Assembly: GCA_944393375.1 (NCBI GenBank)
Contig: CALXZX010000002.1
Location: 15,487 to 79,486, forward strand
Direction of reading: 5' to 3'
From: an uncultured Clostridia bacterium
GTDB lineage: Bacteria; Bacillota; Clostridia; TANB77; CAG-508
Length of the DNA stretch: 64,000 nt
Made by a program: the position numbers and the translations under genes
Part shown: positions 1 to 64,000 of the stretch, in pieces
How the letters are laid out: the number at the start of each line of letters is the position of its first letter
Position numbering within the stretch: the stretch's first letter is position 1
Notes under the pieces: model-generated
What the model was told of the DNA's origin: nothing
Seen by the model: the letters and a program-made list of their open reading frames with translations, nothing else
Databases searched by the model: none

Positions 1-243
1 AATACAGCAACAATTATTAATTTTAAAGGAAATGTAAAGATAAAAAATAAAAGATTTAATGGATTAAATATTAATGATTATGAAATTGATTGGAAAACAA
101 ATCCATATTTAGAGGATTTTGAAGCAAAAGATGTTTATGAAGCAATGCAATATAAAAATCAACCAATACAAGAAACTTTGAAGAAATTGAAAAGAGACAA
201 TGTAATGATTCAACATTTAAAAGGAGTAAAAACAATAATATAA
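1..243 (+). CDS. 3' end of an unidentified CDS (partial, enters from upstream of the window)
   Basis: Frame 1 is open from base 1 to TAA at 241-243 (80 codons), which is long for such an AT-rich sequence. No recognisable domain. Confidence 0.4.
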   Translation, partial: NTATIINFKGNVKIKNKRFNGLNINDYEIDWKTNPYLEDFEAKDVYEAMQYKNQPIQETLKKLKRDNVMIQHLKGVKTII

Positions 244-447
244 CATTAATTTTTAGAATATACATATTTTAACATTTTTAACTTGATTATAAGGAATTTG
301 TGAAAATCTTAAAAATTTTATCAAATACTTTCCTTTTTTTATAAAATATAATATAATGTAGATATCGATTTTCGACAACTTGAATAAGTAACGAAAATAG
401 AATTTTTACAAAATGAAATTTGTACAAACTGGCAAGGAGGTAAACAT

Positions 448-3084
448 ATGCCAAGTAGTAATAGAAGAAGTAGTGATGAAGATAAAACAAGGAAATATAA
501 TATGAAAAATGCAATAAAAAGAAGAAGACCTAGTACGACAAACAAAAAAGATATGAAATCAACGAAAAGAGTACCAACACAAAATACCAATAGAAAAGGT
601 AAAGGAAAAAAATCAAAAAATAAAGAAGGAAAATTTTCATCAAGACATCCAAAATTAATGATGGCAATTAGAATTTTTATATTATTATTCTTATTATTAT
701 GTGTCATTGGAGCAGGTGTGGTAGCTGGCGTATTTTTTGGACTATTTGGTGACGATTTTGAAATTACCAAAGAAGAATTAACCATTGGTGCTGCTAACTC
801 TGTTATCGTAGACCAAAATGGTGCAGTTATTGCTGAATTAAGTGGTGATGAAAAAAGAAAGATTATTACCCTTGAAGATATGGCAGAGTATTTGCCAAAA
901 GCTTATGTAGCTATGGAAGATGAAAGATTTTATCAACATAATGGTGTAGACTTAAAAAGGACAGCAGGAGCTATATTACAAACTTTATTAGGAAATAGTT
1001 CTTATGGTGGAAGTACGATTACACAACAATTAGTAAAAAATTTAACACAGGATGATGAAAGATCTGGTATAGCAGGTATCATGAGGAAAGTAAGAGAATG
1101 GGCAAAAGCATATCAAGTAGAAAGAATGATATCAAAAGACCAAATCTTAGAATTATATTTAAATATATTGTATGTTGGTGGAGAAGGAAATTTACATGGT
1201 GTTGAATTAGGTGCAGAATACTACTTTAACAAAAGTGCTAAAGACTTAACTCTAGCAGAATGTGCATATATGGCTGGAATTAATAGTTCTCCTAGTAGAT
1301 ATAATCCATTTGATGAAACAAAAGATAATACAGAATTAATAAAAAATCAAACAAAAGTAGCTTTAAATAAAATGAATGAATTAGGATATATTAACAGCCA
1401 AGAAGAATATGATGCAGCAATTGCAGAAGTTGATGCAGGATTAAAATTCCAAAAAGGAGAAATTGCAACCACTTCTTCATATTCATATCATACAGAAGCC
1501 GTTTTAGACCAAGTTATTGACCAAGTTATGGAAGAAAGAGGTTGGTCTCAACAATTGGCAGAAAATTATGTATATAGTAGTGGACTTACTATTTACTCAA
1601 CAGTAGATACCAATATTCAAACACAAATGGAAGAAGAATTTGCCAAAGATAGGTATATCATTACAGGAAAAGAAACTGACAAGACAACAGGAGAGAAAAA
1701 GAATGACCATTCTCAAGCAGCTATGGTTGTTATTGACTATAAAACAGGAAATGTAGTAGGAACTGTTGGAGGATTAGGAGAAAAAACGGAAAGTAGAGGA
1801 CTAAATAGAGCAACACAAAGTGTTAGACAAACTGGTTCTTCTATCAAACCAATAGCTGTTATAGCACCAGCTCTACAAGAAAAAGTGATAACAGCAGCGA
1901 CAGCATATATGGATCAAGAAACAAACTTTGGAGGAAATTATACACCTAAGAATCAAAATGGTAAATTTAGTAATGAATCAGTAAACATAAGATATTTTAT
2001 TGCAAAATCTTTAAATGTACCAGCAGTCAAAATTATGAGAGAATTAACACCAAGTAAATCTATAGAATATTTAAATAAAATGGGACTTAGTCATATTACT
2101 GCAGAACAAGATGCTGATTTGTCTTTAGCATTAGGAGGAACAACCAATGGTGCAACACCATTAGAAATGGCAGCAGCATATGCGTCAATTGCAAATGATG
2201 GTGTATATATTACACCAACTTTCTATACAAAAGTTGTAGATTCTAGTGGTAATACAGTATTAACTCCAAAACAAGAACAAACAAGAGTTATATCAGAACA
2301 AAATGCATATATTGTGAAATCTATATTACAAGAACCAGTAAAATCTGGAGGAACAGCAACTTATTGTGCAATCAGTGGAATGGATGTCGCAGCAAAAACA
2401 GGAACAACAGATGATGATTACGACAGATGGCTTTGTGGATTTACACCATATTATGCAGCAGCATGTTGGTTTGGATATGACCAACCAGAAACAGTGCAGT
2501 ATTCTGGAAATCCGGCAGGTAATATTTGGGATGGTGTTATGACAGCAATTCATAAGGATTTAGCAAATGCAACTTTTACAAGACCAAGTGGTATTGTAGA
2601 GCAAACTGTATGTAGGACAACAGGATGTTTAGCAACAACAGGATGTAATAATAAATATACAGAAATCTTTACACAAGACAATTTACCAGAACAATGTGAG
2701 GGACATGGAAGTCAAACAATTTGTTCTGAATCAGGTTTAGTTGCAACAGAATATTGTGAACAATATTGTGAAGTTAGACAAAACTATTATGGAGCAGTTC
2801 TACCAAAAGAACAATTAGGACTATGGACACCAGTTAGTGGTTCAAGTTCATCAGGAACTAGAATAAATGGAACTTGTACATTACATACAGAACCAAAAGA
2901 AAAAGAGCCTGAAAAACCTGAACCAAATACAAATACAACAAATACAACAAATTCAACAGGGGGAAATACAACAACAGGAAATGGAAATACGACAACAGGT
3001 AATGATAATACAACAACAGGAAACGGAAATACAATAACAGGCAATGATAATACAACTAATGAGAATGGAAATACAACACAATAA
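448..3084 (+). CDS. Class A penicillin-binding protein (bifunctional transglycosylase/transpeptidase, PBP1A-like) with Asn/Thr/Gly-repeat C-terminal tail
   Basis: AAGGAGG RBS at 434-440. Basic N-tail plus a single TM. GT51 motifs EDERFYQHNGVD, GGSTITQQ, RKVREW. Transpeptidase motifs SSIKP (SxxK) and KTGTT. The last ~50 aa are GN(G/D)NTTT repeats. Confidence 0.93.
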   Translation: MPSSNRRSSDEDKTRKYNMKNAIKRRRPSTTNKKDMKSTKRVPTQNTNRKGKGKKSKNKEGKFSSRHPKLMMAIRIFILLFLLLCVIGAGVVAGVFFGLFGDDFEITKEELTIGAANSVIVDQNGAVIAELSGDEKRKIITLEDMAEYLPKAYVAMEDERFYQHNGVDLKRTAGAILQTLLGNSSYGGSTITQQLVKNLTQDDERSGIAGIMRKVREWAKAYQVERMISKDQILELYLNILYVGGEGNLHGVELGAEYYFNKSAKDLTLAECAYMAGINSSPSRYNPFDETKDNTELIKNQTKVALNKMNELGYINSQEEYDAAIAEVDAGLKFQKGEIATTSSYSYHTEAVLDQVIDQVMEERGWSQQLAENYVYSSGLTIYSTVDTNIQTQMEEEFAKDRYIITGKETDKTTGEKKNDHSQAAMVVIDYKTGNVVGTVGGLGEKTESRGLNRATQSVRQTGSSIKPIAVIAPALQEKVITAATAYMDQETNFGGNYTPKNQNGKFSNESVNIRYFIAKSLNVPAVKIMRELTPSKSIEYLNKMGLSHITAEQDADLSLALGGTTNGATPLEMAAAYASIANDGVYITPTFYTKVVDSSGNTVLTPKQEQTRVISEQNAYIVKSILQEPVKSGGTATYCAISGMDVAAKTGTTDDDYDRWLCGFTPYYAAACWFGYDQPETVQYSGNPAGNIWDGVMTAIHKDLANATFTRPSGIVEQTVCRTTGCLATTGCNNKYTEIFTQDNLPEQCEGHGSQTICSESGLVATEYCEQYCEVRQNYYGAVLPKEQLGLWTPVSGSSSSGTRINGTCTLHTEPKEKEPEKPEPNTNTTNTTNSTGGNTTTGNGNTTTGNDNTTTGNGNTITGNDNTTNENGNTTQ

Positions 3085-3102
3085 TAAAAAAGGAGAAAAT
3101 AA

Positions 3103-3135
3103 TTAAGATGTGAAAATCATTTCACATCTTAATTT
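3103..3135 (+). terminator. Hairpin terminator after the PBP gene
   Basis: Perfect 13-bp stem ttaagatgtgaaa / tttcacatcttaa with a 4-nt loop, followed by a short T-run. Confidence 0.6.
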
Positions 3136-3150
3136 AAAAAAGGAGGAAAT

Positions 3151-4548
3151 ATGGATATATATTTATATAATACATTAACAAAAGAAAAAGACTTATTTAA
3201 GCCAATCAATGACAAGGAAGTAAGAATATATTCATGTGGACCAACTGTATATAAAGATGCAACCATTGGAAATATGAGAACAAATATATTTCAAGATGTA
3301 TTAAGAAGAATGTTAAAATATAATGGTTATACAATTAAACATGTCATGAATATAACAGATGTAGGACATTTGGTTTCTGATGGAGATGAAGGAGAAGACA
3401 AAATGATTAAATCAGCTAGAGAAGAACATAAAACACCATTAGAAATAGCAGAACATTATACGAAATTATTTTTTGACGATTTAAAAGACTTAAATATTGA
3501 AATACCTGAAATTATTTGTAAAGCAACAGATTATATTCCAGAAATGCTAGAATATGTAGAAGAACTTGTAGAAAAAGGATATGCGTATGAAACATCTACT
3601 GCTATTTATTTTGATGTTTCTAAATTAGATAAATACCCAGTTTTATCAAATGTAAATGTAGAAGAACAAAAAGCAGGGGCAAGAGTGGATGTAGACCCAG
3701 AAAAAAGAAATCCGTATGATTTTGCTTTATGGATAAAGGCACCTAAAAATCATTTAATGAAATGGGATAGTCCATGGGGACCAAGTTATCCAGGATGGCA
3801 TATTGAATGTTCTGCTATGTCAAGAAAACATTTAGGAGAGCAATTTGATATTCATACAGGGGGAATAGATTTAATACCAACACATCATGAAAATGAAATT
3901 GCACAAAGTAAAGGTGTATGTGGCAAAATACCTGCTAATTATTGGATACATGGAGAATATTTATTAATCAATGGTGGTAAAATGTCAAAAAGTTTAGGAA
4001 ATGTATATTTATTAAAAGACATTAAAGAAAAAGGATATGACCCATTGGTATATAAATTGTTATGCTATACATCTAGTTATAGAAATAAATTAAACTTTAC
4101 ATGGGAAGGAATAGAAGCATCTTCAAAATCATTAGAAAGATTAAGAAATGGTTATCAAGTAAATAAAAATGGAACAGATACTTTAAATGAAGAAGATAAA
4201 AAAGAATTAGATAGATTAGAAAATGAATTCCATAAAGCGATTAATGATGATATGAATATGCCTTTGGCTATGAGTTTTGTATGGGAAGTAATCAAATATT
4301 CAAAAAAATCACCAGAGATTGCAAAATTATTATTAAAATTTGATACAGTATTAGGAATTAAAATTGATAAAGAAGAAACCAATAAAGATATAGAAATTCC
4401 AGAAGATGTCTTAAAACTTGTAGAAGAAAGAAAACAAGCAAGACAAGAAAAAAATTGGGCAGAGTCAGATAGATTAAGAGATGTAATCAAAGAAAAAGGA
4501 TATGAAGTAAAAGATACAAAAGATGGAATGGAAATTCGTGAACTTTAA
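3151..4548 (+). CDS. cysS: Cysteine--tRNA ligase
   Basis: AGGAGG RBS. Class I aaRS with N-terminal CGPTVY...IGN(M)R motif region, WHIECS zinc site and KMSKS loop (GGKMSKSLGN). 465 aa. Confidence 0.95.
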   Translation: MDIYLYNTLTKEKDLFKPINDKEVRIYSCGPTVYKDATIGNMRTNIFQDVLRRMLKYNGYTIKHVMNITDVGHLVSDGDEGEDKMIKSAREEHKTPLEIAEHYTKLFFDDLKDLNIEIPEIICKATDYIPEMLEYVEELVEKGYAYETSTAIYFDVSKLDKYPVLSNVNVEEQKAGARVDVDPEKRNPYDFALWIKAPKNHLMKWDSPWGPSYPGWHIECSAMSRKHLGEQFDIHTGGIDLIPTHHENEIAQSKGVCGKIPANYWIHGEYLLINGGKMSKSLGNVYLLKDIKEKGYDPLVYKLLCYTSSYRNKLNFTWEGIEASSKSLERLRNGYQVNKNGTDTLNEEDKKELDRLENEFHKAINDDMNMPLAMSFVWEVIKYSKKSPEIAKLLLKFDTVLGIKIDKEETNKDIEIPEDVLKLVEERKQARQEKNWAESDRLRDVIKEKGYEVKDTKDGMEIREL

Positions 4549-4576
4549 GGATAGATTCCTTAAAGTTCAATTTTTT
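4540..4576 (+). terminator. Rho-independent terminator of cysS
   Basis: 12-bp stem gaactttaagga / tccttaaagttc, 5-nt loop, then TTTTTT. The stem overlaps the cysS stop codon. Confidence 0.8.
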
Positions 4577-4588
4577 ATATATTATAGC

Positions 4589-4617
4589 TTGTACTTTTGG
4601 CTAACTAGTAATATAAT
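4589..4617 (+). promoter_or_regulatory. Sigma-A-type promoter for galE
   Basis: TTGTAC (4589-4594), 17-nt spacer, TATAAT (4612-4617), about 38 nt upstream of the galE ATG. Confidence 0.55.
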
Positions 4618-4654
4618 ATAAGCGTAAATAATATATAAAGAAAGGAATGATTTT

Positions 4655-5659
4655 ATGGCAATATTATTACCAGGAGGTGCTGGATTTATAGGAAGCCACA
4701 CAGCAGTAGAATTATTAAATGCAGGAAAAGAAATTGTTATTATAGATGATTTTTCTAATAGTAAACCAAGTGTATTAGATGCAATTAAGAAAATAACAGG
4801 AAAAGATTTTAAATTTTATGAAATGAATTATATGGATAGAGAAAAACTAGAAAAAGTTTTTGAAGAAAATGACATAGAAGCAGTTATTAATTTTGCTGGA
4901 TTTAAAGCAGTAGGAGAATCTGTTCAAAAGCCAATTGAATATTATACAAATAATATTTCAGGAGCCTTAGTTGTATTAGACACTATGAGAAAATATAATT
5001 GTAAAACATTTATATTTAGCTCATCAGCAACTGTATATGGAGATCCAGAAACGATTCCAATAACAGAAGAATGTAAAACTGGAGGAACAACAAATCCATA
5101 TGGTACAAGTAAATTATTTATTGAACAAATTTTAAAAGATATTTATCATTCAGACAATACATGGAATATTTGTATATTAAGATATTTTAATCCAGTAGGA
5201 GCACATGAAAGTGGATTAATTGGAGAAGAACCACAAGGAATTCCAAATAATTTAATGCCATATATAGCACGTGTTGCAGCAGGAACTTTACCAGAACTAT
5301 CTGTATTTGGAAATGATTATGATACACCAGATGGAACAGGCGTTAGAGATTATATTCATGTTGTAGATTTGGCAAAAGGACATGTAAAAGCTTTAGAAAA
5401 ATTAGAAAAAGAAGAAGAAGGATTGTATATCTATAACTTAGGAACAGGAAAAGGATATAGTGTATTAGATATGGTAAAAGCCTTTGAAAAAGCAACAGGT
5501 CAAAAAGTACCATATAAAATCACAGCAAGAAGGGAAGGAGATATTGCAACTTGTTATGCAGATCCTCAAAAAGCAAAAGAAGAATTAGGATGGACAGCAG
5601 AAAAAACACTAGAAGATATGTGTTTAGACTCATGGAACTATATTCAAACAACCAAATAG
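4655..5659 (+). CDS. galE: UDP-glucose 4-epimerase
   Basis: NAD-binding GGAGFIGSH near the N-terminus, catalytic S...YxxxK (YGTSK), 334 aa with typical GalE length and layout. Confidence 0.93.
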
Positions 5660-5661
5660 TA

Positions 5662-5753
5662 AAAAAGGGAAATTGGGGACAGACTCATTTTTCCCTTTTT
5701 TTACATCTCAATTTAAAAAGGGAAAAATGAGTCTGTCCCCAATTTCCCTTTTT
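5662..5753. terminator. Long perfect palindrome between convergent galE and crp/fnr genes (bidirectional terminator, REP-like element)
   Basis: The arm aaagggaaattggggacagactcatttttccc (within 5662-5695) is the exact reverse complement of gggaaaaatgagtctgtccccaatttcccttt (within 5720-5753). A/T runs lie on both outer sides. Confidence 0.75.
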
Positions 5754-6384
5754 ATTTATACAACAAAATAATTCGATTTCCAATTTTTTCAATAAAGCCA
5801 TCTTCTTTTAATAGTTTTAATTCTCTCATCATCGCACTTCTATCAACACTTAAATAATCTGCTAAATCAGTTAAAGAAAAAGGTAGCTCAAAAGAAGTAC
5901 TTAATTTCCTAGTAGAAAGTAAAGAAAAATAGCCAAGTAATTTATCTCTAGTAGATCTTTTGGTTAATAATTCAATTCTCATATTTAAATCTGTTACTTT
6001 ATTTAATATGAGTTGTGGTAAATTTTCAGATAAGGTTTGGTGAAATTTACAATTGTTTCTACATTTATGGAAAATATCATCATATATGTAGAAAAGAACT
6101 GTACAATTTGATTTTGCTTCAACTAATAATTCATTATTAGTTGTGATGGTATAAAATACCTCACCAAAAAGAGCATTTTTTGAAAAATGTTCTACAATTG
6201 TTCGATTACCATTTAAGTCATAACGTACCAAATCGGCATTTCCATCTAATAATATACATAATTGATTTCGGTTTTTAATATAAGTTGTAACAACTTCATT
6301 TTTGCTAAAGACTTTTTTTTGCTTTTTTTGACAAGAATTTGAAAAGTCAAGAATAAAGTTTTCTATGTCAAAGTTAGTGTTCAC
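5752..6384 (-). CDS. Crp/Fnr family transcriptional regulator
   Basis: GTG start 7 nt after AAGGAGG. cNMP-binding-like beta-roll N-terminal half and C-terminal HTH (LTDLADYLSVDRSAMMRELKLLKEDGFI). 210 aa. Confidence 0.85.
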   Translation of the reverse strand: MNTNFDIENFILDFSNSCQKKQKKVFSKNEVVTTYIKNRNQLCILLDGNADLVRYDLNGNRTIVEHFSKNALFGEVFYTITTNNELLVEAKSNCTVLFYIYDDIFHKCRNNCKFHQTLSENLPQLILNKVTDLNMRIELLTKRSTRDKLLGYFSLLSTRKLSTSFELPFSLTDLADYLSVDRSAMMRELKLLKEDGFIEKIGNRIILLYK

Positions 6385-6429
6385 GTTTTTTCCTCCTTTT
6401 AAATTACATAAGCATTATACATTAAAAAA

Positions 6430-6443
6430 GTTGCAAAAGCAAC
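6430..6443. promoter_or_regulatory. 5-4-5 palindrome GTTGC-N4-GCAAC overlapping the -35 region of the crp/fnr-family gene promoter (candidate autoregulatory site)
   Basis: The minus strand reads GTTGCTTTTGCAAC-10 nt-TATAAT, then AAGGAGG and the GTG start. Confidence 0.5.
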
Positions 6444-6552
6444 AAAAGGGTAAAAATATTTTTGTAATATTTTTGTAATATATTTGTAATAAAAGAAAAA
6501 TACCTAGAGGTGAAAGAGATTAAGAACTGGGAAAAGTTTTTTTTCATAATGT

Positions 6553-6566
6553 GTTGCTTTTGCAAC
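6553..6566. promoter_or_regulatory. 5-4-5 palindrome GTTGC-N4-GCAAC at class II (about -41) position of the nrdD promoter
   Basis: GTTGCTTTTGCAAC is centred at 6559/6560. TATAAT lies at 6588-6593, so the predicted TSS is near 6600 and the site centre near -41. Confidence 0.55.
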
Positions 6567-6625
6567 GGAAAATAAAAATTGTAGATGTATAATGTAACCA
6601 TACTAATCGAAGGAGGAAATGTAAA

Positions 6626-8752
6626 ATGAAAGTTATTAAGAGGGATGGAAGAGCTGTAGACTATGACAGAGCAAAGATTCAAACAGCAATCGAAAAAGCA
6701 AATCAGGAGGTAAAGCCAAAAGAAAGAGCAACTAAAGAAGATATAAAAGGAATTATTCAATATATAGAAGAATTAAATAAAAAGAGAATGTTAGTTGAAG
6801 ATATCCAAGATATCATTGAAGAAAAATTAATGGAAATTGAAAAATATGAACTAGCTAAAAAATATATTGTATATAGATATACAAGAGCATTAGTCAGAAA
6901 ACAAAATACAACTGATGAAACTATATTAGGATTAATTAGAAATGAAAATAAAGAACTAGCAGAAGAAAACTCAAATAAAAATACATTACTTGCTTCAACA
7001 CAAAGAGATTATATTGCAGGTGAAGTATCAAGAGATTTAACAAGAAGACTATTATTACCAGAAAAAATTGCCAAAGCAGACGCTGATGGAGTTTTACATT
7101 TCCACGACGCCGATTATTTTGTACAACCAATCTTTAACTGTTGTTTAATTAATATAGCAGATATGTTAGATAATGGAACTGTTATGAATGGGAAGATGAT
7201 AGAAAGTCCAAAGAGTTTCCAAGTAGCATGTACAGTTACAACACAAATTATTGCAGCAGTTGCAAGTAACCAATATGGTGGACAATCAGTAGATTTAAAA
7301 CATTTAGGAAAATATTTAAGAAAAAGCTATAATAAATTTAAATCAGAAATAGAGAAAAAATATAAAGGAAAATTGTCTGATAACATAATAGAAGATTTAG
7401 TACAAGATAGATTAAAAGCAGAATTAAAAGCAGGTGTACAAACGATTCAATATCAAATCAATACCTTAATGACAACCAATGGACAATCTCCATTTGTAAC
7501 ATTATTCTTACATCTAGAAGATGGAGACCCATACATTAAAGAAAATGCTATGATTATTGAAGAAGTATTAAGACAAAGATATCAAGGTATTAAAAATGAA
7601 GCAGGTGTATATGTTACACCAGCATTCCCAAAACTAGTATATGTATTAGATGAATGTAACTGCCTAAAAGGTGGAGAATATGACTATTTAACGAAATTAG
7701 CTGTTAAATGTTCAGCAAAGAGAATGTATCCAGATTATATCTCAGCTAAGAAAATGAGAGAAAATTATGAAGGTAATGTATTTAGTCCAATGGGATGTAG
7801 AAGTTTCTTATCACCTTGGAAAGATGAAAATGGAAACTATAAATTTGAAGGAAGATTTAATCAAGGTGTTGTTAGTATCAACTTACCACAAGTAGCCATT
7901 GTGGCAGATGGAGATGAAGATAAATTCTGGAAATTATTAGATGAAAGACTAGAACTATGTAAAGAAGCTTTAATGTGTAGACATTATGCATTACTAGGAA
8001 CACATTCTGATATTAGCCCAATTCACTGGCAATATGGTGCAATTGCAAGATTAGCAAAAGGGGAAAAGATAGATAAATTATTATATGGTGGATATTCAAC
8101 CATTTCATTAGGATATATTGGTATATATGAAATGACAAAAGTAATGAAAGGTGTATCACATACAACACCAGAAGGGCATGACTTTGCAATTAAAGTTATG
8201 AAACATTTAAGAGAAACTGTAGATAGATGGAAAAAAGAAACCAATATTGGATTTGCATTATATGGAACACCAGCAGAAAGCTTATGTTATAAATTTGCTA
8301 GAATTGATAAAGAAAAATTTGGAACAATTAAAGATGTAACAGATAAAGGATATTACACAAATTCATATCATGTAGATGTAAGAGAAAAAATTGATGCATT
8401 TGAAAAACTTGGATTTGAAAGTGAATTCCAAAAAATATCTTCAGGTGGGGCTATTTCATATATTGAAATACCAAATATGCAAAAAAATATTGATGCATTA
8501 GAAACAGCTGTTAAATTTATCTATGATAATATTCAATACGCTGAATTTAATACAAAATCAGATTACTGTCATGTTTGTGGATTTGATGGAGAAATTATCT
8601 TAAATAAAGATAATGAATGGGAATGTCCAAATTGTGGAAATAAAGATCATTCAAAAATGACAGTTGTTAGAAGAACTTGTGGATATTTAGGAGAAAACTT
8701 CTGGAATGCAGGCAAAACAAAAGAAATTAAACAAAGAGTAATGCATTTATAA
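6626..8752 (+). CDS. nrdD: Anaerobic ribonucleoside-triphosphate reductase (class III RNR)
   Basis: AAGGAGGA RBS. N-terminal ATP-cone (MKVIKRDGRAVDYDRAKI). C-terminal Cys4 ribbon (CHVCG...CPNCG) and glycyl-radical motif RRTCGYLG. 708 aa. Confidence 0.96.
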   Translation: MKVIKRDGRAVDYDRAKIQTAIEKANQEVKPKERATKEDIKGIIQYIEELNKKRMLVEDIQDIIEEKLMEIEKYELAKKYIVYRYTRALVRKQNTTDETILGLIRNENKELAEENSNKNTLLASTQRDYIAGEVSRDLTRRLLLPEKIAKADADGVLHFHDADYFVQPIFNCCLINIADMLDNGTVMNGKMIESPKSFQVACTVTTQIIAAVASNQYGGQSVDLKHLGKYLRKSYNKFKSEIEKKYKGKLSDNIIEDLVQDRLKAELKAGVQTIQYQINTLMTTNGQSPFVTLFLHLEDGDPYIKENAMIIEEVLRQRYQGIKNEAGVYVTPAFPKLVYVLDECNCLKGGEYDYLTKLAVKCSAKRMYPDYISAKKMRENYEGNVFSPMGCRSFLSPWKDENGNYKFEGRFNQGVVSINLPQVAIVADGDEDKFWKLLDERLELCKEALMCRHYALLGTHSDISPIHWQYGAIARLAKGEKIDKLLYGGYSTISLGYIGIYEMTKVMKGVSHTTPEGHDFAIKVMKHLRETVDRWKKETNIGFALYGTPAESLCYKFARIDKEKFGTIKDVTDKGYYTNSYHVDVREKIDAFEKLGFESEFQKISSGGAISYIEIPNMQKNIDALETAVKFIYDNIQYAEFNTKSDYCHVCGFDGEIILNKDNEWECPNCGNKDHSKMTVVRRTCGYLGENFWNAGKTKEIKQRVMHL

Positions 8753-8757
8753 TAGAA

Positions 8758-8784
8758 AAGGGAATATCCCAATTCCCTTTTTTA
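8758..8784 (+). terminator. Hairpin with T-run between nrdD and nrdG
   Basis: 8-bp stem aagggaat / attccctt, 6-nt loop, followed by TTTTT. Confidence 0.55.
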
Positions 8785-8899
8785 TTCTCAAAGATAACAA
8801 GGTTCTGGAGAACCTGGTGACAATCTTTGATTGGACGTATACCAGGTAAGCTCCTTATTCCTAATAAAATACAAAAATGGAGAAAAGAGGGAGATAGAT

Positions 8900-9421
8900 A
8901 TGAATTATGCAGATATAAAAAGAGTAGATGTAGCAAATGGAGAAGGGGTTAGAGTATCCGTATTTGTCAGTGGATGTAATCATCATTGTAAAGGATGCTT
9001 TAATGAATGTGCATGGGATTTCAATTATGGTAATAAATTTACAGATGAACAAATAGATCAAGTAATTAATTATTTGGACCATGACTATATTTCAGGACTA
9101 TCTCTTTTAGGAGGAGAGCCTTTAGAAAAGCAAAATCAAGAGGGACTTTTACCATTAGTTAAAAAAGTAAAAGAAAAATTTCCTGATAAAAATATATGGT
9201 GTTATACAGGCTTTGATTTTGAAAAAGATGTTGTCGGAAAAATGGCTCCTAATAATGAAACCACAAAAGAGCTTTTAAAATATATAGATGTAGTGGTAGA
9301 TGGTAAATTTGAAGAAGATAAAAAGGATTTAAGTCTTAGATTTAGAGGTTCTTCAAATCAAAGAATATTAGATGTTCAAGAAAGTTTGAAAGAGCATAGG
9401 CCAGTAGATTTTAAATTATGA
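8900..9421 (+). CDS. nrdG: Anaerobic RNR activating protein (radical SAM)
   Basis: The start is moved from the track ORF start (8831) to the ATG at 8900, which follows AGAGGGAG. N-terminus is MNYADIKRVDVANGEGVRVS. Radical-SAM cluster CNHHCKGC. Confidence 0.9.
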   Translation: MNYADIKRVDVANGEGVRVSVFVSGCNHHCKGCFNECAWDFNYGNKFTDEQIDQVINYLDHDYISGLSLLGGEPLEKQNQEGLLPLVKKVKEKFPDKNIWCYTGFDFEKDVVGKMAPNNETTKELLKYIDVVVDGKFEEDKKDLSLRFRGSSNQRILDVQESLKEHRPVDFKL

Positions 9422-9553
9422 TCAATTGGGACGTTTCTGTTTGAGAGATTTTAAAAGTTCATACAGGAATGTTCTATGTTTATAGGGTTACAATAGATAT
9501 GTTACACTAAAAGTAAAAAAATAAAAATAGGATAACACAAGATATATAGTATA

Positions 9554-9577
9554 AGGACTACTTTTGAAAGTAGTCCT
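9554..9577. terminator. Hairpin downstream of gatD (possible terminator)
   Basis: aggactacttt / aaagtagtcct inverted repeat. No clear U-tract on either strand. Confidence 0.4.
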
Positions 9578-9584
9578 ATTATAT

Positions 9585-10334
9585 TTATTTAGCTATATTT
9601 AAAAATCTATCTAATAATTGTTTTCTACATAAATTTTCAAATTCATCATTTAAAGGCTCTAACATAATATCTTCTTGATATTTTCTATGTAGACAATGTT
9701 TAATGATATAATCTGTTAGTTCTGGATTTTTAGAAAGAAGGGGACCATGTAAATAGGTAGCAATCACATTTTCTTTAAAAAATCCTTCCTCTGTATCACC
9801 AAATTTATTTCCATTTCCAAATAAAACTTTTCCGAAAGGAGTGGGGATGTCATAGGTTTGTCCACCATGATTTTCAAAGCCAATAACTTTTGAATCTTTA
9901 CCATTTAAATTAACATTAAGGACAATATTTCCAATACATCTCTTTTTTCTATCGCTAATGGCTTCTGTATAATATGGAAATATTTCTAAACCAGGAATGA
10001 TATTTCCTTCAACACCTTTATAATATTTACCAAATAATTGGTAGGCTCCACAAATTAGTAAAAAGAATACACCTTCATTTTCAGCTTCTTTAATTTCTTC
10101 TTTGTATTTGATTAAATCTTCTGATAAAATACTTTGCTCATTATCAGCTCCACCACCTGCAAAGATGATATCATAACTTTTAAAATCAGGTTTTTCATCA
10201 CCAATAGAATATCTATCAACAATACAGTTAAATCCACGTTTTTCAAGTCTATATTTTAATACTTGTATATTTCCATAATCACCATATAATTCTAACATAT
10301 CAGGGTATAGGTATAGTATTTTTAATTCTTTCAT
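9585..10334 (-). CDS. gatD: Lipid II isoglutaminyl synthase, glutaminase subunit (CobQ-type GATase)
   Basis: 249 aa. Type-1 GATase with nucleophile Cys in LLICGAYQLFG and a His-containing YLHGPLL. Lies immediately downstream of murT, separated by 11 nt. Confidence 0.85.
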   Translation of the reverse strand: MKELKILYLYPDMLELYGDYGNIQVLKYRLEKRGFNCIVDRYSIGDEKPDFKSYDIIFAGGGADNEQSILSEDLIKYKEEIKEAENEGVFFLLICGAYQLFGKYYKGVEGNIIPGLEIFPYYTEAISDRKKRCIGNIVLNVNLNGKDSKVIGFENHGGQTYDIPTPFGKVLFGNGNKFGDTEEGFFKENVIATYLHGPLLSKNPELTDYIIKHCLHRKYQEDIMLEPLNDEFENLCRKQLLDRFLNIAK

Positions 10335-10345
10335 GATTGATCTCC

Positions 10346-11662
10346 TTATTTTAATTTTAAAATTTCTGTTCTAGTAGGTTGTAAAGAAGTATAATTTGCA
10401 ATAACATATTTTTTAGTTGTATTAGTATATAAAGCCTTTATGGCTTGTTCTAAGTCTAGATAAGCTTCAATTTTATTTGCATCAAATCCGGATGTTTTTA
10501 TTCTAATGGCAATATCGTAACCCCTTGTTCCTGCAGTTACAATTCTTTTTACATTATTTAAATTATCAAAATTAATATCCCAAATCCAAGAGACATCAAA
10601 TCCATCTGCCTTATTATCATTTAAAACAAATAATAATTCTTTTTCTTCATCATCTTCATTTAATAATCGTAAACTGACATTGGCACCAGTTGGATTTTTA
10701 GCTAAGTTTATAATCGTAGGGGCATCTTTAATGACTAATTTTTCTAATCTACCATTATTTAATTCAAAATTTGCTAAAGCTTCTTGCATATATTTTGTAT
10801 CAATATTGTATAAAGAACAACAGCTAATAACAGCAGTGAAATTGTAAATAATATAGATACTATTTGATTTAATTTTATACAAAATATCATCAACTTCAAA
10901 AGTCATTTCATCTAAATTAATATTTTTTGTTTCTTTATAAATTTCATTATCACCATATTCACAATTAGGACAAGTAAACTTTCCAATGTGAGAATATTGA
11001 TAATATTCATATTCCAAACGTGTCTTACAAAATGGACAGAATTTTCCTTCTCCAGCTTCTTTCATATCATCTGTTGCATAAGGATATCTATCAACATGGA
11101 AATAATAGACATTTTTATTATTTGGATTTGCCATTCCTAATCTTGCAACATTAGGGTCATCATTATTTAAAATTAAATTGCCTGTATATGTTTTTAGAAA
11201 ATCATTGATTTTCAAAATTAAGGATTCTACTTCACCATTTCTATCTAATTGGTCTCTAAAGAAATCCAAGATAACCAAAGTATCTAATCGAAAATCTTTA
11301 AATACAACTGGTACATAACCTTCGTCTACTTCGAAAACTAAATAATCAGATTTAACCTTTCCTGTTAAAGTACAGGATTTTAATAAAGTAGAAAGAATAC
11401 CAGTTTCCATATTATTTCCTTCTTTATTACTAATTACCTTTTTTCCAGCAGTTTGAAAAACATATCCGATAGCATTATTTGTCATAGTTTTTCCATTTGT
11501 TGCTGTAACAGCGATAACAGGGCAGTTTACTTTGAAGTATTTAAAAATTTCTGGATTCCAATCAAAAGCAATTTTTCCTAAAAAATTACCTCCATGTTTT
11601 CCAAATAGTTTTAATACAATATTTAATACCTTCATTGCAAGTACAATAAAAAAGTTTTTCAT
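10346..11662 (-). CDS. murT: Lipid II isoglutaminyl synthase, Mur-ligase-like subunit
   Basis: Mur ligase P-loop VTATNGKTMT, Cys4 ribbon CPFC...CPNC typical of MurT, and a DUF1727-like C-terminus. Operon partner of gatD. Confidence 0.88.
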   Translation of the reverse strand: MKNFFIVLAMKVLNIVLKLFGKHGGNFLGKIAFDWNPEIFKYFKVNCPVIAVTATNGKTMTNNAIGYVFQTAGKKVISNKEGNNMETGILSTLLKSCTLTGKVKSDYLVFEVDEGYVPVVFKDFRLDTLVILDFFRDQLDRNGEVESLILKINDFLKTYTGNLILNNDDPNVARLGMANPNNKNVYYFHVDRYPYATDDMKEAGEGKFCPFCKTRLEYEYYQYSHIGKFTCPNCEYGDNEIYKETKNINLDEMTFEVDDILYKIKSNSIYIIYNFTAVISCCSLYNIDTKYMQEALANFELNNGRLEKLVIKDAPTIINLAKNPTGANVSLRLLNEDDEEKELLFVLNDNKADGFDVSWIWDINFDNLNNVKRIVTAGTRGYDIAIRIKTSGFDANKIEAYLDLEQAIKALYTNTTKKYVIANYTSLQPTRTEILKLK

Positions 11663-11765
11663 TTGTCATGCTCCCATCTCTATAAAATTTATATTTGCAT
11701 TATAGCACAACAAAGAAAAAAGATAAAGTTTTCTGAATTTAAAACAATAAAAATGAAAAAATCCC

Positions 11766-11960
11766 TAGAGTTTCTTACTCTAAGAATAATTTATATAAAG
11801 ATAATATCAATAAAGTAGTTATATGTCAATAAAAATATTCTTTATTTGTACAACAAATTTTTATATAAAAATGAAAGTTTTTATAATTATAATCTAAAAC
11901 TATAAATCTATAAATGACAATAGTTAGAAAGATATTATCAATTTCTTAGAGTAAGAAACT
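11766..11960. promoter_or_regulatory. Putative invertible promoter (inverton 1) upstream of surface-protein paralog 1
   Basis: IR-L 11769-11786 (agtttcttactctaagaa) is the exact reverse complement of IR-R 11943-11960 (ttcttagagtaagaaact), 18 bp. The enclosed 156 bp carries TTGACA (11829-11824), 17 nt, TATTAT (11806-11801) on the minus strand, facing away from the gene at 12019. Confidence 0.7.
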
Positions 11961-12018
11961 AAAAGAAAATTAAAAATAGTTTCAAAACAAAAGAAAATGC
12001 AGAAAAGAGGGATAAAAA

Positions 12019-13494
12019 ATGAAAAAACACATACAAAAAAGTAAAATGAAAAATCAAAAAGGAATTACATTATTAGTATTAGTTATTACTATAATAATTT
12101 TATTAATCCTAGCAGGAATTACCATAAGTGCGTTAACAGGAGACAATGGAATTATAGAAAATGCAGGAAAGGCAAAAGAAGAAACAGAAATAGCCAATGA
12201 AAAAGAGATAGTAGAAAAGGCAACCGTACAAGCAATGGGGAATAATAAGTATGGAAATATAGAAGAAGATGAATTGCAAAGTGAGTTAGATAAAGAAACA
12301 GGAGAAGGGAAAACAGATGCAACAGATATAGGAAATGAACTTGAAGTAGTATTTATTGATAGTAATCGATATTATGTAGTTGATAAAGATGGAAATGTAG
12401 GAGAAGCACAAGAGATTATAAAAGATAAAAATCCAGGAGATATTACAATAGGAAAAGATGGAGAAACATTAGATGGAAGTGAAGAACATCCATATGAGAT
12501 AAGGTGTATAGAAGATTTAATAGAATGGTCACAACATTATACTAAATATCAGAATAGTAATATTGTCTTATGTAAAGACTTGAATTTTAAATCTTCACTA
12601 TCTTATGCAGATAGTAAAAGTATGGAATATGGAGACATCAATCAAGATAATACAACAGACAGTCTGATTGAGGAGATGCAAAAAGGAATAGGTTTCACAC
12701 CAATAGCAAATTTTTCAGGGATATTTAATGGGAATCATTTTGGAATTCAGAATATTTATATAGTTAATCATGAAAGTGTAGGACTATTTAGTCAAATAGA
12801 TGGAGCTATAATAAGTGATCTAGATATAAGTGGATATATTGAAAGTACAGAAATTACTAGCATTGCTGGTGGAGCTGGTAGCATAGCAGGAAATATAAGT
12901 GAAGGAAGAAATAAAAAAAGTTATATAGAAAATTGTTCAAATAGTGCTACTATAAAAGGTTTTTTAAACCAAAATTATACAGGAATTGGTGGTATAGTAG
13001 GTAAATCTAACGGGGCAGCTAATATAGTAAATTGTAGTAATAGAGGTACAATAATAAGTGAAGTAGGTACAAAAGTTTATATGGGAGAAAACGCAATAGG
13101 TACTGCGGGAATTTTAGGATATACAAGAGGTAATAAGGCTGATGTCAATATATATAACAGTTATAATATAGGAAATGTTTCATCAAATAAATCATCTTGT
13201 GGAATAATGGGAGGTATATGGGCAGAAGGTTCAATTAATATAGAAAATTGTTTTAATATAGGAGAAGCAAAAATAGGGATTTGTAAAAGTGCAAATAGTA
13301 GTAACAGTATTTACTATTTGGATAGTGCAAGTAGCACAGGAGGAATAACAAATGCAGTTCTTATTACAAAAAATGAATTGTGTAGTGAAGAATTTATTAA
13401 TTTATTAAATGATTATATAGAATCAGGAGAAGATTATAAAACTAAATGGAAAAAATGGAAATTAGGAGAAGAAGGATATCCTATAATTGAATAA
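12019..13494 (+). CDS. Surface protein paralog 1: pilin-like N-terminal hydrophobic module plus GLUG-type beta-helix repeats
   Basis: N-terminus KGITLLVLVITIIILLILAGITISALTGDNGII resembles a class III (prepilin) signal but lacks Glu+5. A conserved ~160-aa module ends at PYEIRCIEDL. The C-terminal half has repeated GG(I/L)(V/I)G...N(C/S)xN.G motifs. Confidence 0.85.
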   Translation: MKKHIQKSKMKNQKGITLLVLVITIIILLILAGITISALTGDNGIIENAGKAKEETEIANEKEIVEKATVQAMGNNKYGNIEEDELQSELDKETGEGKTDATDIGNELEVVFIDSNRYYVVDKDGNVGEAQEIIKDKNPGDITIGKDGETLDGSEEHPYEIRCIEDLIEWSQHYTKYQNSNIVLCKDLNFKSSLSYADSKSMEYGDINQDNTTDSLIEEMQKGIGFTPIANFSGIFNGNHFGIQNIYIVNHESVGLFSQIDGAIISDLDISGYIESTEITSIAGGAGSIAGNISEGRNKKSYIENCSNSATIKGFLNQNYTGIGGIVGKSNGAANIVNCSNRGTIISEVGTKVYMGENAIGTAGILGYTRGNKADVNIYNSYNIGNVSSNKSSCGIMGGIWAEGSINIENCFNIGEAKIGICKSANSSNSIYYLDSASSTGGITNAVLITKNELCSEEFINLLNDYIESGEDYKTKWKKWKLGEEGYPIIE

Positions 13495-13613
13495 GTGGGA
13501 GGAGTTTGAATTTATAACTTGAAAAATAAAATAAAAAAATATATAATACAAAAGACAAATATGTGCTGTTTTCTAATCATTATTAAGAAAAATAGATTAA
13601 TGGAGAAGAATAT

Positions 13614-14414
13614 ATGATATATCTAAATAATGAAAAAAAGATAAATAAATTAAGAGAAAAAATGAATAAAAGTAATATCTATATATTTATGGATTATGAT
13701 AAAACAATTACCTCAAATAAAAGTGAAGATTCATGGGATACTATTGCTAATAGAAAAGTAATGGGAGAAGAACTTGCAAATGGTTTAAATGGATATTATC
13801 AAAAATATGGTCCTATAGAATTAGATTATACTATAAATATAGAAGAAAAAGAAAAATACATAATTGAATGGTATCAAAAATGTATGGAATTATATTATAC
13901 ATATCATCTTACGAAAGAAAAATTAAAACAATGTATTGATAATAGTAATTTAGAATTAAGAAATGGTGTAAAAGATTTTCTTTTTAAGTTATATAAAAAT
14001 AATATACCAGTTATTATATTGTCAGCAGGAATTGGAAATGTGATAGAACAATTTTTGAAAAAGGAAGAATGTTTTTATGATAACATGACAATAATTAGCA
14101 ATTTTATAAAATTTCATGAAAATGGCAAAATGATAAAATTTTCTGATAATATGACTCATACATTAAATAAAAATATAGATAAATTGGGTGACTTGAAAAT
14201 CAAAGAAGAAATGGAAACAAAGGAATATAGAATTGTAATAGGCGATTTAGTTGAAGATATTAACATGATGGGAAATTATCCAGATAATAAAGCTTTAAAA
14301 ATAGGATTTCTAAATACAAATGTTGCTGAGAATCTAGGAATATATATAAAAAATTTTGATATTGTTCTATCTGAAGACAGTAATTTTTATGATATAGAAA
14401 AATATGTAATTTAA
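13614..14414 (+). CDS. HAD-superfamily pyrimidine 5'-nucleotidase, UMPH-1/NT5C3-like
   Basis: DxDxT motif (MDYDKTIT). IPVIILSAGIGNVIEQF, ISNFIKFHENG, GDLVEDINM and KIGFLN...NFDIVLSEDSNF are colinear with my recollection of human NT5C3 (IPVFIFSAGIGDVLEEV, VSNFMDFDETG, GDSQGDLRM, KIGYLN...SYDIVLVQDESL). Confidence 0.8.
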   Translation: MIYLNNEKKINKLREKMNKSNIYIFMDYDKTITSNKSEDSWDTIANRKVMGEELANGLNGYYQKYGPIELDYTINIEEKEKYIIEWYQKCMELYYTYHLTKEKLKQCIDNSNLELRNGVKDFLFKLYKNNIPVIILSAGIGNVIEQFLKKEECFYDNMTIISNFIKFHENGKMIKFSDNMTHTLNKNIDKLGDLKIKEEMETKEYRIVIGDLVEDINMMGNYPDNKALKIGFLNTNVAENLGIYIKNFDIVLSEDSNFYDIEKYVI

Positions 14415-14429
14415 AAAAAGAAGCAAGGA

Positions 14430-14831
14430 CTATCTATCTATGCCCTTGCTATTTTCTGTACAACTATCATCTTGATAATAAAATCTATCAAGTTCATTTT
14501 TTATCAAATTCCATTGGGCTATACAACTTTTATAATCTAATGGAAGAATAAGTGAAGAAAAAGGATTTTCAAGATATATTCTTTCAAATTTTTCTTTACG
14601 AAGTATTTTCTCGAATCTAGGCAACAAAGGACATATAAAAGTTCCTTCTTCACAGACAAAGAAAAGAGGAGAGCTTTTTATAAAAACCCTTTTTTTAGAA
14701 TGTGCTGGCTTTATAATTTTATTAGGAAATCCAGGAACATAATGAGTCTGCATGCCATCTTCTGGTATTTTGAATGCAAAATTTTTTAAATCTTCTAATG
14801 TATATATATTATAATTTATGTTGTAATGCAT
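14430..14831 (-). CDS. Hypothetical protein
   Basis: The start is placed at the ATG at 14831 (MHYNINYN...), which follows AGAGGTG. The longer track ORF (to 14891) lacks an RBS. No recognisable domain. Confidence 0.5.
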   Translation of the reverse strand: MHYNINYNIYTLEDLKNFAFKIPEDGMQTHYVPGFPNKIIKPAHSKKRVFIKSSPLFFVCEEGTFICPLLPRFEKILRKEKFERIYLENPFSSLILPLDYKSCIAQWNLIKNELDRFYYQDDSCTENSKGIDR

Positions 14832-14994
14832 AATAACACCTCTTACAAATATTAACATAAATAGTATACCACATCTATGCGTTTTTTGCAAAGTTTAATA
14901 TAGAAATAAAAAATATATAAATTTTTATAAAAATAAAGTGGATTTTTTAGATATAAATGATATAATACAAAAGATTACGAAAGGAACTGATAAG

Positions 14995-15507
14995 ATGAAC
15001 ATAGAAGAAATACAAAAAAATAATGATAATAAAGAAATTATATTGCAAGCAGTAAAGGAAAATGGAAAAAATTTAGAATTAGCATCAATACAATTACAAG
15101 ATGATAAAGAAGTGGTTATGGAAGCACTAAAACAAGATGGAGAAGCTTTGGAGTTTGCTAGTAAAAGGTTAAAAGGGGATAAAGAAGTCTTAGAACTAGC
15201 AACTAAAACAGCACCTTGGACAATTTGTTACGCATCAGAGGAACTAGCAGGAGACAAAGAAATTATGCTAGAATGTTGTAAACATTATGGACAAGCTCTA
15301 TATTATGCATCTGAAGAATTACGAGATGATAGAGAAGTGGTAAAGGCAGCAGTAGAAAATAAAGGGATTATTATTAAATATGCTAGTAAACGATTAATTG
15401 ATGATAAAGAATTAGCACAAATTGCTGTTAAACAAAATAAACAAGCTTATCATTTTATATCAAATAAATTGAAACAAGATGAAGATATTAAAAAGTTAAT
15501 GGAATAG
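14995..15507 (+). CDS. DUF4116 repeat protein
   Basis: About five tandem ~30-aa repeats of the AVKxNGxALEyASxxLkdDKEvvl type. ATG at 14995 after AAAGGA is preferred over the GTG at 14938. Confidence 0.65.
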   Translation: MNIEEIQKNNDNKEIILQAVKENGKNLELASIQLQDDKEVVMEALKQDGEALEFASKRLKGDKEVLELATKTAPWTICYASEELAGDKEIMLECCKHYGQALYYASEELRDDREVVKAAVENKGIIIKYASKRLIDDKELAQIAVKQNKQAYHFISNKLKQDEDIKKLME

Positions 15508-15624
15508 AAAGTAGTGGTATCAAAAAATGATGCCATTCTTTTCTATATGGGGTTGAAATTTATAATAATATATCTTACAATATATCATAATTAAAAAATA
15601 AAAAACTAGTGAAGGAAGAAAGGA

Positions 15625-16176
15625 ATGAGTTTTATGAGAGTATTGGTTGTATCAGATATTCATGGGTCAGGTGTATATGCTGACAAATTAAAAGAAATTA
15701 TCAAAAAAGAAAAACCAGAAAAAATAATTGTATTGGGAGATTTATATTATCATGGACCTAGAAATCCATTAACAGATGGATATGACCCAATGAAAGTGGC
15801 AAAAGTATTAAATAGTGTAAAAGATAAATTAGAAGTTGTAAGAGGAAACTGTGATGCAGAAGTAGACCAAATGGTTTCTGAATTTGAAATAAAAGAAAAT
15901 ATATTAGAAAGAATTAATGGAAAGAATATGTTTTTTACACATGGACATAAATACAATATAGATAATTTACCACCAGAAGATTTTGATATCATGTTTTATG
16001 GACATTTTCACACATGTTTTATTAAAAAATATGATAATCAATTGTTTGTAAATCCGGGCTCTATTACATTACCAAAAGATAATACACCACATAGTTATGT
16101 TATGATAGAAGAAAAGGATATTATTATAAAAGATGTTGATGAAAATGTGATAGAAGAATATAGATACAAAGAATAG
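15625..16176 (+). CDS. yfcE: YfcE-type metallophosphoesterase (phosphodiesterase)
   Basis: VVSDIHGS, LGDLYYHGPRNPL, VRGNCDAEVDQM, THGH, YGHFH and NPGS are colinear with E. coli YfcE motifs. Confidence 0.85.
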   Translation: MSFMRVLVVSDIHGSGVYADKLKEIIKKEKPEKIIVLGDLYYHGPRNPLTDGYDPMKVAKVLNSVKDKLEVVRGNCDAEVDQMVSEFEIKENILERINGKNMFFTHGHKYNIDNLPPEDFDIMFYGHFHTCFIKKYDNQLFVNPGSITLPKDNTPHSYVMIEEKDIIIKDVDENVIEEYRYKE

Positions 16177-16182
16177 TATCAA

Positions 16183-16250
16183 ATTAGGGACGTTTCTGTT
16201 TGGACATTTTTTAAATTATTTAAAAATGTCCAAACAGAAACGTCCCTAAT
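16183..16250. terminator. Perfect 29-bp-arm palindrome between convergent yfcE-like and mgtA genes (bidirectional terminator, REP-like element)
   Basis: attagggacgtttctgtttggacattttt (16183-16211) is the exact reverse complement of 16222-16250. Confidence 0.8.
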
Positions 16251-16261
16251 TTTCCTTTTGG

Positions 16262-18883
16262 TTAAATCCATTCACCATATTTTTTGATATAAATCTTTTT
16301 AGCAAACATAGCTAAAATACAATATAAGAAAGTTACAATGAAGATTAAAGCAATATCTTCTCCAGCCATTGGAACTAATCCAATAAAGTTTCCTAAAGGT
16401 GTAAATGGTACAATGATTCCTACTAGTATTAATAAGATAGAAGAAAAATATACCATTTTATTTGCATTACTTTGTATAAAAGGTATTTTTGCTGTTCTTA
16501 TAATGTGCATTCCAACTAAGTTTGAAACAATACTGTATGAAAACCAAATTGTTTGGAAAAGTGCAGCTTCTCTAACACCAAAGATAAACCATAAAGATGC
16601 AAATACAATTAAGTCAAAGATTGAGCTAACTGGTCCCATAAATAGCATAAAATGTTTTAAACTTTTTATATCTAATTTTTTAGGTTTTCGTACAATCTCT
16701 GCATCTACATCATCAAAAGGAAGTGTCATTTGTCCAAAGTCATATAATAATCCTTCTACTAATAATTGGATAGGTGTTTCTGGTAAAAATGGTAAAGCAA
16801 TACTTGCGACAATAACAGATAACACTTCTCCAAAATTAAAGCTTGTTGCCATTTTAATATATTTCATTAAGTTTGCAAATGTTTTTCTTCCTTCTGTTAC
16901 ACCATCTAATAAAACATTTAAATCTTTTTCTAGTAAGATAATGTCTGCAGATTCTTTTGCAATATCGACAGCAGTATCTACTGAAATACCAACATCTGAA
17001 TTGGTTAGGGAAGGACTATCATTAATTCCATCACCCATATATCCTACAACATTTCCATCTTCTTTTAATAATCTTACGATTCTGGCTTTTTGAATAGGAG
17101 ATAATTTTGCAAAAATGTTATTTTTTCTGATTAATCTAAGAACAGCTACATCAGATAATTTATCTAATTCACTACCTAAAATAATATGCTTAGATTTGAT
17201 ATTTACTTTGTCACAAATACATTTTGTGACTTCTGCATTATCACCTGTTAAAACAATGACACGAATACCAGCTTTATTCATTTTTTCAACAGCTTCTTTT
17301 GCACTTTCTTTAGGTGGATCTAAGAATCCAATAAAGCCAATTAAAATCATATTTTTTTCATCTTTTACTTCAAAATCATAACCTGGTTCATTATTATATT
17401 TTTTACAAACTGCAATAACTCTTAAACCTTCTTTATTTAAGTTTTTACTAATTCTTTGTATATTTTCTTTAATCTCTTTGGTTAGTGGAGAAACGACACC
17501 TCTATATTCTACTGAAGTAGAAATATTTAAAATTTCTTCCACAGCACCTTTCGTAATTAATTCATCTTTACCTTCTTCATTTTTTACAGCAATAGATAAA
17601 CGTCTACGTGCAAAATCAAAAGGAATTTCATCTAATTTAATGTATTTACTAGTTAATTCAGGCATATTGTATTCAGCTCCACGCTTGATAACAGCTTCAT
17701 CAATATTGCTTCTTAAACCAGTTTGAAGACTTGCGTTTAAATATGCATATTTTAAAACACCAAGATCTTCATCACCTTTTATATCTAAATATTTCTCTAA
17801 AACAATTTTATCTTCTGTTAAAGTTCCTGTTTTGTCTGTACATAAAATGTTCATAGCACCAAAATTTTGAATGGCGTCTAGTTTTTTTACAATTGTTTTT
17901 TTCTTAGACATTTTTACAGCACCTTTTGATAAACAAGAAGATAAAATAACAGGAAGTAGTAAAGGTGTAATCGCAATAGAAATGGCTACTGCAAAAGTAA
18001 AGGCTGTTACAATACTATGTTTTGAGAAGTTAAGGATAAATACAATAGGGATAATAATTAGCATAAACTTAATTAATAATCTACTAATACTTTCAATTCC
18101 TTTTTGAAAAGCTGTTTTTGGTTTACCAGTTGTTAATGTATGAGCAATTTTTCCAAAATACGTAGAATCAGCCGTTTTTATAACAACACCTTTGGCACTA
18201 CCAGAAATAACATTGGTTCCCATAAAACAAATAGTGTCTAGATCAGCTATACTATCTAAGTTTTCAGGATTCATTTCTGTTTCTACTAATTTCTTAACAG
18301 CTTCAGATTCACCTGTTAAAGAAGATTGACCAACATAAAGGTCAGTTGCTTCAATGATTCTTAAGTCGGCTGGAATCATACTACCAGCAGAAAGACTAAC
18401 GACATCACCAAGGGTTACATCTTTTATGGGAATTTGTATTTCTTTACCATCTCTTATGACATGACAAGTTGTAGCAACCAGTTCTTTTAGCTCGTTTGCA
18501 GCTTTATTAGAACGATATTCTTCAAAGAAGTCTAATAAAGTACTAGCAGTTACTAAAATAGCGATAACAATAATATTGGCATAACTAGGTGTTTCGGGTA
18601 GAATAACATCTGTGTAACATAATAACAAAGTAATTCCTAATAAGATTAAATTAAAAGGTGTAAATAAACTTTCAAAAAAGTAATGATACCATCTTTTCGG
18701 CTTTGCCTGTCTAATGATATTTGGTCCTAATTGTTTTAACTTATATTCAGCTTCTTTTGTACTAAGACCATTTTCTTTGATTTTGTATTTTTTTATGAAT
18801 TCATCTTTGGATAATAAACATTCTTGACCATAAAGTTTTGATACGTTTACTTCCTCTTTGGTATTTGCCATGAGTACAATCAT
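16262..18883 (-). CDS. mgtA: Magnesium-translocating P-type ATPase
   Basis: P-type motifs TGES, CTDKTGTLT, MGDGINDSP. N-terminal LS.KEA...L...GPN and PFNLIL are typical of MgtA. The track TTG start at 18928 overlaps an extended -10 (TGgTATAAT, 18922-18914), so translation must start at the ATG at 18883 or 18871. Confidence 0.9.
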   Translation of the reverse strand: MIVLMANTKEEVNVSKLYGQECLLSKDEFIKKYKIKENGLSTKEAEYKLKQLGPNIIRQAKPKRWYHYFFESLFTPFNLILLGITLLLCYTDVILPETPSYANIIVIAILVTASTLLDFFEEYRSNKAANELKELVATTCHVIRDGKEIQIPIKDVTLGDVVSLSAGSMIPADLRIIEATDLYVGQSSLTGESEAVKKLVETEMNPENLDSIADLDTICFMGTNVISGSAKGVVIKTADSTYFGKIAHTLTTGKPKTAFQKGIESISRLLIKFMLIIIPIVFILNFSKHSIVTAFTFAVAISIAITPLLLPVILSSCLSKGAVKMSKKKTIVKKLDAIQNFGAMNILCTDKTGTLTEDKIVLEKYLDIKGDEDLGVLKYAYLNASLQTGLRSNIDEAVIKRGAEYNMPELTSKYIKLDEIPFDFARRRLSIAVKNEEGKDELITKGAVEEILNISTSVEYRGVVSPLTKEIKENIQRISKNLNKEGLRVIAVCKKYNNEPGYDFEVKDEKNMILIGFIGFLDPPKESAKEAVEKMNKAGIRVIVLTGDNAEVTKCICDKVNIKSKHIILGSELDKLSDVAVLRLIRKNNIFAKLSPIQKARIVRLLKEDGNVVGYMGDGINDSPSLTNSDVGISVDTAVDIAKESADIILLEKDLNVLLDGVTEGRKTFANLMKYIKMATSFNFGEVLSVIVASIALPFLPETPIQLLVEGLLYDFGQMTLPFDDVDAEIVRKPKKLDIKSLKHFMLFMGPVSSIFDLIVFASLWFIFGVREAALFQTIWFSYSIVSNLVGMHIIRTAKIPFIQSNANKMVYFSSILLILVGIIVPFTPLGNFIGLVPMAGEDIALIFIVTFLYCILAMFAKKIYIKKYGEWI

Positions 18884-19039
18884 CTTCCTTTCTTTTGTTA
18901 AAATTTCTTTATCATTATACCACAACAAAATAGAAATAAAACAAGTTGATGAAAAAATATGAAAAAATTTTATAATATATTGTAAAAATATAGAAATTTT
19001 GTATATAATGGATTTGAAAATATAGAAGGAGGTATTTTT

Positions 19040-19840
19040 ATGATTTCAGTTAAAAATTTATTTGATAATGATGATGTGAAAATTATTGATAGAAAGGGAA
19101 ATATTTCAGTAGTAGAATTTCAAAGAGATGTTAGTGTTAATAAATTGACAGCCATGTCAGAATATTTTGCTGCCAAAATGAATGTTAAAAGAAGACAAGT
19201 TGTTATTCAATTACAAGGTGATGAATATGTGACTAGTAGTGGAGCAATGCAATGGATGGCTGGAAATATAGAGTCAAAAACAAATGTAAAAGGTGTGGGG
19301 GATTTCCTAGGAAAAGCAATAAAAGGGAGTGTTACAAGTGAGTCAACAGTAAAACCAAAATATCATGGAACAGGATTATTGGCACTAGAACCAACATATA
19401 ACTACATTTTATTAGAAGATGTTGGTACTTGGAATGGTAGTATAGTATTAGAAGATGGTTTATTCTTAGCTTGTGAAGCTAGCTTAAATACAAATGTTGT
19501 TATGAGAAGTAATTTGTCTTCAGCTGTATTAGGTGGAGAAGGATTATTTAATTTAAAATTATCAGGACAAGGAATTGCAGTTCTAGAAAGTCCAGTTCCA
19601 AGAGAAGAACTAATTGAAATAGAATTACAAAATGACCAAATAAAAATTGATGGTAATATGGCAATTGCCTGGTCTGATACATTAGATTTCACAGTAGAAA
19701 AATCTACTAGAAGTTTATTAGGTTCAGCTGTTGCAGGAGAAGGATTTGTAAATGTCTATAGAGGAACAGGGAAAATTTTAATGTCACCAGTAAGACCAGA
19801 AGCTGTAAGCAATATTATGACATATAGACCTAAACAATAA
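19040..19840 (+). CDS. AIM24 (DUF124) family protein
   Basis: GGAGG RBS. Duplicated GEGLF/GEGFV...G.G motifs and overall TIGR00266-like layout. 266 aa. Confidence 0.75.
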   Translation: MISVKNLFDNDDVKIIDRKGNISVVEFQRDVSVNKLTAMSEYFAAKMNVKRRQVVIQLQGDEYVTSSGAMQWMAGNIESKTNVKGVGDFLGKAIKGSVTSESTVKPKYHGTGLLALEPTYNYILLEDVGTWNGSIVLEDGLFLACEASLNTNVVMRSNLSSAVLGGEGLFNLKLSGQGIAVLESPVPREELIEIELQNDQIKIDGNMAIAWSDTLDFTVEKSTRSLLGSAVAGEGFVNVYRGTGKILMSPVRPEAVSNIMTYRPKQ

Positions 19841-19872
19841 AGAAGGATAATATAAAATAAAAAGGTTATGAT

Positions 19873-19910
19873 AAATGTACATAGAATATTTGATTTTATG
19901 TACATTTTTT
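19873..19910 (+). terminator. Rho-independent terminator after the AIM24 gene
   Basis: aaatgtacat / atgtacattt 10-bp stem followed by a T-run. Confidence 0.65.
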
Positions 19911-20050
19911 ATTACTAGTTAAATGTAGGAAATATTGATATATCTATTATTTCCTAATATAAAAGTAATACATAAGAACCAGACTATACAAATTGATAAA
20001 AATATGATACAACTATGATGAAATAAATATACAGAAGAAGGGAGAAATGT

Positions 20051-20833
20051 ATGAATATAGATATGATTATGATATTGGTTATACCATTTTTAGGAACACT
20101 TTTAGGTTCAGCAATGGTATTTTTTATGAAAAAATCCATTCATAAAACAGTAGAAAAATTGTTAATTGGATTTGCAGCAGGTGTGATGATGGCAGCTTCT
20201 ATTTGGTCTTTACTAATGCCATCTATGGAAATGGCAACAGAGCAACACGAAATTTCATGGTTGCCAGCAGTTATTGGATTTTTATTAGGAATTGGTTTTT
20301 TATTGATTTTAGATAGTATCATACCACATTTACATTTACATACAGATAAACCAGAAGGGATTAAAGCAAAAATAAAAGAATCCACTATGCTTGTTTTTGC
20401 TGTAACACTTCATAATATTCCAGAAGGAATGGCTATGGGAGTAACATTAGCAGGAGCTATGATAGGAAATGTTGGAATTAGTCTAGCAGGTGCAATTAGT
20501 TTAGCAATTGGTATAGCGATTCAAAATTTTCCAGAAGGTGCTATCATATCTATGCCATTAAGAAGCCAAGGTATGTCTAAGTTGAAAGCATTTGTGTATG
20601 GAACATTATCTGGAATTGTTGAACCAATTGCGGCTATAATAACAATATTATTAACAAATGCCACTGTACCAATATTACCATATTTATTAGCTTTTGCAGC
20701 AGGAGCTATGATTTATGTCGTAGTAGAAGAATTGATTCCAGAATCACAAGCAGGAGACCATTCAAACATGGGAACAATTGGTGTTGCAATTGGTTTTGTG
20801 ATTATGATGATATTAGATGTGGCGTTAGGATAA
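20051..20833 (+). CDS. ZIP family metal (zinc) transporter
   Basis: Eight predicted TM segments. Signature HNIPEGMAMG and QNFPEGA motifs as in ZupT/GufA. Confidence 0.88.
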   Translation: MNIDMIMILVIPFLGTLLGSAMVFFMKKSIHKTVEKLLIGFAAGVMMAASIWSLLMPSMEMATEQHEISWLPAVIGFLLGIGFLLILDSIIPHLHLHTDKPEGIKAKIKESTMLVFAVTLHNIPEGMAMGVTLAGAMIGNVGISLAGAISLAIGIAIQNFPEGAIISMPLRSQGMSKLKAFVYGTLSGIVEPIAAIITILLTNATVPILPYLLAFAAGAMIYVVVEELIPESQAGDHSNMGTIGVAIGFVIMMILDVALG

Positions 20834-20907
20834 ATTGACATAAATAGTTAAAAATGATAATATATATATATGAACCAAGTAAAAACTTTCAGAAAGGAGA
20901 GGAAAAA

Positions 20908-21363
20908 ATGAGATTAATTAGGAGAAAAAAGAAAGAGACGATGTTAGGGGGGACTCTAACACAACGCCGGATAATAGAGAGGCATCCAGGAATTGAATTA
21001 AAGGCAGAAGAAGCCTTAAAAAAAATGGGAAGGAAAAGACTTGTCGATGAAATCGTACATGACATCAATGTACGAATAAAAAAGACAAATGTCAATCTTC
21101 CCAAGGTTTCTGAATCTATTTTTGATTCAGAGGACAATGAAGACAAAATTCTCTTGATTATAGAGAATGTTATCATGACAACTTTGATTGAAAAAGTTGT
21201 CATGGAGGGAAATGTAAGTTTTGAACAGAAAGTGAAAAACTTACATTTGACAAAAGAAGATTACCAGATCTTTAAGGATAAGATCTGTGATTATGTTTGG
21301 GATTTGATGATGGAACAATTTATAGGTCAAATCCTATTTGAGTCCCCATTTGACTGGGGTTAA
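20908..21363 (+). CDS. Hypothetical protein
   Basis: ATG at 20908 after AAAGGAGAGG is preferred to the track start at 20854. No recognisable domain. Confidence 0.5.
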   Translation: MRLIRRKKKETMLGGTLTQRRIIERHPGIELKAEEALKKMGRKRLVDEIVHDINVRIKKTNVNLPKVSESIFDSEDNEDKILLIIENVIMTTLIEKVVMEGNVSFEQKVKNLHLTKEDYQIFKDKICDYVWDLMMEQFIGQILFESPFDWG

Positions 21364-21584
21364 TATTGACAGCGATAAACTCATTTAAGGAAGGGAGGTC
21401 AGGAGCATTTTGCCAAAGACCTCCTCTCTCCTTTTATATAGATTGAATTTTTTCGTCACAATATGTGTAGATAATAAAAGAGTTATATCGAAACTTTATT
21501 TTTAAAAAAATTTATGGTATGATGAAAAAAATATGTCTAAAAATCAGTTACAAAAGAAAGAAAAATATGAAGAAGGAGTAACAA

Positions 21585-22877
21585 ATGAAAGCAATTGCGA
21601 AATATAAAACGAAAAAGGAAGAAACAAAAGCCAAAAGAAAAAATGCAAAACTATTTCCTATATATAAAATGTTTTCTTGGGATTTACTATTTTTCTATTC
21701 TACACAATATTTGTTTTATACAATGGTAAAGGGAATTTCAGCAGGAGAAATCTTAAAACTAGATGCGTTTTTTCCATTATTTATCATTGTTATGCAATTA
21801 CCAGCAGCAATATGTGCAGATTTTTTAGGAAGGAAAAAAAGTCTAGTGATAGGAAATATCATAATGGTTATATATATCTTATTATTGATTCTGTTACCAG
21901 GAATAATAGGCATTTTTATAGCTAATATTGTATATGCTTTTGGATATAGCTTAAGAGGAATACAAGCAACAAATATATTATATGATCCAACAGCGACAAA
22001 AGGAGGAGAAGGCTTATATCCCAAAATCAATGGAAAAGGAGCAACAGGGTATTATATATTAGATGGAATTGCATCACTAACAGCAGGATATTTATTTGTT
22101 ATTAATGGATATATACCAATGATTATTTGTTTGGTATTTACAATTATAGCAACCATCATTTCAACTAGATTTCAAGATATATATATCAATCAATTAGAGG
22201 AAAATGAAGTTTCGAACAAAATAAAGGAATATAAAGAAGATTTTAAAGTATCTATAAAAAATATTATGACTTCTAAAAGATTAAGAGCTTTACTAATTTT
22301 TATGGGGATATTCAATGCATTTATCACCATAACAGGAACATATAGAGGAAACGTATTGACAGAACTAGAAGTAAGACCAGAAGTATTTTCTATGATAATT
22401 TCTATACTCTCATTTATAGGTGGGATTGCAACAACATTTCAAGATAAGATACATAAAAAGTTCAGAAATAAAACATTTGCTGTATTATCTTTAACCTTTG
22501 TGATAAGTGTGATTATAATGGGAATTTTATTACTTACAGGAAAAAACAACATATTACCAATTATCTTAATCTTACTTTCTGTACGAAATATTACCATGTC
22601 AAATTATTATGTATTATCAGAAAGGTATTCTAAGAACTTTTCAACCCCAAAAACAAGGTCAAGAATTTCCTTTGCCACAGAATTTACCACAAATATCATA
22701 GAAGCAATTGCAGTATTTTTGGCAGGTATGTTATTAGATGCAACCAATATTAGATTTGCAACCATATTTATTGGATTAGCTTTTTTAGTATTATTTGTTT
22801 TAGGATTAGATTATATGAGAACAAGAGTTGGCTTAAAGCCAGAAGAATATGATAAAAAAGATATAGAATTAGAATAA
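21585..22877 (+). CDS. MFS-type transporter (paralog 1 of 3)
   Basis: AGGAG RBS. About 12 hydrophobic segments. MFS loop-like motif DFLGRKKSLVIG between TM2 and TM3. Confidence 0.75.
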   Translation: MKAIAKYKTKKEETKAKRKNAKLFPIYKMFSWDLLFFYSTQYLFYTMVKGISAGEILKLDAFFPLFIIVMQLPAAICADFLGRKKSLVIGNIIMVIYILLLILLPGIIGIFIANIVYAFGYSLRGIQATNILYDPTATKGGEGLYPKINGKGATGYYILDGIASLTAGYLFVINGYIPMIICLVFTIIATIISTRFQDIYINQLEENEVSNKIKEYKEDFKVSIKNIMTSKRLRALLIFMGIFNAFITITGTYRGNVLTELEVRPEVFSMIISILSFIGGIATTFQDKIHKKFRNKTFAVLSLTFVISVIIMGILLLTGKNNILPIILILLSVRNITMSNYYVLSERYSKNFSTPKTRSRISFATEFTTNIIEAIAVFLAGMLLDATNIRFATIFIGLAFLVLFVLGLDYMRTRVGLKPEEYDKKDIELE

Positions 22878-22892
22878 AGGAGCGAGCGTAAA

Positions 22893-23498
22893 ATGAATGA
22901 AAATAAATTTTCAAAAGAAATATATGGAGATGCAGATGGAATCTATATGAGTTGTCCAGAAGTTATAAGTAAACATTTGGCTGAAAAATTAGCTAAGTAT
23001 AAAACTGGTGTAGAATTATGTTGTGCATTAGGAATAACCGTTATCCAGTTGGCAAAAAAACTAGAATATGTTTATGGAATTGATATGGATACAGAAAGGA
23101 TTATATCTGCAAAGAAAAATGCACAATTATATGGTGTTCAAAATAAAACAGAATTTATACAGGGAAATGTTTTAGATGAAATTCTTTTAAAAAGCATACA
23201 AGCAGAAGTTGCCATATTAGACCCAGATTGGAGTGCAGGAAGTAACAAAAAAGAGCATGTAGCAGATTTGGAAATGACACAACCAAGTATGAAGGATATG
23301 TTTTTTAAGGTAAAAAAGAATATAACACATAATCTGGTATTAAGAATTCCGAATACATTTACTTTTGAAACATTAAGCATTCTAGGAAAATGTGAGATTG
23401 AAAACATTATATGGGATAATAGGGTTAGGTTTAAATATGCTTTTTTTGCAGATGATATTGTCGAAAATAGAGAAACAGATGTACAGTTTACGATATAG
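22893..23498 (+). CDS. Class I methyltransferase-fold protein (Tgs1/PF09445-like layout, motif I degenerate)
   Basis: GIDMD..RIISAKKNAQLYGV..KTEFIQGNV...AILDPDWS is colinear with the IDID...A..NA.iYGV..kI.Fi.GD...PPWGG pattern. The Gly-rich SAM loop is replaced by CCALGIT. Confidence 0.4.
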   Translation: MNENKFSKEIYGDADGIYMSCPEVISKHLAEKLAKYKTGVELCCALGITVIQLAKKLEYVYGIDMDTERIISAKKNAQLYGVQNKTEFIQGNVLDEILLKSIQAEVAILDPDWSAGSNKKEHVADLEMTQPSMKDMFFKVKKNITHNLVLRIPNTFTFETLSILGKCEIENIIWDNRVRFKYAFFADDIVENRETDVQFTI

Positions 23499-23532
23499 TG
23501 TTAGATAGATAAAAAATAAAAGGAAGAATGAA

Positions 23533-24759
23533 ATGAAACAAAATATGAAGAAAATAGATAGGAGTATTAAGACATTTCCACTGTTTGCAGCATTTTCATC
23601 AGACTTAATCTTTTTCGTACCAATTGATACCTTATTTTTAACTTTAGTAAAAGGCTTAAGTGCAAGTCAAATAACAGCCATGACAATGGTATCTTTAGCA
23701 GTATGTATTGTCTTACAAAAAGTTATATTGAGAATGGTAGAAAAAATAGGGAATATTAAATCCTTAAAATTAGGAGCATTTATGCTACTAATTGCCTCTG
23801 TAATATTAACATTTGGAAGCTCTTTTACAGCCATGTTAATATATAGATGTTTATATGAAATTGCTTTTATGTTTTTGAATATGTCAAGAATTGTCTTAAA
23901 AAACAATTTAATAGCAATTAATAGACAAGAGGATTATTATAAAATAAGAAACAAAGCCAAAATATTATATTCTATTATCACAATTATAACAGCATTATTA
24001 GCAGGTACATTATTTAATATGAATAATTATTTGCCAATGTATTTATCTATTTTAGTATATATGATTATGTTAGGAATGTCTTTTCTATTTTATGAAGCCA
24101 AATTAGAAAATGATGATACAAAACAAGAAGATGTAAAAAAGAAGAAATTAAAAATAACTTCTACAATTTTCTTGATTATTTTATCAAATGCTGTATTTTA
24201 TTCCATTATAAAAATGGGACAAAACAATAGTAAATTATTTATGCAGTATGATTTTCAAGAATTTCTATCAATAGAAATGGTAACCTATTATATTACAACA
24301 ATTGTATTTTTATCAAGATTAGCCAGATTAGCAGGAAATGTGGTATTTGGAAAATTATATTTAAAAATAAAGGATAAATTAAGTATTCTACTATCTGTAT
24401 TATTAAGTATGGCATTTTTCTTATTAATTTTAGGACATTTCCTAAGTATAGGATTTATATATAAAGTGATTATCATGTCATTAGGATTTTTCTTGATATT
24501 GGCTATTAGAGATTCATTCCAAGTATATATAGAAGATATAGCATTAACCATTGCCAATAAAGAGGAACAACAAGAAATGATGATAGACATTGAAGTATAT
24601 AGAAAAGTAGGAACACTCATTTTAAGTGCAATATTTACACTAATACTTATGAAATTTGAATTAATTGTTATAGAAGGTATACTATGCGTATTAGCAATAA
24701 TAGAAGTAGGAATTAGTTATCAATTAAGTAAAAAACTAGAAAAAGGAAAGAAAACATGA
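23533..24759 (+). CDS. MFS-like membrane protein (paralog 2 of 3)
   Basis: Polytopic. The N-terminal region (FPLFAAFSSDLIFFVPIDTLFLTLVKGLSASQI) is homologous to that of the 21585 product. Confidence 0.65.
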   Translation: MKQNMKKIDRSIKTFPLFAAFSSDLIFFVPIDTLFLTLVKGLSASQITAMTMVSLAVCIVLQKVILRMVEKIGNIKSLKLGAFMLLIASVILTFGSSFTAMLIYRCLYEIAFMFLNMSRIVLKNNLIAINRQEDYYKIRNKAKILYSIITIITALLAGTLFNMNNYLPMYLSILVYMIMLGMSFLFYEAKLENDDTKQEDVKKKKLKITSTIFLIILSNAVFYSIIKMGQNNSKLFMQYDFQEFLSIEMVTYYITTIVFLSRLARLAGNVVFGKLYLKIKDKLSILLSVLLSMAFFLLILGHFLSIGFIYKVIIMSLGFFLILAIRDSFQVYIEDIALTIANKEEQQEMMIDIEVYRKVGTLILSAIFTLILMKFELIVIEGILCVLAIIEVGISYQLSKKLEKGKKT

Positions 24760-25958
24760 GAGAATATAAAAGAGAATCCAATATTATTATTATCATAAAT
24801 GCATTAAGAAAAATTATTGAAATATTTTCAGGTCCATTTTTAACCACATATTTTATAAAAACATCTTTAGAAAGTATTTTAGATATATCCATATATAATA
24901 CATTTTCATATATTGTATTAGCAATTACTTGTTTAATGGTGGGATATATCATAAAAAATAAGTTTAAAATGGCGGCATTTCGAGCAGGTGTCATCATCAA
25001 TTTTATATATATTTTGACGATTATTATTTTAAAGGAAAGGATTATCCAGCATTTGTGGCTATTAGCTATATTGTATGGCCTTTTCTCAGGATTATATTTT
25101 ATGCCGTTTAATTTAATTTTAGGAAATAAAATTAAAAATGAAGATAGGACAGGATATGAAGTAAAAAAAGAAATGATATCTTCCATTATCAATATTGTGA
25201 TACCAATCGTATTAGGCTCTATCATTACGGTTACAAATTATATATTAACAGCAGTTATCATTCTTATACTTTCATTGATACAAATTATTCTTTCTTTTGT
25301 ATTAAAACCACTTGAAGAATCAGGAGAAAAATTTAATATGAAAGGCATGATACAAATTGTAAAAAAGAATAAAGATATCAAAAGAATGATGTTGGCAGAA
25401 TATTTAACAGGAATCAGTGTAAATAATAGTGCATTGGCAACTATAGCTACAATTTTAATTTATAATGCTTTTCAAACAGATTTAAATTTAGGAATTATCA
25501 CCTCTATTTCTTATATCCTACAATTAATTGTTATCTATCTGTATGGAAAAAGATATAAAGGAAAATCAGATAAAAATATTATCATTTTATTATCTATTCT
25601 ACCAATGATAACATTAGGAATGTTTTTACTGTATCCAAATGCTGTTACAGTAATTATCTATAATTTGTATTTTACGATTTTTGTAAATTTGATAGGTATT
25701 ATAAGGTCTGTAAGATTATACAACATTTCCAATAGTGGTGAAATTAATAGAAGCAACCAAGAGGAATTTTGGTCAGTAAGAGAAGTTTGCTTAAATTTAG
25801 GAAGAACAACAGGATTTGTCATTTTATTGATAGTCGGAATAATAGCAAATAATGTAGCTTTAAATATAGTGATGATTATGCTAACCATGATAATTTTGGT
25901 ATTAGGTGTTATTTTAAGCAAAGTAGACAAAAATAAATATGAAAATAAAAAAATATAA
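24756..25958 (+). CDS. MFS-like membrane protein (paralog 3 of 3)
   Basis: Polytopic, 400 aa. ATGA start/stop overlap with the preceding gene suggests translational coupling. Confidence 0.6.
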   Translation: MREYKRESNIIIIINALRKIIEIFSGPFLTTYFIKTSLESILDISIYNTFSYIVLAITCLMVGYIIKNKFKMAAFRAGVIINFIYILTIIILKERIIQHLWLLAILYGLFSGLYFMPFNLILGNKIKNEDRTGYEVKKEMISSIINIVIPIVLGSIITVTNYILTAVIILILSLIQIILSFVLKPLEESGEKFNMKGMIQIVKKNKDIKRMMLAEYLTGISVNNSALATIATILIYNAFQTDLNLGIITSISYILQLIVIYLYGKRYKGKSDKNIIILLSILPMITLGMFLLYPNAVTVIIYNLYFTIFVNLIGIIRSVRLYNISNSGEINRSNQEEFWSVREVCLNLGRTTGFVILLIVGIIANNVALNIVMIMLTMIILVLGVILSKVDKNKYENKKI

Positions 25959-25977
25959 AAGAAGGAGTGTTATTACT

Positions 25978-26628
25978 ATGATAAAAGCAGTGATATTTGA
26001 TATGGATGGAACCATGCTAGATACAGAACATATAAAAGAGGAAGGATTAAAATATGCAGGAAAATGTTTAAATATAAATATAGATAATGCAACTTTAACA
26101 CAAATAAGAGGAACAAATAATAAATGTTTAAAAGAAATATTATGTAATAAGTTTGAAGGATTAGATGTGCAAAAATTATTGGAGATAAGAGAAAAATATG
26201 TTGAAACATATTTTGAAAATCATCCAATAGAAACCAAAAAAGGACTTTTTGAATTATTAGAATTTTTGAAAAATCATGAATATAAAATGGCAGTGGCAAG
26301 TTCTTCTAATTTAGAAGTCATAAAAAAATATTTGGAAAAGGTTGAGGTATTGGATTACTTTGATATAATAATGAGTGGAGATTTGGTAACCAAAGGAAAA
26401 CCAGATCCAGAAATTTATTTAAAATGTTTAGAACAATTAAGCTTATCTAAGGAAGAATGTATAGGTGTTGAGGATACAGCAAATGGCGTTTTATCGATAC
26501 ATAAAGCAGGTATGAAGCCTATCATGATACCAGACTTAGAAGAACCTTCAAAAGAAATAGAACATATTGTATATGCAAAATTAAAATCTTTATTAGATGT
26601 GATTCCATTATTAAAAGAAATACATTAA
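25978..26628 (+). CDS. HAD family hydrolase (beta-phosphoglucomutase/phosphatase-like)
   Basis: ATG at 25978 after GAAGGAG. Motif I IFDMDGTMLDTE, motif II SSS, motif III/IV K...EDTANG. Confidence 0.85.
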   Translation: MIKAVIFDMDGTMLDTEHIKEEGLKYAGKCLNINIDNATLTQIRGTNNKCLKEILCNKFEGLDVQKLLEIREKYVETYFENHPIETKKGLFELLEFLKNHEYKMAVASSSNLEVIKKYLEKVEVLDYFDIIMSGDLVTKGKPDPEIYLKCLEQLSLSKEECIGVEDTANGVLSIHKAGMKPIMIPDLEEPSKEIEHIVYAKLKSLLDVIPLLKEIH

Positions 26629-26647
26629 AATGAAAAGGAGAGGAAAT

Positions 26648-27430
26648 ATGAGAGTATTAGCAATTGGAGATATTGTAGGAGAAAAAGCTGTTGAAACGGT
26701 AAAAGAAAATTTAAAAGAAATAAAAGAAACAAAACAAATTGATTTTGTTATTGCAAATGGAGAAAATGCAAAAAATGGAAATGGATTAGATAAAAATTTA
26801 TTTAACCAATTAATAACTGCAGGTGTAGATGTTATTACAATGGGGAATCATACCTGGGGAGATGAAGAAATTTATCAGTTTATTGAAGATGATAGAATCA
26901 TAAGACCAGGGAATATAACAAAAGGGATACCTGGAAAAGGATACACAATAAAAGAAAAAAATGGACATAAAATAATGGTTATGAATTTAATAGGAAGAAG
27001 AAATATGGAAGGTGTATATTTTTCAGATAATCCATTTATTGAGGCAAATGAAATATTAGAAAGGTATCAAGAAGAAATAAAAATCATATTTGTAGATTTT
27101 CATGCACAATGTACAGGAGAAAAATTTATGCTTGCCTATTATTTAGATGGAAGGGTAAGTGCTGTTTATGGAACACATACACATGTACAAACAGCAAATG
27201 AAACAATTATGCCAAAAGGAACAGGATTTATAACAGATATTGGAATGACAGGACCAATATATTCAGATTTAGGTTGTGATGCCGAAAACTCCTTAAAACG
27301 ATATATAGAAGATAAACCTGTTCAAGATATAGTATCTAATCATGCTATTATGTTAAATGGAGCTATATTTGAAATAGATGAAAATACAGGAAAAACTATA
27401 AATGTAGAAAGGATAAATATTGTTTATTAA
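26648..27430 (+). CDS. ymdB: YmdB-type (TIGR00282) metallophosphoesterase, 2',3'-cyclic-nucleotide phosphodiesterase
   Basis: ATG at 26648 after AAGGAGAGG. MRVLAIGDIVG, ANGENA.NG.GL, GNHTW, DFHA and GTHTHV motifs. Confidence 0.88.
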   Translation: MRVLAIGDIVGEKAVETVKENLKEIKETKQIDFVIANGENAKNGNGLDKNLFNQLITAGVDVITMGNHTWGDEEIYQFIEDDRIIRPGNITKGIPGKGYTIKEKNGHKIMVMNLIGRRNMEGVYFSDNPFIEANEILERYQEEIKIIFVDFHAQCTGEKFMLAYYLDGRVSAVYGTHTHVQTANETIMPKGTGFITDIGMTGPIYSDLGCDAENSLKRYIEDKPVQDIVSNHAIMLNGAIFEIDENTGKTINVERINIVY

Positions 27431-27501
27431 ATAAAAGAAAGGAAAGTTAGTCGTTTTTCGTGGCACTTTGTGCCGAGCGAAGCGACGGAATGGAGGTTTA
27501 T

Positions 27502-28065
27502 ATGAAATTTTATATCATTAGACATGGACAAACTAATTGGAATAAAAAGGGTAAAATTCAAGGAAAGACAGATATTGAATTAAATGAAGAAGGAATTGAA
27601 CAGGCAAAAGAGGCAAGGAAAATTTTAGAGAATTATCCAATTGATATGATAGTAGCTTCTCCCTTAAAAAGAGCTAGAAAAACAGCAGAAATTATAAATG
27701 AAACTAGAAAAGCACCTATTGTGTTTGACAAAGCACTAGAAGAAAGAGGATTTGGGGATTTTGAAGGAAAAATACGAAAAGAAATTCATGATGAGATATT
27801 AGATTCAGAGATATTAGATAATTATAGCCTAAATAAGGAATATAAAGGTGTAGAGACTATACGAAGTTTATGTGATAGAGTGTGGGGATTAATAGAAAAA
27901 TTGAAAAAATCGTATGCAGATAAAAACATTTTGTTAGTAACACATGGAGGTGTCACAAGAGCGATTAGTGGATATTTTAATGGACCAAATGAAAACGGAA
28001 TATTAGAAGATTTAGATTTAAAAAATTGTGAAATCAGAACATATGAAATAAAGGAGGAAAAATAA
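27502..28065 (+). CDS. Histidine phosphatase family protein (phosphoglycerate mutase-like)
   Basis: ATG at 27502 after GGAGG. RHGQTNWN catalytic motif and a downstream THGG motif. Confidence 0.88.
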   Translation: MKFYIIRHGQTNWNKKGKIQGKTDIELNEEGIEQAKEARKILENYPIDMIVASPLKRARKTAEIINETRKAPIVFDKALEERGFGDFEGKIRKEIHDEILDSEILDNYSLNKEYKGVETIRSLCDRVWGLIEKLKKSYADKNILLVTHGGVTRAISGYFNGPNENGILEDLDLKNCEIRTYEIKEEK

Positions 28066-28907
28066 TGCAAGTATTTAATTATCACTCACACACATATAGA
28101 TGTGGACATGCAGATTTAGATTTTACAGATGAAGAATATGTAGAAGCATATATCAAAATGGGATTTAAAAGAATAGCTTTTACAGACCATTGCCCAGAAA
28201 AAAACAAAATAGATAAAAGAAAAAATATGCGTATGGAATATAATCAAAGAAAAGAATATTTAGGAAGTATACAAGTATTAAAAGAAAAGTATGCTGGACA
28301 AATTGAAATTCAAAGTGGCTATGAAGTGGAATATTTACTAGGAGAAGAAGAAAACTTAAAAGAATTAAAAACTGAAACAGATAAATTGATTTTAGGACAG
28401 CATTTTGTTTATGATGATAATAAAAATCTAAAAATACATGGAAAAGATGATTTTTCAGATAAAGAGTTATTAAGATATGCAGAATATATAGAACAAGCCA
28501 TGAAATGCAATATACCTGATATTATTGCACATCCAGATTTGTACATGTTAAAGAGAAAAGAATTTGGAGAAATTGAGGAAGAAGTTGCACACCTTATCTG
28601 TCAAGCTGCTGAAAAATATGGAGTACCTTTAGAGATTAATTTAAACAATATATTTGGAAATACCTATTATGAAAATGAAAAATTAAATCATAAACCAATA
28701 GAAGAACAAAGAAAGAACTTGGGAAAAGTAGTATATCCATGTAAGGAATTTTGGAAGATTGCATCAGAATATGATATACATGTAATATATGGAATAGATA
28801 CTCACCATAGAGGACAAATTGAGTTATTTAATGAATTTGTGGAATTATCAAATGAAATTATAGGAAAAGATGTAATAGAAAAATTGAATTTTATAGATAT
28901 GAAGTAA
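28065..28907 (+). CDS. PHP-domain phosphatase (HisJ-type histidinol-phosphatase family)
   Basis: N-terminal YHSHTYRCGHA, FTDHCP and HPD motifs. ATG overlaps the upstream stop (TAATG). Confidence 0.8.
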   Translation: MQVFNYHSHTYRCGHADLDFTDEEYVEAYIKMGFKRIAFTDHCPEKNKIDKRKNMRMEYNQRKEYLGSIQVLKEKYAGQIEIQSGYEVEYLLGEEENLKELKTETDKLILGQHFVYDDNKNLKIHGKDDFSDKELLRYAEYIEQAMKCNIPDIIAHPDLYMLKRKEFGEIEEEVAHLICQAAEKYGVPLEINLNNIFGNTYYENEKLNHKPIEEQRKNLGKVVYPCKEFWKIASEYDIHVIYGIDTHHRGQIELFNEFVELSNEIIGKDVIEKLNFIDMK

Positions 28908-28919
28908 AGGAAGAAAAAT

Positions 28920-29015
28920 ATGTTAGCAAATAAGTTAAATTATGGAGATACTATAGGTGTTGTCGGAGTATCAAACAGTATTTCTAATAGGAAAGAATTA
29001 ATACAGTATTATTAG
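28920..29015 (+). pseudogene. 31-codon remnant resembling the N-terminus of an LD-carboxypeptidase (S66)-type gene
   Basis: MLANKLNYGDTIGVVGVSNSI... resembles the L.kGDtIGivaPS start of S66 peptidases, then runs into a stop. Weak evidence. Confidence 0.25.
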
Positions 29016-29395
29016 TAAAGGAAAAAGAAGATATTCCAGATGAGAAAATTTTAAAAATTATGGAAGATATTGGTGCAACGCCATTATTAGATAGATTAGA
29101 AAATGGTTTAGATGAGATGGTAACTGTCAATAAATTATCAAAAGGAGAATTACAAATTATTGCATTTATCAGAGCAATTGTTCATAAAGCCAATATTTAT
29201 ATCTTTGATGAACCTACTTCTAATATTGATTTAAGAACAGAAAAAATGATTCAAAGTATTATTGATAAAATTTCAAAAACAAGTACAGTCATTATCATTG
29301 CACATAGATTAGCAACTATACAAAATGTAGATAAGATTTTAAAAGTAGAAAATGGAAAAGTAAAGGAATATTCTGAAAAAGAATTTGTAAAATAA
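28991..29395 (+). pseudogene. 3' fragment of an ABC exporter ATP-binding gene (lacks TMD and Walker A)
   Basis: The frame is open from 28991. It encodes only the region from upstream of the signature motif (LSKGELQ, cf. LSGGQ) through Walker B (IYIFDEPTSNID) and the H-loop (IIAHR). No upstream Walker A or membrane domain is present. Confidence 0.7.
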
Positions 29396-29417
29396 TAAAA
29401 AGAAATGGTGAGGTATT

Positions 29418-30086
29418 ATGAATACATGTCATATTAAATATTGTGGAAAAGATAAAAATGGGATAGATAGATATTGGTGTTTAACCCATAAAGATATTGC
29501 ATCAGATACAGAAGGAAATCAATTAAAAGAGTGTCTATGTAACTATAAAGAAATATATGATAATAAAATAAAGATAGAGCCCCAAAATATAGACAGTATA
29601 AAAGTAACATATAAAAATGTTTTAGAAGAAATAAAACCAAATATTTACTTAAATCAAAAGGAAGAAAATCATGCTTTAGAAATAAAGGACAGTATATTAG
29701 ATTTTAAAGACATTGGTGGGCTTATGATTTCAAAATTAAATGGCATCAAATTAATACCATCTTATTGTTCTTATTGTGGCAAGCCACATACAGATGATGG
29801 AATATTTGCATATACACCACATGCAAAACACTTATGTCAATATTGTGGCTATTTTTATAATGTAGAAAAAGCCAATATTGGAAATGAATTTGCTTTATTC
29901 TTTGATGTTCCAGACATAACTTTAGAAGAAGGAATCGTAGAAATAGAAGATACATTATGCTTAGAATATGATATTTTAAAAGGAACACTACTTACAAATG
30001 GGAAGAATGTAAATAAAGTGAAAGCGAAAGGAAAAATCATATATCTTAAAACATATTTAAATGAATTGTTTAAAGATGAATATTAG
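29418..30086 (+). CDS. Hypothetical Cys-rich (zinc-ribbon-like) protein
   Basis: GGTGAGG RBS. CxxxxC..C N-terminal cluster and CSYCG...CQYCG pairs. No family recognised. Confidence 0.55.
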   Translation: MNTCHIKYCGKDKNGIDRYWCLTHKDIASDTEGNQLKECLCNYKEIYDNKIKIEPQNIDSIKVTYKNVLEEIKPNIYLNQKEENHALEIKDSILDFKDIGGLMISKLNGIKLIPSYCSYCGKPHTDDGIFAYTPHAKHLCQYCGYFYNVEKANIGNEFALFFDVPDITLEEGIVEIEDTLCLEYDILKGTLLTNGKNVNKVKAKGKIIYLKTYLNELFKDEY

Positions 30087-30273
30087 ACATATAAGAAGAT
30101 ACAATAAAAAAGTTGTAATAAATAATTTAGAATTGATGGAAAATTTGGATATAAAAAGTAAGTAAAAATTATTGACAACAATATTTTTTTGAATAATAAT
30201 AAAAAGTAGCAAAAAACAAAAATATGAATTAATAAACAAAATTATAAAAAATAAAACGAAAGAAGATGGATTA

Positions 30274-31185
30274 ATGATGAAAGATTATTTTGGATATCAA
30301 GGAAAAGTTTGTGTTGTAACAGGAGCATCTAGTGGAATGGGGGAAGCGACAGCTAGAATGCTTGTAGATTTAGGAGCAAAAGTTTATGCAATTGATATGA
30401 ATGAATGTAAAGTAGAAGGAATTACAAAATTTATACAATGTAACTTAGCAAAGAAAGAAGAAATAGATGAAGTATTCAATAAAATTCCAGAACATATTGA
30501 TTCATTTTTCGGTGTTGCTGGACTTTCTGGTTCAAAAACAGATTATAGAACAACGTTTGATTGTAACTATACAGCAAATATGTATATGACTTTACATTAT
30601 TTGAAAAATAGAATGGAGAAAGGTTCTAGTATTGTTTTTTGCACTTCGACAGCAGGATTAGAATGGAAGAAATTTAAAAGAGAACAAAACAAAGTCGTAC
30701 ATAGCAAAACTTGGGAAGAAGTTCAAGAAGTAACGAAAAAATTGGCTTCATCTGCACCTGCAACATTTGCATATATGTATTCTAAAAGATGTTTATCTCA
30801 ATTTATATGTGAGCAATCAGTAGAATTTGCAAAAATGGGAATCAGAATGAATAATGTATTGCCAGCATCAACAGATACAGGAATGAAACAAGAGTTCCAA
30901 GATATGGTAGGAAGTGAAGAAGGATTAATCGCACAAGCAGGATTAGCTGGAAGACTTGCAACATCAGAAGAAATGGCAGGTCCAATGGTATTTTTGAATT
31001 CTGATATGGCATCATTTGTATCTGGACTAGAAATGGTAGTTGACTATACAGATACTTGTTTAAAAGTTTTAGGAAAGAAGAAAAATCTAGAAGCAGTATC
31101 AGCAACAAACCCAATCATTTGTGCACTTGCGAAAAAGATGTTAAATAAATCAGCTAAAAATGCATTAAATTCAGGAAATGAGTAA
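30274..31185 (+). CDS. SDR family oxidoreductase
   Basis: TGASSGMG cofactor motif and catalytic YxxSK (YMYSK). 303 aa. Confidence 0.85.
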   Translation: MMKDYFGYQGKVCVVTGASSGMGEATARMLVDLGAKVYAIDMNECKVEGITKFIQCNLAKKEEIDEVFNKIPEHIDSFFGVAGLSGSKTDYRTTFDCNYTANMYMTLHYLKNRMEKGSSIVFCTSTAGLEWKKFKREQNKVVHSKTWEEVQEVTKKLASSAPATFAYMYSKRCLSQFICEQSVEFAKMGIRMNNVLPASTDTGMKQEFQDMVGSEEGLIAQAGLAGRLATSEEMAGPMVFLNSDMASFVSGLEMVVDYTDTCLKVLGKKKNLEAVSATNPIICALAKKMLNKSAKNALNSGNE

Positions 31186-31451
31186 GGAATACATCTATTG
31201 CATTGTTTCTATGACTTGTACTCCTGCATGGAACGAAGAACAGCATAAATTCGTTCAATAACAATATGCAAATATCATTATTAGAGTAAAGATAAAAGAG
31301 ATGTGGATTTGTTTATTGAAAATTTAGATGTCATTCTAAAACAAGATTAGTTTAAAATAAAGTGAACCAAAATTATTAGGAAAAAGTTTAATAATAAGAG
31401 TGCACTTTATTTTTAAACTATTTTTTTTTGCTAAAAACTATAAAAATGTAT

Positions 31452-31464
31452 TGACACGGTGTCA
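31452..31464. promoter_or_regulatory. Perfect palindrome TGACAC-G-GTGTCA upstream of the aldo/keto reductase-TetR unit (candidate operator)
   Basis: Seen directly in the sequence, 25 nt upstream of the AKR ATG. A TetR-family gene lies immediately downstream of the AKR. Confidence 0.4.
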
Positions 31465-31488
31465 GAAAAAGGAAAGGTGGTTATAATT

Positions 31489-32424
31489 ATGGATTTACCA
31501 AAAATAGCCTTAGGAGCTTGGGCATGGGGAAATGATGGAACATTTGGAGTTAATTATACAGAAAAAGATTTAAAAAAAGTATTTGATGAAGGAATGAAAA
31601 ACGGATTTAATTTATGGGATACAGCTTACGCTTATGGAATGGGACAAAGTGAAAAAGTATTAGGAGATTTTATAAAAAATTATGATAGAGACAAAATAAT
31701 CATTTCAGACAAATTTACCCCACAATGTGAAGATGGGACACCAGAAGCTATGCAAAATATGCTAAATAATAGTATGAAACTATTAAATACAGATTATATT
31801 GATATATATTGGATTCATAATCCAATGGATGTAGAAAAATATACACCTATGTTAGCACCATTATATAAGAAAGGATTAATTAAATCTGTAGGTGTATCAA
31901 ATCATAATTTACAAGAATTAAAAAGAGCACAAGAAATTTTAGGTAAAGATGGAATAAAGATTTCAGCAGTACAAAATCATTATAGTTTATTAAATAGATC
32001 AAGTGAAACTTCAGGGATATTAGATTATTGTAAAGAAAATGATATTATATTTTTCTCTTATATGGTACTTGAACAAGGTGCCTTAACAGGGAATTTTGAC
32101 AAAAATCATCCATTTCCAGAAGGTTCCGATAGAGCAAATAGTTATAATGATAAATTAGAAAAATTAGAAAAATTAGAAAAATTGAATAAGGTATTAAATG
32201 AAGTAGCACAAAAACATAATACAAAAATTCCAGTTATAGCAACTGCATGGGCCATTAATAAAGGAACATTACCAATTATAGGTGTAACAAAAGTAAATCA
32301 TGTTTTAGATGCAAAAGAAGCTTGCAATATTGTATTAACAGATAGTGAAATAAAATATCTTGAGGATACAGCAGATAAACTTGGAGTATCTACAATAAGA
32401 TATTGGGAAAAAGAAATGAAATAG
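31489..32424 (+). CDS. Aldo/keto reductase
   Basis: ATG at 31489 after AGGTGG; the track GTG start at 31459 falls inside the palindrome. GAWAWG, LWDTAYAYG and GVSNH motifs. Confidence 0.88.
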   Translation: MDLPKIALGAWAWGNDGTFGVNYTEKDLKKVFDEGMKNGFNLWDTAYAYGMGQSEKVLGDFIKNYDRDKIIISDKFTPQCEDGTPEAMQNMLNNSMKLLNTDYIDIYWIHNPMDVEKYTPMLAPLYKKGLIKSVGVSNHNLQELKRAQEILGKDGIKISAVQNHYSLLNRSSETSGILDYCKENDIIFFSYMVLEQGALTGNFDKNHPFPEGSDRANSYNDKLEKLEKLEKLNKVLNEVAQKHNTKIPVIATAWAINKGTLPIIGVTKVNHVLDAKEACNIVLTDSEIKYLEDTADKLGVSTIRYWEKEMK

Positions 32425-32440
32425 AAAAGGAGAAAACAAA

Positions 32441-33049
32441 ATGGCTAAAGAAATAGTTGACATTAGAAAAGAAGAAATAATAAAAGCTTGTGAAAAGCTT
32501 TATAAAAAGGAAAATTTCAAAGATATAGCAATAAAACATATTGGAGAGGAAACTTCATTTTCTCGTACATCTATATATAATTATTTTCATACAAAGGAAG
32601 AAATATTTTTAGCCCTTTTCCAAAGGGAATATGAAATATGGATTGATGATCTTAATAAAATGTATGATGAAAATGAAAAATTATCAAAAGAAGAATTTGC
32701 AAGTGCTTTAGCACACACTATTGAAAAAAGACCGACATTATTAAAATTGCTATCAATGAATATGTATGACATGGAAGAAAATAGTAGAATGGAAGTTTTA
32801 ATAGAATTCAAAAAAGCTTATGGCGATTCAATTAAAACTGTAAAAAAATGTCTTGATAAATTTTATACTATTATGAATGAGAAAGAAAAAGAAGAATTTT
32901 TATTTTCATTTTTTCCTTTTATGTATGGAATATATCCATATACGTTTGTAACAGATAAACAAAGGAAATCTATGGAAAAAGCAGAAGTGCCATTTGAGTA
33001 TATGACAATATATGAACTTGCTTATAAAGGAATATTAAAATTATTATAA
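32441..33049 (+). CDS. TetR/AcrR family transcriptional regulator
   Basis: N-terminal HTH (FKDIAIKHIGEETSFSRTSIYNYFHTKEEIF), 202 aa. Confidence 0.88.
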   Translation: MAKEIVDIRKEEIIKACEKLYKKENFKDIAIKHIGEETSFSRTSIYNYFHTKEEIFLALFQREYEIWIDDLNKMYDENEKLSKEEFASALAHTIEKRPTLLKLLSMNMYDMEENSRMEVLIEFKKAYGDSIKTVKKCLDKFYTIMNEKEKEEFLFSFFPFMYGIYPYTFVTDKQRKSMEKAEVPFEYMTIYELAYKGILKLL

Positions 33050-33069
33050 ATAAAAAAGGAGGATTTTCT

Positions 33070-33603
33070 ATGAAAATAGTAATACTTACAGGAAGTTATA
33101 ATTTGCACGGAACATCAAATACATTAGTTGATGAATTTATAAGAGGAGCAAAAGAAAATGGTAATGAAATTATAAGATTTGATACAGCCCATTTAGATAT
33201 ACATCCATGCATTGGATGTAATCATTGTGGAATGGATGGAGACTGTGTATTTAAAGATGATATGGTTAAAATATTAGATAGTATAGAGGAAGCAGATATG
33301 TTAGTTTTGGCAACACCAGTTTACTATTTTGCAATGACAGCTCCATTAAAAGCTACAATAGATAGATTTTATTCTAGAACAGGAAGAATAAGCAGTAAAA
33401 GACTAAGAACAGCATTTATTATGACTTGTTGGAATACAGATGATTCAACAGTAGAGCCTTTAATTGTACATTATAAAAAGTTAGTAAGTTATATGCATTA
33501 CCAAGATGAAGGAATGATTGTTGGAAAAGGATGTGGAACAGTAGGTATGATTCCAGAACATTTTTATGAAGATGCTTATCAATTAGGAAAAAAGATAAAA
33601 TAA
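33070..33603 (+). CDS. Flavodoxin-like fold FMN reductase / iron-sulfur flavoprotein-like protein
   Basis: MKIVILTGS...GTS start. Cys cluster CIGCNHCGMDGDC and PVYYF motif as in Isf/NADPH-dependent FMN reductases. Confidence 0.75.
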   Translation: MKIVILTGSYNLHGTSNTLVDEFIRGAKENGNEIIRFDTAHLDIHPCIGCNHCGMDGDCVFKDDMVKILDSIEEADMLVLATPVYYFAMTAPLKATIDRFYSRTGRISSKRLRTAFIMTCWNTDDSTVEPLIVHYKKLVSYMHYQDEGMIVGKGCGTVGMIPEHFYEDAYQLGKKIK

Positions 33604-33653
33604 AAATAATCTGGCTATTAGAATTAAAAAATATATTAAGTGGAGGAAAGGTT

Positions 33654-34709
33654 ATGAACAGAAAAGTAGTAGCTTTGATAGTCGCAATTTTTATTGTAGT
33701 TATTATAGTAGGAGTAATTTTTCCTATAAGCAATAGGGAAAATAGTAGAACAAACAATTCTTCAAGTGGTGAAACTATAAATAATACTGTAGAAGTAGGA
33801 GAAGATAGATTAGTTTTCATTAATGGTGGAAGTTTTGAAATGGGAAGTCCAGAAACAGAAATGCAAAGAGAAACAGACGAAACTCAGCATGAAGTAACAG
33901 TAAGTGATTTTTATATAGGAAAATATGAAGTAACACAAAGTGAATATGAAGAAGTGATGGGAGAAAATCCAAGTAATTTTTCCGGAGATAACTTACCAGT
34001 TGAAAATGTTACTTGGTATGATGCTATTGAATATTGTAACAAATTAAGTGAAAGGGAAGAATTAACACCAGTTTACACAATAGATGGAGAAAATGTAAGT
34101 TGGGATAGATCAGCAAATGGATATAGATTACCAACAGAAGCAGAATGGGAATATGCAGCAAGAGCAGAAACAACAACACCTTTTAATACAGAAAATTCTA
34201 TAAGTGATGAAGAAGCGAAGAACAGTGAAAATATATTAATAGCATATTTTTCTTGGAGTGGAAATACGGAAAATGCAGCTGAAATTATCCAAGGAAAAAC
34301 AGGAGCAGATGTTATTGAATTAAATCCAGTAGAACCTTATTCATCAAATTATAATGAGGTTTTAGATCAAGCACAAGAAGATATGAATCATGATGCAAGA
34401 CCAGAACTTGCAAACCATGTAGACAATATGGAACAATATGACACAATACTTTTAGGTTATCCTAATTGGTGGGCAACAATTCCAATGCCAATAGCAAGTT
34501 TTTTAGAAGAATATGATTTTAGTGGAAAGACAATCATCCCATTTTGCAGTCATGGAGGAGGAGGATTTGGACAAAGTATAACAGACATATCAAAACTTGC
34601 TCCAAATTCTAAGATTGGTGAAGGACTAAGCATACATTATTCAGGAGGTTCTGGTTTAGAAAATGATATATCAGATTGGTTAAGTAATAATGGAATAGAA
34701 GAACAATAA
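33654..34709 (+). CDS. Membrane-anchored fusion: truncated FGE/SUMF1-type domain plus Flavodoxin_4-type domain
   Basis: N-terminal TM (VVALIVAIFIVVIIVGVIF). FGE-family N-terminal half (GGSFEMGSP...VTWYDAIEYCN...LPTEAEWEYAAR) stops before the usual C-terminal half. It is followed by LIAYFSWSGNTE...YPNWW...FCSHGGGG, a flavodoxin-like domain. Confidence 0.7.
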   Translation: MNRKVVALIVAIFIVVIIVGVIFPISNRENSRTNNSSSGETINNTVEVGEDRLVFINGGSFEMGSPETEMQRETDETQHEVTVSDFYIGKYEVTQSEYEEVMGENPSNFSGDNLPVENVTWYDAIEYCNKLSEREELTPVYTIDGENVSWDRSANGYRLPTEAEWEYAARAETTTPFNTENSISDEEAKNSENILIAYFSWSGNTENAAEIIQGKTGADVIELNPVEPYSSNYNEVLDQAQEDMNHDARPELANHVDNMEQYDTILLGYPNWWATIPMPIASFLEEYDFSGKTIIPFCSHGGGGFGQSITDISKLAPNSKIGEGLSIHYSGGSGLENDISDWLSNNGIEEQ

Positions 34710-34723
34710 AAAGGAGTATTTCT

Positions 34724-35392
34724 ATGAATAAGAAATTCAGAATAATATTAGATATTGTGATGACCATATTGTTTATTATATTAATGGGATATTATGTAAC
34801 AGATAATGAAGTACACGAAATATTAGGAACAATTACCTTTGTATTATTTATTATTCATAATATTTTAAATATAAAATGGTATAAAGGAATATTTAAAGGA
34901 AAACATAATTTTCAAAGAATATTTCACATTATGATTAATTTGTTATTATTTATCGCAATGTTAGGAATGATGATAAGTGGAATCATGATTTCAGCTGATG
35001 TATTTGCATTTTTAGATATTCCTACAACTATGTTTGGAAGAAGATTACATATGTTATCAACTTCATGGGGATTTATTTTAATGGCAATTCATGTAGGACT
35101 TCATATAAATGCTTTAATGAATAAATTAAATGCAAAGATGAAAAATAGTACCTTTGAATATGTATATTATTTTATATTGACTATTTTAGCAGGACTAGGA
35201 ATATACGCATTTATAAATTTAAAAGTGTGGGAAGATATGTTTTTATTAAATGATTTTAAGTTTTTCGACTATGAACAAAGTTCAATAGTATTTTATTTAA
35301 AATATTTATCTATATTAATTTTTATAGCACTTGTTATTTATATTATTTTTTCTTTAGTAAGAAAAGTAAAAAATAAAAAAATTAATAATTAA
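34724..35392 (+). CDS. DUF4405-like integral membrane protein
   Basis: Six hydrophobic segments with conserved His residues (HEILG, IIHNILN, HIMIN, HVGLH), a layout typical of DUF4405. Confidence 0.6.
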   Translation: MNKKFRIILDIVMTILFIILMGYYVTDNEVHEILGTITFVLFIIHNILNIKWYKGIFKGKHNFQRIFHIMINLLLFIAMLGMMISGIMISADVFAFLDIPTTMFGRRLHMLSTSWGFILMAIHVGLHINALMNKLNAKMKNSTFEYVYYFILTILAGLGIYAFINLKVWEDMFLLNDFKFFDYEQSSIVFYLKYLSILIFIALVIYIIFSLVRKVKNKKINN

Positions 35393-35399
35393 GGAGGAA

Positions 35400-35945
35400 A
35401 TGAAAATGCAAAAAAATATAGGTTCAAAATTAGCGTTATATCCAATGCCATTATTGGTAATAGGAGCAATGGTAGATGGAAAAGTAAATTGGCTTTTAGC
35501 AGGACATAGTGGAATCATAGGACATGACAGAGTAATGGTAAGTTTAGTAAAAACTCATTATACAAATAAAGGAATTAAAGATACAAAAACATTATCTATT
35601 AATATAGTAAGCGAAGAAATGTTAAAAAAGGCAGATTATGTAGGTAGTGTAAGTGGAAGTAAGCAAGATAAATCAGATGTATTTGAATATCATATAGGAG
35701 AAGCAGGAGCACCAATTATAAATGATGCACCAGTTGTTATGGAATGTAAAGTAGAAGATAATTATGAAACAGATAATTTTGATAACTTTATAATGTCAAT
35801 TGAAAATACTTATGTTCAAGAAGAAAACTTAGATAAAAATGGAAAAATAGATTATACAAAATTTAGTCCAGTATTGTTTGAATTTCCAAATTACACATAT
35901 TTAAAAACAGGAGATACCATTGGAAATTGTTTAAGATTAGATTAG
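35400..35945 (+). CDS. Flavin reductase-like domain protein
   Basis: LYPMPLLVIGA...NWLLAGH is typical of FMN-binding split-barrel flavin reductases. The start could be 35400 or 35406. Confidence 0.75.
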   Translation: MKMQKNIGSKLALYPMPLLVIGAMVDGKVNWLLAGHSGIIGHDRVMVSLVKTHYTNKGIKDTKTLSINIVSEEMLKKADYVGSVSGSKQDKSDVFEYHIGEAGAPIINDAPVVMECKVEDNYETDNFDNFIMSIENTYVQEENLDKNGKIDYTKFSPVLFEFPNYTYLKTGDTIGNCLRLD

Positions 35946-36042
35946 ATTGAAAAATAATTACAATTTTGACGTCGTCAAACTTCGTTTAAAATTTAATTCT
36001 TTTCCAACCAGATTTGAGATTTAAGAAAGGAAAGTGAAAAAT

Positions 36043-36729
36043 ATGAATAAAAAAGTAATTGTTTTAATAGCTTTAATCTTAATAATAGCAGTAATTGCTA
36101 TAGTTGTAGGAATTAATTTAGCAGGAAATAATGAAAGTACAAATACACTACAAAATCAAGCAAGTAGTGAAAGTCAAGAAGAAAATCAAGAAGTTGCAAG
36201 CAATGAAAATCAAACAAATACAGAAGAAAATCAAAATAATCAAGAAAGCGGAAGTGGAAATGTATTAGTTGTATATTTCTCACATACAGGAAATACAGAG
36301 AATGTTGCAAACTTTATACATGAAGCAGTAGGTGGAGATATAGTTAAATTAGAAACAGAAGAACCATACACTGATAATTATAATGATTTATTAGACATAG
36401 CACAAAATGAACAAAATGAAAATGCTAGACCGCTATTGAGTACACAGATAGATAACATAGAAGATTATGACACTATCTTTTTAGGATACCCAATTTGGTG
36501 GGGAGATATGCCAATGGCATTATATACATTTTTAGATGAATATGATTTATCAGGAAAAACAATAGCACCATTTACTACAAGTGGAGGTTCAGGATTATCA
36601 GGCACACCAAGTAATATAGAAGATGAAGAACCAAATGCAACTGTAACAGAGGGATTAGCAGTAAGAGATAGTAATAGTGAAAATTCACAAAGTGCAGTTA
36701 ATGAATGGCTATCTGAAATAGGATTTTAA
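36043..36729 (+). CDS. Membrane-anchored Flavodoxin_4-type protein
   Basis: ATG at 36043. N-terminal TM, Q/N/E-rich linker, then VVYFSHTGNTE...YPIWWGDMP...FTTSGGSG, paralogous to the C-terminal half of the 33654 product. Confidence 0.75.
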   Translation: MNKKVIVLIALILIIAVIAIVVGINLAGNNESTNTLQNQASSESQEENQEVASNENQTNTEENQNNQESGSGNVLVVYFSHTGNTENVANFIHEAVGGDIVKLETEEPYTDNYNDLLDIAQNEQNENARPLLSTQIDNIEDYDTIFLGYPIWWGDMPMALYTFLDEYDLSGKTIAPFTTSGGSGLSGTPSNIEDEEPNATVTEGLAVRDSNSENSQSAVNEWLSEIGF

Positions 36730-36740
36730 GGAGAAGATAA

Positions 36741-37337
36741 ATGAGAAAAGTTATTTTGATCATAATTGTATTGATTATAGTAATTGGTATGATAGCAGGT
36801 ATTGTATATTTTAACTCTAGACAAAATGAAGACATAGAAAAAAATAATAGATTGAGTCAAGAATTTATACAAAATAATAGTAACAATGATGTGACAGAGA
36901 ACACGATAAATAATGATAATACTACTAATCTAAATGAAACTCAAAATTCACAAAGTGAAGGGGAAGAAGTAAATATGGAAAATGCAAGAATAAAACTAAC
37001 AGTCAATGGAAATGAAATATTTGTAAGATTAGTTGATAATGTAGCGAGCAGGGAATTTTTAGAAATGTTACCACTAACATTAACATTTGAAGATTTCAAT
37101 AATACAGAAAAAATTGCAACATTACCAAGTGAGTTATCAACAGAAGGATTACCTTCTGGTTACACACCTGTGGTAGGAGACTTTTCATATTATGCACCAT
37201 GGGGAAATATATCCGTATTTTATGAAGATTTTAGATATTCTAATTCTTTATATAAATTAGGAACAATAGAATCTGGAACAGAAATACTTGGAAATATAAA
37301 TGGTGATTTTGAAGTTATTATTGAAAGAGTTAATTAG
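36741..37337 (+). CDS. Membrane-anchored cyclophilin-like fold protein
   Basis: N-terminal TM plus N-rich linker, then LTVNGNEIFVRLVDN.ASREFLEMLPLTL...GDFSYYAPWGNISVFY, typical of the cyclophilin-like family often found next to Flavodoxin_4 genes. Confidence 0.65.
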   Translation: MRKVILIIIVLIIVIGMIAGIVYFNSRQNEDIEKNNRLSQEFIQNNSNNDVTENTINNDNTTNLNETQNSQSEGEEVNMENARIKLTVNGNEIFVRLVDNVASREFLEMLPLTLTFEDFNNTEKIATLPSELSTEGLPSGYTPVVGDFSYYAPWGNISVFYEDFRYSNSLYKLGTIESGTEILGNINGDFEVIIERVN

Positions 37338-37353
37338 AAAGAGGGAAAGCAAT

Positions 37354-38316
37354 ATGGAATATATAAAATTAGGAAATACAAATATTGAGATATCAAGATT
37401 ATGTATGGGTTGTATGAGCTTTGGAGATCCAGAAAGTAATATGCATGCTTGGACACTAAATCCAGAAGAAACAGAAAAAATAGTAAAGAAATCATTAGAT
37501 TTAGGAATTAATTTTTTTGATACAGCCAATTGTTATTCTGCAGGAACAAGTGAAGAATATCTTGGACTAGCATTAAAAAATAATATAGCTAGAAATAAAG
37601 TAGTTATAGCAACAAAAGTGTATTTTAACGAAGGTCACTTATCAAAAGAAGCCATACCAAGAGAAGTGGAGGGTTCTTTAAAAAGACTTGGAACAGATTG
37701 TATAGATTTACTAATTATCCATAGATTTGATTATGGAACACCAATAGAAGAAACAATGGAGGCATTGGATAAAGTTGTTAAATCAGGAAAAGTAAGAGCA
37801 ATTGGGGCATCAGCTATGTATGGATATCAGTTTGCAAAAATGCAATATATAGCAGAAAAAAATAATTGGACAAAATTTGTATCAATGCAAAATCATTATA
37901 ATCTTTTATATAGAGAAGATGAAAGAGAATTAATACCAATATGTGATGATATGAATGTGTCAAGAACATCATATAGTCCATTAGCAGGTGGCAGACTTTC
38001 TCGTCCTACTTGGTCAGCAGATACATTAAGAAGTAAAACAGATAAAGCAGCAGCCAATAAATATGATTCTACAAAAGATATGGATATGGAAATTGTAAAA
38101 AGAGTAGATGAACTAGCTAAAAAGAAGAATGTATCAATGACACAAATAGCTTTAGCTTGGCAATTAGCAAAAGGAGTAGCATCTCCAATTATTGGAGTAA
38201 CAAAAGAAAAATATTTAGATGATGCAGTAGGAGCATTTAATGTTAAATTATCAAAACAAGATATTGATTATTTAGAGGAATTATATGTGCCTCATAAAGT
38301 AGTAGGAGCATTATAA
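37354..38316 (+). CDS. Aldo/keto reductase
   Basis: ATG at 37354 after AGAGGGAAAG. MEYIKLGNT...ISRLCMGCMSFG, FFDTANCY and GASAM motifs. Confidence 0.88.
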   Translation: MEYIKLGNTNIEISRLCMGCMSFGDPESNMHAWTLNPEETEKIVKKSLDLGINFFDTANCYSAGTSEEYLGLALKNNIARNKVVIATKVYFNEGHLSKEAIPREVEGSLKRLGTDCIDLLIIHRFDYGTPIEETMEALDKVVKSGKVRAIGASAMYGYQFAKMQYIAEKNNWTKFVSMQNHYNLLYREDERELIPICDDMNVSRTSYSPLAGGRLSRPTWSADTLRSKTDKAAANKYDSTKDMDMEIVKRVDELAKKKNVSMTQIALAWQLAKGVASPIIGVTKEKYLDDAVGAFNVKLSKQDIDYLEELYVPHKVVGAL

Positions 38317-38343
38317 TCATTAAAATTAGGGAGTGTGTTAATT

Positions 38344-38637
38344 ATGAGTTTAACAATTAATATTTATTATACAGGAGAAAATGGAAATGCAAGAAAATTT
38401 GCAAAAGAAATGGTAGAAAAAGGAGTCGTAGATAGAGTAAGAGCAGAAGAAGGAAATAAGAAATATGAATATTTCTTCCCAATGGATGATCCTGAAACAG
38501 TCTTACTAATAGATAGATGGGAAAGTGAGGAAGCTTTAGATGTACATCATAAATCTCCTATGATGAAAGAAATAGCAGATTTAAGAGATAAATATCATCT
38601 TCACATGAAAGTTGAACAATTTGTAGAAAGAAAGTAA
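38344..38637 (+). CDS. Antibiotic biosynthesis monooxygenase (ABM) family protein
   Basis: ATG at 38344 after AGGGAG. About 97 aa, ferredoxin-like, with the LIDRWESEEALDVHHKSP motif as in YgiN-type quinol monooxygenases. Confidence 0.7.
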   Translation: MSLTINIYYTGENGNARKFAKEMVEKGVVDRVRAEEGNKKYEYFFPMDDPETVLLIDRWESEEALDVHHKSPMMKEIADLRDKYHLHMKVEQFVERK

Positions 38638-38716
38638 AAAAATTTTTCTTTATAATAAAAGAATATAAAATTTATTGCTTGGGGAAAGAAATAATATAAG
38701 AGATTCATATGTTTAA

Positions 38717-38766
38717 GAAAATTATTTTGTACCATTATAGGTAGTACAAAGTAATTTTCTTTTTTT
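38717..38766 (+). terminator. Rho-independent terminator ending the flavoprotein/AKR cluster
   Basis: 16-bp stem (one mismatch) agaaaattattttgtac / gtacaaagtaattttct followed by TTTTTT. Confidence 0.75.
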
Positions 38767-38989
38767 ATGTTACATGATAGTAAATTACAGTTTCAAAATA
38801 AGAGGCAATTATAAAATATATAATAATAGTTGATAATATGCAAGATTTGGGGAGTGAAACATAAAAATATTTTAGAAAATACTACACAAAACAGAAAAAC
38901 TATGATAAAATATTTTAGAATTAATAAATTACTGAGATATCATTAGATTGAATATAAAGCAATCTTAAAATAATAAAGGAGGAATTAAA

Positions 38990-39709
38990 ATGTCAGGACA
39001 TTCAAAGTGGCACAACATACAAGCCAAAAAAGGAAAAGCAGATGCAGCAAGAGGAAAAATATTTACAAAATTAGGAAGAGAATTACTAATTGCTGTTAAA
39101 GAAGGTGGACCAGATCCTGCAGGAAATTCAAAATTAAAAAATGTTATTGCAAAATGTAAGGCAGCAAATATGCCAAATGATACAATCAATAATGCCATTA
39201 GAAAAGCATCAACAAGTAATGAAAATTATGAAGAAATTACATATGAAGGATATGGACCAAACGGAGTAGCCGTTATTGTAGAAGCATCAACAGATAATAA
39301 AAATAGAACAGCAGCAGATGTTAGACACGTATTTGATAAAGCAGGAGGAAACTTAGGAACAACTGGTTGTGTATCATATATGTTTAATAAAAAAGGTGTT
39401 ATTGTGATTGAAAAAGAAGCAACATCTATGAGTGAAGATGATTTGATGATGTTAGCATTAGAAGCAGGAGCAGAAGACTTTTCATCAGAAGAAGAAGTGT
39501 ATGAAATTACAACAGACCCATCAGATTTTACAGCTGTTCGTGAAAAATTGGAAGAAGCAGGATTAGAATTCTTACAAGCAGAAGTTCAAATGGTACCAAC
39601 AACTACTGTAAAACTAGATGAAAAAGGAACAGAAAAAATGGAAAGATTAATTGAAAACCTAGAAGATTTAGATGATGTTTCAAATATTTATCATAACTGG
39701 GAAGAATAA
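38990..39709 (+). CDS. yebC: YebC/PmpR family DNA-binding transcriptional regulator
   Basis: AGGAGG RBS. Hallmark N-terminus [27 protein letters not shown]. 239 aa. Confidence 0.95.
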
Positions 39710-39817
39710 AAGAAAAATAGATAAATGACAGTAGGAATACAGTTATTTATCTATTTATGTTATGAGAAGTATCATACTTAAAATTTATTAGAGCATATTG
39801 CTCGAATGGAGGTTTTT

Positions 39818-41767
39818 ATGGGACAAAAGAAAAGTAAAAGTTTGTTAATAACAGTTATTGTTTTATTAATTATTATTTTAATTTTAGTAGGCGTTATAGC
39901 ATATTTATATTTTTTCACAGATATGTTTAAAAGTAATAAACAGTTATTTTTCAAATATACTTCACAGATTATGCAAAGTGAAGATGGATTTATAGATAAT
40001 CAGTTAATGCAATATTTTCAAAAAAAGGATAGCACAAGTTATGAAAATAATGGAGAAATAACATTTGATGTATCTATTCCCAATATGGAAGATGATTTAG
40101 AATTGGCTAATCATTTTAATATTACTTTTTCAGGAAAAGAAGATCCTAATAATTCAAAATTAGAAAAAGAGATTAGTCTCAACTATTCAGATAGTGTCAA
40201 TTTTCCATTAACATATAGAAAAACAAATAACATAACAGGAATTCAAACCCAATATATTGGAAGTAGTTTTGTAGCTATTAGAAATGATGAAGAAATTTCT
40301 GGATTAACAGATATAAATAATTTATTAAAATTACAAAATATAGCGTTTTCTAATGAAGAAATACAAAATCTGAAAACAACTTATTTTGATAATATATTAA
40401 ATACATTAGAAGATAGCAAGTTTTCTACATTAACTGAGGGGAATTTAACAGGATATAGATTAACATTAACAGGTGAAGAATTCAAAAATACATTGGTTCA
40501 AATCTTAAATGTATTAAAAACAGATGCTAATACAATGCATAAAATAAACGAGATCTTGCAAGGGATAGGAATCGATACACAATTAAATGAAGATTCTATA
40601 GATACGCTAATAGAAAGTATTAATGATTGGGAATTAAATGATAATATTGAAATGACTGTATATGCCACAGGAGGAAAACTATATAGAGTTGATATAGGAA
40701 CAGCTGGAAATACATTAACAATAAATAGAGAAGGAAACGGTCAAGAAGTAACATATACTATGTCTTTGAATGTGACAGAACAAAATGCAAGTGCAGTATT
40801 TACAGCTAAATATTCTGGATTAAATTCAGATAATGTAACTGAAACATATGAACTAACATTAGAAGGAAAGTATGGAGAAACTAATGTAGTAGAAAAATCA
40901 GATAATACACAAGATACATTAGATATTTCAAGTGAGAGAGAAACAATTGAGTCATTAATGACAACTGTTCAAGCAAATAAAATAGCAGCAGGAGAAGATA
41001 GTACCCAAATCAGTGATACAGATGTAGAAGAAGAATTATCATCAGGAGAAAATGAAATCTATACAGATATGCGTTTAGAAAGAGAAACAGATACAACATT
41101 TAGTATTACATTTGTTAGTACAGGAGACAAATTTGTCATAGATAACACAGGAAAAATTGTTGAAGAACCAGAAGAAACTTCAACAAATGAAACTACAACA
41201 AATGCATCAGAAAATACGACCAGCCATAATACATATAATATGACAAATAATGTACAATTTAAAAATGGAGTACAAATAGAAGATTTAACAGAAGAAAATG
41301 CAGTTATTTTAAATGATAAAGATAATGAATATGTTAGCAATTTGATGAATGCTATACAACAAAGAATGGTAGAAGTCAATCAAGTGCAAATGGAAGAATT
41401 AGGCGTATCAGAAGATCAAAATCCAATTCAATATCTAATACCAGCATTTTTATTAACAAACGGAACAAATGCAGAAATAGATGAACAGGCAGTAAATGCT
41501 TTTAATGCAAAATTTGAACTATATGAAAGTACAAATACAAAAGGAGCAACAGTGAAAGGGTTATTAACAACTATACAAAATAATAATGAGACAGAAGGAA
41601 ATAACAAAATAGAAGAAATCAATATGGATGGCGAAGAATATGAAGTAAATGAACAAAATATTACCTTATTAAAAAGTAGCATTAATGTAGATGACGCATA
41701 CAGGGTAGAATTCGAAAAAGATATTAACACAGGACTAATTTATAGGGCAGTTATTAATAAACGTTAG
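39818..41767 (+). CDS. Hypothetical membrane-anchored protein
   Basis: ATG at 39818 after GGAGG. One N-terminal TM (LLITVIVLLIIILILVGVIAYLYFF), then ~620 aa of N/E/T-rich sequence with no recognised domain. Confidence 0.6.
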   Translation: MGQKKSKSLLITVIVLLIIILILVGVIAYLYFFTDMFKSNKQLFFKYTSQIMQSEDGFIDNQLMQYFQKKDSTSYENNGEITFDVSIPNMEDDLELANHFNITFSGKEDPNNSKLEKEISLNYSDSVNFPLTYRKTNNITGIQTQYIGSSFVAIRNDEEISGLTDINNLLKLQNIAFSNEEIQNLKTTYFDNILNTLEDSKFSTLTEGNLTGYRLTLTGEEFKNTLVQILNVLKTDANTMHKINEILQGIGIDTQLNEDSIDTLIESINDWELNDNIEMTVYATGGKLYRVDIGTAGNTLTINREGNGQEVTYTMSLNVTEQNASAVFTAKYSGLNSDNVTETYELTLEGKYGETNVVEKSDNTQDTLDISSERETIESLMTTVQANKIAAGEDSTQISDTDVEEELSSGENEIYTDMRLERETDTTFSITFVSTGDKFVIDNTGKIVEEPEETSTNETTTNASENTTSHNTYNMTNNVQFKNGVQIEDLTEENAVILNDKDNEYVSNLMNAIQQRMVEVNQVQMEELGVSEDQNPIQYLIPAFLLTNGTNAEIDEQAVNAFNAKFELYESTNTKGATVKGLLTTIQNNNETEGNNKIEEINMDGEEYEVNEQNITLLKSSINVDDAYRVEFEKDINTGLIYRAVINKR

Positions 41768-41845
41768 GGACGTGCCAAATCGTTCAATTTTTGAACGATT
41801 TGACCTGTCCCCAATGTTCAAAAATTGAACGAAAGGGACAGACCT
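41764..41845. repeat. Composite REP-like palindromic element (GGGAC-type) at the 3' end of the 39818 gene
   Basis: gggacgtgcc-aaatcgttcaatttttgaacgattt-gacctgtcccc forms nested inverted repeats. It is followed by a second copy, gttcaaaaattgaac, and by gggacagacc. Confidence 0.55.
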
Positions 41846-41871
41846 TATAATAATTTAGAAAAAATAGAAGG

Positions 41872-41911
41872 GTAAGACTTACAATTAAAGCGTGAGTCTT
41901 ACTTTTTTTTT
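41872..41911 (+). terminator. Rho-independent terminator
   Basis: gtaagact / agtcttac stem followed by a 9-nt T-run. Confidence 0.75.
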
Positions 41912-42060
41912 GTATTTATAAAAGAAACATTCATGTAAGTAATCAAATAAAGGCATAACCTAAAAAATAGTAATAAATCAAGTATACCAGAATATATATA
42001 TTATTGGGGTATAAGTAAAACAAATAAAATCCTAAAATTATATGACAAAAGGAGTGAAAA

Positions 42061-42930
42061 ATGGAAAAGCTTTTAGAAATTGTTAAGTTTTTTCCAATGA
42101 ATTTATCCAATATTCTATATAATACAATCATTTCCAATAATAAAATAAAAGATGAATTGCAAGAAATCAGAATTAGAATTGATAGACCACTAATCTTAAA
42201 ACTTAGAGATAAAGAATTAATTGTGGAATATAAAATTACACAAAATGAAATATTACAAATTGTGGAGAGATTATGTGAAAATTCTATTTATGCGTATAAA
42301 AAACAATTATGTGAAGGATATATTACCATAAGAGGAGGACATAGAGTAGGGATAACAGGAACAGTAGTTGTAGAAAATGGAGAAATTATCAATATGAAAT
42401 ATATAACCAGTTTAAATTTTAGAATTGCTAGAGAAGTTCTAAATTGTAGTAATCGAATTATTGGACAAGTTGTTGACATCAAAAATCAAACAATTTTTAA
42501 TACATTAATTGTTTCGCCACCAGGAAAGGGAAAAACGACAATCTTAAGAGATTTAATTAGAAATTTAAGTAATGGAATTAGTGGGATAAATTTTAAGGGA
42601 AAAACTTGTGGAGTGGTAGATGAAAGAGGAGAAATTGCAGCTATGTATAGAGGTATTCCACAAAATGATGTTGGGATTCGAACAGATATTATTGATAATG
42701 TGTCAAAGGCAAAAGGAATCAAAATATTAATTAGGACAATGGCACCAGAAATTATTGCTTGTGATGAAATTGGAGGAAATGAGGATATACAAGCAATAGA
42801 AGAAGCTATGTTATCTGGTGTAAAGGGGGTATTTACTATGCATGGAAAAAGTATCGAAGATGTACATAGTAATCAATATATAAAAAAATTAATAGATAAA
42901 AAAATAATTGAGAAAATTATTTTTATATAG
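42061..42930 (+). CDS. spoIIIAA: Stage III sporulation protein AA (ATPase)
   Basis: Walker A SPPGKGKTT and Walker B IIACDEIG. First gene of an eight-gene colinear spoIIIA operon. Confidence 0.92.
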   Translation: MEKLLEIVKFFPMNLSNILYNTIISNNKIKDELQEIRIRIDRPLILKLRDKELIVEYKITQNEILQIVERLCENSIYAYKKQLCEGYITIRGGHRVGITGTVVVENGEIINMKYITSLNFRIAREVLNCSNRIIGQVVDIKNQTIFNTLIVSPPGKGKTTILRDLIRNLSNGISGINFKGKTCGVVDERGEIAAMYRGIPQNDVGIRTDIIDNVSKAKGIKILIRTMAPEIIACDEIGGNEDIQAIEEAMLSGVKGVFTMHGKSIEDVHSNQYIKKLIDKKIIEKIIFI

Positions 42931-42995
42931 TTCTAAAAGAAAAAAAGGTGAATATACTATATAAAAATATTAAATAAAAGGACAAGGTGTATGAT

Positions 42996-43505
42996 ATGCA
43001 AGTGATTAAGTGTTTTATGCTATTATTAGTATTTATTGCATCCAGTTTTATTGGAAGATGTATAGCAAAAAAATATTCTTATCGATTAGAAGAATTAGAA
43101 GAAATGAAAAATATCTTAAATATTTTTAAATCAAAAATTAGATTTACATATGAACCCATTCCAGAAATATTTAAAGAAATTGCAAGTAATGCAAAAGAAA
43201 ATATAGCACAAATTTTTGAAAAAGCTACAAGAAATATGCAAAATTTTAGTGCAGGAGAAGCTTGGGAAAATGCAGTACAAACAAGTGAAACAAATTTTAC
43301 TAATGAAGATATACATGTATTATTGATGCTTTCTAAAATGTTAGGACAAACAGATGTTGAAGGACAAATTAGCCAGATAGAAATTACAGAAAATTTTTTA
43401 GAAAAACAAATCAAAGAAGCGCAACAAGAAAAAAATAAAAATGAAAAATTATATCGTAAGCTTGGAACAACGATAGGATTAGCAATTGTTATCATTTTAA
43501 TTTAG
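42996..43505 (+). CDS. spoIIIAB: Stage III sporulation protein AB
   Basis: Operon position. N-terminal TM and C-terminal TM with a GspF-like helical core. ATG at 42996 is preferred over the GTG at 42987. Confidence 0.85.
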   Translation: MQVIKCFMLLLVFIASSFIGRCIAKKYSYRLEELEEMKNILNIFKSKIRFTYEPIPEIFKEIASNAKENIAQIFEKATRNMQNFSAGEAWENAVQTSETNFTNEDIHVLLMLSKMLGQTDVEGQISQIEITENFLEKQIKEAQQEKNKNEKLYRKLGTTIGLAIVIILI

Positions 43506-43525
43506 AAAAAAAGGAGAAGAAGATA

Positions 43526-43720
43526 ATGGATATCAATTTGTTATTTAGGATAGCAGCAATTGGTATATTAGTTGCTGTTTTACATCAAGTACTGGTAAGA
43601 GCGGGGAGAGAAGACCAAGCAATGATGACTACTTTAGCAGGATTAATTATTGTTCTAACCATGGTGATAAGAGAAATTAGTGATTTATTTGATACAGTAA
43701 GAACTATATTTGATTTGTAA
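43526..43720 (+). CDS. spoIIIAC: Stage III sporulation protein AC
   Basis: 64 aa, two TM segments, with the typical sequence LFRIAAIGILVAVL..VL..AGREDQA. Confidence 0.9.
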   Translation: MDINLLFRIAAIGILVAVLHQVLVRAGREDQAMMTTLAGLIIVLTMVIREISDLFDTVRTIFDL

Positions 43721-43740
43721 ATTTTGAGAATAAAAGGAAT

Positions 43741-44133
43741 ATGCTAATGGAGATTATTAGAATTATAGGAATTGGATTAATTGCATTGATTATTATCATA
43801 TTATTAAAACAATATAAACCAGAATTTGCAATATATATTAGTTTATTAACAGGAGCACTTATATTACTTCTATTAACAGATCAATTATCAGGAATTGTAA
43901 ATTTAATACAATCAATTGCAGGAAAAGCCAATATCAATAGTCAATTTTTATCTTTGCTAATTAAAATAACAGGAATTGCCTTTCTTTCAGAATTTGCGGT
44001 TAGTATATGTAGAGATTCAGGAGAAGGTGCCATTGCTAGTAAAATAGAGTTAGGAAGTAAAATCATCATCATTTCTATGTCTATTCCTATCATATCTAGT
44101 TTGTTAGAAATTATATTGCAAATTTTGCCTTAA
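43741..44133 (+). CDS. spoIIIAD: Stage III sporulation protein AD
   Basis: 130 aa polytopic protein with ...LLKQYKPEFA... and GEGAIASKIELGSK, typical of SpoIIIAD. Operon position. Confidence 0.9.
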   Translation: MLMEIIRIIGIGLIALIIIILLKQYKPEFAIYISLLTGALILLLLTDQLSGIVNLIQSIAGKANINSQFLSLLIKITGIAFLSEFAVSICRDSGEGAIASKIELGSKIIIISMSIPIISSLLEIILQILP

Positions 44134-44178
44134 ATACTAAGGAAAAACAACAAAGTTTACAAAAGATAAGGAGGCAAA

Positions 44179-45330
44179 ATGAAAAAAATTATATATATTT
44201 TAATAATTGTTATTTCCTTTTTATATTTTACAATGCCAACTGCAATTGCTGATGAAGAAGAAACATTAGAAGAACAACAAGAAGAATTTGGAATTAGTGA
44301 ATTTATTGAACAAGCAGATGAATATTCAGGTGAATTTTTTGAAGACATAGATATGAATGAAATTCTTGAAAATGCAATAAAAGGAGAAGTGGATAATCAA
44401 ACATTATTCAAAAAAGTACTTGATGTATTAGGGGGAGAACTGGTAGATGGTTTAACAGTATTAGGAAGTATATTAGCCATTGTGGTTATACACAGTATCT
44501 TAAAATCTGTCAGTGAAAGTTTAGAAAATGACACCATTTCGAAACTGATTTACTATGTTCAATACATATTAATTGTTACAATTGTTATGATGAACTTTTC
44601 TGATATTGTACAAGTTGTAAAAGATACCTGTAACAATTTAATTGGGTTTATGAATATATTAATTCCTTTACTCATTTCACTGATGATATATACAGGAAGT
44701 ATTACAACAAGTGGTGTATTAGAACCTATTATATTATTCTTAATCAATTTTATAGGAAATATTATACAAACCCTTATTATTCCAATCGTATTAATTTTTA
44801 CAAGCCTCATTGTGATATCTAAAATTTCAGATAATGTACAAATAGATAAATTATCGAAATTCTTAAAATCAGGGGTTGTGTGGTTTTTCGGAATTATTCT
44901 TACTATTTTTGTAGCAGTTATTTCGTTAGAAGGAACACTTTCCAGTAGTGTAGATGGAATTACTGCTAAAACAACAAAGGCAGTTGTTAGTTCAGCAATA
45001 CCAGTAGTAGGAAAAATCCTAGGAGATGCAGTAGATACGGTCTTGGGTTGTGGCATTATTTTAAAAAACGCAGTAGGTGTTATTGGAATTATTATTGCAA
45101 TAGGAATTTGCATCATACCAATCTTAAAATTAGGAATCTTTACAATAGCATATAAGTTCATGTCGGCAATCTGTCAACCAATAGCAGATAAAAATATAAC
45201 CAGTTTATTAGACCAAATAGGAGATGTATATAAAATCTTTCTAGCAATTTTATGCTCTGTATCAGTTATGCTAATTGTTGGCACAGCTTTAGTGGTTAAG
45301 ATATCCAATACAGGAATGATGTATAGATAG
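44179..45330 (+). CDS. spoIIIAE: Stage III sporulation protein AE
   Basis: Signal/TM, acidic region, then a polytopic permease-like domain. Operon position. Confidence 0.9.
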   Translation: MKKIIYILIIVISFLYFTMPTAIADEEETLEEQQEEFGISEFIEQADEYSGEFFEDIDMNEILENAIKGEVDNQTLFKKVLDVLGGELVDGLTVLGSILAIVVIHSILKSVSESLENDTISKLIYYVQYILIVTIVMMNFSDIVQVVKDTCNNLIGFMNILIPLLISLMIYTGSITTSGVLEPIILFLINFIGNIIQTLIIPIVLIFTSLIVISKISDNVQIDKLSKFLKSGVVWFFGIILTIFVAVISLEGTLSSSVDGITAKTTKAVVSSAIPVVGKILGDAVDTVLGCGIILKNAVGVIGIIIAIGICIIPILKLGIFTIAYKFMSAICQPIADKNITSLLDQIGDVYKIFLAILCSVSVMLIVGTALVVKISNTGMMYR

Positions 45331-45338
45331 GGGAAGTT

Positions 45339-45989
45339 ATGATAGAGTTTTTAAGTAGTTGGGCAAAAGGTTTGGGATTGGCCATTATTGTCATATCCAT
45401 CTTGGAAATGTTATTACCTAATAATAAAACAAAAAAATATGTCAGAATGGTATTTGGTATATATATTATATTTAATATCTTGTCACCATTTATCAATAAT
45501 AAAGATATATTAGATGTAAGTTCTTATGATTTAAATGAATATATTGGTGATTATACAACCAATCAAACAAATGAAGAACAAACTTCTGTAAATAGTCGAA
45601 TAGAAGAAATCTATATAGAAGAATTAGAAAAAGATATTACTAAAAAAATAGAAGACTCAGGGTATCAAGTTACGACCTGTAATGTGTATGCAACATTATC
45701 TAGCCAAAATGAAGAAAATTATATAGAAGAAATTGTTTTAACAGTTGAAAAAAATGAACAGCAAGAAAATACAGAAGAAAATGAACAACAAGAAGAAACT
45801 ATCGAAGATAAACTGGTCGAAGAAATACAAAAAATAAAACCAGTCAATACAACCGTTGGGAAAATAAATAAAATAGATAAGGAACAAGATGATAGTAAAC
45901 AAAATATAAGTAATAGTGATATTCAAAAGATAAAAAAGTTCTTAAAAGAAGAATATGGAGTTGAGGAAACATGTTTAAAGATAAATTAA
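45339..45989 (+). CDS. spoIIIAF: Stage III sporulation protein AF
   Basis: N-terminus MIEFLSSWAKGLGLAIIVISILEMLLPNNKTKKYVRMVFG is typical of SpoIIIAF. Confidence 0.88.
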   Translation: MIEFLSSWAKGLGLAIIVISILEMLLPNNKTKKYVRMVFGIYIIFNILSPFINNKDILDVSSYDLNEYIGDYTTNQTNEEQTSVNSRIEEIYIEELEKDITKKIEDSGYQVTTCNVYATLSSQNEENYIEEIVLTVEKNEQQENTEENEQQEETIEDKLVEEIQKIKPVNTTVGKINKIDKEQDDSKQNISNSDIQKIKKFLKEEYGVEETCLKIN

Positions 45990-46591
45990 AAGGATTAATC
46001 AATCCAGAAGATGGGAATAAGAATAATAAAAAGAAAATAGAAAATTTGATATTTTTTGTTGTCATATTAATTGTTACAATTGTTATCATAAATATTATAT
46101 GGAATGGAGATAAAGATAGTAGTAATGATAAGGGAGTGCAAAACGATACTTCAAAACAATTAGCCAATAGCAATACATCTTCATTAGAAGTATCAAGTAA
46201 TAGCACTAATGAATTGGAAGTAAAATTAGAAGAAATCTTATCAAAGATTCAAGGAGTAGGAGAAGTAAAAGTATTTATCAATTATTCAGAATCTAGTGAA
46301 ATTATTCCTATGTATAATGAAAGTACCCAAACCAGTAATACAGAAGAAACAGACACATCAGGAGGAACAAGAACAATAGAAGAAACAGATTCACAAAAAG
46401 AAATTATTTATGAAGAAAGTGATGAAGGGAAAACAGTCATCACACAAAAAGTAGTAGAACCACAAATACAAGGTGCTATTATTACAGCAAAAGGAGCTGA
46501 AAATGCAGAAGTAAAAACAAGTATTATACAAGCAGTAGAAGCAGTAACAGGTCTAGCAACACATAAAATACAAGTTTTTGAAATGAATTAA
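45971..46591 (+). CDS. spoIIIAG: Stage III sporulation protein AG
   Basis: TM followed by an EscJ/PrgK-like ring domain (VKVFINYSES...IQGAIITAKGA...V.AVTGL..HKI.V). Confidence 0.88.
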   Translation: MFKDKLKGLINPEDGNKNNKKKIENLIFFVVILIVTIVIINIIWNGDKDSSNDKGVQNDTSKQLANSNTSSLEVSSNSTNELEVKLEEILSKIQGVGEVKVFINYSESSEIIPMYNESTQTSNTEETDTSGGTRTIEETDSQKEIIYEESDEGKTVITQKVVEPQIQGAIITAKGAENAEVKTSIIQAVEAVTGLATHKIQVFEMN

Positions 46592-46640
46592 TGTCCAAAA
46601 AGAAGCATCTCTAATTGGATATAGGAAAGGAAGTAAGTTT

Positions 46641-47312
46641 ATGAAAATAATGAAGGGTTTATTGAAGAAAAATCAGGTAATTATTTATGTTATTGCTCTA
46701 ATGCTAGTGACTGCTGGATATTTAAATTATACTACCAATACGGCAGAACAAGTATCAGCACAGACAGCCATGGAAATGGAGGCAAATGATGATATGCAAA
46801 TTGCTGATATTGGAGATGCTACATTGGTAAGTAGCGAAGCAGTTAATAAAAATGAAGTAGAAGAAAATGCAATAGAAAATACAACAAATGCAACTGCAAA
46901 TATGACACAAAATACCAATACAACGGAAAATAATACAGCAACACAAACAAGTGCAACAGTAACAACAGATGAATATTTTACAAAATCAAAATTAGAAAGA
47001 GATACCATGTATTCACAAATGATAGAAAGTTATGAAAATGTATTAAATAGTAGTAATAGCTTAGAGACGCAAAAACAAAGTGCAACAGAAGAAATTAAAA
47101 AAATTAATGATACAAAAAACAGTATTATGATATGTGAGAACTTAATAAGTACCAAGGGATTTAACAACAATATTATTTTTGTAAATGGAGATAGTATTAG
47201 TGTCATTATTGGAGTAGAACAGTTACAACAAGAAGAAGTGGCACAAATACAAAATATTATTTCTAGAGAATTAAATGCAGAAATTGAAAATATACATATA
47301 TCAACAAAATAG
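46641..47312 (+). CDS. spoIIIAH: Stage III sporulation protein AH
   Basis: The KNQVIIYVIALMLVTAGYLNY anchor and the C-terminal domain (FVNGDSISVII) are typical of SpoIIIAH. Last gene of the operon. Confidence 0.88.
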   Translation: MKIMKGLLKKNQVIIYVIALMLVTAGYLNYTTNTAEQVSAQTAMEMEANDDMQIADIGDATLVSSEAVNKNEVEENAIENTTNATANMTQNTNTTENNTATQTSATVTTDEYFTKSKLERDTMYSQMIESYENVLNSSNSLETQKQSATEEIKKINDTKNSIMICENLISTKGFNNNIIFVNGDSISVIIGVEQLQQEEVAQIQNIISRELNAEIENIHISTK

Positions 47313-47314
47313 GA

Positions 47315-47360
47315 AAATAGCTTAAGAATATTTTATTTATTGAATATTCTTAAGCTATTT
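47315..47360. terminator. Bidirectional hairpin between convergent spoIIIAH and the XRE gene
   Basis: Perfect 18-bp arms aaatagcttaagaatatt / aatattcttaagctattt. The right arm overlaps the 3' end of the XRE gene. Confidence 0.7.
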
Positions 47361-47556
47361 TATTGGCCATTATTCTTATGTATTCGCCTAATTCTTCATC
47401 CGTTAATTCTAATTCTAAAATTAGGTTTTTCAGAACATCTCGTCTAGGTAAATCTTCTTCATTATCAATTCGTATATATTGTCTTAAGCTAATTCCTAGT
47501 ATTTCAGACATTTTTTCTTGTGTATATTTTTTTGCCTTTCTTTTTTCTTTTATCAT
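47350..47556 (-). CDS. XRE family helix-turn-helix transcriptional regulator (68 aa)
   Basis: The YTQEKMSEILGISLRQYIRIDN HTH is typical of Cro/C1-type regulators. Confidence 0.8.
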   Translation of the reverse strand: MIKEKRKAKKYTQEKMSEILGISLRQYIRIDNEEDLPRRDVLKNLILELELTDEELGEYIRIMANKIA

Positions 47557-47615
47557 AACATCACCCTAAACTAATGTTTAAAGTAATTATTACACAAAAG
47601 AAGTAATTGTTGTAT

Positions 47616-47630
47616 TGACATTTAATGTCA
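47616..47630. promoter_or_regulatory. Palindrome TGACA-N5-TGTCA upstream of the XRE gene (candidate operator)
   Basis: tgacatttaatgtca lies 60 nt upstream of the XRE start codon, between that gene and inverton 2. Confidence 0.35.
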
Positions 47631-47679
47631 GCATAAAAATATATAAAATATTTTTTAATCATTTAAAGATAAAAAAGCC

Positions 47680-47874
47680 TTAGAGTTTTTTACTCTAAGA
47701 AAGATTAATATAAGTTAATCATAACAATAAAATAGTGAAATGTCAATAAAATTTAATTGAATAAAATAGTGAATGTTTTAAGGAGAAATAATAAAAATTC
47801 AAAAAATGAAATAGAAGAAAATAAAGTAATATTAATACTTATGGAATTTTCATAATTTCTTAGAGTAAAAAAAT
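47680..47874. promoter_or_regulatory. Putative invertible promoter (inverton 2) upstream of the BspA-LRR paralog
   Basis: IR-L 47686-47702 (ttttttactctaagaaa) is the exact reverse complement of IR-R 47856-47872 (tttcttagagtaaaaaa), 17 bp. The segment carries TTGACA (47746-47741), 17 nt, TATGAT (47723-47718) on the minus strand, facing away from the gene at 47899. Confidence 0.7.
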
Positions 47875-47898
47875 AATGGAAACCAAAGGAGAGAAATT

Positions 47899-50010
47899 AT
47901 GAAAACTAAAGAAAATAGAAAAAATAGGGGAATTACTTTAATTGCCCTAGTTATCACCATTATAGTGTTACTAATTTTAGCAGGAATCACAATAGGAGCG
48001 ATAACAGGAGATAATGGTATTATACAAAATGCATTAAGTGCAAAAGAACAAACAGAAATTGCAAATGAAAGAGAAATTGTAGAAGAAGCAACTGTTCAAG
48101 CCATGGGAAAGAATAAAAGAGGAAACATTGTAAAAGATGAATTGCAAGAAGAATTAGATAAAATAACAGGAGAAGGAAAAACCATTGTAACAGAAGATAA
48201 AGAAGAACTAGGATATTTTGTAAAGTTTGTAGACAGTGGAAGAATCTATAAAGTTAGTATAGATGGAGATGTACAATATTTAGGAAAAGAAAATGAATTA
48301 ATCACACAAGCAGATATTATAGCAAATCCAGAAAGTAATACAACAGCAGAGCTAATACAACAAGTAGATTTAACAGTAAAAACACCAATTGAAATAGAAG
48401 GAGCAGAGTATTCATTAGTATATGCATGGAACCAAGATAAAGAAAATGCACCAGAAGATACAAAATTCTTAGAAACAAACTTAATAGGAGAAGGAAGAAT
48501 CAGAACGACAACGGTATATAGTAGTGATACAGTAGGAGGAGACTATTACTTGTGGGTAAGAATTGTGGTAGGAGATATAGAAAGAGAAGCATGTTTTGGA
48601 CCATATGCAATAAAAGATTATACAACTTTAGTATCTGTTGATTGGAATGGTGGTTTAGCAGAAGGAGGATTTTTAGGAAATAGTGAAGTACCAAGAGGAA
48701 AAATACAAAATATTGATATAATTACATCATTAGAGGGACATAGTGTAGATGATGAAAAAACCTGGGATGTATCAGATGGAAATAAAGGAATGTATTTAGC
48801 ATGGTATGAAGTAAATGAGAATGGATATTATGATGTAACGATTGCAGGAAATGGAGGAATTGTTGCAAATAGTTATTCAACATATTTATTTAAAAATATA
48901 GGTTCTGGTGTGGAAAATCAAGAAGTAACAATAACAGGGTTAGAATATTTAGACACAGGGTTAGTAACGAATATGTATTCAATGTTTGAAAATTGTAAAG
49001 CAGAAGAAATAGATGTGAGCCAATTTAATACAGAAAAAGTTACATCCATGTCATCAATGTTTTCAAGTTGTAGTAATATAGAAAGTTTGAATGTAAGTAA
49101 TTTTAAAACAGAGAATGTAACAAGTATGTATCAGATGTTTGATGGATGTAGTAGTTTAACAGAATTAGATTTAACGAATTTTAATACAAGTAATGTAACG
49201 AATATGGAAGGTATGTTTTTGAACTGTAAAGCAACAAGTATATACTTAAGTGGTTTTGATACAAAAAATGTAGCAAATATGCTAAATATGTTTAATGGTT
49301 GTTCTGTAACAAGCCTGGATGTAAGCCATTTTAACACAAGTAATGTAACAAATATGCAGGGAATGTTTGCTAATTGTAAAGTACAGAGTTTAGATTTAAC
49401 GAGTTTTAATACAAGTAAAGTAACAACTATGTGGACTATGTTTCAAGGGTGTCAAGCAACTAATATTGATGTGAGTAGTTTTGACACGAGTAGTGTATTA
49501 TATATGAGAGAAATGTTTGCATCGTGTAGAGCAACAGATTTAGATTTATCTAATTTTGATACAAGCAATGTAACAAATATGTATAGAATGTTTATGAGTT
49601 GTAGAGCAACAAATATAGATGTAAGCAATTTTGACATAAGTAACGTAACATATACTATGGATGGAATGTTCCGAGATTGTTCAAATTTAGTAAAATTAGA
49701 TGCAAGTAGTTTTACAATGCCCAAAACAACATCTGTAGAGTGGATGTTTGGAGGTTGTCAAAAAATAGAACAAATAGACCTTAAAAATTTTGAGGTAAAG
49801 GAAGGAACCAATATTAATCAGATGTTTTACAACTGCCGAAGTTTAGAAAAATTAGATATTAGAAAATTTGATATAACAAAGACAACTGGATATAGTAATT
49901 ACTGGATATATCCTGTACCAACAACATGTAGTATTATTGTAAATCAAAGCATGAAAGATTGGTTTACAGAAAACCTTCCAAATTATACAAATGTAACAAT
50001 AGGAAATTAG
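47899..50010 (+). CDS. Surface protein paralog 2: pilin-like N-terminal module plus BspA/DUF285-type leucine-rich repeats
   Basis: N-terminus RGITLIALVITIIVLLILAGITIGAITGDNGII is homologous to the other five paralogs. The C-terminal half has about 12 tandem ~24-aa repeats (F(N/D)TSNVTNMxxMFxxCxxxxLDLSN). Confidence 0.88.
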   Translation: MKTKENRKNRGITLIALVITIIVLLILAGITIGAITGDNGIIQNALSAKEQTEIANEREIVEEATVQAMGKNKRGNIVKDELQEELDKITGEGKTIVTEDKEELGYFVKFVDSGRIYKVSIDGDVQYLGKENELITQADIIANPESNTTAELIQQVDLTVKTPIEIEGAEYSLVYAWNQDKENAPEDTKFLETNLIGEGRIRTTTVYSSDTVGGDYYLWVRIVVGDIEREACFGPYAIKDYTTLVSVDWNGGLAEGGFLGNSEVPRGKIQNIDIITSLEGHSVDDEKTWDVSDGNKGMYLAWYEVNENGYYDVTIAGNGGIVANSYSTYLFKNIGSGVENQEVTITGLEYLDTGLVTNMYSMFENCKAEEIDVSQFNTEKVTSMSSMFSSCSNIESLNVSNFKTENVTSMYQMFDGCSSLTELDLTNFNTSNVTNMEGMFLNCKATSIYLSGFDTKNVANMLNMFNGCSVTSLDVSHFNTSNVTNMQGMFANCKVQSLDLTSFNTSKVTTMWTMFQGCQATNIDVSSFDTSSVLYMREMFASCRATDLDLSNFDTSNVTNMYRMFMSCRATNIDVSNFDISNVTYTMDGMFRDCSNLVKLDASSFTMPKTTSVEWMFGGCQKIEQIDLKNFEVKEGTNINQMFYNCRSLEKLDIRKFDITKTTGYSNYWIYPVPTTCSIIVNQSMKDWFTENLPNYTNVTIGN

Positions 50011-50050
50011 AAAAGTTCCATAAATTTAAGATTAGCATAGGAGGAGAAAT

Positions 50051-50668
50051 ATGCCAGAAAAAAAGAAAAAAATAATCATAGGAGCAAGCATAGCAGGAAT
50101 TGTGCTATTGCTTGTCATACTAATCGTTGTAATATCAAATAATAAAAAAGTAGAAGAAAATACAGAAATATTAGAAAATGCAGATTTATCAGAACTAATA
50201 AATGTGGAAAATATAGAAAGTTTACCATATGAAACTGAAGAAACAAAAGAAGAAATATCATCAAAATATATAACAGGAAGAAATAAATATGAGATAAAAG
50301 CAAATGTACAAGCAGGAGAAACAGAAGGAAAGTTAATTTATGCAAGTGGTACACAAAATCTAAACATATATAAAACAGAATATACATTAAACAAATATGA
50401 AGATAAAACAACAAAAGTAAGGAATATTATGCAAGAATTTGAAATGTTGTGTGAAGGATATATGGAAATAACAGAAGATGCATATAAAGAAACAGAGCAG
50501 TTATATGGAGAAAGTAGTGCAGACTTTGAACTACCAGTAGAAGAAAGTATATATACTGAAGGAAGGTTATACAGTAAAACATATAAGAGTGAAGAAAATG
50601 AATATGACATAAATTTTTATAGACAAGACAACAAGATTATATGTGAGTTTGTAAGAGTATATAGATAA
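50051..50668 (+). CDS. Hypothetical membrane-anchored protein
   Basis: GGAGGAG RBS and one N-terminal TM. No recognised domain. Probably cotranscribed with 47899-50010. Confidence 0.55.
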   Translation: MPEKKKKIIIGASIAGIVLLLVILIVVISNNKKVEENTEILENADLSELINVENIESLPYETEETKEEISSKYITGRNKYEIKANVQAGETEGKLIYASGTQNLNIYKTEYTLNKYEDKTTKVRNIMQEFEMLCEGYMEITEDAYKETEQLYGESSADFELPVEESIYTEGRLYSKTYKSEENEYDINFYRQDNKIICEFVRVYR

Positions 50669-50672
50669 TTAC

Positions 50673-50718
50673 TGACCACCTATCCTAGCTTGAAAAAAAT
50701 AAAAAATAAATATATAAT
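50673..50718 (+). promoter_or_regulatory. accC promoter with upstream conserved motif
   Basis: TGACCACCTATCCTAG (50673-50688) abuts TTGAAA (50690-50695), 17 nt, TATAAT (50713-50718). The same arrangement precedes accD. Confidence 0.55.
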
Positions 50719-50730
50719 ATATAAGGTATA

Positions 50731-50758
50731 AAAGACAGTATATAAGCTGTCTTTTTTT
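50731..50758 (+). terminator. Hairpin with T-run between the accC promoter and the accC RBS
   Basis: aaagacag / ctgtcttt stem followed by TTTTT. It may terminate the upstream gene or act as a leader attenuator. Confidence 0.5.
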
Positions 50759-50811
50759 AAGAGAATATAGAAAAATATAAAAATAAAGTATCTTTCGTAG
50801 GAGGAATTTTC

Positions 50812-52155
50812 ATGTTAAAAAAAGTATTAATTGCCAATAGAGGAGAAATTGCAGTTAGAATTATCAGAGCTTGTAGAGAAATGGGAATTAGAACCGTTGC
50901 AATTTATTCAGAAGCAGATAAAAATGCCTTACATGTACAATTAGCAGATGAAGCCATTTGTGTAGGTCCAGCACCATCTAATAAAAGTTATTTAAATGTA
51001 AAAGCCATATTAGAAGCAGCATGCTTAACAGGTGCAGATAGTATTCACCCAGGATTTGGATTCTTATCAGAAAATCCAAATTTTGCAAAAATTTGTCAAG
51101 AAACAGGAATCAAATTTATTGGACCTGACTATAAACTAATCGAATTGTTGGGAAATAAATCAAGAGCAAAAGAAACGATGAAAAGAGCAGGAGTTCCAGT
51201 TGTACCTGGTTCAGATGGATTAATTTATTCAAAAGAACAAGCAGTCAACTTAGCAGAACAAATTAAATATCCTGTTATGTTAAAAGCATCAGCAGGTGGT
51301 GGAGGAAGGGGTATTAGAGTTGCCTATTCTAAAGAAGAACTAGAAAAAGAATATGATATTGTGAAACAAGAAGCTAAAGTATCTTTTAATGATGATAGTT
51401 TATACTTAGAAAAATTTGTAGAAAATCCAAGACATGTGGAAATTCAAATATTAGCAGATGAGCATGGAAACTGTATCCATTTAGGAGAAAGAGATTGCTC
51501 AGTACAAAGAAGAAATCAAAAAGTATTAGAAGAAACACCAAGTGGTATATTAGATGAAGAAACTAGAAAGAAAATGGGAGAAGTAGCAGTAAAGGCAGTA
51601 AAAGAAATTGGTTATTCTAATGCAGGAACAATTGAATTTTTAGTTGACAAAAATAAAGATTTCTATTTCATGGAAATGAATACAAGAATACAAGTAGAAC
51701 ATCCTGTAACAGAAATGGTAACGGGTGTAGATATCATAAAAGAACAAATAAAAATTGCAAGTGGGGAAGAATTAACATATAAACAAGAAGATATTAAATT
51801 TGATGGACATTCTATGGAAGTAAGAATTAATGCAGAAAATCCAGATAAAAACTTTATGCCATGTCCAGGAACAATAACAGGGTTACATCTTCCAGGAGGA
51901 AATGGTATAAGAGTAGATACTGCTATATATAGTGGATATACAGTTCCACCTACATATGATTCTATGCTTGCAAAATTAATTGTTCATGGAAAAAATAGAG
52001 AAGAATCTATTGCAAAAATGAAAAGTGCTGTGGCAGAATTTGTTGTAGAAGGAATCACAACCAATATAGACTTTTTACTAAAAATATTAGAAAATGAAAA
52101 CTTCAAAACAAACAATTATGATACATCTTTTATCAAAAAAGAACTTAATATGTAA
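50812..52155 (+). CDS. accC: Acetyl-CoA carboxylase, biotin carboxylase subunit
   Basis: MLKKVLIANRGEIAVRIIRAC start. ATP-grasp GGGGRG loop. EMNTRIQVEHPVTE motif. 447 aa. Confidence 0.96.
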   Translation: MLKKVLIANRGEIAVRIIRACREMGIRTVAIYSEADKNALHVQLADEAICVGPAPSNKSYLNVKAILEAACLTGADSIHPGFGFLSENPNFAKICQETGIKFIGPDYKLIELLGNKSRAKETMKRAGVPVVPGSDGLIYSKEQAVNLAEQIKYPVMLKASAGGGGRGIRVAYSKEELEKEYDIVKQEAKVSFNDDSLYLEKFVENPRHVEIQILADEHGNCIHLGERDCSVQRRNQKVLEETPSGILDEETRKKMGEVAVKAVKEIGYSNAGTIEFLVDKNKDFYFMEMNTRIQVEHPVTEMVTGVDIIKEQIKIASGEELTYKQEDIKFDGHSMEVRINAENPDKNFMPCPGTITGLHLPGGNGIRVDTAIYSGYTVPPTYDSMLAKLIVHGKNREESIAKMKSAVAEFVVEGITTNIDFLLKILENENFKTNNYDTSFIKKELNM

Positions 52156-52199
52156 CAGAAAAAGAAATTAGCAATAATAATGCTAATTTCTTTTTCTGT
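52156..52199 (+). terminator. Strong hairpin after accC
   Basis: Near-perfect ~18-bp arms (one unpaired T) acagaaaaagaaattagca / tgctaatttctttttctgt. Confidence 0.65.
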
Positions 52200-52230
52200 C
52201 TATTGATTTTATCAGCTTTTAACAAAAAAT

Positions 52231-52275
52231 TGACTACTTATCCTAGTTGAAATAAATTGAAAATACATATATAAT
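52231..52275 (+). promoter_or_regulatory. accD promoter with the same upstream conserved motif
   Basis: TGACTACTTATCCTAG (52231-52246) abuts TTGAAA (52247-52252), 17 nt, TATAAT (52270-52275). Confidence 0.55.
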
Positions 52276-52303
52276 AACAAAGATATAAAAGGAGGGAAAT
52301 ACC

Positions 52304-53149
52304 TTGGTAATAGACAAAGTAAAAAAGGTAAACGAAAAGGAAGAAAAGAGAGTCAAGAATGAAAAAGCTTCAGATATGATGATTGGAAAATGGGTAAAAT
52401 GTGATAAATGTAAAGAAATCATCTATAAAGATGATTTACACCAAAATTTGAGTGTATGTCCGAACTGTGGAAAACATTTTAGATTATCATCAAGAAGAAG
52501 AATTAAACAAATTGCAGATGAAGGAACGTTTAAAGAAATTGGTGGAGATATTCACACAAAAGATCCATTAAATTTTAAAGGATATATGAAAAAAGTAGAA
52601 ATGTTAAAAGAAAAAACAAAAATAGAGGAAGCTGTAAAATGTGGTACATGTGAAATAGAAGGAGAAAAAGCAGTTTTGGCTGTTATGGATGGAAACTTTT
52701 TAATGGGAAGTATGGGATCAGCAGTAGGAGAAAGAATTACACTCGCAATTGAAACAGCAGCTAAAAAGAAATTGCCATTAATTATATTCTGTGTATCAGG
52801 TGGTGCTAGAATGCAAGAAGGTATGATATCTCTAATGCAAATGGCGAAAACATCAAGTGCACTTACCAAATTAGATAAAGCAGGACAATTATATATATCT
52901 GTCTTAACAGACCCAACAACAGGTGGTGTAACAGCAAGTTTTGCAAGCTTAGGAGATATCATTTTGGCAGAACCACATGCATTAATTGGATTTGCAGGAC
53001 CAAGGGTTATAGAACAAACGATTAATCAAAAATTACCAGAAGGATTCCAAAGTTCAGAATTTTTGTTAGAACATGGATTTATTGATAAAATAGTAGAAAG
53101 AAAAGATATGAAATCAACAATTGCAAAATTAATCAGACTACACAAATAA
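52304..53149 (+). CDS. accD: Acetyl-CoA carboxylase carboxyltransferase beta subunit
   Basis: TTG start 7 nt after AAGGAGGG. Zn ribbon CDKC...[12 protein letters not shown] motif. Confidence 0.92.
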
Positions 53150-53165
53150 AAAAGGAGGAAGAAAT

Positions 53166-53957
53166 ATGGCGAAAATAACAGCATGGGATAGAGTGATGTT
53201 AGCAAGAAAAATGAATAGACCAAAAGCATTAGACTATATCAATGGACTATTTGATGATTTTATGGAATTACATGGTGACAGAAATTTCGGAGATGATAAA
53301 GCAATTGTTGGGGGAATTGCAACATTTGATGGTATGCCAGTCACTGTAATAGGAGAACAAAAAGGAAAAAAAGCAAAAGAAAATATGGAAAGAAATTTTG
53401 GAATGCCAAATCCAGAAGGATATAGAAAAGCATTACGATTAATGAAACAAGCAGAGAAATTCAATAGACCAATTATCACCTTTATTGATACACCTGGTGC
53501 ATATCCTGGAATGGGAGCAGAAGAAAGAGGTCAAGGTGAAGCAATTGCTAGAAATCTATTTGAGATGTCAAAACTAGAAGTACCAATCATTTGTATTGTT
53601 ATTGGAGAAGGTTCTAGTGGTGGTGCATTGGCAATCGCTGTGGGAGATAGAATTGCTATGTTAGAAAATGCAGTATATTCCATCTTATCACCAGAAGGAT
53701 TTGCTAGTATCTTATATAAAGATTCAAGTAAAGCAAAAGAAGCAGCAGAAGATATGAAGTCTACTGCTAAAGATTTAAAAGATTTTGGAATCATTGACAA
53801 AATTATAAAAGAACCAGAAGGTGGTGCACAAGAAGATATGGAAATGGTTCTAAAAGAATTAAAATCATACATTAAAAAAAGTTTAAAGGAATTAAACACA
53901 TTATCTAAAAAAGAATTAGTAGAAAACAGATATGAAAAATTTAGAACAATGTGTTAA
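53166..53957 (+). CDS. accA: Acetyl-CoA carboxylase carboxyltransferase alpha subunit
   Basis: [30 protein letters not shown] and [10 protein letters not shown] motifs. Confidence 0.95.
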
Positions 53958-54117
53958 GATGGGCACATAATGTAATAAAATTATAGAAAATAATTAATAA
54001 AATAAATACAAGTAACATAAATATTAGAAAAGGACATATACAATAAAAAATCAATGTATATTTTATACAAGGTGTTTTAAATACAAATATAAAAAGTAAA
54101 TAAGGGAGGAATTTAAA

Positions 54118-54888
54118 ATGTTATTAGAAGGTAAAAAAGTAGTAATTATGGGAGTAAGAAACAAATGGAGTATTGCATGGGGAGCAACACAATCAGCTTA
54201 TGAACAAGGAGCAGAAGTTATTTGTACTTGTTCAGCAGATAGTGTAGATAAAGTAAAAGATTTAGTAAAAGATATGCCAAGAGCAAGTGTTTATGTATGT
54301 AATGATGTAAGTAAAGATGAAGATATAGATAAATGCTTAGAAGAAATAAAAAATGATCATGGAAAAATCGATGGATTATTACATGCCATTGCACATGCTA
54401 ACACAGAAGATTTAAGAAATGATTTCATTTTAACATCAAGAGATGGTTATGCACATGCACAAGATGTAAGTGCTTATTCATTAGTTGCTATTGTTAGAAT
54501 GGCAAGAGAAAAAGAAATGTTAAATGAAGGAGCAAGCATTGTTGCATATACATATTATGGATCAGAAAAAGCAATTGAAGGATACAATGTTATGGGAGTT
54601 GCTAAAGCAGCATTAGAAGCAAGCATTAGATATTTGGCAAGAGATTTAGGAAAAGATGGATATAGAATTAATGGAATTTCAGCAGGACCAATCAAAACAT
54701 TATCAGCTAAAGGAATTAAAGACTTTGGTTCAATATTAGATATTGTTGAAGAAAGAGCACCATTACATAAAAATGTTACTATCAATCAAGTTGGAAATGC
54801 TACTGCATTTTTATTTAGTGATATGTCAAGTGCCATTACTGGAGAAATTATTCATGTAGATAATGGTTTCTCAACTGTTGGTGTATAA
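54118..54888 (+). CDS. fabI: Enoyl-[acyl-carrier-protein] reductase (NADH), FabI type
   Basis: GGGAGG RBS. GKK.VIMGV.N..SIAWG start. Catalytic Y-x6-K (YNVMGVAKAAL). 256 aa. Confidence 0.92.
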   Translation: MLLEGKKVVIMGVRNKWSIAWGATQSAYEQGAEVICTCSADSVDKVKDLVKDMPRASVYVCNDVSKDEDIDKCLEEIKNDHGKIDGLLHAIAHANTEDLRNDFILTSRDGYAHAQDVSAYSLVAIVRMAREKEMLNEGASIVAYTYYGSEKAIEGYNVMGVAKAALEASIRYLARDLGKDGYRINGISAGPIKTLSAKGIKDFGSILDIVEERAPLHKNVTINQVGNATAFLFSDMSSAITGEIIHVDNGFSTVGV

Positions 54889-55019
54889 TCTATATATGAA
54901 TGCTATTTGAGAATTTAATAATTTTGATGATTCTAATAGAAAAATTACTTTATATCGAAAAGGTATAGAGTAATTTTTGCTTTTATGATAAAATAAGAAA
55001 AAACTTAGGAGAAAAAGAA

Positions 55020-55439
55020 ATGGTATTATTAAAAATATTAGCAGGATTAATTATTTATATATTGATTTGTGTAATAATTGGATTGATCAAATTTAAAGAA
55101 AAGCCAAAAAAATATATCATGTCAACATTGTCTATGATATTTAATGGCTTTATGGGATTTATGGATACCATATTTTTTATATTATTTTATATGTTTTTTT
55201 CAAATCAACCTAAAGGAAGTGCATATTATGTACCAGAAAGTGAAGAAAGTTTAAATGCAATGATAGGAATGTTTCTTTTAATTGTATATTTGTTAATATT
55301 ACTACCGATTAATATATATATGAAACGAAAAGGAAAAATTAGCACAAAAGTATATATAATAATGAGTGTATTGGCAACATTAGTGGGATTAGGAATTTAT
55401 TGGATTTGGATAGGAACACAATTTACCAAAATATTTTAA
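55020..55439 (+). CDS. Hypothetical small membrane protein
   Basis: Four hydrophobic segments and an AGGAG RBS. No family recognised. Confidence 0.55.
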   Translation: MVLLKILAGLIIYILICVIIGLIKFKEKPKKYIMSTLSMIFNGFMGFMDTIFFILFYMFFSNQPKGSAYYVPESEESLNAMIGMFLLIVYLLILLPINIYMKRKGKISTKVYIIMSVLATLVGLGIYWIWIGTQFTKIF

Positions 55440-55460
55440 TAAAAAACAACTAAAAAAAGT

Positions 55461-55654
55461 CCTAGAGTTAAGTACTCTAGAACTTTTTTAATACCTTGAT
55501 TATACCAATAAATATAATAGATATCAACAAAAAATAGAAAATAAAATGACAAAATTTATTAATTGGAAAATAGAAAATAAAAAAGAACAAAGACAGTAAA
55601 AAGGCTAAATAATGCATAAAATCCAACTTTCTATATTTCTTAGAGTACTTAACT
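55461..55654. promoter_or_regulatory. Putative invertible promoter (inverton 3)
   Basis: IR-L core 55466-55479 (agttaagtactcta) is the exact reverse complement of IR-R 55641-55654 (tagagtacttaact), 14 bp. The flanking GAA/TTC extends it with a 1-nt bulge. The segment carries TTGATA (55527-55522), 17 nt, TATAAT (55504-55499) on the minus strand. Confidence 0.65.
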
Positions 55655-55683
55655 AAAAGAAAGTATAGAAGGGAGAAGATAAA

Positions 55684-57219
55684 ATGCAAAAGATAAGGAA
55701 AGAACAGGGAATTACATTATTAGCATTAGTAATTACTATTATTATATTATTAATCTTAGCAGGAATCACAATAAGTGCTATTACAGGGGACAATGGAATC
55801 ATAGGAAATGCAGGACAAGCAAAAGAGGAAACAGAGATTGCCAATGAAAAAGAAATTATAGAAAAAGCGACTGTACAAGCAATGGGAAATAATAAATATG
55901 GGAACATAGAAGAAAGTGAATTACAAGAACAATTAGATAAAGAAACAGGAGAAGAAAAAACAGAAGTATTAAATGTCGAAGATGAATTTGAAGTTGTATT
56001 TCATGAAAGTAACAGATATTATACAGTAGATAAAGATGGAAATGTACAAGGTGCCTATGAAATCATAGAAGATAAATATCCGGGAGATATTACTGTTGGA
56101 AAAGATGGAGAAACATTATATGGAAGTGAAGAAAAACCATATGAAATCTGGTGTATAGAAGATTTAATGGAATGGTCTAAAAACTATAGTCAATATATGA
56201 ACGCATATATAAAGTTATGTACTAATTTAAACTTTAAATCAGAATTATCATATGCAAATAGTGAAACAAAAGACTATGGAGATGTGAATCAAGATGGAAA
56301 TACAGATAGTTTAATAAAAGAATTACAAAGTAGAGAAGGATTTAAAGCAATACAACAATTTTCAGGTAATTTTGATGGTGATGAAAATATAATCAGTAAT
56401 TTATATATTTCTAAACAGGACAATGCAGGTCTCATCTTATCTTTAAATAATGCTAATTTCAAGAATATTACAATAAAAGGAGAAATATATAGCCAAAGTA
56501 ATAATGCCGGAATTATTTCTCAAGGAGGAAATAGTCAAATTGAAAATATTATAAGTGATGTTAAGATATATGGTGGCGTAGCAGCAGGAATAATAGGAAG
56601 ATGTACAGCTCAATTAAACATAAAGGATTGCGTGAACTTGGGAAATATAGAATCAACGTCAGCAGTAGGTGGAGTTTGTGGAGACCAGTTTACAGGAGAA
56701 ATGTTAAATTGTATAAATGAAGGAACAATAAAATCTAGCGCAAGTGGAAATTATGGTGTAGGAGGATTATGTGGAAATACTGGCAGTAATAATACAGAAA
56801 GTACACAAATAAAAAATTGTATAAATAGTGGAACAATTATATATGATGGAAATAAAAGTGTATGGTATTTTGGTGGAGCAGGTGGAATAACAGGATTAAA
56901 TCGACAAACATTGATTATACAAAACTGTGTGAATACAGGAAAAATACAATCTACCTCTTATGTAGGTGCTATATGTGGAATGGATCTTATATATTGGCAA
57001 AGCCAAGAAACATATGAATTAACCAATTCATTCATGTTAGATAATGTGGAGAGAGTAACAGGAAGTAATAATGCAGAAACAGAAATTACAGTATTTAAAA
57101 TCGAAGATGTTCTAGATGTAGCTACAAGTTTAAATCAATATATAAATAATAATAAATTAACAGAACAAGGTTGGAAATTATGGAAAATAGAAAATGATAA
57201 TAAATTAACATTAGAATAA
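55684..57219 (+). CDS. Surface protein paralog 3: pilin-like N-terminal module plus GLUG-type beta-helix repeats
   Basis: GGGAGAAG RBS. MQKIRKEQGITLLALVITIIILLILAGITISAITGDNGIIGNAG start. Constant module runs to PYEIWCIEDL (55684-56166). C-terminal GG(V/L)CG/AGGITG repeats. Confidence 0.88.
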   Translation: MQKIRKEQGITLLALVITIIILLILAGITISAITGDNGIIGNAGQAKEETEIANEKEIIEKATVQAMGNNKYGNIEESELQEQLDKETGEEKTEVLNVEDEFEVVFHESNRYYTVDKDGNVQGAYEIIEDKYPGDITVGKDGETLYGSEEKPYEIWCIEDLMEWSKNYSQYMNAYIKLCTNLNFKSELSYANSETKDYGDVNQDGNTDSLIKELQSREGFKAIQQFSGNFDGDENIISNLYISKQDNAGLILSLNNANFKNITIKGEIYSQSNNAGIISQGGNSQIENIISDVKIYGGVAAGIIGRCTAQLNIKDCVNLGNIESTSAVGGVCGDQFTGEMLNCINEGTIKSSASGNYGVGGLCGNTGSNNTESTQIKNCINSGTIIYDGNKSVWYFGGAGGITGLNRQTLIIQNCVNTGKIQSTSYVGAICGMDLIYWQSQETYELTNSFMLDNVERVTGSNNAETEITVFKIEDVLDVATSLNQYINNNKLTEQGWKLWKIENDNKLTLE

Positions 57220-57242
57220 AATATATAAAAAATAAAAATAAA

Positions 57243-57445
57243 TTCATTGAGTTAGATACTCAATGAATTTTTTACTAAAAAGATTATACCATAATTGTAA
57301 AGAAAATCAAGCATTTAAAAAGATATTTAATATAATAATTAGTAATTAAAAAAGTAATAAAATAAAATGAAAAGGTAGTTAAAAATGCACATATTTTCAT
57401 AAAAAAAGTCCTTTTTAATTTTCATTAAGTATCTAACTTAATGAA
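57243..57445. promoter_or_regulatory. Putative invertible promoter (inverton 4)
   Basis: The reverse complement of IR-L 57243-57267 (ttcattgagttagatactcaatgaa) matches IR-R 57421-57445 (ttcattaagtatctaacttaatgaa) at 23/25 positions. The loop sequences ttagata and tatctaa are mutual reverse complements. The segment carries TTGATT (57310-57305), 16 nt, TATAAT (57288-57283) on the minus strand. Confidence 0.7.
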
Positions 57446-57464
57446 AAAGAAAGGGGCAAGAAAA

Positions 57465-59066
57465 ATGCAAAAGATAAGGAAAGAACAGGGAATTACACTA
57501 TTAGCATTAGTTATAACCATCATTGTGTTATTAATCTTAGCAGGAATCACAATAAGTGCGATAACAGGAGATAATGGAATCATAGGAAATGCAGGTCAAG
57601 CAAAAGAAGAAACAGAGATTGCCAATGAAAAAGAAATTGTAGAGAAAGCAACTGTACAAGCAATGGGAAATAATAAATATGGGAACATAGAAGAAAGTGA
57701 ATTACAAGAACAGCTAAATAAGGAAACAGAGGAAGGAAAAACAGAAGTATCAGATGTCGAAGATGAATTTGAAGTTGTATTTCATGAAAGTAATAGATAT
57801 TATACAGTAGATAAAGATGGAAATGTACAAGGTGCCTATGAAATCATAGAAGACAAATATCCAGGAGATATCACAGTTGGAAAAGATGGAAATACATTAG
57901 ATGGAAGTGAAGAAAAACCGTATGAGATTTGGTGTATAGAAGATTTATGTGCATTTTCAAACGAAGTAAATAAAGGAACAACATTTTGGAGCAAATATGT
58001 AAAATTAATGAGAAATTTAAATTTTAATTCAAATCTTTCTTATGTAAACGGAAACATATCTGTAGATGGGAATATTCAAAGTTGTCAATCAATCGAGGAA
58101 TTAAAGAAGTTATTAACAGAAAATGAAGGATTTTATCCTATTGGAAATTCATATTCATCAACAGCTGCAATTTTTAGGGGAATTTTTGATGGAAATAATA
58201 AGACTATAAAAAAAATATATATTAATAGACCCAATAATGTGGTAGGATTATTCGGAACAACATCCAATGATACCGATAATAATATTATTATTAAAAATTT
58301 ATCTATTTCTGGAAATATGACCGGAAGTACTGTTGGTAGTATATTTGCTGATGTTAGAACTTATGATAGGGATAATAAAGATTCTTTTATAAAAATTGAA
58401 AATTGCACAAGTGACATAAATATAGAAGGAGATGTGACAGGGGGATTTATTGGAATTAATAATGCTTCTTCTACAGGAAAATTGATTATTGCCAATTGTA
58501 TAAATAATGGAACAATAAATGGCAAAAGTTATGTTGGTGGCATTTTAGGATATAATTATAATAATACTAAAATAATTAACTGTTATAATTCAGGAAACAT
58601 AGAAGGAGAGTCGGATGTAGGAGGAATTGTTGGACATGATGAAAGGCAATCTAATATAATAAATACATATAATTTAGGAAATGTGACATCTAATTCGAAT
58701 GCTGGAGGAATAATAGGCTGGTCAGGATGGGCAGAAAAAAGTATAGAAAATTGTTATAATATGGGAAGAATATCAGGAAGTACTGTAGGTGGAATTATTG
58801 GAGGATTAAATATAAGTAATGAATTGCTAACTACTCAAAATTGTTATTATTTAAATAAAAATATTTCAAAAGGAACTGGAAGTTGGAATGGTGGAGGAGA
58901 ATCTCAAGAAGATATTAATGGTATTTCTGATACTGAAATGAAATCAACTGAAATATTAGAAAAACTCAATAATTATGTAACAGAAAATATAACAATAGAA
59001 GGTGTTGTGTTGAAAAAATGGATAGTAGGAGAGGATGGATATCCAATTTTTGAAAAAAATATATAA
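57465..59066 (+). CDS. Surface protein paralog 4: pilin-like N-terminal module plus GLUG-type beta-helix repeats
   Basis: The ATG at 57465 (after AAAGGGG) aligns with the MQKIRKEQGITLLAL start of paralogs 3 and 6. The track start at 57441 lies inside IR-R. The C-terminal ~110 aa are shared with paralog 5. Confidence 0.88.
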   Translation: MQKIRKEQGITLLALVITIIVLLILAGITISAITGDNGIIGNAGQAKEETEIANEKEIVEKATVQAMGNNKYGNIEESELQEQLNKETEEGKTEVSDVEDEFEVVFHESNRYYTVDKDGNVQGAYEIIEDKYPGDITVGKDGNTLDGSEEKPYEIWCIEDLCAFSNEVNKGTTFWSKYVKLMRNLNFNSNLSYVNGNISVDGNIQSCQSIEELKKLLTENEGFYPIGNSYSSTAAIFRGIFDGNNKTIKKIYINRPNNVVGLFGTTSNDTDNNIIIKNLSISGNMTGSTVGSIFADVRTYDRDNKDSFIKIENCTSDINIEGDVTGGFIGINNASSTGKLIIANCINNGTINGKSYVGGILGYNYNNTKIINCYNSGNIEGESDVGGIVGHDERQSNIINTYNLGNVTSNSNAGGIIGWSGWAEKSIENCYNMGRISGSTVGGIIGGLNISNELLTTQNCYYLNKNISKGTGSWNGGGESQEDINGISDTEMKSTEILEKLNNYVTENITIEGVVLKKWIVGEDGYPIFEKNI

Positions 59067-59074
59067 AAAAATAT

Positions 59075-59276
59075 CGTTAAGTTAATTACTTAACGATTGA
59101 AAACTAAATATATAATACCAATAAAAAATAGTAAAGTCAATAGATAAGGAGAGATATACAAGAAAAGAAAAATAGAATAGAAAACAACAAAAAATGAAAA
59201 GCAGAAATGATTTGTTTTATAGTAAAATCAAATCATTCCTGCTTTTTTATATATACCTTAAGTAATTAACTAAAAG
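59075..59276. promoter_or_regulatory. Putative invertible promoter (inverton 5)
   Basis: The reverse complement of IR-L 59075-59095 (cgttaagttaattacttaacg) matches IR-R 59256-59276 (ccttaagtaattaactaaaag) at 18/21, with a perfect 14-bp core. The segment carries TTGACT (59140-59135), 17 nt, TATTAT (59117-59112) on the minus strand. An internal plus-strand terminator lies at 59201-59248. Confidence 0.7.
59201..59248 (+). terminator. Intrinsic terminator inside inverton 5, just upstream of IR-R
   Basis: gcagaaatgattt / aaatcattcctgc, a 13-bp stem with one mismatch, followed by TTTTTT. Confidence 0.65.
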
Positions 59277-59331
59277 AAAATGAAAAAATGATGAAATACA
59301 TGAGAAAATAAAAAGAAAAGAGGTATAACGT

Positions 59332-60987
59332 ATGAGATTCAAAAGAGAAAACAAACGAGAAGCAGGAATTACATTATTAGCATTAGTTATAACCATCATT
59401 GTATTATTAATATTAGCAGGAATTATAATAAGTGCTATTACAGGGGACAATGGAATCATAGGAAATGCAGGTCAAGCAAAAGAAGAAACAGAGATTGCAA
59501 ATGAAAAAGAAATTGTAGAGAAAGCAACTGTACAAGCAATGGGAAATAATAAATATGGGAACATAGAAGAAAGTGAATTACAAGAACAATTAGATAAAGA
59601 AACGGATACTGGAAAAACAGAAGTATCAGATGTGGAAGATGAATTTGAAGTTGTATTTCATGAAAGTAACAGATATTACACAGTAGATAAAGATGGAAAT
59701 GTAGATGGTGCCTATGAAATTATAGAAGATAAACATCCAGGAGATATTACGCTTGGAAAAGATGGAGAAACATTAGATGGAAGTGAAGAAAAACCATATG
59801 AGATTTGGTGTATAGAAGACTTAGTAGCTTTTTCGAATATGGTAAATGGAGAAGGGATTAGGTTAGAAAATGGCGAGCCCAAACAAATAAGAAGTACAAA
59901 TAGTTTTTCTTTAAAATATGTTGTTTTAAAAACAAATCTTAATTTTAAATCAAAATTATCATATCAAAATAGTGAAAGAACGGACTTTGGAGATATTAAT
60001 GGAAATGAAAATGATGGAAATACATTGATGAATGAAATGACAACAGAAAATGGATTTAAACCAATAGGAATGGTTGAAAATACAGGCTTCGGTGGTGTTT
60101 TTGATGGTCAAAATTATTGGATAAAAGAAATGTATATCCATAGAGAAGATAGAGGAGTAGGTCTATTTACTAAAATAGACAATGTAAATAGTGTAGTTAT
60201 AAAAAATTTGAGAATATCAGGAGAAATGGCAGGAAACTCTGGCGGAGGTGTAGTAGGGACGGTATCTTTGGTTTTTAGAGGGAACAATATAATGATACAA
60301 AATTGTATAAATTATGTAAATATTAAAACTACGGTTTCGGCAGGAGGAATTGTTGGCAGTCGTGGATCTGGTGGATCAGATAAGACTTTAATGATTGCTG
60401 ATTGTATAAACTATGGAGAAATTGAAGGACAAAATTTCTCGGGTGGAATTATTGGACTAGCATATGAAACTACAAAAATTATTAATTGCTGTAATATAGG
60501 AAAAATAGTAAGTAAAGATAAAAATGAAGCATATGGAGGAGCGGGTGGAATTATTGGAACTAGTATGTTTAAAGTTAATATTATTAATGCATATAATTTT
60601 GGAAATGTAGAAGCTGAAAAAAATGCAGGAGGTATTTTAGGATATTCTTATTGGGCAGAAAAGAGTATAGAAAATTGTTATAATATAGGGAAAATATCAG
60701 GAGATACTGTAGGTGGAATTATAGGAACATTGACACTAAGTAATGAATTGTTAGCAACACAAAACTGTTACTATTTAAACACAAATATTTCAAAAGGATT
60801 TGGTAGTTGGAATTCTAGTGCAGAAGCATTAGAAGATGTACAAGGTCTTACAGATACAGAAATGAAATCAACGGAAGTATTAGAGAAACTCAATAATTAT
60901 GTAACAGAGAATATAACAATGGAAGGTATTGTATTGAAAAAATGGATAGTAGGAGAGGATGGATATCCTGGATTTGATAATAACTAA
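59332..60987 (+). CDS. Surface protein paralog 5: pilin-like N-terminal module plus GLUG-type beta-helix repeats
   Basis: AGAGG RBS. MRFKRENKREAGITLLALVITIIVLLILAGIIISAITGDNGII start. Constant module to PYEIWCIEDL (ends 59823). GG(I/V)(I/V)G...NC(Y/I)N.G repeats. Confidence 0.88.
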   Translation: MRFKRENKREAGITLLALVITIIVLLILAGIIISAITGDNGIIGNAGQAKEETEIANEKEIVEKATVQAMGNNKYGNIEESELQEQLDKETDTGKTEVSDVEDEFEVVFHESNRYYTVDKDGNVDGAYEIIEDKHPGDITLGKDGETLDGSEEKPYEIWCIEDLVAFSNMVNGEGIRLENGEPKQIRSTNSFSLKYVVLKTNLNFKSKLSYQNSERTDFGDINGNENDGNTLMNEMTTENGFKPIGMVENTGFGGVFDGQNYWIKEMYIHREDRGVGLFTKIDNVNSVVIKNLRISGEMAGNSGGGVVGTVSLVFRGNNIMIQNCINYVNIKTTVSAGGIVGSRGSGGSDKTLMIADCINYGEIEGQNFSGGIIGLAYETTKIINCCNIGKIVSKDKNEAYGGAGGIIGTSMFKVNIINAYNFGNVEAEKNAGGILGYSYWAEKSIENCYNIGKISGDTVGGIIGTLTLSNELLATQNCYYLNTNISKGFGSWNSSAEALEDVQGLTDTEMKSTEVLEKLNNYVTENITMEGIVLKKWIVGEDGYPGFDNN

Positions 60988-61054
60988 TCATAAAGTTAAA
61001 ATTTAAATTACTCAATAGAAAATATATTTGTTAAATTAATGAATTAAATATTGC

Positions 61055-61106
61055 AAAATCTCTAATTGTGTTGTAAAATAATGGAAATGCAATTAGAGAT
61101 TTTTTT
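61055..61106 (+). terminator. Rho-independent terminator after paralog 5
   Basis: 14-bp stem aaaatctctaattg / caattagagatttt followed by a T-run. Confidence 0.7.
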
Positions 61107-61440
61107 GTTTTATTCATAAAGTTTTATTGTTAATTAAAAAAGAGTTTTGTTTAATGAGATTTATATCAAAAAATTAAAAAAATAAATAATCTAACGATTC
61201 AAGTATTTTTAAAATGTTAAAAAGTATTAATAAAATTATTTTTCAAAAATTATTTTGTGATTTAAATAGAGTTTAATTCTGAAGTTTTAAATTTGTATTT
61301 GTTGATTTTTTATATCTGAATTTATATCTGAAACATTCCAGTTTTTATATATTTATTTTTCATGTAAAAAATAAATGGTAATTGTTGTGAGTACAAAATA
61401 TCTCTAATGTATTTATAGATAAAGAAAAGTCAACTTTTTG

Positions 61441-61469
61441 TTGAATATGCAATAAAAATTTGATAGAAT
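61441..61469 (+). promoter_or_regulatory. Sigma-A-type promoter of the Rpn-like gene
   Basis: TTGAAT (61441-61446), 17 nt, TAGAAT (61464-61469). AAAGGAG RBS before the ATG at 61485. Confidence 0.55.
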
Positions 61470-61484
61470 GAAAGGAGAAGATAA

Positions 61485-62369
61485 ATGAGTAATTTAAACA
61501 AATTAAAAGAAGTAGATATGCTACCATTATCAAATGATTATGTATTCAAAAGAATATTTGGAAAAGGTGGAAATGAAAGAATATTAAAAAGCTTACTAGA
61601 AGCAATTTTAAAAATTAGTATACAAAAAATAGAAGTAAAAAATCCGGAAATACCAAAAGAAGCAATTGATGAAAAATTAAGCATCTTAGATATCAAAGCA
61701 GAAATAAATGAAAATACCATTATAGATGTTGAATTACAAGTAGGAAATACAACGGCCTTAGAAAGAAGATTAGTAGTATATAATGCAAAACTAATAGCAG
61801 GAGAAATAAAAGTATCAGAAAAATATCAAAAGGCAAAAGATACAATTGTGATATGTATTATAAATGATAATGTTGTAAGACGAAATGCATATTTAAGTTT
61901 AGCCATGTTAAAATATGAAAAAACAGAAGAAATCAGATATGTCAATATGGGATATGGAAAAGAAGAAGAATATTTAACAGACATGGTAAAATACTATATC
62001 ATAGAATTACCAAAGTTTAAGAAAAAGAAACCAAAGGTAGCAGATTTACTAGAAAAATGGTTATATGTGATTGGGGGAGATAGAAAAATGATGGAAGAAT
62101 GCAAAAAAGAAAATGAAGAAATCAAAGAAGCAGTAGAACAATTAACACAAATGAGTGCAGATGAATACGAAAGAGAACTATATGAAATTAGGGAAAGAAG
62201 TAGATTAACTTATAACACAGAAATGTATGAAGCAAGAAGGAAAGGATTAGAAGAAGGGAAGACTGAAGAAAGAAAAGAAATTGCTAAGAAAATGAAAGAA
62301 AAAGGTACAGATATTACATATATAATCGAGATAACAGGTTTAACTGAAGAAGAAATTAAAGCATTGTAA
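61485..62369 (+). CDS. Rpn / PD-(D/E)XK (PDDEXK_2, TIGR01784 'putative transposase or invertase') family nuclease
   Basis: N-terminal L..SNDYVFKRIFG motif. D...E.Q nuclease core (LSILDIKAEINENTIIDVELQ). Charged helical C-terminus ending in an HTH-like KGTDITYIIEITGLTEEEIKAL, as is typical of this family. Confidence 0.75.
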   Translation: MSNLNKLKEVDMLPLSNDYVFKRIFGKGGNERILKSLLEAILKISIQKIEVKNPEIPKEAIDEKLSILDIKAEINENTIIDVELQVGNTTALERRLVVYNAKLIAGEIKVSEKYQKAKDTIVICIINDNVVRRNAYLSLAMLKYEKTEEIRYVNMGYGKEEEYLTDMVKYYIIELPKFKKKKPKVADLLEKWLYVIGGDRKMMEECKKENEEIKEAVEQLTQMSADEYERELYEIRERSRLTYNTEMYEARRKGLEEGKTEERKEIAKKMKEKGTDITYIIEITGLTEEEIKAL

Positions 62370-62418
62370 TTTATTTATAAGTATCATTAAAGAAATAATT
62401 TTTCAGAACATAAAAAAT

Positions 62419-62618
62419 CGTTAAGTCAGATACTTAACGATATAAAACTAAAAATATAATATCAATAAAAAATAGTAAAGTCAATAGATAGAAAGAATGA
62501 AAATAAAGAATTAAAATTCATAAAGAAAATAAAAAACAAAAAGTAGAAAAAACTTGTAATAGTGTTACAATAAGTAATTTCTGCTTTTTTCTTTTTACCT
62601 TAAGTATCTGACTTAATG
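62419..62618. promoter_or_regulatory. Putative invertible promoter (inverton 6)
   Basis: The reverse complement of IR-L 62419-62439 (cgttaagtcagatacttaacg) matches IR-R 62598-62618 (ccttaagtatctgacttaatg) at 19/21, with a perfect 17-bp core. The segment carries TTGACT (62484-62479), 17 nt, TATTAT (62461-62456) on the minus strand. An internal terminator-like hairpin plus T-run lies at 62542-62590. Confidence 0.7.
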
Positions 62619-62640
62619 AAAAAGGAAAGGAGTAGGAAAA

Positions 62641-64000
62641 ATGCAAAAGATAAGGAAAGAACAAGGAATTACACTATTAGCATTAGTTATAACCATCATT
62701 GTATTATTAATATTAGCAGGAATTACAATAAGTGCGATAACAGGAGATAATGGAATCATAGGAAATGCAGGTAAAGCAAAAGAAGAAACAGAGATTGCAA
62801 ATGAAAAAGAAATTGTAGAGAAAGCAACTGTACAAGTAATGGGAAATAATAAATATGGGAACATAGAAGAAAGTGAATTACAAGAACAATTAGATAAAGA
62901 AACGGATACTGGAAAAACAGAAGTATCAGATGTCGGAGATGAATTTGAAGTTGTATTTCATGAAAGTAATCGATACTATACAGTAGATAAAGATGGAAAT
63001 GTAGAAGGTGCTTATGAAATTGTAGAAGATGAATATCCAGGAGATATTACAGTTGGAAAAGATGGAGAGACATTAGATGGAAGCGAAGGAAAACCATATG
63101 AGATTTGGTGTATAGAAGATTTAGTAGAATGGTCACAAAATTATAGAAACTATCAAAATTCTTATATAGAATTGAAAAGAACATTAAATTTTAAATCAAG
63201 ATTGTCTTATATAAACGGAAAAATGTTAAATTGCAATTCAATAGAAGAATTAAGAAATTTATTAACAAATACTTCTGGAAGTGGATTTACACCAATTACT
63301 AATTTTTATGGTACTTTTGATGGGAAGAACTTTGAAATACAAAATATTTATGAAAATGTATCAGGAAAAGCAGGTTTTTTTGCAGATGCTGCTGGGACAA
63401 TAAAAAATTTAAAAATATCGGGAAATATTATTTCAAATGATGGATATGCGGGTGGAATTGTAAGTAATTTAGGAGAAACATTAAACATTAGTAACTGCAT
63501 TAATTACTGTAACGTTACTGCAAATGCAGAAATACATACCAATCCTGGTAATGTTGATGTTCGTGGAACTGCAGGAGGAATTGTAGGAAAATGTGTAGGA
63601 AATGTTATCATTAAGGATTGTGCAAATGAAGGAAATATATATGGAACAAATGAAACGGGAGGAATAGTAGGATTTCAATATGTTTCTAATATCACAATTT
63701 TAAATTGTTATAATGATGGAATGATAAATGGGGAAAGTGATACAGGAGGAATCATTGGTAGAACATTGGCATCAACTGTGCAAATATATAATTGTTATAA
63801 CATAGGAAATATTTCTGGAAGTGTTACTGGAGGATTAATGGGAAATAGAGGTTCTAATGATAAAATAGAGATAAAAAATTGTTATAATTATTCAGAAATT
63901 AAAGGAAGTAAATATCAAGGAGAAATTATTGGATTTAATTGGGCATATGATACAGAAACATCTCCTACAATAGAAAATGTATTTTATACAAATCAAACAA
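62641..64000 (+). CDS. Surface protein paralog 6 (partial, runs off the window end): pilin-like N-terminal module plus GLUG-type beta-helix repeats
   Basis: ATG at 62641 after AAAGGAG. MQKIRKEQGITLLALVITIIVLLILAGITISAITGDNGII start. The frame stays open to base 64000. It is absent from the ORF track only because no stop falls within the window. Confidence 0.85.
   Translation, partial: MQKIRKEQGITLLALVITIIVLLILAGITISAITGDNGIIGNAGKAKEETEIANEKEIVEKATVQVMGNNKYGNIEESELQEQLDKETDTGKTEVSDVGDEFEVVFHESNRYYTVDKDGNVEGAYEIVEDEYPGDITVGKDGETLDGSEGKPYEIWCIEDLVEWSQNYRNYQNSYIELKRTLNFKSRLSYINGKMLNCNSIEELRNLLTNTSGSGFTPITNFYGTFDGKNFEIQNIYENVSGKAGFFADAAGTIKNLKISGNIISNDGYAGGIVSNLGETLNISNCINYCNVTANAEIHTNPGNVDVRGTAGGIVGKCVGNVIIKDCANEGNIYGTNETGGIVGFQYVSNITILNCYNDGMINGESDTGGIIGRTLASTVQIYNCYNIGNISGSVTGGLMGNRGSNDKIEIKNCYNYSEIKGSKYQGEIIGFNWAYDTETSPTIENVFYTNQT

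Follow-up and report, generated by a model that had tools for sequence, protein, structure and literature searches.

Six invertible promoters upstream of pilin-like genes in an uncultured Clostridia bacterium adjoin a predicted terminator assembled in the OFF orientation

In a 64-kb window (the whole stretch of DNA under study) from an uncultured gut Clostridia bacterium, six paralogous pilin-like genes are each preceded by a segment of about 180 bp with inverted repeats on both sides. Each paralogue is probably under the control of its own invertible promoter cassette, with a terminator that is split across the left repeat (IR-L) and is assembled only when the promoter faces away from the gene (OFF). 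Judged from sequence, the six switches appear to combine a fimS-like internal promoter with a cwpV-like orientation-dependent terminator, a new combination among invertible-promoter switches. The usual picture of such switches shows two repeats with a promoter between them, and promoter activity in the wrong direction is rarely considered. Across the family described here, one half of the putative terminator is fixed in the chromosome and the other half moves with the promoter, so that the complete structure would exist in the OFF orientation only; the two halves covary over the recombination junction.

A repeat pair of 14–25 nt was found at all six loci, every IR-L having an inverted partner (IR-R). 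The spacer centers of IR-L and IR-R are located at 11774/11955, 47689/47869 and 55471/55649 for loci 1–3 and at 57255/57433, 59085/59266 and 62429/62608 for loci 4–6, which gives a center-to-center spacing of 178–181 nt. The six strings quoted in the original prediction are all present, at 11756, 47671, 55452, 57234, 59065 and 62412, and the A5–A7 run that was proposed as the plus-strand neighbor of the hairpin at IR-L was recovered at every locus (A6, A6, A7, A5, A7 and A6 for loci 1–6). IR-R occupies 11943–11966 at locus 1 (plus strand; TTCTTAGAGTAAGAAACT, the degenerate outer arm being CTAAAAGAAAA) and, also on the plus strand, 47856–47875, 55641–55660, 57421–57445, 59258–59277 and 62597–62619 at loci 2–6. 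The plus-strand paralogues follow at 12019–13494, 47899–50010 (with DUF285/PARCEL repeats), 55684–57219, 57465–59066 (with a GLUG motif), 59332–60987 and 62641–64000, the last extending beyond the end of the window. For paralogue 4, 57465 is the likely start because the ATG at 57441 falls within IR-R.

The best promoter match in each segment lies on the minus strand (6/6) and has a TG-extended sigma-70-type pattern, TTGAyw-16/17-TATwAT, with 10–11 of 12 positions matched. These promoters are TTGACA-17-TATTAT at 11801–11829 (locus 1, TG-extended and firing toward IR-L), TTGACA-17-TATGAT at 47718–47746 (locus 2), TTGATA-17-TATAAT at 55499–55527 (locus 3), TTGATT-16-TATAAT at 57283–57310 (locus 4), and TTGACT-17-TATTAT at both 59112–59140 (locus 5) and 62456–62484 (locus 6). 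The promoter always adjoins one repeat, and the distance from the end of the −10 element to the base of the IR-L stem is 15–17 nt at all six loci, inside the 14–19 bp predicted originally. Each segment thus seems to contain a single strong promoter that would face the gene in one orientation only. The claim that the minus strand carries the sole strong promoter holds for the best match at every locus but needs qualification at locus 1, where an additional plus-strand promoter-like match (10/12) resides inside the segment at 11860–11887; this match shows no conservation in diverged orthologues.

As predicted, all six promoters face away from their genes in the assembly, and comparison with public sequences showed that both orientations occur in nature. 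In one public scaffold (L082), the interior of locus 3 matches the reverse-complemented window segment at 100% identity and both 300-nt flanks are 100% identical, so this switch is exactly inverted (ON). Another contig (L089) begins inside locus 5, and its start matches only an in silico inverted locus 5, placing this switch in the ON orientation. Two further related switches (L024 and L018) reach 98% identity after one of them is inverted. The assembled state is OFF in 62 of 68 related switches and in 14 of 16 same-strain observations, and the 6 ON switches among the 68 are all located upstream of plus-strand family genes. OFF is therefore the usual assembled state, in agreement with the predicted predominance of this orientation.

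Next to each promoter, the minus strand of IR-L reads as a hairpin followed by a U-tract (6/6), with folding energies of −9.6 to −18.6 kcal/mol and z scores of −2.9 to −5.9. The A-run and hairpin span 11756–11787 at locus 1 (A6 at 11756–11761; minus-strand stem 11787–11761 of 11 pairs; −12.5 kcal/mol, z −3.7), 47671–47700 at locus 2 (minus-strand stem 47700–47678 of 9 pairs; −9.6 kcal/mol, z −2.9), 59065–59097 at locus 5 (minus-strand stem 59097–59073; −10.8 kcal/mol, z −5.1) and 62412–62441 at locus 6 (minus-strand stem 62441–62417; −10.3 kcal/mol, z −4.1). At locus 3, an A7 run, a hairpin of 16 pairs and a T6 run occupy 55452–55489 (−18.6 kcal/mol, z −5.2). At locus 4, AAAAATAAA, a hairpin of 13 pairs (stem 57270–57240; −14.4 kcal/mol, z −5.9) and a plus-strand T6 run, the last read off the sequence, occupy 57234–57273. 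An independent scanner called a minus-strand terminator at all six IR-L, in line with the hairpin plus U-tract that had been proposed; it flagged both strands at locus 3 and the minus strand only at locus 4. In the 55–64 kb region it found 5 terminator-like sites, 4 of them at IR-L, against 1.0 ± 1.2 in shuffled sequences, and two other regions yielded one site each against 0.1 expected. In this window, any one intergenic 9-mer contains an A5 run with a probability of 0.09, which for independent loci would put six out of six at about 6e-7; because they are paralogues, the loci are not fully independent. Each stem contains 3–4 G-C pairs, which is usual for a genome of 28% G+C, but such stems would count as weak in E. 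coli. OFF RNAs of 44–46 nt are predicted. As for the right repeats, the AAAAG said to follow them is found at five of six loci, whereas locus 2 reads AGTAAAAAAATAATGG; IR-R of locus 4 forms a hairpin by itself, but AAAAAG follows instead of U. At the promoter-distal segment end, locus 5 has a long hairpin (59201–59242) with A4/T6 flanks, a probable insulator against read-through (whole feature 59197–59248), and locus 6 has an internal hairpin at 62543–62584 followed by a T-run (62543–62596).

We compared these features among the 68 related switches, or 49 after removal of redundancy, many of which are paralogous or orthologous and do not represent independent events. In the 49 non-redundant switches, the frequency of A at positions −18 to −14 is 0.73–0.92, compared with about 0.5 further out, and U tails of at least 6/9 occur in 36 of 49 against a baseline of 0.23 (p ~9e-14). 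A hairpin plus U-tract is present at IR-L in 32/49 switches and at the gene-facing IR-R in 0/49 (54/68 versus 0/68 under a looser rule), and the mean outward hairpin energy is −9.5 at IR-L versus −4.4 at IR-R (p = 2e-8). Roughly one quarter to one third of the related switches have no clean U-tract, L003, L048, L006 and L052 among them. When the flanks were combined in a 2x2 junction test, the outer-left flank gave −12.7 kcal/mol with the promoter-proximal segment end and −7.7 with the distal end, and the outer-right flank gave −5.3 and −7.2 kcal/mol, respectively (Wilcoxon, outer-left plus proximal versus outer-left plus distal, p = 3e-7; versus outer-right plus proximal, p = 1e-8). Because a strong hairpin requires the junction of the fixed left flank with the promoter-proximal end, the terminator would be assembled in the OFF orientation only. 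At IR-L, 91.8% of cells are paired and 73 cells are compensatory (covariation score 0.364; reached in 0/500 shuffles), compared with 74.2%, 19 cells and a score of 0.093 for the same positions of the ON junction. Mismatches turned into G.U pairs only in the outward RNA show a modest strand bias at IR-L (26 versus 11) and none at IR-R (16 versus 16). The OFF-specific hairpin and U-tract are thus conserved and covary family-wide. This comparison supports viewing them as an orientation-specific family feature that is more than a recombination-site palindrome, and their reading as a putative terminator is well supported by it.

The left palindrome and A-tract could instead serve recombination alone and be irrelevant to transcription: the recombinase would bind symmetrically, and the A-tract would bend the DNA or bind an accessory protein and thereby set synapsis or directionality. 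fimS is known to have asymmetric accessory sites. A tyrosine-recombinase core site consists of two inverted binding arms with an asymmetric overlap region of 6–8 bp between them, and the sites here may follow such a layout, with two 9-nt arms (TCnTnnAGT) around a locus-variable spacer of 5 nt (7 nt if the invariant T/A is counted). T-11, C-10, T-8, A-5, G-4 and T-3 are kept in all four arms of each switch, as expected of protein-contacted half-sites, and a recombinase core site demands a palindromic shape as well. Both orientations must recombine, however, yet extended complementarity is restricted to the outer-left plus promoter-proximal junction (−12.7 versus −7.7 when inverted). Moreover, positions outside the contacts covary at IR-L and not at IR-R, the A-run is placed exactly where a terminator would require its U-tract (0–2 nt past the stem), and the G.U bias is toward the outward RNA strand. 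We consider a purely recombinational role unlikely.

In the split-terminator reading, each gene would have a cassette with about 180 bp between crossover centers and one strong sigma-A-type promoter 15–17 nt from one arm. In the OFF state this promoter would fire leftward, and some 8–10 nt past the presumed start site the RNA would copy first the arm next to the promoter, then the spacer and then the outer-left arm, which is fixed. The two arms would pair into a hairpin of 8–16 bp followed directly by U5–U7, and transcription would end after about 40 nt. This would spare murT/gatD at locus 1 and prevent antisense transcription through the upstream genes at loci 2–6; we infer that insulation of neighboring genes is the purpose. 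After inversion (ON), the promoter would read across IR-R. The outer arm of this repeat retains the bases that the recombinase would contact, but its free positions are mismatched and the sequence after it is A-rich. With no terminator formed at IR-R, the gene would be transcribed.

The 40-nt OFF RNA might itself be the product, a trans-acting small RNA that, for example, coordinates how many family members are ON. A strong promoter and a terminator would yield a defined small transcript from each OFF locus, and there are many such loci per genome (six OFF in the window; at least 14 switches in an incomplete sample from one related MAG). However, the RNA sequence varies freely between loci outside the recombination arms, no Rfam family matched, and insulation of the neighbors is explanation enough, so that this reading seems very improbable. 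It is also doubtful, if slightly less so, that OFF loci are not silent in the sense that each makes a hairpin RNA of about 40 nt as a possible trans read-out of the OFF count that coordinates family expression. That the IR-L hairpin mainly terminates the upstream plus-strand gene, the A-run being the other half of a bidirectional terminator, is scarcely credible: a plus-strand T6 follows the hairpin at loci 3 and 4 (flagged by the scanner only at locus 3) and upstream genes end 12–25 nt ahead of IR-L, but a U-tract follows IR-L in 7/68 switches on the plus strand versus 54/68 on the minus strand, loci 1, 2, 5 and 6 have no plus-strand T-run, the gene upstream of locus 1 is divergent, locus 2 has a separate palindrome at 47314–47361, and homology to one related switch (L001) starts at the A-run despite different upstream sequence.

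Like E. coli fimS and the capsule and fimbrial promoters of Bacteroides, the switches consist of a short repeat-flanked segment with a promoter, whose inversion by a site-specific recombinase would toggle the adjacent surface-structure gene, and, as in other invertons, there are many loci per genome, most of them OFF in the consensus. They differ in that a predicted intrinsic terminator of the OFF-facing promoter is built from the left repeat, the fixed flank outside it and the flank next to the promoter, in that the genes form a pilin-like family of uncultured Clostridia that lacks annotation, and in that no recombinase gene adjoins them. An OFF-side terminator is not described in the inverton papers that were searched, and the word 'terminator' is absent from DeepInverton (PMC11602134). 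A parallel in structure is C. difficile cwpV, in which a stem-loop and poly-U at the junction of the left repeat and the segment, present in the OFF orientation only, abort transcription after about 60–70 nt (Emerson et al. 2009, PMC2784873). Here, too, the predicted orientation-dependent terminator is located where the left inverted repeat meets the invertible region. In cwpV the promoter precedes the switch without being part of it, and the terminator silences the gene, whereas here the promoter lies inside the segment, which sets these switches apart from the cwpV class; as it faces away from the gene when OFF, the terminator would protect the neighbors rather than silence the gene. In the C. 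difficile flagellar (flgB) switch, transcript termination likewise depends on the orientation of an invertible 5' region (PMC7446863), but that termination is Rho-dependent and the promoter is upstream of the switch, in contrast to the predicted intrinsic termination and internal promoter found here. Many paralogous surface-protein loci inverted independently, giving population heterogeneity, recall the Bacteroides CPS loci and Mycoplasma Vpma/Vsa; unlike Vpma, with its single shared promoter, each gene here has its own cassette, and no trans-locus inhibitor such as UpxZ is evident. The arrangement suggests a clear rule for how natural switches can be made tight and insulated, which synthetic recombinase switches could adopt, and a hairpin plus U-tract confined to one of the two repeats would be a sequence signature by which the ON or OFF orientation of an inverton could be predicted from sequence alone.

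The layout of the sites may point to a tyrosine recombinase. No recombinase gene is located within the 64-kb window. In L009 and L041, a gene for an Xer-like tyrosine recombinase is a neighbor of family members, but it has a frameshift at a T10 run. Since this T10 slippage tract disrupts the reading frame of the candidate invertase gene in two MAGs, the flipping rate might be subject to a gate of its own, a second stochastic layer that is conceivable but doubtful.

A type IV pilin or pseudopilin identity was not supported for the paralogues: the N-terminal methylation motif stays under the Pfam and NCBIfam thresholds (N_methyl, 18.2 bits versus a cut-off of 21.2, in 1/6 proteins only; prepilin model, E = 0.0097, far below its cut-off), and residue +5 is A or V where the type IV pilin motif (G|F/I-T-L-x-E) has E. 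For these reasons, 'pilin-like' is used here only as a descriptive term. The N-terminal domain has more than 7,700 relatives, representing a very large repertoire of phase-variable surface proteins, so far without a name, in uncultured spore-forming gut Clostridia.

Each of the six pilin-like paralogues lies on the plus strand (12019-13494, 47899-50010, 55684-57219, 57465-59066, 59332-60987 and 62641 to the end of the window) behind an invertible promoter segment. The six strings quoted for the left repeats (IR-L) were found where the original prediction had them, each with an inverted partner 178-181 nt away (spacer centre to spacer centre). The claim that the strongest promoter is on the minus strand also held, as the best sigma-70-type match is so oriented in all six segments (TTGAyw, 16-17 nt, TATwAT, with a TG extension; 10-11 of 12 matches). 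It lies close to IR-L as proposed, with 15-17 nt between the end of its -10 and the base of the IR-L stem at every locus. In the assembled orientation, the locus 1 segment carries an extra promoter-like match on the plus strand (11860-11887; TTTATA-16-TATAAT, 10/12); the diverged orthologues L007 and L011 do not conserve it.

Reading of IR-L as a minus-strand terminator was borne out by an independent scanner, which called a site at all six loci; shuffling the same regions yielded 0.1-1.0 sites. The predicted OFF-state RNAs, with the promoter pointing away from the gene, are 44-46 nt long and carry a hairpin of -9.6 to -18.6 kcal/mol (z -2.9 to -5.9) followed by U5-U7. In leaders of the ON state generated in silico, the hairpin is absent at loci 1, 2, 3 and 5 and retained at loci 4 and 6, but there it is followed by AAAAAG. 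The AAAAG expected behind the gene-facing right repeat (IR-R) is present at five of the six loci, locus 2 being the exception.

From these sequences we infer termination, start sites and the purpose of the switch terminator as follows. One half of the terminator would sit beside the promoter in the segment, and the other half, together with the template of the U-tract, would be fixed in the chromosome on the left side. In the OFF orientation the promoter would fire leftward with both halves joined, and transcription would be expected to stop after about 40 nt. If it were not terminated, OFF transcription from locus 1 would drive murT/gatD (9.6-11.7 kb, minus strand), and that from loci 2-6 would be antisense to spoIIIAH, a small membrane-protein gene, two paralogues and the Rpn-like gene. 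In the ON orientation the promoter-proximal half would meet the outer-right arm, in which the contact bases are kept and the free positions are mismatched; A-rich sequence extends from that arm toward the ribosome-binding site.

The repeats consist of 9-nt arms (TCnTnnAGT) flanking a 5-nt variable spacer, arranged as in tyrosine-recombinase core sites, so palindromy as such is expected. In an alignment of 49 non-redundant switches centred on their spacers, T-11, C-10, T-8, A-5, G-4 and T-3 are kept in all four arms, namely the fixed outer-left and outer-right flanks and the promoter-proximal and promoter-distal ends of the segment. Symmetry required for recombination should be independent of orientation, whereas a terminator for the OFF promoter should depend on it. 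Hairpin energy was -12.7 kcal/mol for the outer-left plus promoter-proximal junction found in the OFF transcript, -7.7 for outer-left plus distal (IR-L once inverted), -5.3 for outer-right plus proximal (the ON leader) and -7.2 for outer-right plus distal, a pattern that fits a terminator. The non-invariant IR-L positions (+/-6, 7, 9, 12 and 13) covary so that pairing is preserved, with 91.8% of cells paired, 73 compensatory cells and a score of 0.364 that none of 500 shuffles reached. At the same positions the ON junction, described as 'mostly unpaired', has 74.2% of cells paired, 19 compensatory cells and a score of 0.093.

Folded outward, hairpins average -9.5 kcal/mol at IR-L versus -4.4 at IR-R (p = 2e-8), and a hairpin plus U-tract occurs at IR-L in 32 of the 49 switches and never in the gene-ward direction. 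Mutation in cis that perfects a palindrome was rejected as the source of the hairpin at IR-L: the two halves of IR-R are just as adjacent in the majority state, yet IR-R has not been perfected. Mismatches that become G.U in the outward RNA only, compared with the opposite kind, number 26:11 at IR-L and 16:16 at IR-R, a strand bias lending modest further support to selection at the RNA level. AT-richness or chance fails to explain the A-run, as A frequency is 0.73-0.92 at -18 to -14 upstream of the outer-left arm versus about 0.5 farther out, and tails with at least six U in nine occur at 36/49 IR-L against an intergenic baseline of 0.23 (IR-R, 0/49). The outer-right flank has no comparable run in the transcribed sense among these switches. 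Taken together, the comparative evidence strongly supports the interpretation of IR-L as an OFF-state terminator.

Two observations concern the make-up of the cassette. When L001:1-60, from a public assembly encoding a locus-1 protein identical to that of the window, is compared with 11715-11774, near-continuous identity to the window starts at the A-run and the sequence farther upstream differs, so the A-run moves with the cassette. At L003:101 and L048:175, in related loci, the outer-left arm is of the outer-right type (TCCTTTAGT); these switches have neither hairpin nor A-run, are preceded by GGGGTTTTTCAG and may be rearranged or degenerate.

The switches really do invert in nature. Among same-strain contigs obtained by exact-protein look-ups in public assemblies, L082 has both 300-nt flanks of locus 3 at 100% identity to the window and an interior that matches the reverse-complemented window segment, again at 100% identity. 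L089 begins within the segment of locus 5, and its initial 75 nt match the window only when the latter is inverted in silico. L085, which comes from the sample that also gave L089, stops exactly in the locus-4 IR-L spacer (window 57260), which is the sort of assembly break caused by mixed orientations. Public contigs often break at or inside switches (L085, L089 and several others that start 80-380 nt ahead of a family gene), in keeping with a mixture of orientations within samples. All remaining same-strain copies are OFF. OFF is the orientation of 62 of the 68 switches found in the window, in L001 and in 79 related genome loci. As in the original prediction, OFF is the family's default in consensus assemblies, and with such a base rate a single assembly with all six loci OFF is unremarkable per se. 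The six ON switches each lie upstream of a plus-strand family gene, and one of them (L024) is 98% identical after inversion to an OFF counterpart (L018).

Every locus appears to be insulated from upstream read-through. At locus 1 the upstream neighbour is divergent. Locus 2 is preceded by a separate perfect 19-nt inverted repeat (47314-47361) directly after spoIIIAH, probably the terminator of the spoIIIAH operon, shielding the switch. At loci 3 and 4, T6 follows the IR-L hairpin on the plus strand (55452-55489 and 57234-57273). The scanner flags a terminator on both strands at locus 3, so that IR-L probably also ends the transcript of the upstream gene; at locus 4 it flags the minus strand only, and the sequence suggests that IR-L there probably has the same role. 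Such a plus-strand T-rich tail is found at IR-L in 7 of the 68 switches. In loci 5 and 6 the promoter-distal end of the segment contains a long hairpin (59197-59248 and 62543-62596), with a stem of about 20 bp between A- and T-runs; it is probably an insulator from upstream read-through in either orientation. A fold-based scan of 49 related switches found a distal-end terminator on the plus strand in 16 and on the minus strand in 15; a scan demanding perfect stems was too strict and came back nearly empty.

No site-specific recombinase gene was recognised in the window when all ORFs from 120-150 aa upward were read. The sole recombination-related gene, between loci 5 and 6 (61485-62369), encodes an Rpn-family PD-(D/E)XK 'recombination-promoting nuclease/putative transposase', and was rejected as the invertase since it is not a site-specific one. 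A homologue is also found near family genes in seven related loci. Clustering of flanking ORFs from 80 loci gave no recurrent recombinase except a frameshifted gene in two related MAGs. This Xer-like tyrosine recombinase gene lies directly after a family member (L009:4455-5393 and L041:4105-4951) and is broken in both at a T10 run (L009:5126, L041:4776); T9 would restore a full-length enzyme, HxxR and Y motifs included, and the gene may encode a slippage-gated invertase. The 5-nt spacers of loci 1-6 are all distinct: TTCTT (11772-11776), TTTTT (47687-47691), TAAGT (55469-55473), TAGAT (57253-57257), TAATT (59083-59087) and CAGAT (62427-62431). Distinct spacers would block locus-to-locus recombination by a tyrosine recombinase. 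Spacers are nearly all different within each related MAG, too, a tendency not statistically significant by itself.

With the promoter inside the segment, these switches resemble fimS-type and gut-bacterial invertible promoters. They share with C. difficile cwpV (PMC2784873) the principle of an intrinsic terminator that would form at the left-repeat junction in the OFF orientation only. They are nonetheless not of the cwpV type, because the cwpV promoter is outside the invertible region and its terminator silences the gene (PMC2784873). Our search for terminators at invertible-promoter repeats turned up no precedents other than cwpV and flgB, and that for pilin-gene invertons in Clostridia or Firmicutes found none covering the switches of this family. 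A repeat doubling as a terminator for an internal OFF-facing promoter was not found either, which is weak evidence of novelty given thin coverage of subscription literature. The points of interest are 1) a split terminator assembled by orientation; and 2) a large unannotated phase-variable protein family under switch control.

The six paralogues are almost identical over some 130 N-terminal residues, which include a hydrophobic pilin-like stretch (GITLLALVITIIVLLILAG), and their C-termini are divergent, with DUF285/PARCEL repeats and a GLUG motif among them. Pfam and NCBIfam gave no classification beyond these repeats and this motif. 'Pilin-like' is a descriptive label only, since the pilin motif falls under the thresholds of both databases and position +5 is occupied by A or V instead of E. 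Metagenome proteins include more than 7,700 unnamed relatives of the N-terminal domain. The longest ORF of paralogue 4 begins at an ATG within IR-R (57441); the start at 57465 is conserved across the other paralogues and chosen by public gene calls.

The window (28% G+C) is chromosomal DNA of a spore-forming Firmicute, with spoIIIAA-AH at 42-47 kb and acetyl-CoA carboxylase genes at 50.8-54 kb. Its nearest public-genome relatives are MAGs of uncultured Clostridia/Eubacteriales from animal guts. Rfam returned no match at the gathering threshold across the whole window. Three long near-perfect intergenic palindromes with 34-39-nt arms (5662-5753, 16181-16252 and 41753-41825) have the ends GGGAC.../...GTCCC in common, and are bidirectional terminators of a conserved type or else a REP-like repeat family.

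Follow-up and report, generated by a model that had tools for sequence, protein, structure and literature searches.

The window analysed here, a stretch of 64,000 nucleotides from an uncultured Clostridia bacterium, contains at locus 1 a 156-bp segment bounded by inverted repeats that is, with a probability of roughly 80%, a functional invertible promoter of the fimS type, held mostly OFF and equipped with a built-in terminator. It lies between the murT-gatD genes and the divergently oriented gene 12019, encoding a pilin-like protein, and it belongs to a family of homologous switches whose members invert, including one in the window organism itself. The features of locus 1 and its surroundings are the following:

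9585-10334, minus strand: gatD (Pfam).
10346..11662, minus strand: murT (Pfam MurT_C and Mur_ligase_M), the divergent neighbour, outside the switch.
11699..11707, minus strand: extended -10 element of the presumed murT-gatD promoter, TGCTATAAT, outside the switch and downstream of the hairpin.
11751..11787, minus strand: terminator-like element with an 11-bp stem (two G.U pairs), an AAGAA loop and then UUUUUUCAUUUUU.
11762..11786, no strand: gene-distal recombination site, a palindrome TCCCTAGAGT-TTCTT-ACTCTAAGAA (outer arm, 5-nt spacer, inner arm).
11787..11942, no strand: invertible segment, 156 bp; the homologous segments of other family members occur in both orientations relative to their flanks.
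11801..11829, minus strand: predicted sigma-70-type promoter with -35 TTGACA (11829-11824), a 17-nt spacer, TG (11809-11808) and -10 TATTAT (11806-11801).
11943..11967, no strand: gene-proximal recombination site, TTCTTAGAGT-AAGAA-ACTAAAAGAA, whose first 18 nt (11943-11960) are the right repeat, IR-R.
11961..12018, plus strand: fixed leader with the ribosome-binding site GAGGG (12007-12011), 7 nt before the ATG; nearly invariant among orthologs.
12019..13494, plus strand: target gene, 491 aa, with a pilin-like N-terminal hydrophobic helix (KG followed by ITLLVLVITIIILLILAG).

An earlier note on this DNA had described an exact 18-bp inverted repeat around 156 bp, and the repeat finder returned precisely this structure: 18-nt arms at 11769-11786 (AGTTTCTTACTCTAAGAA) and 11943-11960 (its complement), 100% complementary and separated by 156 nt. 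The chance expectation for an exact 18-nt inverted repeat with 20-300 nt between its arms is 0.005 per sequence (1/200), as estimated from order-1 Markov simulations of the window (n=200). The left repeat, IR-L, forms the last 18 nt of the gene-distal recombination site, and gene 12019 begins 58 nt beyond IR-R. The outer arm of the gene-proximal site is degenerate, and therefore the sense strand forms no strong hairpin there; a U-run is likewise absent from it. The junctions predicted for the ON orientation of locus 1 are ACTCTAAGAA joined to ATTGATAATATC and TATATAAATTA joined to TTCTTAGAGT, or, in longer form, ...TTACTCTAAGAA joined to ATTGATAATATCTTTCTAAC... and ...GATATTATCTTTATATAAATTA joined to TTCTTAGAGTAAGAAACT..., and these exact sequences let orientation be scored in existing read sets.

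The TTGACA-17-TATTAT promoter that had been proposed on the minus strand at 11829-11801 was recovered by a consensus scan as the best-ranked site in 11600-12100, with 11 of 12 consensus matches plus the TGn element. As assembled, it lies next to IR-L and points away from gene 12019, into the hairpin of the left repeat, with an OFF-state start predicted near 11794 on the minus strand. After inversion it would occupy 11900-11928 of the plus strand and initiate near 11935, giving a 5' UTR of 84 nt. The earlier estimate of about 8 nt between the inverted promoter and IR-R holds for the predicted start, but the -10 hexamer would end 14 nt away. Two weaker, non-conserved promoter-like sites were also found within the segment (plus strand 11860-11887, minus strand 11914-11886), from which some orientation-independent transcription could arise. 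The same scan of 11600-12100 revealed no promoter-like site within the fixed leader and no plus-strand site between murT and IR-L. The promoter activity assigned to locus 1, as well as the terminator activity considered below, is what we infer from these sequence features.

The minus-strand hairpin at 11787..11761 comprises 11 pairs, including two G.U pairs, and is followed by TTTTTCATTT. Its RNA folds with a dG of -12.5 kcal/mol (z -3.3), and it is the sole terminator-like site in 11600-12100, where shuffled sequences gave an expectation of 0.0. The hairpin and T-run reported earlier in the path of the OFF promoter are thus present, with a stem of 11 bp instead of the 6 bp quoted. In the family the distal palindrome is always preceded by an A-run on the gene strand, which therefore yields a hairpin followed by a U-run on the strand of the OFF promoter. 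Among 29 non-redundant switches, the distal antisense hairpin has a mean energy of -14.0 kcal/mol and at least five U in the 8-nt tail in 18 cases, while the sense-strand mean for the gene-proximal site is -7.2 kcal/mol, and such a tail occurs there in none. This asymmetry lends comparative support to the earlier proposal that the OFF transcript ends at the left repeat, which may be regarded as a putative terminator. By eye, more distal hairpins qualify where the stem runs into the U-run. The non-Watson-Crick stem positions of 18 distal palindromes comprise 11 that are G.U on the antisense strand (C/A on the sense strand) and one of the reverse kind; this 11:1 wobble bias would fit an RNA-level role of the antisense transcript, although it is suggestive only, as many of the palindromes share ancestry.

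The assignment of the neighbouring genes as murT-gatD was confirmed by Pfam. A separate murT promoter of the TGcTATAAT type had been placed past the hairpin, and TGCTATAAT indeed occurs at 11707..11699, 37 nt before the murT ATG at 11662; this extended -10 element is conserved in L011 and L075-L090, representatives of a sister species. The presumed promoter has a poor -35 (TTTATC), which accounts for its absence from the consensus scan list. Since it lies beyond the hairpin, the terminator-like element would shield murT-gatD from transcriptional interference, and in tandem arrays of switches the distal hairpin would also shield the upstream paralog. No Rfam match was found across 9000-15000 at E up to 1.

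The repeat of locus 1 recurs with one to three mismatches at 47684-47874 and 55637-55654. The window contains six homologous switch units, each just upstream of a paralog of the pilin-like, presumed surface protein, and a seventh switch lies to its left:

11766-11960: switch unit of locus 1.
47680-47874: switch unit.
55461-55657: switch unit.
57237-57452: switch unit.
59074-59277: switch unit 5, upstream of gene 59332.
62418-62619: switch unit.
6334-6545 of contig L101: seventh switch, about 4 kb left of the window start.

A unit consists, in this order, of an A-run, a 10-5-10 palindromic site, the promoter, about 100 nt of variable DNA, the inverted second site, the leader with its ribosome-binding site, and the gene. 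The family promoter is a minus-strand TTGAC(A/T)-17-TAnnAT with TGn, located about 15 nt further in from the distal site, and the motif keeps an equal distance from an inverted repeat in all members. Across the units the target products begin with ...KG ITL(L/I)ALVITIIVLLILAG... More than 30 homologous switches were found in related MAGs and metagenomes, always 47-150 nt upstream of a gene for a GITL(I/L)ALVITII... protein. A pattern scan of one genome per species gave 18 further stretches in six MAGs of uncultured Clostridia/Eubacteriales, several per genome, and a pattern scan of metagenomes gave about 18 further switches once about two thirds of its matches had been dropped as chance or other repeats; the tally of the family depends partly on this motif-based choice of members. 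The structural elements first read at locus 1, namely the inverted repeats, the outward promoter, the distal hairpin with its T-run, the separate murT promoter and the target gene, are conserved across these more than 30 homologous switches. Locus 1 stands apart from the switch arrays, and a small HTH gene adjoins switch 2.

Short, multi-copy units bounded by inverted repeats could also represent a MITE-like mobile element with terminal inverted repeats and an outward promoter that has spread through the genome. Such an origin is hardly credible, however, as the copies always hold one position and one polarity relative to a single gene family and diverge along with their genes, the paralogous segments being 60-80% identical. 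Moreover, there are no target-site duplications around the repeats, and the unit always includes the distal A-run/hairpin flank as well as the leader.

The invertible-promoter reading is supported by the orientations that family members adopt. Among the switches that could be oriented by their genes, 27-28 are OFF, with the promoter at the gene-distal site and facing away, and five are ON (L005, L014, L048, L057 and L071, where L005 and L014 represent one locus in two species). In the five ON members the leader and ribosome-binding site directly adjoin the promoter-proximal site, with the A-run/hairpin flank at the other end, which is exactly the arrangement produced by inversion of the inner segment, and therefore the family inverts. 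Two contigs of a single metagenome assembly, L043 and L048, have a 168-nt inner segment in common (100% identity), which is inverted in one of them with respect to a gene-side flank that is identical in both. Exactly 55 nt of L048 follow the end of the segment, the length that a branch in a k=55 de Bruijn graph would leave; the distal flanks of the two contigs diverge beyond about 45 nt, and they may derive from two strains or from two paralogous loci. Contig L094 (sample ERZ24773480) is 99.8% identical to window positions 59258-64000, and its start is the reverse complement of 59074-59156 joined to IR-R of switch 5. In this other sample of the window organism switch 5 is ON, with TTGACT-17-TATTAT reading into gene 59332. 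Since the repeat spans no more than 20 nt, a k=55 assembly cannot make this junction otherwise, and spanning reads are needed for it. In L033 a matching distal flank occurs on both sides, an assembly signature of mixed orientation. The L094 and L043/L048 cases come close to direct observation of inversion in the family.

These data also bear on a static explanation, according to which the palindromes are operators of a dimeric protein acting by looping or repression, and the promoter makes a short attenuated or antisense RNA with no inversion at all. Each site is indeed a 10-5-10 palindrome of a form common in operators, and the HTH gene beside switch 2 could be seen in the same light. Nevertheless, homologous segments lie in both orientations between unchanged flanks, also in the window organism, and in every switch the asymmetric spacer of one site is the inverse of that of the other, a property needed for recombination and not for operator binding. 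A non-inverting regulatory region is therefore very unlikely.

For locus 1 itself, all 25 copies available for comparison are OFF. They were gathered by searching for exact matches to the 491-aa product and to members of its cluster, and comprise five of the same species from five samples (the window, L001, L097, L098 and L099), 18 sister-species assemblies (L011 and L075-L091) whose product is 88% identical, and L003 and L012 from two further species. Samples that contain the window species are ERZ17292901, ERZ24773446, ERZ16268126, ERZ24773513, ERZ24773480 and ERZ28614603. No ON copy was thus present among 25 consensus assemblies of four species, and pattern scans of genome and metagenome contigs gave no ON locus 1 either, the metagenome scan containing no locus-1 ortholog of any kind. 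Look-ups through the neighbours yielded no further copies: that of murT returned no record, and that of the UMPH-1 neighbour led to contigs that break inside the gene. Because consensus contigs report the majority orientation alone and leave minority orientations invisible, the uniform OFF state indicates a strong OFF bias rather than immobility. All-OFF assemblies are unremarkable, since cwpV is OFF in the published Clostridioides difficile genome although about 5% of cells have this switch ON (PMC2784873). The earlier description of locus 1 as an inverton assembled OFF holds for its orientation; inversion at this locus is a strong inference and not a demonstration.

It is conceivable that locus 1 is a relic locked OFF, or flips too rarely to matter, for example because its recombinase was lost, while other members of the family are active. 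The 25 OFF assemblies, the position of locus 1 apart from the arrays and the absence of a recombinase found nearby would agree with this, yet it appears unlikely. An alignment of locus 1 orthologs from the four species shows no change in either inverted repeat, the -35 or the -10, but divergence in the centre of the segment and at the first transcribed bases; the repeats are exact, and the gene is intact in all copies. In L003 and L012 the downstream protein has dropped to 43% identity, compared with 96% for murT. A promoter permanently facing a terminator should decay and would not be expected to be conserved, which together with the intact gene argues that the switch is alive. 

The sites of the family, aligned on an invariant AGT-N5-ACT core, have the consensus tTCcTAGAGT-N5-ACTCTAaGAa for the distal site and TTCtTAgAGT-N5-ACTnaAAGAA for the proximal one. 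Within a switch both sites have an identical 5-nt spacer, which is asymmetric and stands in inverse orientation at the second site; between switches the spacers differ, 15 different ones occurring among 21 switches, and the six of the window are TTCTT, TTTTT, TAAGT, TAGAT, TAATT and CAGAT. A recombinase that depends on crossover homology would select for this pattern of spacers shared within a switch and different between switches, and such private spacers would also suppress recombination between switches.

No recombinase gene was identified in the 64-kb window, where 20 ORFs were searched with Pfam and the remaining ORFs were read by eye, in flanks of about 10 kb on the left and 5 kb on the right, or by a motif search of about 35 family loci. 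The enzyme is presumably encoded elsewhere and acts in trans, by analogy with RecV or Mpi. Sites of serine (Hin-type) invertases, with their 2-bp core, fit less well than those of a tyrosine recombinase with a 7-bp overlap (T-N5-A), because the dyad passes through the middle base of the odd 5-nt spacer. The site architecture would point to a tyrosine recombinase as the putative class of the enzyme.

According to the proposed mechanism, a site-specific recombinase encoded in trans, outside the window, would exchange strands within the AGT-TTCTT-ACT cores of the inverted sites and flip the 156-bp segment. In the OFF orientation the internal promoter would fire away from the gene, and its transcript would meet the distal-site hairpin and U-run about 8 nt past the predicted start, terminating before antisense transcription could read into the murT-gatD promoter region; the surface-protein gene would be silent. 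The minus-strand RNA made in OFF cells is predicted to span about 11794 to about 11752, some 35-45 nt. In the ON orientation the promoter (11900-11928, plus strand) would read through the proximal site, which has a weak hairpin and no U-run, then through the 84-nt leader and into gene 12019. The window organism carries at least seven such switches, each placed before a different pilin-like beta-helix/PARCEL-repeat paralog and having its own 5-nt spacer, and with so many separate switches cells could show different combinations of proteins.

The fimS switch of E. coli, controlling type 1 fimbriae, is 314 bp long with 9-bp inverted repeats and is flipped by the tyrosine recombinases FimB and FimE, whose genes are adjacent. 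In fimS a short segment bounded by inverted repeats carries the promoter of an adjacent surface-appendage gene, so that one orientation is ON and the other OFF (PMC2784873). Locus 1 similarly has a predicted internal promoter in a segment bounded by inverted repeats before a presumed surface gene. It differs from fimS in its size of 156 bp, in its 18-bp repeats set inside 25-bp palindromic sites, in the lack of an adjacent recombinase, in the presence of many switches of the family per genome, and in the terminator-like hairpin of the distal site that faces the OFF promoter.

Invertible promoters also control the capsular polysaccharide loci of Bacteroides, where many loci are served in trans by the global invertase Mpi. 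Like these and the gut invertons known from surveys of the PhaseFinder type, the family of locus 1 comprises many promoter switches before alternative surface structures, most of them OFF, with a recombinase presumably acting in trans. However, the consensus of the inverted repeats is different (AGT-N5-ACT core), the promoter is like those of Firmicutes sigma-A, the targets are pilin-like beta-helix/PARCEL-repeat proteins and the hosts are uncultured low-GC Clostridia. Inverton surveys have already reported Clostridia groups linked to tyrosine recombinases (PMC11892184; PMC11602134), while a literature search of incomplete coverage found no papers on invertons that involve GLUG or DUF285 proteins.

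The cwpV switch of C. difficile comprises 195 bp with 21-bp inverted repeats, 57 bp before the ATG, and in its OFF state the left repeat forms a stem-loop followed by poly-U; its recombinase RecV is encoded elsewhere and serves several switches (PMC2784873). Locus 1 resembles it in the Clostridia host, the presumed surface-protein target, the geometry (18 bp, 156 bp and 58 bp) and the stem-loop with poly-U at the left repeat. In cwpV, however, transcription is driven by a promoter outside the switch, and the terminator forms in the sense transcript in the OFF orientation only (PMC2784873), whereas at locus 1 the promoter is internal and the terminator-like hairpin is fixed and antisense and would handle the OFF-state transcript alone. 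A cwpV-type mechanism was rejected for locus 1, as there is no upstream plus-strand promoter and the hairpin with its U-run is antisense and located in the fixed flank. The mechanism class is therefore a known one, that of fimS, and the use of a recombination site as terminator and the private spacers are possibly the distinctive features.

The 491-aa product of gene 12019 has no match in Pfam or NCBIfam. Behind its pilin-like N-terminal helix come a conserved domain (about 125 aa) and, at the C-terminus, a predicted beta-helix of the GLUG type; more than 1800 unnamed homologs exist, some of them with PF07581 (Glug). A class III signal combines a hydrophobic helix with a leader that is short and basic; Gly occupies -1, Phe (or Met) +1 and Glu +5. 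The N-terminus matches the geopilin class III signal and helix weakly (E 0.07). It has the leader, Gly and helix, yet carries Ile at +1 and Val/Ala at +5 in place of Phe and Glu, so that its assignment to the type IV pilins or pseudopilins is not supported. The Pfam N_methyl profile is found in paralog 2 alone and below its cut-off (18.2 vs 21.2 bits). An AlphaFold2 model built with 37 homologs (pLDDT 86, pTM 0.82) predicts a small beta domain and a beta-helix in addition to long helices at the N-terminus. Its best fold match in the PDB is 3n6z (E 2e-7, TMt 0.65), a Bacteroides ovatus domain labelled 'putative IgA1 protease', and the IgA1 protease of S. pneumoniae is also matched. The paralog at 57441-59066 and many homologs match PF07581, and the paralogs carry GLUG or PARCEL/DUF285 repeats. 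These features suggest a surface protein, anchored to the membrane or to a pilus, whose outer domain is exchangeable.

Through recombination sites that double as strand-specific terminators and through private spacers, one trans-acting recombinase could flip at least 12 switches independently while leaving the chromosome unscrambled. That this constitutes a distinct inverton design is proposed tentatively, at a little less than even odds. If true, such a design would control a large, fast-evolving and uncharacterised family of pilin-anchored beta-helix/PARCEL-repeat surface proteins in uncultured gut Clostridia, and the coupling of recombination site and terminator, together with the private spacers, provides testable design rules for multi-locus switches. 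The switches also flag sites where assemblies break or misjoin. Locus 1 points to a multi-switch system in uncultured low-GC gut Clostridia from chicken and other gut metagenomes, and more than 1800 unnamed proteins would be the output of this system. Surface proteins under phase variation influence how bacteria colonise, evade immunity and resist phages.

Besides locus 1 (the 156-bp promoter segment between 18-bp inverted repeats upstream of the gene at 12019-13494), the organism carries six more switches of the same family, every one of which lies upstream of a pilin-like paralog and is assembled OFF, with its promoter pointing away from that gene. Coordinates are those of the window, except for the last, which lies in contig L101, covering DNA to the left of it:

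47680-47874, switch #2, OFF
55461-55657, switch #3, OFF
57237-57452, switch #4, OFF
59074-59277, switch #5, OFF in the window
62418-62619, switch #6, OFF
L101 6334-6545, seventh switch, OFF

The arm sequences of these six vary (TCTTAGAGT, CATTGAGT, CGTTAAGT), but despite these differences an AGT-N5-ACT core is common to them, and the distal site, the recombination site far from the gene, is still palindromic. Switch #5 was found in the ON orientation in contig L094 from a separate sample, ERZ24773480 (L094 1-83 compared with window 59074-59156 and 59258-59277), and is OFF in the remaining five assemblies of the locus, namely the window, L092, L093, L095 and L096.

The switch units appear to be scattered amid housekeeping genes. 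The insert between spoIIIAH (46641-47312) and accC (50812) comprises switch #2 and, at 47899-50668, its PARCEL/DUF285 gene together with a 205-aa ORF. In L101, the seventh switch and its DUF285 gene are flanked by nrnA and truB. Two further genes lie near the switches:

47350-47553, minus strand, HTH_3/XRE-type gene (68 aa) between spoIIIAH and switch #2
61485-62369, PD-(D/E)XK ‘PDDEXK_2’ gene (Rpn-family recombination-promoting nuclease/putative transposase)

The former is situated on the side toward which switch #2, when OFF, directs its promoter, with the hairpin in between, and the latter is located between paralogs #5 and #6, inside the paralog array.

At locus 1, the cargo is fast-evolving or replaced behind a conserved switch: in two other species (L003 and L012) the product of the gene at the orthologous murT-adjacent position is only 43% identical to the protein encoded at 12019-13494, compared with 96% identity for murT and 80-97% for the switch. 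The DNA separating murT from the switch (11663-11768) is polymorphic relative to L001, L098 and L003; some strains and species carry an extra ~700 nt with a 98-aa ORF on the minus strand, and in the spacer variants the sequence change falls exactly at the A-run preceding the distal site.

In some samples (L093 and L095, compared with window 54188-61437) a deletion has produced a fusion in which paralog #3 (55684) contributes its switch and N-terminal region and paralog #4 (57441) its body. This looks like homologous recombination inside the N-terminal domain, a conserved stretch of ~125 aa. In the gene at 12019, contigs L073 and L074 also break off within this conserved region.

Long near-perfect palindromes with GGGAC(A/G) motifs and arms of 34-39 nt occur at gene ends:

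5662-5753, palindrome
16181-16252, palindrome
41753-41825, palindrome

In appearance they resemble a recurring terminator or an element of the REP type, and the L048 flank holds a similar motif.

A subfamily with long leaders of ~190 nt has a second promoter-like site, TTGACT-17-TA(A/G)AAT (L101 6583-6611, and in the leaders of L043 and L027), which is fixed downstream of the switch and is absent at locus 1. Such a site would complicate a simple ON/OFF reading of the long-leader members.

Follow-up and report, generated by a model that had tools for sequence, protein, structure and literature searches.

Between a small regulator gene and a gene for a repeat-rich protein (the cargo gene), the window, by which we mean the whole 64-kb stretch of DNA that was analyzed, carries an intergenic promoter flanked by inverted repeats (inverton 2). 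The features of this locus are as follows.

47350-47556, minus strand: gene for a 68-amino-acid XRE-family HTH protein (HTH_3, 28.2 bits with a cutoff of 23; HTH_19, 30.3 bits with a cutoff of 30.2)
47616-47630: palindrome TGACA-TTTAA-TGTCA, about 60 nt ahead of the start codon of the XRE gene (sequence reading)
47679-47699: left core site, CTTAGAGT-TTTTT-ACTCTAAG, a perfect 8-5-8 palindrome (site anatomy)
47703-47855: predicted invertible segment, intergenic, 153 bp, flanked by exact repeats
47718-47746, minus strand: sigma-70-type promoter TTGACA-17-TATGAT with a TG extended -10 (consensus match)
47859-47879: right core site, CTTAGAGT-AAAAA-AATAATGG, with a degenerate outer half-site (site anatomy)
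47888-47893, plus strand: ribosome-binding site GGAGAG, 5 nt before the ATG (sequence reading)
47899-50010, plus strand: cargo gene (703 amino acids) with a family N-terminal module of about 130 amino acids and 12 DUF285/PARCEL repeats (profile matches)
50051-50668, plus strand: gene for a 205-amino-acid membrane-anchored protein in the same variable cassette, 40 nt after the cargo gene

The arms of inverton 2 (47686-47702 and 47856-47872) had been described in an earlier sequence-only reading as an exact 17-bp inverted repeat bracketing 153 bp, and this description held: the arms are complementary at all 17 nt (100%) and lie 153 nt apart. Four exact 17-mer inverted-repeat pairs with gaps of 100 to 260 nt occur in the 64-kb window, versus none in 30 first-order Markov shuffles. 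Chance hairpins were rejected as an explanation. The minus-strand promoter reported at 47746-47718 was also present, with 11 of 12 consensus matches, and is the sole outstanding promoter match within 47250-48000. It lies 15 nt from the left repeat and 18 nt from the conserved C that opens the left core site, and, as had been noted, it points away from the cargo gene and toward the XRE gene. With on and off called from promoter and terminator consensus matches, we infer that the cargo gene is off in this leftward orientation.

The 17-bp repeats proved to be parts of longer core sites, the left one comprising the spacer and inner arm of the left site and the right one the inner arm and spacer of the right site. 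The minus-strand hairpin with a U-tract that had been proposed at the left repeat, between the promoter and the XRE gene, was recovered at 47700-47678 as a stem of 9 pairs with CTTTTTTATC as its tail. It is the sole terminator-like call in its scanned region (shuffle mean, 0.1) and has a fold energy of -9.6 kcal/mol (z = -3.5); judged by these features, the left core site would terminate minus-strand RNA from the off-state promoter. The fold at the right site (47846-47900) reaches -4.7 kcal/mol (z = -0.18), and, because the outer half-site there is degenerate, neither a hairpin nor a terminator is predicted toward the cargo gene. A flipped inverton 2 would carry the inverted junction …TATGATTAACTTATATTAATC|TTTCTTAGAGTAAAAAAATAATGG… (boundaries 47702/47703 and 47855/47856).

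The cargo protein matched DUF285 (PF03382) with 220.8 bits (E = 3.5e-66; cutoff, 25) and the PARCEL repeat TIGR02167 with 255 bits (E = 1e-77; cutoff, 30) in 9 stretches. We counted 12 tandem MFxxC units of the type F(N/D)TSNVTxMxxMFxxC, with a period of 25 to 26 residues, in agreement with the approximately 12 F(N/D)TSNVTNM..MF..C units of the earlier reading. That the protein keeps the family N-terminal module was borne out as well, its first 132 amino acids being 63 to 66% identical to those of four paralogs in the window. The repeats had been said to replace a GLUG beta-helix; the cargo does carry DUF285/PARCEL repeats, but the Pfam Glug threshold is passed by one paralog only (57441-59066). 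DUF285 proteins are often loosely annotated as "BspA-like." The proposed BspA-like LRR type was not supported, because the LRR-type Pfam matches (LRR_8, 23.1 bits; LRR_4, 18.9 bits) both fall below their 27-bit cutoffs, and the repeat type is DUF285/PARCEL. An exact-protein look-up of the 703-amino-acid cargo found no record. The 205-amino-acid gene was found solely where the cargo gene is present, and a look-up through it yielded more contigs bearing the cargo gene. No promoter or terminator was called in the gap between the two genes, which are probably cotranscribed.

The cargo N terminus forms a hydrophobic, pilin-like helix, and the predicted structure of the module (pLDDT, 79.8), with helices at 10-36, 41-71, and 79-90 and four strands, appears compatible in topology with a pilin. 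The N_methyl motif (PF07963) scored 18.2 bits, below the 21.2 cutoff; a profile of the N terminus searched against PDB sequences matched pilin N termini weakly (E = 0.006 to 0.8); and a Foldseek search of the PDB with the module returned nothing at E < 0.1, the 50 matches listed including no pilin. After the Gly, the sequence continues ITL(L/I)A/V, with Ala or Val at position 5 in all five paralogs and Glu at +5 of the mature protein in none of them. Some tip or minor pilins likewise do not have Glu5. In one relative (L183), a Peptidase_A24 gene follows a split family gene at a distance of about 0.7 kb, and no prepilin peptidase or pilus machinery was identified in the 64-kb window. We regard the pilin-like character of the module as unproven.

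A family of invertons with common core sites

The window contains six paralogous promoter invertons of one layout. The other five are listed here.

11764-11965: inverton 1, core sites 11764-11784 and 11945-11965, spacer TTCTT; promoter 11829-11801 (minus strand); cargo 12019-13494
55461-55659: inverton 3, spacer TAAGT; promoter 55527-55499 (minus strand); cargo 55684-57219
57245-57443: inverton 4, spacer TAGAT; promoter 57310-57283 (minus strand); cargo 57441/57465-59066 (Glug)
59075-59276: inverton 5, spacer TAATT; promoter 59140-59112 (minus strand); cargo 59332-60987
62419-62618: inverton 6, spacer CAGAT; promoter 62484-62456 (minus strand); cargo from 62641, past the window end

About 66 homologs were found in MAGs of related gut Clostridia, and the promoter-to-site spacing of inverton 2 was found again in 66 homologous units. 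Every copy stands at an equal distance from, and in an equal orientation ahead of, a family gene, and the copies diverge along with their genes (65 to 78% identity). The family core sites are two 21-bp sequences, CNTWRAGT-N5-ACTYWANG, about 157 bp apart. Among 50 unique invertons, the site-to-site distance clustered at 152 to 161 nt, and C-10, T-8, and AGT/ACT were invariant in all four half-sites, in a set whose filter required GT and AC beside the spacer at the left site and left other positions free. The 50 invertons have 28 distinct 5-bp spacers, and the left spacer is the reverse complement of the right one in 49 of the 50 pairs; when the pairings were shuffled, matches averaged 2.7 and never exceeded 9. 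All six window spacers are distinct. Within single genomes, spacers differed in 163 of 167 pairs and were identical in 4, although this test of distinctness is not clean, as identities between genomes reflect orthology.

All six left sites in the window were called as minus-strand terminators, that of inverton 2 being the weakest (-9.6 versus -10.3 to -18.6 kcal/mol for the others); one further call in the scanned regions was the inverton 3 left site on the plus strand, and there were no others. Across the family, a terminator-like structure for leftward RNA is present at 46 of 50 left sites, and one for rightward RNA at none of the 50 right sites. The right outer half-site of inverton 2, AATAATGG, differs from the ACTAAAAG consensus at two of five near-invariant positions, and inverton 2 may flip poorly with this half-site. 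The same variant is present at the same chromosomal locus in L016, a sister species, and in L002. The L016 ortholog of inverton 2 is 94% identical, with about 13 interior substitutions and none in the repeats or promoter. In L002, the allele at this locus has another spacer, still matching (TAGTT/AACTA).

The N-terminal profile retrieved 7,871 related proteins, and the best 120 of the 7,871 were all named solely "hypothetical protein." The proteins come from gut metagenomes, of chicken among others, in which their hosts are uncultured Clostridia. When the profile was used in a second metagenome scan, it reached mostly distant human-gut relatives without an inverton of the inverton 2 type: a site pair was present in 8 of 80 under a loose filter, and 4 of these were convincing, all of them off.

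Orientation of the invertons

Scored with symmetric criteria, 66 homologous units were assembled off and 3 (L041, L075, and L025) on, assemblies showing the majority orientation only. L041 and L075 were called by the automatic scan, and L025 was added by eye, the scan having missed it because its right outer half-site did not fit the regular expression. Two other candidates, L040 and L094, were rejected as on units, since a stronger off unit was also present or the location was that of the left site. Against more than 25 homologs, the L041 segment lies in reverse in the alignments while its 5' UTR and gene align forwards, and the L025 segment aligns in reverse to L045. L041 and L031 are orthologs, 93 to 95% identical, in opposite orientations, and thus inversion occurs in nature. 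Judging by these alignments, inversion is real for the inverton family. Given the strong bias toward off, either the on state is always in the minority or most copies seldom flip. Several contigs end exactly at or within invertons.

For inverton 2, we found no flipped copy in seven same-strain contigs (six samples) or in the sister species L016, all of which are off; the contigs were collected through look-ups of the neighboring XRE and spoIIIAH genes, with L003 and L011 counted as one contig. An exact-match scan of a metagenome collection with the right junction gave 0 matches. The earlier interpretation was sustained in part: a promoter inverton does precede a DUF285-repeat paralog and the family does invert, the proposed functional link to the XRE gene was not supported, and a flipped inverton 2 was not observed.

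The search for a recombinase

A six-frame search of the 64-kb window with regular expressions for tyrosine and serine recombinase motifs found none, and Pfam analysis of 20 further window open reading frames revealed no recombinase, only housekeeping genes and one PDDEXK_2 gene. The same was true of the ±1.5-kb flanks of 80 loci (motif search) and of five ±10-kb contexts of family genes, in which no recombinase was found. Since the window has no recombinase gene, we assume that the invertase acts in trans. We took a tyrosine-type core site to be two inverted binding arms around a 6- to 8-bp overlap region, and the family shows dyad-symmetric conserved half-sites and an identical center in 49 of 50 pairs. 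A tyrosine recombinase is favored, as judged from the site symmetry and the odd-length 5-bp spacer alone.

The neighboring XRE gene

The 68-amino-acid gene described earlier as an XRE gene passes both HTH cutoffs, and the TGACA-N5-TGTCA palindrome was found where it had been placed, between the promoter and this gene. Whether or not they carry the cassette, relatives encode an identical XRE protein between spoIIIAH and accC. Cassette-free L001, L006, L008, and L009, and also L002 and L004, which bear different cargo, all keep the gene together with its upstream region and the palindrome; of 8 XRE-upstream regions, cassette-free ones included, 7 have the palindrome intact, and L001 has one substitution in it. 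This conservation without the cassette assigns the gene and palindrome to the core genome and the palindrome to the XRE gene's own promoter region. Homology between cassette-bearing and cassette-free genomes stops just past the palindrome, which is therefore older than the cassette. The palindrome is a candidate autoregulatory operator of the XRE gene. None of the other five window invertons (0/5) has an XRE neighbor, and the XRE gene is probably not part of the switch.

Discussion

We put the probability at roughly 0.75 that inverton 2 is a promoter inverton acting as a phase-variation switch, its 153-bp segment being flipped by a recombinase encoded elsewhere. The recombinase would exchange strands within the two inverted 21-bp core sites and so turn the segment around. 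In the assembled orientation, taken as off, the promoter, a strong one with an extended -10, would fire leftward and its transcript would reach the left core site about 10 nt after the start, where the palindrome and U-tract would end it, leaving the cargo operon silent and the neighbors insulated. In the on state, the flipped promoter would lie 15 nt from the right repeat; the outer half of the right core site is "deliberately" nonpalindromic with A-rich sequence downstream, so that no terminator would form and RNA would enter the 703-amino-acid DUF285/PARCEL gene and probably also the 205-amino-acid gene. With six units in the window and many per genome in relatives, this would be a multilocus system in which the cargo proteins have a pilin-like N-terminal module in common and each unit controls a C-terminal "head" of its own. 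As each unit has its own 5-bp spacer, recombination should stay within the cognate site pair.

One alternative is a switch that has become locked: the family would flip, inverton 2 would no longer do so because its right outer half-site has degenerated, and the cargo gene would be permanently silent or served by another, weak promoter. The off-only record of inverton 2 in its contigs and sister species and the departure of AATAATGG from ACTAAAAG at two near-invariant positions fit such a fossil. However, with 66 of 69 units off, an off-only record is expected even of a working switch, both 17-bp arms and the promoter are unchanged in two lineages about 13 interior substitutions apart, the 703-amino-acid open reading frame is intact, and L002 combines the same half-site variant with another matching spacer, so that spacer matching has been maintained with the variant. 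We therefore consider a locked state unlikely. Still less credence is due to the reciprocal switch suggested by the sequence-only reading, in which the inverton promoter reads through the hairpin into the XRE gene, flipping toggles XRE against the surface protein, and the palindrome couples the two. The promoter and XRE gene are codirectional and about 160 nt apart, some read-through is conceivable at the weakest terminator of the six, and the promoter -35 region and one palindrome half have ATTGACATTT in common. Against this, the XRE gene, its upstream region, and its palindrome persist in cassette-free relatives, the palindrome predates the cassette, the other window invertons do without an XRE neighbor, and the leftward promoter and terminator are generic to the family (46 of 50 units), whatever the neighbor. 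Reciprocal control of XRE is thus not supported, and we rate it as very improbable.

That there is no switch at all, and that the copies are remnants of small MITE-like mobile elements with terminal inverted repeats and an outward promoter or elements acting at the RNA level through pairing of the arms, we find barely credible. Such elements would be short, flanked by inverted repeats, and multicopy, as these are, and a PD-(D/E)XK "transposase-like" gene adjoins some copies. However, the distance and orientation of the copies relative to the family genes that they precede do not vary, the copies diverge with their genes rather than being near identical and dispersed, and no plus-strand promoter lies upstream to transcribe both arms. 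Spacers that covary within a pair and differ between copies are not expected of transposon ends, and inverted homologs with unchanged flanks speak against this reading as well. A different doubt concerns the enzyme. The neighborhoods of the loci examined yielded no classical recombinase, and a noncanonical enzyme, neither a tyrosine nor a serine recombinase, could be held to flip the family; one candidate would be the Rpn-like PD-(D/E)XK (PDDEXK_2) protein whose gene directly precedes inverton 6 and, in several relatives, homologous invertons. We hold this to be highly unlikely. In a milder version, one trans-acting recombinase might operate dozens of independent pilus-tip adhesin switches, with the 5-bp spacers as "barcodes."

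Invertible promoters before surface proteins of gut bacteria are well known, and the principle is not new. Invertons in general have been surveyed (PMC11892184, PMC11602134). The family described here is, on the reading that we prefer (a working phase-variation switch), a large, unnamed family of pilin-like modular surface proteins that appears to be under multilocus phase variation. Its design is compact, one site being the predicted terminator that would silence and insulate the off promoter and its partner being specifically nonterminating. As a practical caution, the loci break up metagenome assemblies and almost always appear there as off; MAGs by themselves are no guide to expression potential.

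In Bacteroides fragilis, the promoter invertons of polysaccharide loci are flipped by the global serine invertase Mpi. There, too, many dispersed promoter cassettes with a common repeat consensus each precede a different surface locus, and the recombinase is apparently not encoded beside each switch. In contrast, the host here belongs to a sporulating lineage of the Clostridia with AT-rich DNA (28% GC), the cargo consists of single pilin-like modular proteins instead of polysaccharide operons, the left site doubles as a terminator, and the site CNTWRAGT-N5-ACTYWANG, with its odd, locus-specific 5-bp spacer, seems better suited to a tyrosine recombinase than to Mpi. The Escherichia coli fimS element (FimB/FimE) is a segment of about 300 bp with short inverted repeats that carries a pilus-gene promoter, which in the off state points toward a neighboring regulator; the recombinases are encoded beside the switch, and fimE expression is coupled to orientation. 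Inverton 2 resembles fimS in that its off promoter faces a regulator gene, the analogy underlying the reciprocal idea, but the neighbor here is an unrelated core-genome XRE gene with a terminator in between.

The cwpV switch of Clostridioides difficile uses an intrinsic terminator. The repeats of the C. difficile RecV switches are not known to have a clear common core, whereas those of the present family have one. RecV is a single tyrosine recombinase that acts in trans on several short elements before surface and motility genes, likewise in a Clostridia host (cwpV, flgB, and cmrRST; PMC5903667, PMC5386303, PMC7446863), and termination is part of the on/off logic in both systems, by Rho in the flgB switch (PMC7446863). 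In cwpV and flgB, however, the promoter is outside the segment and orientation sets downstream termination, whereas in the present family the segment itself contains the promoter, and the left site supplies a fixed terminator. Another description from the Clostridia is inverton group 139, with about 200 to 230 bp between 13- to 26-nt repeats and several copies per genome in gut Clostridia, a tyrosine recombinase nearly always within 5 kb, and some orientations linked to surface attachment (PMC11892184). The likeness is in element size, host, and copy number, and, unlike in group 139, no recombinase was found for the present family in the 64-kb window or in the five ±10-kb contexts.

The DUF285/PARCEL surface proteins described so far are mostly lipoproteins of Mollicutes or Listeria-type surface proteins (PF03382, TIGR02167; PMC2996958). 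The cargo protein has the same tandem 25- to 26-residue units, with very strong model scores, but its repeats are fused to a pilin-like N-terminal module and its gene stands behind an invertible promoter. In engineered lox and FRT spacer variants for Cre and Flp, the arms are conserved, the spacers must match, and different spacers are incompatible. The 28 spacers of the present family, matched within 49 of 50 pairs, resemble such a set, here natural and read from sequence only, although some duplicates within a genome (4 of 167 pairs) set it apart from an ideal one. Overall, this clean site definition, with conserved arms and pair-matched spacers, makes a search for the recombinase and tests of compatibility feasible.

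Architecture of inverton 2

Judged from its sequence, inverton 2 works like a classical promoter inverton, and those features of the class that sequence could show were found at the level of its family. The sequence-only reading had described an exact inverted repeat, a minus-strand promoter, and a left-repeat hairpin with a U-tract beside an XRE gene and a palindrome, and all of these elements were recovered.

Features of inverton 2 and its neighborhood
47350-47556, minus strand: XRE gene, 68 aa, above the HTH_3 and HTH_19 cutoffs
47616-47630: palindrome TGACA-TTTAA-TGTCA
47686-47702 and 47856-47872: inverted repeat, 17 nt per arm, perfectly complementary, with 153 nt between the arms
47700-47678, minus strand: terminator-like call at the left-repeat hairpin and its U-tract, tail CTTTTTTATC
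47746-47718, minus strand: promoter TTGACA-17-TATGAT, 11/12 matches plus a TG extended -10
47899-50010: cargo gene, 703 aa
50051-50668: gene for a 205-aa membrane protein, 40 nt after the cargo gene

Exact 17-mer inverted-repeat pairs with a gap of 100 to 260 nt occurred four times in the window, compared with none in 30 Markov shuffles. Scanning of 47250-48000 returned the listed promoter as the sole outstanding match and the listed hairpin as the single terminator-like call. The hairpin had a fold energy of -9.6 kcal/mol (z = -3.5), while the fold of 47846-47900, on the side of the right site, was indistinguishable from shuffles. Additionally, a direct repeat, AATAAAATAGTGAA, lies inside the invertible segment at 47726-47739 and 47760-47773, with its copies 34 nt apart; as the one at 47726-47739 overlaps the promoter spacer, the other may have been left behind by a promoter duplication.

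Paralogous invertons and the wider family

Searching the window with the repeat sequence identified a nearly identical pair (11771/11942) and a lone copy (55636), and the same layout was read from the sequence upstream of the paralogues at 12019, 55684, 57441/57465, and 59332. A sixth inverton precedes a gene whose start is at 62641 and whose end lies outside the window. Each of these elements lies ahead of a paralogous pilin-like gene and has the architecture of inverton 2.

Paralogous invertons, with promoter direction as assembled and spacer
Inverton 1: 11764-11965, promoter directed away from gene, TTCTT
Inverton 3: 55461-55659, promoter directed away from gene, TAAGT
Inverton 4: 57245-57443, promoter directed away from gene, TAGAT
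Inverton 5: 59075-59276, promoter directed away from gene, TAATT
Inverton 6: 62419-62618, promoter directed away from gene, CAGAT

In all six window invertons, a TG-extended sigma-70 promoter on the minus strand adjoins the left repeat and is directed away from the gene, and the left repeat lies within a hairpin with a minus-strand U-tract. Between 55380 and 62660, five terminator calls were obtained versus 0.5 expected from shuffles, every one at an inverton left site (four on the minus strand and one, at the inverton 3 left site, on the plus strand). The ORF called at 57441 probably starts at its second Met, 57465. With this start, its N terminus, MQKIRKEQGITLL, equals that of the neighboring paralogue, and overlap of the start codon with the inverton 4 right core site is avoided.

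When species-representative genomes were scanned with the N-terminal module of the cargo family, 80 loci emerged, all in uncultured Clostridia or Eubacteriales MAGs and many per genome, with isolate names pointing to chicken gut and the "BRZ" metagenome series. The window has a G+C content of 28% and contains the spoIIIA operon.

Recombination sites

A filter that demanded GT and AC flanking the spacer, 7/8 or better for the left palindrome, and a partner site with no more than 3 mismatches in 14 nt yielded 56 inverton site pairs, of which 50 were unique. Each end of the 50 unique pairs is a 21-bp core, CNTWRAGT-N5-ACTYWANG. At left-site positions not forced by the filter, A-5/T+5, T-8/A+8, and C-10 were invariant, and G+10 was present in 48/50. 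Among the unique pairs, the 5-bp spacer took 28 distinct values, and in 49/50 the partner site had its exact reverse complement; shuffled pairings gave on average 2.7 such matches and at most 9. Spacers differed in 163 of 167 within-genome pairs, all six window spacers are distinct, and the site-to-site distance clustered at 152 to 161 nt. Tyrosine-recombinase core sites have conserved dyad-symmetric arms and a short central region that matches between partners (lox, FRT, dif, and att cores). The inverton core sites resemble this type, and we infer the class because their odd-length center is more readily reconciled with a 7-bp overlap (T-N5-A) than with the 2-bp stagger that serine invertases produce.

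The two sites of a pair differed in symmetry. The left site forms a palindrome that is nearly perfect, and its variable stem positions covary (T-A/A-T, G-C/A-T, and all four pairs at ±9). In the right site, the outer half is a fixed, ACTAAAAG-like sequence that retains the invariant positions while disrupting the stem, with pairing at ±6 in just 14% of sites. When terminator-like was defined as a hairpin of -8 kcal/mol or lower with 6 or more T among the next 12 nt, 46/50 left sites qualified for leftward RNA versus 0/50 right sites for rightward RNA. Mean tail T counts were 8.8 and 2.1, and mean fold energies were -12.1 and -5.4 kcal/mol, for left and right sites, respectively. In the assembled (off) orientation, the promoter would run into the left-site terminator about 10 nt past its start. 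In the flipped (on) orientation, it would lie 15 nt from the right repeat, with a terminator-free path to the ribosome-binding site and ATG. Such roles would account for one site being a perfect palindrome and the other not.

In some paralogues, the segment end far from the promoter has its own hairpin and T-run (59196-59250 in the window and, in the homologous loci L031 and L041, positions 1-60 and 121-175), noted by eye where the scan tool made no call. In the off state, this hairpin would lie immediately ahead of the right site, facing the gene, and add a second block to read-through.

Evidence for inversion

An orientation census with symmetric criteria (a promoter 6 to 23 nt from a core site and a correctly placed family gene) counted 66 off units; of its on calls, L041 and L075 were genuine and two were spurious. 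A third on unit, L025, was found by eye on a contig that begins within the inverton. The repeat-flanked segment of L041 aligned in reverse orientation with invertons at more than 25 other loci, window inverton 6 among them, whereas its 5' UTR and gene aligned forwards. L031, from a different MAG, is 93 to 95% identical to L041 on either side of the right site yet has the opposite segment end there; the two are orthologues in opposite orientations. Similarly, the L025 segment aligned in reverse to L045. Contigs end at or within invertons in L031, L025, L075, L126, L128, and L129, as expected of assemblies from mixed populations, and L012 to L015 terminate within the conserved N-terminal module of the gene. 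The inverton loci fragment MAG and metagenome assemblies. Taken from these alignments, the inverton family evidently flips in nature.

For inverton 2 itself, no flipped form was found among seven contigs from six samples, chosen by an identical XRE or spoIIIAH protein (L003 and L011 being one contig); all were off, as was the 94% identical orthologue in a sister species (L016), and no sequence in the metagenome collection exactly matched the right-junction pattern. Metagenomes with an identical copy of the locus include ERZ24773480 and the ERZ286146xx samples. The occurrence of the off orientation only would suit a locked fossil, as would the right outer half-site, AATAATGG at 47872-47879, which departs at two near-invariant positions. 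However, L016 differs from inverton 2 by about 13 interior substitutions and by none in the repeats or promoter. The AATAATGG variant also occurs in L016 and in L002, a different allele at the locus, where the spacers (TAGTT/AACTA) nevertheless match each other. We consider a locked fossil improbable and read inverton 2 as a functional copy that may be less efficient.

The XRE neighbor and the polymorphic insertion site

Ten contexts were retrieved, each with the identical 68-aa XRE protein encoded between spoIIIAH and accC.

Content of the XRE-accC interval
Empty: L001, L006, L008, L009
360-aa family member: L002, L005, L007
Unrelated small genes (167 aa, 91 aa): L004
Pair of 703-aa and 205-aa genes: L003, L010

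This site (47632-50800 in the window) is polymorphic between strains and species across L001 to L010, and the 360-aa family gene found there has its own inverton, with spacer TAGTT. Upstream of XRE, the alignment was near-invariant throughout from the palindrome to the ATG, and similarity stopped a few bases past the palindrome. Because this conservation includes cassette-free contexts and stops where it does, we conclude that the palindrome belongs to the control region of XRE itself and that the cassette is a later, variable insertion beside it. The earlier proposal that the switch reciprocally affects the regulator is disfavored, since the XRE region is independent of the cassette, the terminator is generic, and none of the other five invertons has an XRE gene beside it. 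Leaky off-state read-through into XRE is conceivable, as the inverton 2 terminator is the weakest of the six. Positions 47610-47623 (a palindrome half) and 47738-47751 (the promoter -35 region) are 93% complementary over 14 nt and share ATTGACATTT, a 10-nt identity, which may be chance in very AT-rich DNA (18% G+C) or a half-operator.

Cargo gene and family proteins

The cargo protein contains 12 MFxxC units at a spacing of 25 to 26 residues and, as the sequence-only reading held, keeps the family N-terminal module (residues 1 to 132 are 63 to 66% identical to four window paralogues). Its label of BspA-type leucine-rich repeats was not supported: the repeats match both DUF285 (E = 3.5e-66) and TIGR02167 PARCEL (E = 1e-77), and the listed LRR-type Pfam matches were all under the cutoff. 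The family C-terminal regions vary, with DUF285 in the cargo and GLUG-like repeats in the other paralogues; formally, just one paralogue passes the Glug model.

All paralogues have a basic N terminus, followed by G-ITLLALVITIIVLLILAGI and then a conserved module roughly 130 residues long. Likeness of the N terminus to the leader/alpha-1 region of type IV pilins was weak. The N_methyl match scored 18.2 bits, below the 21.2 cutoff; PDB pilins matched the family N terminus weakly (E = 0.006 to 0.8), and Glu at +5 was absent from the paralogue alignment, being replaced by Ala or Val. A structure model of residues 1 to 140 (pLDDT 79.8) showed a four-stranded sheet together with two helices, one long and kinked and the other short, a predicted topology compatible with a small pilin; a fold search with this model gave no significant match. 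We call the family "pilin-like modular surface proteins" and treat their incorporation into a pilus as conjectural. The family is large and goes unnamed: a profile search gave 7,871 matches, and among the best 120 the only source name was "hypothetical protein" and two had an unrelated precomputed Pfam entry. In L183, about 0.7 kb separates a split family gene from a prepilin peptidase (Peptidase_A24) gene (12421-13170) located downstream of it, one gene further along, which bears on possible processing of pilin-like N termini. The family gene was called as two ORFs, an N-terminal module of 130 to 230 aa and a separate C-terminal ORF, in L096, L097, L183, and L185 to L188, and the best database matches to the module were also short proteins, on long contigs. 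Such split ORFs could arise from frameshifts or misassembly, or could represent another layer of variation.

The 205-aa gene is probably coregulated with the cargo gene, since no promoter or terminator was called in the 40-nt gap and, in the contexts retrieved, it occurred solely alongside the 703-aa gene. The C terminus of a 205-aa homologue is also encoded upstream of another family gene (L023, 1-210), and small membrane proteins of this type may be recurrent partners of the family.

The recombinase and comparison with known systems

No recombinase was detected in the window (motif search, and Pfam on 20 further ORFs), in the flanks of the 80 loci (motif search), or in five other contexts that extended 10 kb to either side of family genes. 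Because none is encoded in these regions, we assume that the invertase acts in trans.

An Rpn-like PDDEXK_2 "transposase" gene (PF12784; 61485-62369) ends about 50 nt before the inverton 6 left site. Homologues with 33 to 90% identity (some just 33 to 34%) adjoin family genes in L024, L037, L077, L046, L097, L096, and L088, and other PD-(D/E)XK-type genes (YhcG_C/DUF1016 and PDDEXK_9) flank family loci in L185 to L187. This proximity could be functional; we regard it as island-type co-location and the PDDEXK_2 protein as a long-shot candidate for the invertase.

A limited literature search yielded no description of this inverton family or of terminator-capped invertons. Worth recording are a multilocus family with a sharply defined core site, spacers that are locus specific yet partner matched, and a left recombination site that would double as the terminator of the off-state promoter. 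Mpi of B. fragilis is a trans-acting invertase, and the window invertons would resemble its system in the assumed dependence on an enzyme acting in trans. They differ from a group of Clostridia invertons that has an adjacent tyrosine recombinase (PMC11892184), none having been found near them. The same assumed likeness extends to RecV of C. difficile, which is trans-acting (PMC5903667, PMC5386303).

Follow-up and report, generated by a model that had tools for sequence, protein, structure and literature searches.

Probable invertible promoters upstream of a mosaic family of predicted surface proteins in an uncultured spore-forming Clostridium

The invertons of Bacteroides fragilis, which control capsular polysaccharides and surface proteins and were reportedly described by Coyne in 2003 and Weinacht in 2004, are served by the serine recombinase Mpi and by Tsr tyrosine recombinases. 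Of the recombinases that govern many invertons at once, Mpi is the best known, and its gene lies away from its targets. The switches of Clostridioides difficile have unrelated repeats, and several act after transcription has started (terminator formation at cwpV, Rho at flgB). Three reports describe one tyrosine recombinase of this species, RecV, whose gene lies elsewhere and which flips several switches, namely cwpV, flgB, cmrRST, and pdcB (PMC2784873, PMC7446863, PMC9286219). The Vpma, Vsa, and Vsp proteins of Mycoplasma are presented in a further report as a variable multigene family of surface proteins with a conserved N-terminus under the control of an Xer1-type tyrosine recombinase (PMC2268961).

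The system described here, found in 64,000 nucleotides of DNA from an uncultured Clostridia bacterium (the window, meaning the whole stretch analysed), belongs to a type already known and constitutes a genuine set of ON/OFF switches for several genes. Every gene of the family is very probably under the control of its own invertible promoter, or inverton.

Family genes and switch architecture

Six paralogous open reading frames are present on the + strand (Table I). The first-pass annotation of this DNA had placed four of them in an array (C-F) and two at dispersed positions (A and B), and all six were recovered at the same starts. Its description of the family as mosaic, with a constant N-terminus and swappable C-termini, is backed by the DNA identity among C-F, which is mostly 87-98% across the first ~450 nt and ~45-55% afterwards; over the last ~270 nt of D and E it returns to 77-85%. 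A near-constant N-terminal module of 165 residues is common to all six proteins (protein identity to D: 91-93% for C-F, 77% for A, 59% for B), and the variable C-termini are of β-helix (GLUG) or PARCEL-repeat type, that of B matching PF03382 (E 3.5e-66) and TIGR02167 (E 9.9e-78). The predicted structure of the gene D product (pLDDT 90.6) comprises a TM helix, a small α/β module, and a GLUG β-helix, with a fold match to 3N6Z (E 1.2e-9). Only the hydrophobic leader remains of the earlier label "pilin-like": Glu at +5 is absent, no N_methyl match lies above threshold, and the fold matches contain no pilin. The proteins are probably membrane-anchored and located at the surface. A ribosome-binding site stands ahead of the gene D start at 57465, and an alternative ATG at 57441 falls within the right site of its switch. 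An Rpn-family PD-(D/E)XK nuclease/putative transposase gene sits as an insert between genes E and F.

Table I. Positions of family genes, switches, promoters, and terminator-like sites in the window
Feature	Position	Strand	Details
Switch A	11769-11960		left core AGTttcttACT 11769-11779; right core AGTaagaaACT 11950-11960; OFF
Switch A promoter	-35 11829-11824; -10 11806-11801	-	TTGACA-17-TATTAT
Gene A	12019-13494	+	491 aa; constant N-terminal module, then GLUG-like repeat C-terminus
Switch B	47684-47874		left core AGTtttttACT 47684-47694; right 47864-47874 degenerate (AGTaaaaaAAT); OFF
Switch B promoter	47746-47718	-	TTGACA-17-TATGAT
Gene B	47899-50010	+	703 aa; constant N-terminal module, then DUF285/PARCEL-repeat C-terminus
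Left site C, putative intrinsic terminator	55453-55489	-	16-bp stem, then U-run
Switch C	55466-55654		left core AGTtaagtACT 55466-55476; right core AGTacttaACT 55644-55654; inverted repeats 55466-55479/55641-55654 (14 nt, 100%); OFF in window
Switch C promoter	55527-55499	-	TTGATA-17-TATAAT with TG extension
Gene C	55684-57219	+	511 aa
Left site D, terminator-like	57240-57270		as C
Switch D	57250-57438		cores AGTtagatACT 57250-57260, AGTatctaACT 57428-57438; inverted repeats 57243-57267/57421-57445 (25 nt, 92%); OFF
Switch D promoter	57310-57283	-	TTGATT-16-TATAAT
Gene D	57465-59066	+	533 aa; GLUG match PF07581, 25.2 bits
Left site E, terminator-like	59073-59097		as C
Switch E	59080-59271		cores AGTtaattACT 59080-59090, AGTaattaACT 59261-59271; inverted repeats 59074-59093/59258-59277 (20 nt, 90%); OFF in window
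Switch E promoter	59140-59112	-	TTGACT-17-TATTAT
Gene E	59332-60987	+	551 aa
Nuclease/putative transposase	61485-62369	+	PF12784 E 3.9e-44; TIGR01784
Left site F, terminator-like	62417-62441		as C
Switch F	62424-62613		cores AGTcagatACT 62424-62434, AGTatctgACT 62603-62613; inverted repeats 62418-62452/62585-62619 (35 nt, 77%); OFF in window
Switch F promoter	62484-62456	-	TTGACT-17-TATTAT
Gene F	62641-64000	+	truncated by window end; 510 aa in full contig, then ileS

Upstream of each gene lie two recombination-type sites, each formed by a half-site, AGT-N5-ACT, and a further half-site, with a core-to-core distance of 178-181 bp at all six loci. The N5 spacers of the left and right sites are reverse complements of each other, and their sequence varies from locus to locus. 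A site-pair detector returned exactly six pairs in the window, all at family genes, whereas 300 random windows of matched composition yielded no pair. The window contains 22 AGT-N5-ACT words, of which 11 are accounted for by the switches. Each segment contains one match to TTGAnn-16/17-TAnnnT, on the minus strand and 21-23 nt from the left core. The first-pass annotation had proposed a segment bracketed by inverted repeats before every gene, repeats related across loci, and one near-consensus promoter per segment facing away from the gene; these proposals agree with the site pairs at six of six loci, their common AGT-N5-ACT core, and the promoter match in all six segments. In every segment the extended -10 promoter faces away from its gene, so all six loci are OFF in the window.

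Seventy distinct switches of the same design (64 OFF, 6 ON) precede homologues in approximately 15 related genome bins. Their spacing mode is 177-181 bp, the extended -10 TG is present in 69 of the 70, and the -10 ends 21-23 nt from a site in 65. In DNA this rich in AT, promoter-like words occur overall about as often as expected (61 found vs. 58 expected), and the significance of the matches as putative promoters derives from their position and this conservation.

A terminator scan of the region identified five terminators, with 1.0 expected, and every one coincides with a left site. Read on the + strand, where it follows the preceding gene, the left site of switch C again gives a hairpin with a T-run. 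The left-site hairpins of C-F have folding energies of -18.6, -14.8, -10.8, and -10.4 kcal/mol (z -5.2 to -2.6), compared with -3.8 kcal/mol (z 0.6) for the ON leader of locus C, which lacks structure. The left site is thus predicted to double as a hairpin-plus-U terminator that stops the OFF-state transcript.

In the mechanism proposed, a trans-acting site-specific recombinase would pair both ~27-bp sites of one locus, each consisting of two inverted 9-11-bp half-sites flanking the 5-nt spacer, and strand exchange within the AGT-N5-ACT core would flip the intervening ~170-bp segment. In the OFF state, the promoter would face away from the gene and reach the palindromic left site, with its hairpin and U-run, within ~20 nt, where the transcript would be terminated immediately; the same hairpin may also terminate the upstream gene. 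In the ON state, a distance of 21-22 nt would separate the promoter from the right site, which it would read through; the right site would not terminate, either because its outer half is degenerate or because A's take the place of the U-run after it. The gene would then be reached through a leader of ~75 nt that includes a ribosome-binding site, and its product would be a membrane-anchored protein with the constant 165-residue module as stalk and a variable β-helix (GLUG) or PARCEL-repeat head. If each gene switches in this manner, a population is expected to show shifting combinations of surface proteins.

Orientation in other assemblies

Segment orientation, which the first-pass annotation had proposed to check, was examined in an equivalent manner in independent assemblies, and flipped segments were found at loci C, E, and F. 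At locus C, the breakpoints are exact in L080 and L083, two independent metagenome assemblies of the same species: identity of the flanks is complete (303/303 and 300/300), and the segment matches as the reverse complement at 173/173 positions. In L094, locus F is ON, its left flank matching at 83/83 positions and its segment, as the reverse complement, at 168/174; locus E is ON in L103. No flipped orientation was found for D among seven covering loci in other assemblies (two of them the same contig), for B at seven of seven loci from other assemblies, all OFF, or for A in the single other contig (L096, OFF). Diverged orthologues in other species are flipped as well: the segment of L010 is 84% identical as the reverse complement vs. 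57% forward, with flanks at 92-94%, and L003 is likewise ON. The central proposal of invertible promoters switching members of a mosaic surface-protein family is supported by this occurrence of both orientations in nature.

Array content also varies from strain to strain. The body of gene C is missing in L082, the D switch is joined to an E-like body in L084, and L115 carries other alleles. The hybrid left site of L084/L085 is precise: its crossover falls within the 6 bp GAGTTA where half-site and spacer meet, which is the signature of an enzyme that recombines specifically at these sites.

Alternative explanations and the recombinase

The repeats could be merely terminator or leader hairpins inherited with duplicated gene copies, with fixed promoters and no inversion. 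Every left site is indeed a good predicted intrinsic terminator, six of six loci share one orientation in the window, and consensus promoter matches occur at chance level in the region; however, both orientations are seen with identical flanks and exact reverse-complement segments, and the spacer is always reverse-complemented between sites, which a hairpin does not need, making this explanation extremely improbable. That the flipped copies are assembly artefacts at inverted repeats is very improbable, although metagenome assemblers may mis-join at repeats and several contigs end in or near switches. The ON copies were obtained independently, in different samples and by different pipelines (ERZ16268126, BRZ_Q, BRZ_PB, Logan SRR34436985), L010 is flipped despite 16% divergence inside the segment, and the perfect repeat of 14-17 bp (14 bp at locus C) is below expected assembler k-mers, which argues that the flips are not artefacts. 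It is also unlikely that the family varies mainly by gene conversion and cassette swapping, through recombination between the N-terminal modules, and only to a small extent by inversion. The sharp identity drop past ~450 nt, the 3' end common to D and E, and the differing arrays of L082, L084, and L115 are in keeping with such exchange, but it acts on an evolutionary timescale and can coexist with inverton control instead of replacing it, and orientation is polymorphic among otherwise identical contigs.

It is plausible that one shared invertase serves all switches; no recombinase gene is encoded in the 64-kb window. In relatives, an Xer-like tyrosine recombinase (PF00589, E 3.7e-33) lies ~190 nt downstream of a family gene (L005, L035, L125-L132), the inverton of that gene being visible in L005, L035, L125, and L126. 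When the 726 kb surrounding family genes were searched by tblastn with this protein and with Hin as the two probes, no other recombinase was detected. Linked in this way by adjacency, it is the best candidate for the flipping enzyme, an assignment to which we give slightly less than even odds. The candidate gene is frameshifted in many assemblies (T10 tract), and its matches to the NCBIfam "tyrosine-type DNA invertase" models are weak (E 3.7e-8, far below cut-off). None of 80 recombinase-homologue loci from metagenomes has a family gene or site pair inside its flanks; the two closest homologues (95% and 79% identity) sit on short contigs, also without linkage. There is a substantial chance, somewhat short of even, that the switches are real but flipped by an enzyme encoded elsewhere in the genome, either a serine invertase of Hin/Mpi type or some other recombinase. 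The window without a recombinase, the unlinked metagenome homologues of a candidate tied by adjacency, and the precedent of Mpi, distant from its invertons, all fit this possibility. Tyrosine recombinases have a homology-dependent overlap, and the Xer site dif is arranged as 11+6+11. Two inverted arms around an odd-length 5-nt spacer, partner-matched and locus-specific, suit such enzymes more than a crossover at a central 2 bp; moreover, the L084 joint falls at the arm/spacer boundary, and tblastn found no Hin-like gene in the 726 kb around family genes.

Comparison with known systems

As in B. fragilis, invertible promoters flanked by related inverted repeats occur at numerous dispersed loci, one to each locus, with a presumed trans-acting recombinase, combinatorial surface variation, and a gut commensal host. 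In contrast to B. fragilis, the bacterium is an uncultured, spore-forming Clostridium, and its switches control individual members of one paralogous family, not polysaccharide operons. Each site is a complete palindromic arm-spacer-arm unit whose spacer is specific to the locus, and the left site is also a predicted terminator; unlike Mpi, the recombinase is probably of the tyrosine type. The RecV switches of C. difficile, compared by switch design, share the Firmicute host and the short inverted-repeat-bounded segments before surface or signalling genes. Here, however, a stereotyped ~180-bp cassette carries the promoter and is present in at least six copies per genome before paralogues. E. 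coli fimS, acted on by the tyrosine recombinases FimB/FimE, likewise places a promoter inside a short invertible element that turns a surface structure ON or OFF, but it is a single 314-bp switch with adjoining recombinase genes, whereas the present system has many switches of a different site design and an array without an adjacent recombinase. With Mycoplasma Vpma/Vsa/Vsp, the family shares a conserved N-terminus in surface proteins, an Xer-like candidate, and, in gene B, Mycoplasma-type PARCEL/DUF285 repeats. In Mycoplasma, one promoter moves between genes through inversions among identical intragenic sites; here, in contrast, a separate promoter cassette precedes each gene, which allows any combination of genes to be ON.

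Gene family and upstream switches

The window (27.95% G+C) contains housekeeping genes, the spoIIIA sporulation operon and six paralogous family ORFs, loci A–F (see table). The array formed by C–F lies between ileS at one end and, at the other, fabI together with the gene for a 139-residue membrane protein. A 165-residue N-terminal module is common to all six proteins, with identities to protein D of 91–93% across C–F, 77% for A and 59% for B. DNA identity among C–F is mostly 87–98% across approximately the first 450 nt and falls to approximately 45–55% thereafter, while D and E resemble each other again (77–85%) in the last ~270 nt. This fall in identity and the shared 3′ end of D and E bear out the mosaic family described in the first-pass annotation. 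The family is large and has no name, with 3423 database proteins found at E ≤ 1e-5.

Directly upstream of each of the six genes lies a short segment bounded by inverted repeats. The two sites that delimit it each have a core, AGT-N5-ACT, between inverted arms of 8–11 nt, and each thus has the full arm-spacer-arm layout typical of site-specific recombinase targets. At all six loci the N5 spacer of the right site (near the gene) is the reverse complement of that of the left site (far from the gene). The spacers in the window (TTCTT, TTTTT, TAAGT, TAGAT, TAATT, and CAGAT) are all different, and their asymmetry places the two sites of a locus in inverted orientation. The site pairs, 178–181 bp from core to core, are located 30–66 nt from the start codons. 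A purpose-built pair detector picked out exactly these six pairs when run on the window; 300 random windows of matched composition yielded none.

Each segment holds one match to TTGAnn-16/17-TAnnnT, on the minus strand and 21–23 nt from the left core, so that the putative promoter faces away from the gene (OFF). Promoter-like words are not enriched in this AT-rich DNA (61 observed vs 58 expected), so the motif by itself proves nothing, and it is position and conservation that carry weight. Conservation was assessed using one genome per species; 140 stretches encode relatives of the N-terminal module, and 79 loci were kept. These belong to about two dozen uncultured Clostridia gut genome bins, whose names suggest chicken and a sample series called ‘BRZ’ as sources. 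Pooling all fetched loci gave 70 distinct switches of one design, with 28 spacers and a spacing mode of 177–181 bp. By sequence match, all 70 have one extended −10 promoter at a fixed position (the ‘TG’ is present in 69), and the −10 hexamer ends 21–23 nt from a site in 65 of them. The promoter points away from the gene in 64 switches and toward it in six. Within genomes, 4 of 117 switch pairs share a spacer in the bins sampled, and this 3.4% compares with 4.7% between genomes, a comparison confounded by orthology.

Inversion of the switch segments in public assemblies

Contigs encoding exactly identical neighbor proteins were retrieved from other public assemblies and their switch orientations compared with the window. 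Locus C is flipped in two independent assemblies (L080 and L083; ERZ16268126 scaffold_3824 and BRZ_Q NODE_28006). The flanks of these contigs match the window at 303/303 and at 300/300 or 295/300 positions, and the 173-bp segment matches at 173/173 positions as its reverse complement. This puts TTGATA-17-TATAAT on the plus strand, 22 nt from the right site and facing the gene (ON). About nine further contigs carry locus C in the same orientation as the window. A Logan assembly (L094) has locus F in the flipped orientation, with 83/83 identical positions in the left flank and 168/174 in the segment when read as its reverse complement, and locus E is flipped in a contig that starts inside the segment (L103). 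An orthologue of locus C is flipped in another species (L010; flanks 92–94%, segment 84% identical as reverse complement vs 57% forward), and a locus from another species, L003, is likewise ON. No flipped copy was found for D (seven loci, two of which are the same contig), B (seven loci), or A (one contig), all of which are OFF.

The flipped copies are real and not assembly artefacts, because the perfect repeats measure only 14–17 bp, which is below expected assembler k-mers, and because the flips come from several studies. For C, F, and E, both orientations are present in the populations of one organism, with breakpoints inside the repeats. Inversion of the putative promoters, as proposed in the first-pass annotation, is thus real and well supported, by the exact reverse complement at C and by the flipped copies of F, E, L010, and L003, with D, B, and A seen as OFF only.

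In 14 of the 79 related loci, the contig ends less than 600 bp upstream of the family gene, and in six of these within 180 bp. Metagenome assemblies may break at family loci because the switch orientation is mixed; the contig ends at these genes could also stem from the repeated N-terminal module.

Features of the window and of related loci (L, homologous locus or contig; P, recombinase homologue from the protein database)
Feature	Location	Strand	Remarks
Family gene A	start 12019	+	
Family gene B	start 47899	+	
Family gene C	start 55684	+	
Family gene D	start 57465	+	
Family gene E	start 59332	+	
Family gene F	start 62641	+	
Counterpart of murT-recombinase position	10346-12019		locus A in the window
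Counterpart of fabI-recombinase position	50812-55684		array in the window
HTH (XRE-type) regulator gene	47370-47576	-	
Hairpin in switch E segment	59197-59246		
Rpn-family gene	61485-62369		
Hybrid left site	L084:1455-1590; L085		window equivalents 55466 and 57250
Poly-T tract of recombinase gene	L005:5625-5650; L035:4775-4800; L117:6670-6685		
26-bp inverted repeat element	L117:5690-5890		
Sortase and LPNTG-anchored protein genes	L005:1520-2651		
More distant proteins with similar leader	L035:295-1764; L038; L055; L069		
Contig-end loci	L002, L003, L008, L014, L018, L033, L034, L039, L047, L050, L054, L070, L078, L079, L103		
Recombinase homologues, full length	P0001-P0011		
Recombinase homologues, truncated	P0012-P0016, P0021, P0030, P0034, P0041, P0042, P0049		

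Predicted left-site terminators and a candidate recombinase

Every left site is a near-perfect palindrome with an A-run on one flank and a T-run on the other. A terminator scan of positions 55000–63000 identified five terminator-like hairpins, each of them a left site, where 1.0 was expected. The OFF RNA hairpins with their U's have predicted energies of −18.6, −14.8, −10.8, and −10.4 kcal/mol (z −5.2 to −2.6). RNA initiated at the segment promoter in the OFF state would fold immediately into the left-site hairpin, followed by U's. Given this hairpin and U-run, OFF transcription should halt after ~45 nt, with no antisense run into the upstream gene, for which the same element would also be a terminator. 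In the right site, the outer arm is degenerate (ACTAAAAG...) or has A's after it. The ON leader observed for locus C is devoid of structure (−3.8 kcal/mol, z 0.6), and would lead through a ribosome-binding site to the start codon. On sequence grounds, these steps of the switch (promoter use, OFF termination, and ON readthrough) are likely. Rfam gave no match over the window, and no riboswitch or known RNA therefore accounts for the leaders.

Two further elements were observed beside the switches. Near the right site of switch E, a hairpin with a 22-bp stem (91% complementary) is followed by T's, and might serve as an additional terminator that blocks transcription running on from gene D. Between switch B and spoIIIAH, a small gene for an XRE-type HTH regulator is directed away from the switch; the OFF promoter of switch B faces this gene, with the left-site hairpin and T-run in between.

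No recombinase was found in the window (all ORF translations read; tblastn with the candidate described here and with Hin), nor downstream of the array, where ileS is located instead. The sole recombinase detected around the 79 homologous loci, an unbiased set, is a tyrosine recombinase of ~310 residues. This frameshifted candidate was missed by crude motif screens of the flanks and was found by ORF clustering. PF00589 matches residues 119–301 of the frame-corrected protein (E 3.7e-33), and the catalytic residues that accompany this tyrosine recombinase domain (Arg ... His-x-x-Arg ... Tyr) occur in the sequence motifs TGLRIGE, HVLRHTF, and LNRYVH. The best NCBIfam matches, XerA and XerC, are far under their cut-offs, and the candidate is therefore not an orthologue of either.

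The candidate gene lies ~190 nt downstream of a family gene with its inverton in L005 and L035, and recombinase and family gene are again side by side in L125–L132. L035 shares its bin with L004, in which locus C is 97–98% identical to the window. The recombinase directly follows murT in L117–L122, the position of locus A in the window, and directly follows fabI in a human-gut relative (L135; accC-accD-accA-fabI-recombinase), the position of the tandem array in the window. Neither a family gene nor a site pair was found near recombinase homologues at 80 metagenome loci (P0001 scan), the closest of which (95% and 79% identity) are on short contigs; linkage beyond the close clade is therefore unsupported. 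Arms around an odd, homology-matched spacer fit tyrosine recombinases better than serine invertases. On the basis of linkage, it is tentatively proposed that the candidate flips the switches, with a probability that we place a little short of even.

The candidate gene contains a poly-T tract at a conserved FFLTG motif. With T9 the 310-residue protein is intact (L117 and L118), and with T10 a 235-residue truncation is accompanied by a separate C-terminal ORF containing the HxxR and Tyr motifs (L005 and L035). Close homologues in the protein database comprise 11 full-length clusters and 11 truncated at the T tract. Slipped-strand or transcriptional-slippage control of the putative invertase could operate at this tract. 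In one lineage (L117), a perfect 26-bp inverted repeat (GTCAAGTCGGTTTTGCCTGCTAAGCA) surrounds ~110 bp just upstream of the recombinase gene; it is absent in L005, and may represent a further invertible segment or a small mobile insertion. A gene encoding an Rpn-family PD-(D/E)XK nuclease or putative transposase is located inside the tandem array, and homologues of it adjoin family genes at seven of the 79 related loci, L021 among them. Rpn proteins are not known to be site-specific recombinases, and this gene was set aside as a player in switching.

Putative surface proteins, a probable cassette deletion, and comparison with known switches

The AlphaFold model of protein D (80 homologues, pLDDT 90.6) has a membrane helix at its N-terminus, followed by two helices, a sheet of four strands, and a long β-helix. 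Foldseek matches the β-helix to the GLUG-type domain of BACOVA_03286 (3N6Z, E 1.2e-9), and to that of streptococcal and Gemella IgA1 proteases (7UVK and 6XJB). Gene D scores 25.2 bits against Pfam GLUG PF07581 (cut-off 20.5), and thus has both the motif repeats and the fold of the GLUG β-helix class. Pfam GLUG does not match paralogues A, C, E, and F, though their alignment displays repeats, and the C-terminus of gene B consists of DUF285/PARCEL repeats instead.

The proteins had been labeled pilin-like, which holds only for the hydrophobic leader, whose pattern G-ITLLALVITIIVLLILAG resembles a class III signal peptide. Among ten ORFs run, Pfam N_methyl matched gene B only, at 18.2 bits and under the cut-off of 21.2, and no NCBIfam prepilin-domain match was found for C or D. 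In the alignment, no paralogue has Glu at +5 after the Gly; gene A has Val there, and the other five have Ala. In the model of residues 1–172 (pLDDT 80.5) the helix breaks at TGDNG, and a Foldseek search of the PDB with these residues gave no pilin fold among the 50 matches listed (best E 0.38). No prepilin peptidase or pilus-assembly genes were recognized among the ORFs of the window (by eye; Pfam on ten ORFs). The absence of Glu at +5, of a pilin fold match, and of recognized pilus genes in the window speaks against a type IV pilin or pseudopilin. The family is best described as putative surface proteins anchored at the N-terminus, in which the stalk is constant and the heads vary.

More distant proteins encoded beside family genes at four related loci have the leader GITxLALVITIIVLLILAG and another post-leader module; the leader may be common to a wider superfamily. 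At L005, a family gene and its inverton are immediately preceded by genes for a sortase and a small LPNTG-anchored protein.

Two independent assemblies (L084 and L085) contain a hybrid left site that follows the C-left flank up to AGTCCTAGAGTTA and D-left from GAGTTAGAT on; its outer arm is that of switch C, and its spacer and inner arm are those of switch D. The crossover falls within 6 bp, GAGTTA, where arm and spacer meet, and the contigs lack 1784 bp comprising switch C and gene C. Such a joint points to site-specific excision or insertion of a cassette, here a putative deletion. Array content and alleles differ among strains. One set of sites and one T-tract-gated recombinase might then both flip promoters within a locus and, between loci, excise or insert ‘switch plus gene’ cassettes in an integron-like manner. 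This reading draws on the 6-bp joint, the strain-varying array, and the presence of the recombinase at the murT and fabI positions of relatives, and is considered unlikely. Were it to hold, the locus-specific 5-nt spacers would be natural ‘heterospecific’ sites keeping a dozen switches independent, and the poly-T-gated recombinase would be the switch controlling the switches. The system is not an integron proper, given that the cassettes carry their own promoters and that no recombinase adjoins the array, despite the one site-specific cassette deletion joint. Shufflon or Mycoplasma-type promoter shuffling does not fit the private promoter and site pair of each gene and the six differing spacers.

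Inversion at these loci is a verified, culture-independent case of inverton control on a large scale in uncultured gut Clostridia that form spores; work on multi-locus inverton mechanisms has so far concerned mostly Bacteroides and C. difficile. More than 70 switches follow one design, in which each site is a putative recombination target and terminator. The unusual regularity of the system makes it a good natural model for how one recombinase could serve many independent switches, and for how surface-protein repertoires vary for colonization and for evasion of immunity or phage. For annotation, family genes appear silent in consensus assemblies, and the switches may break metagenome contigs.

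Switch systems of this kind are already known from other bacteria. The same logic applies in fimS, the Bacteroides fragilis invertons (Mpi and Tsr recombinases), and the C. difficile RecV switches. Mycoplasma Vpma-type systems shuffle one promoter among genes, whereas here each gene has its own promoter and site pair. Compared with these systems, the novelty lies in the host group and target family, in a stereotyped site that would act both in recombination and in termination, in spacers specific to each locus and, possibly, in a slippage-gated recombinase.
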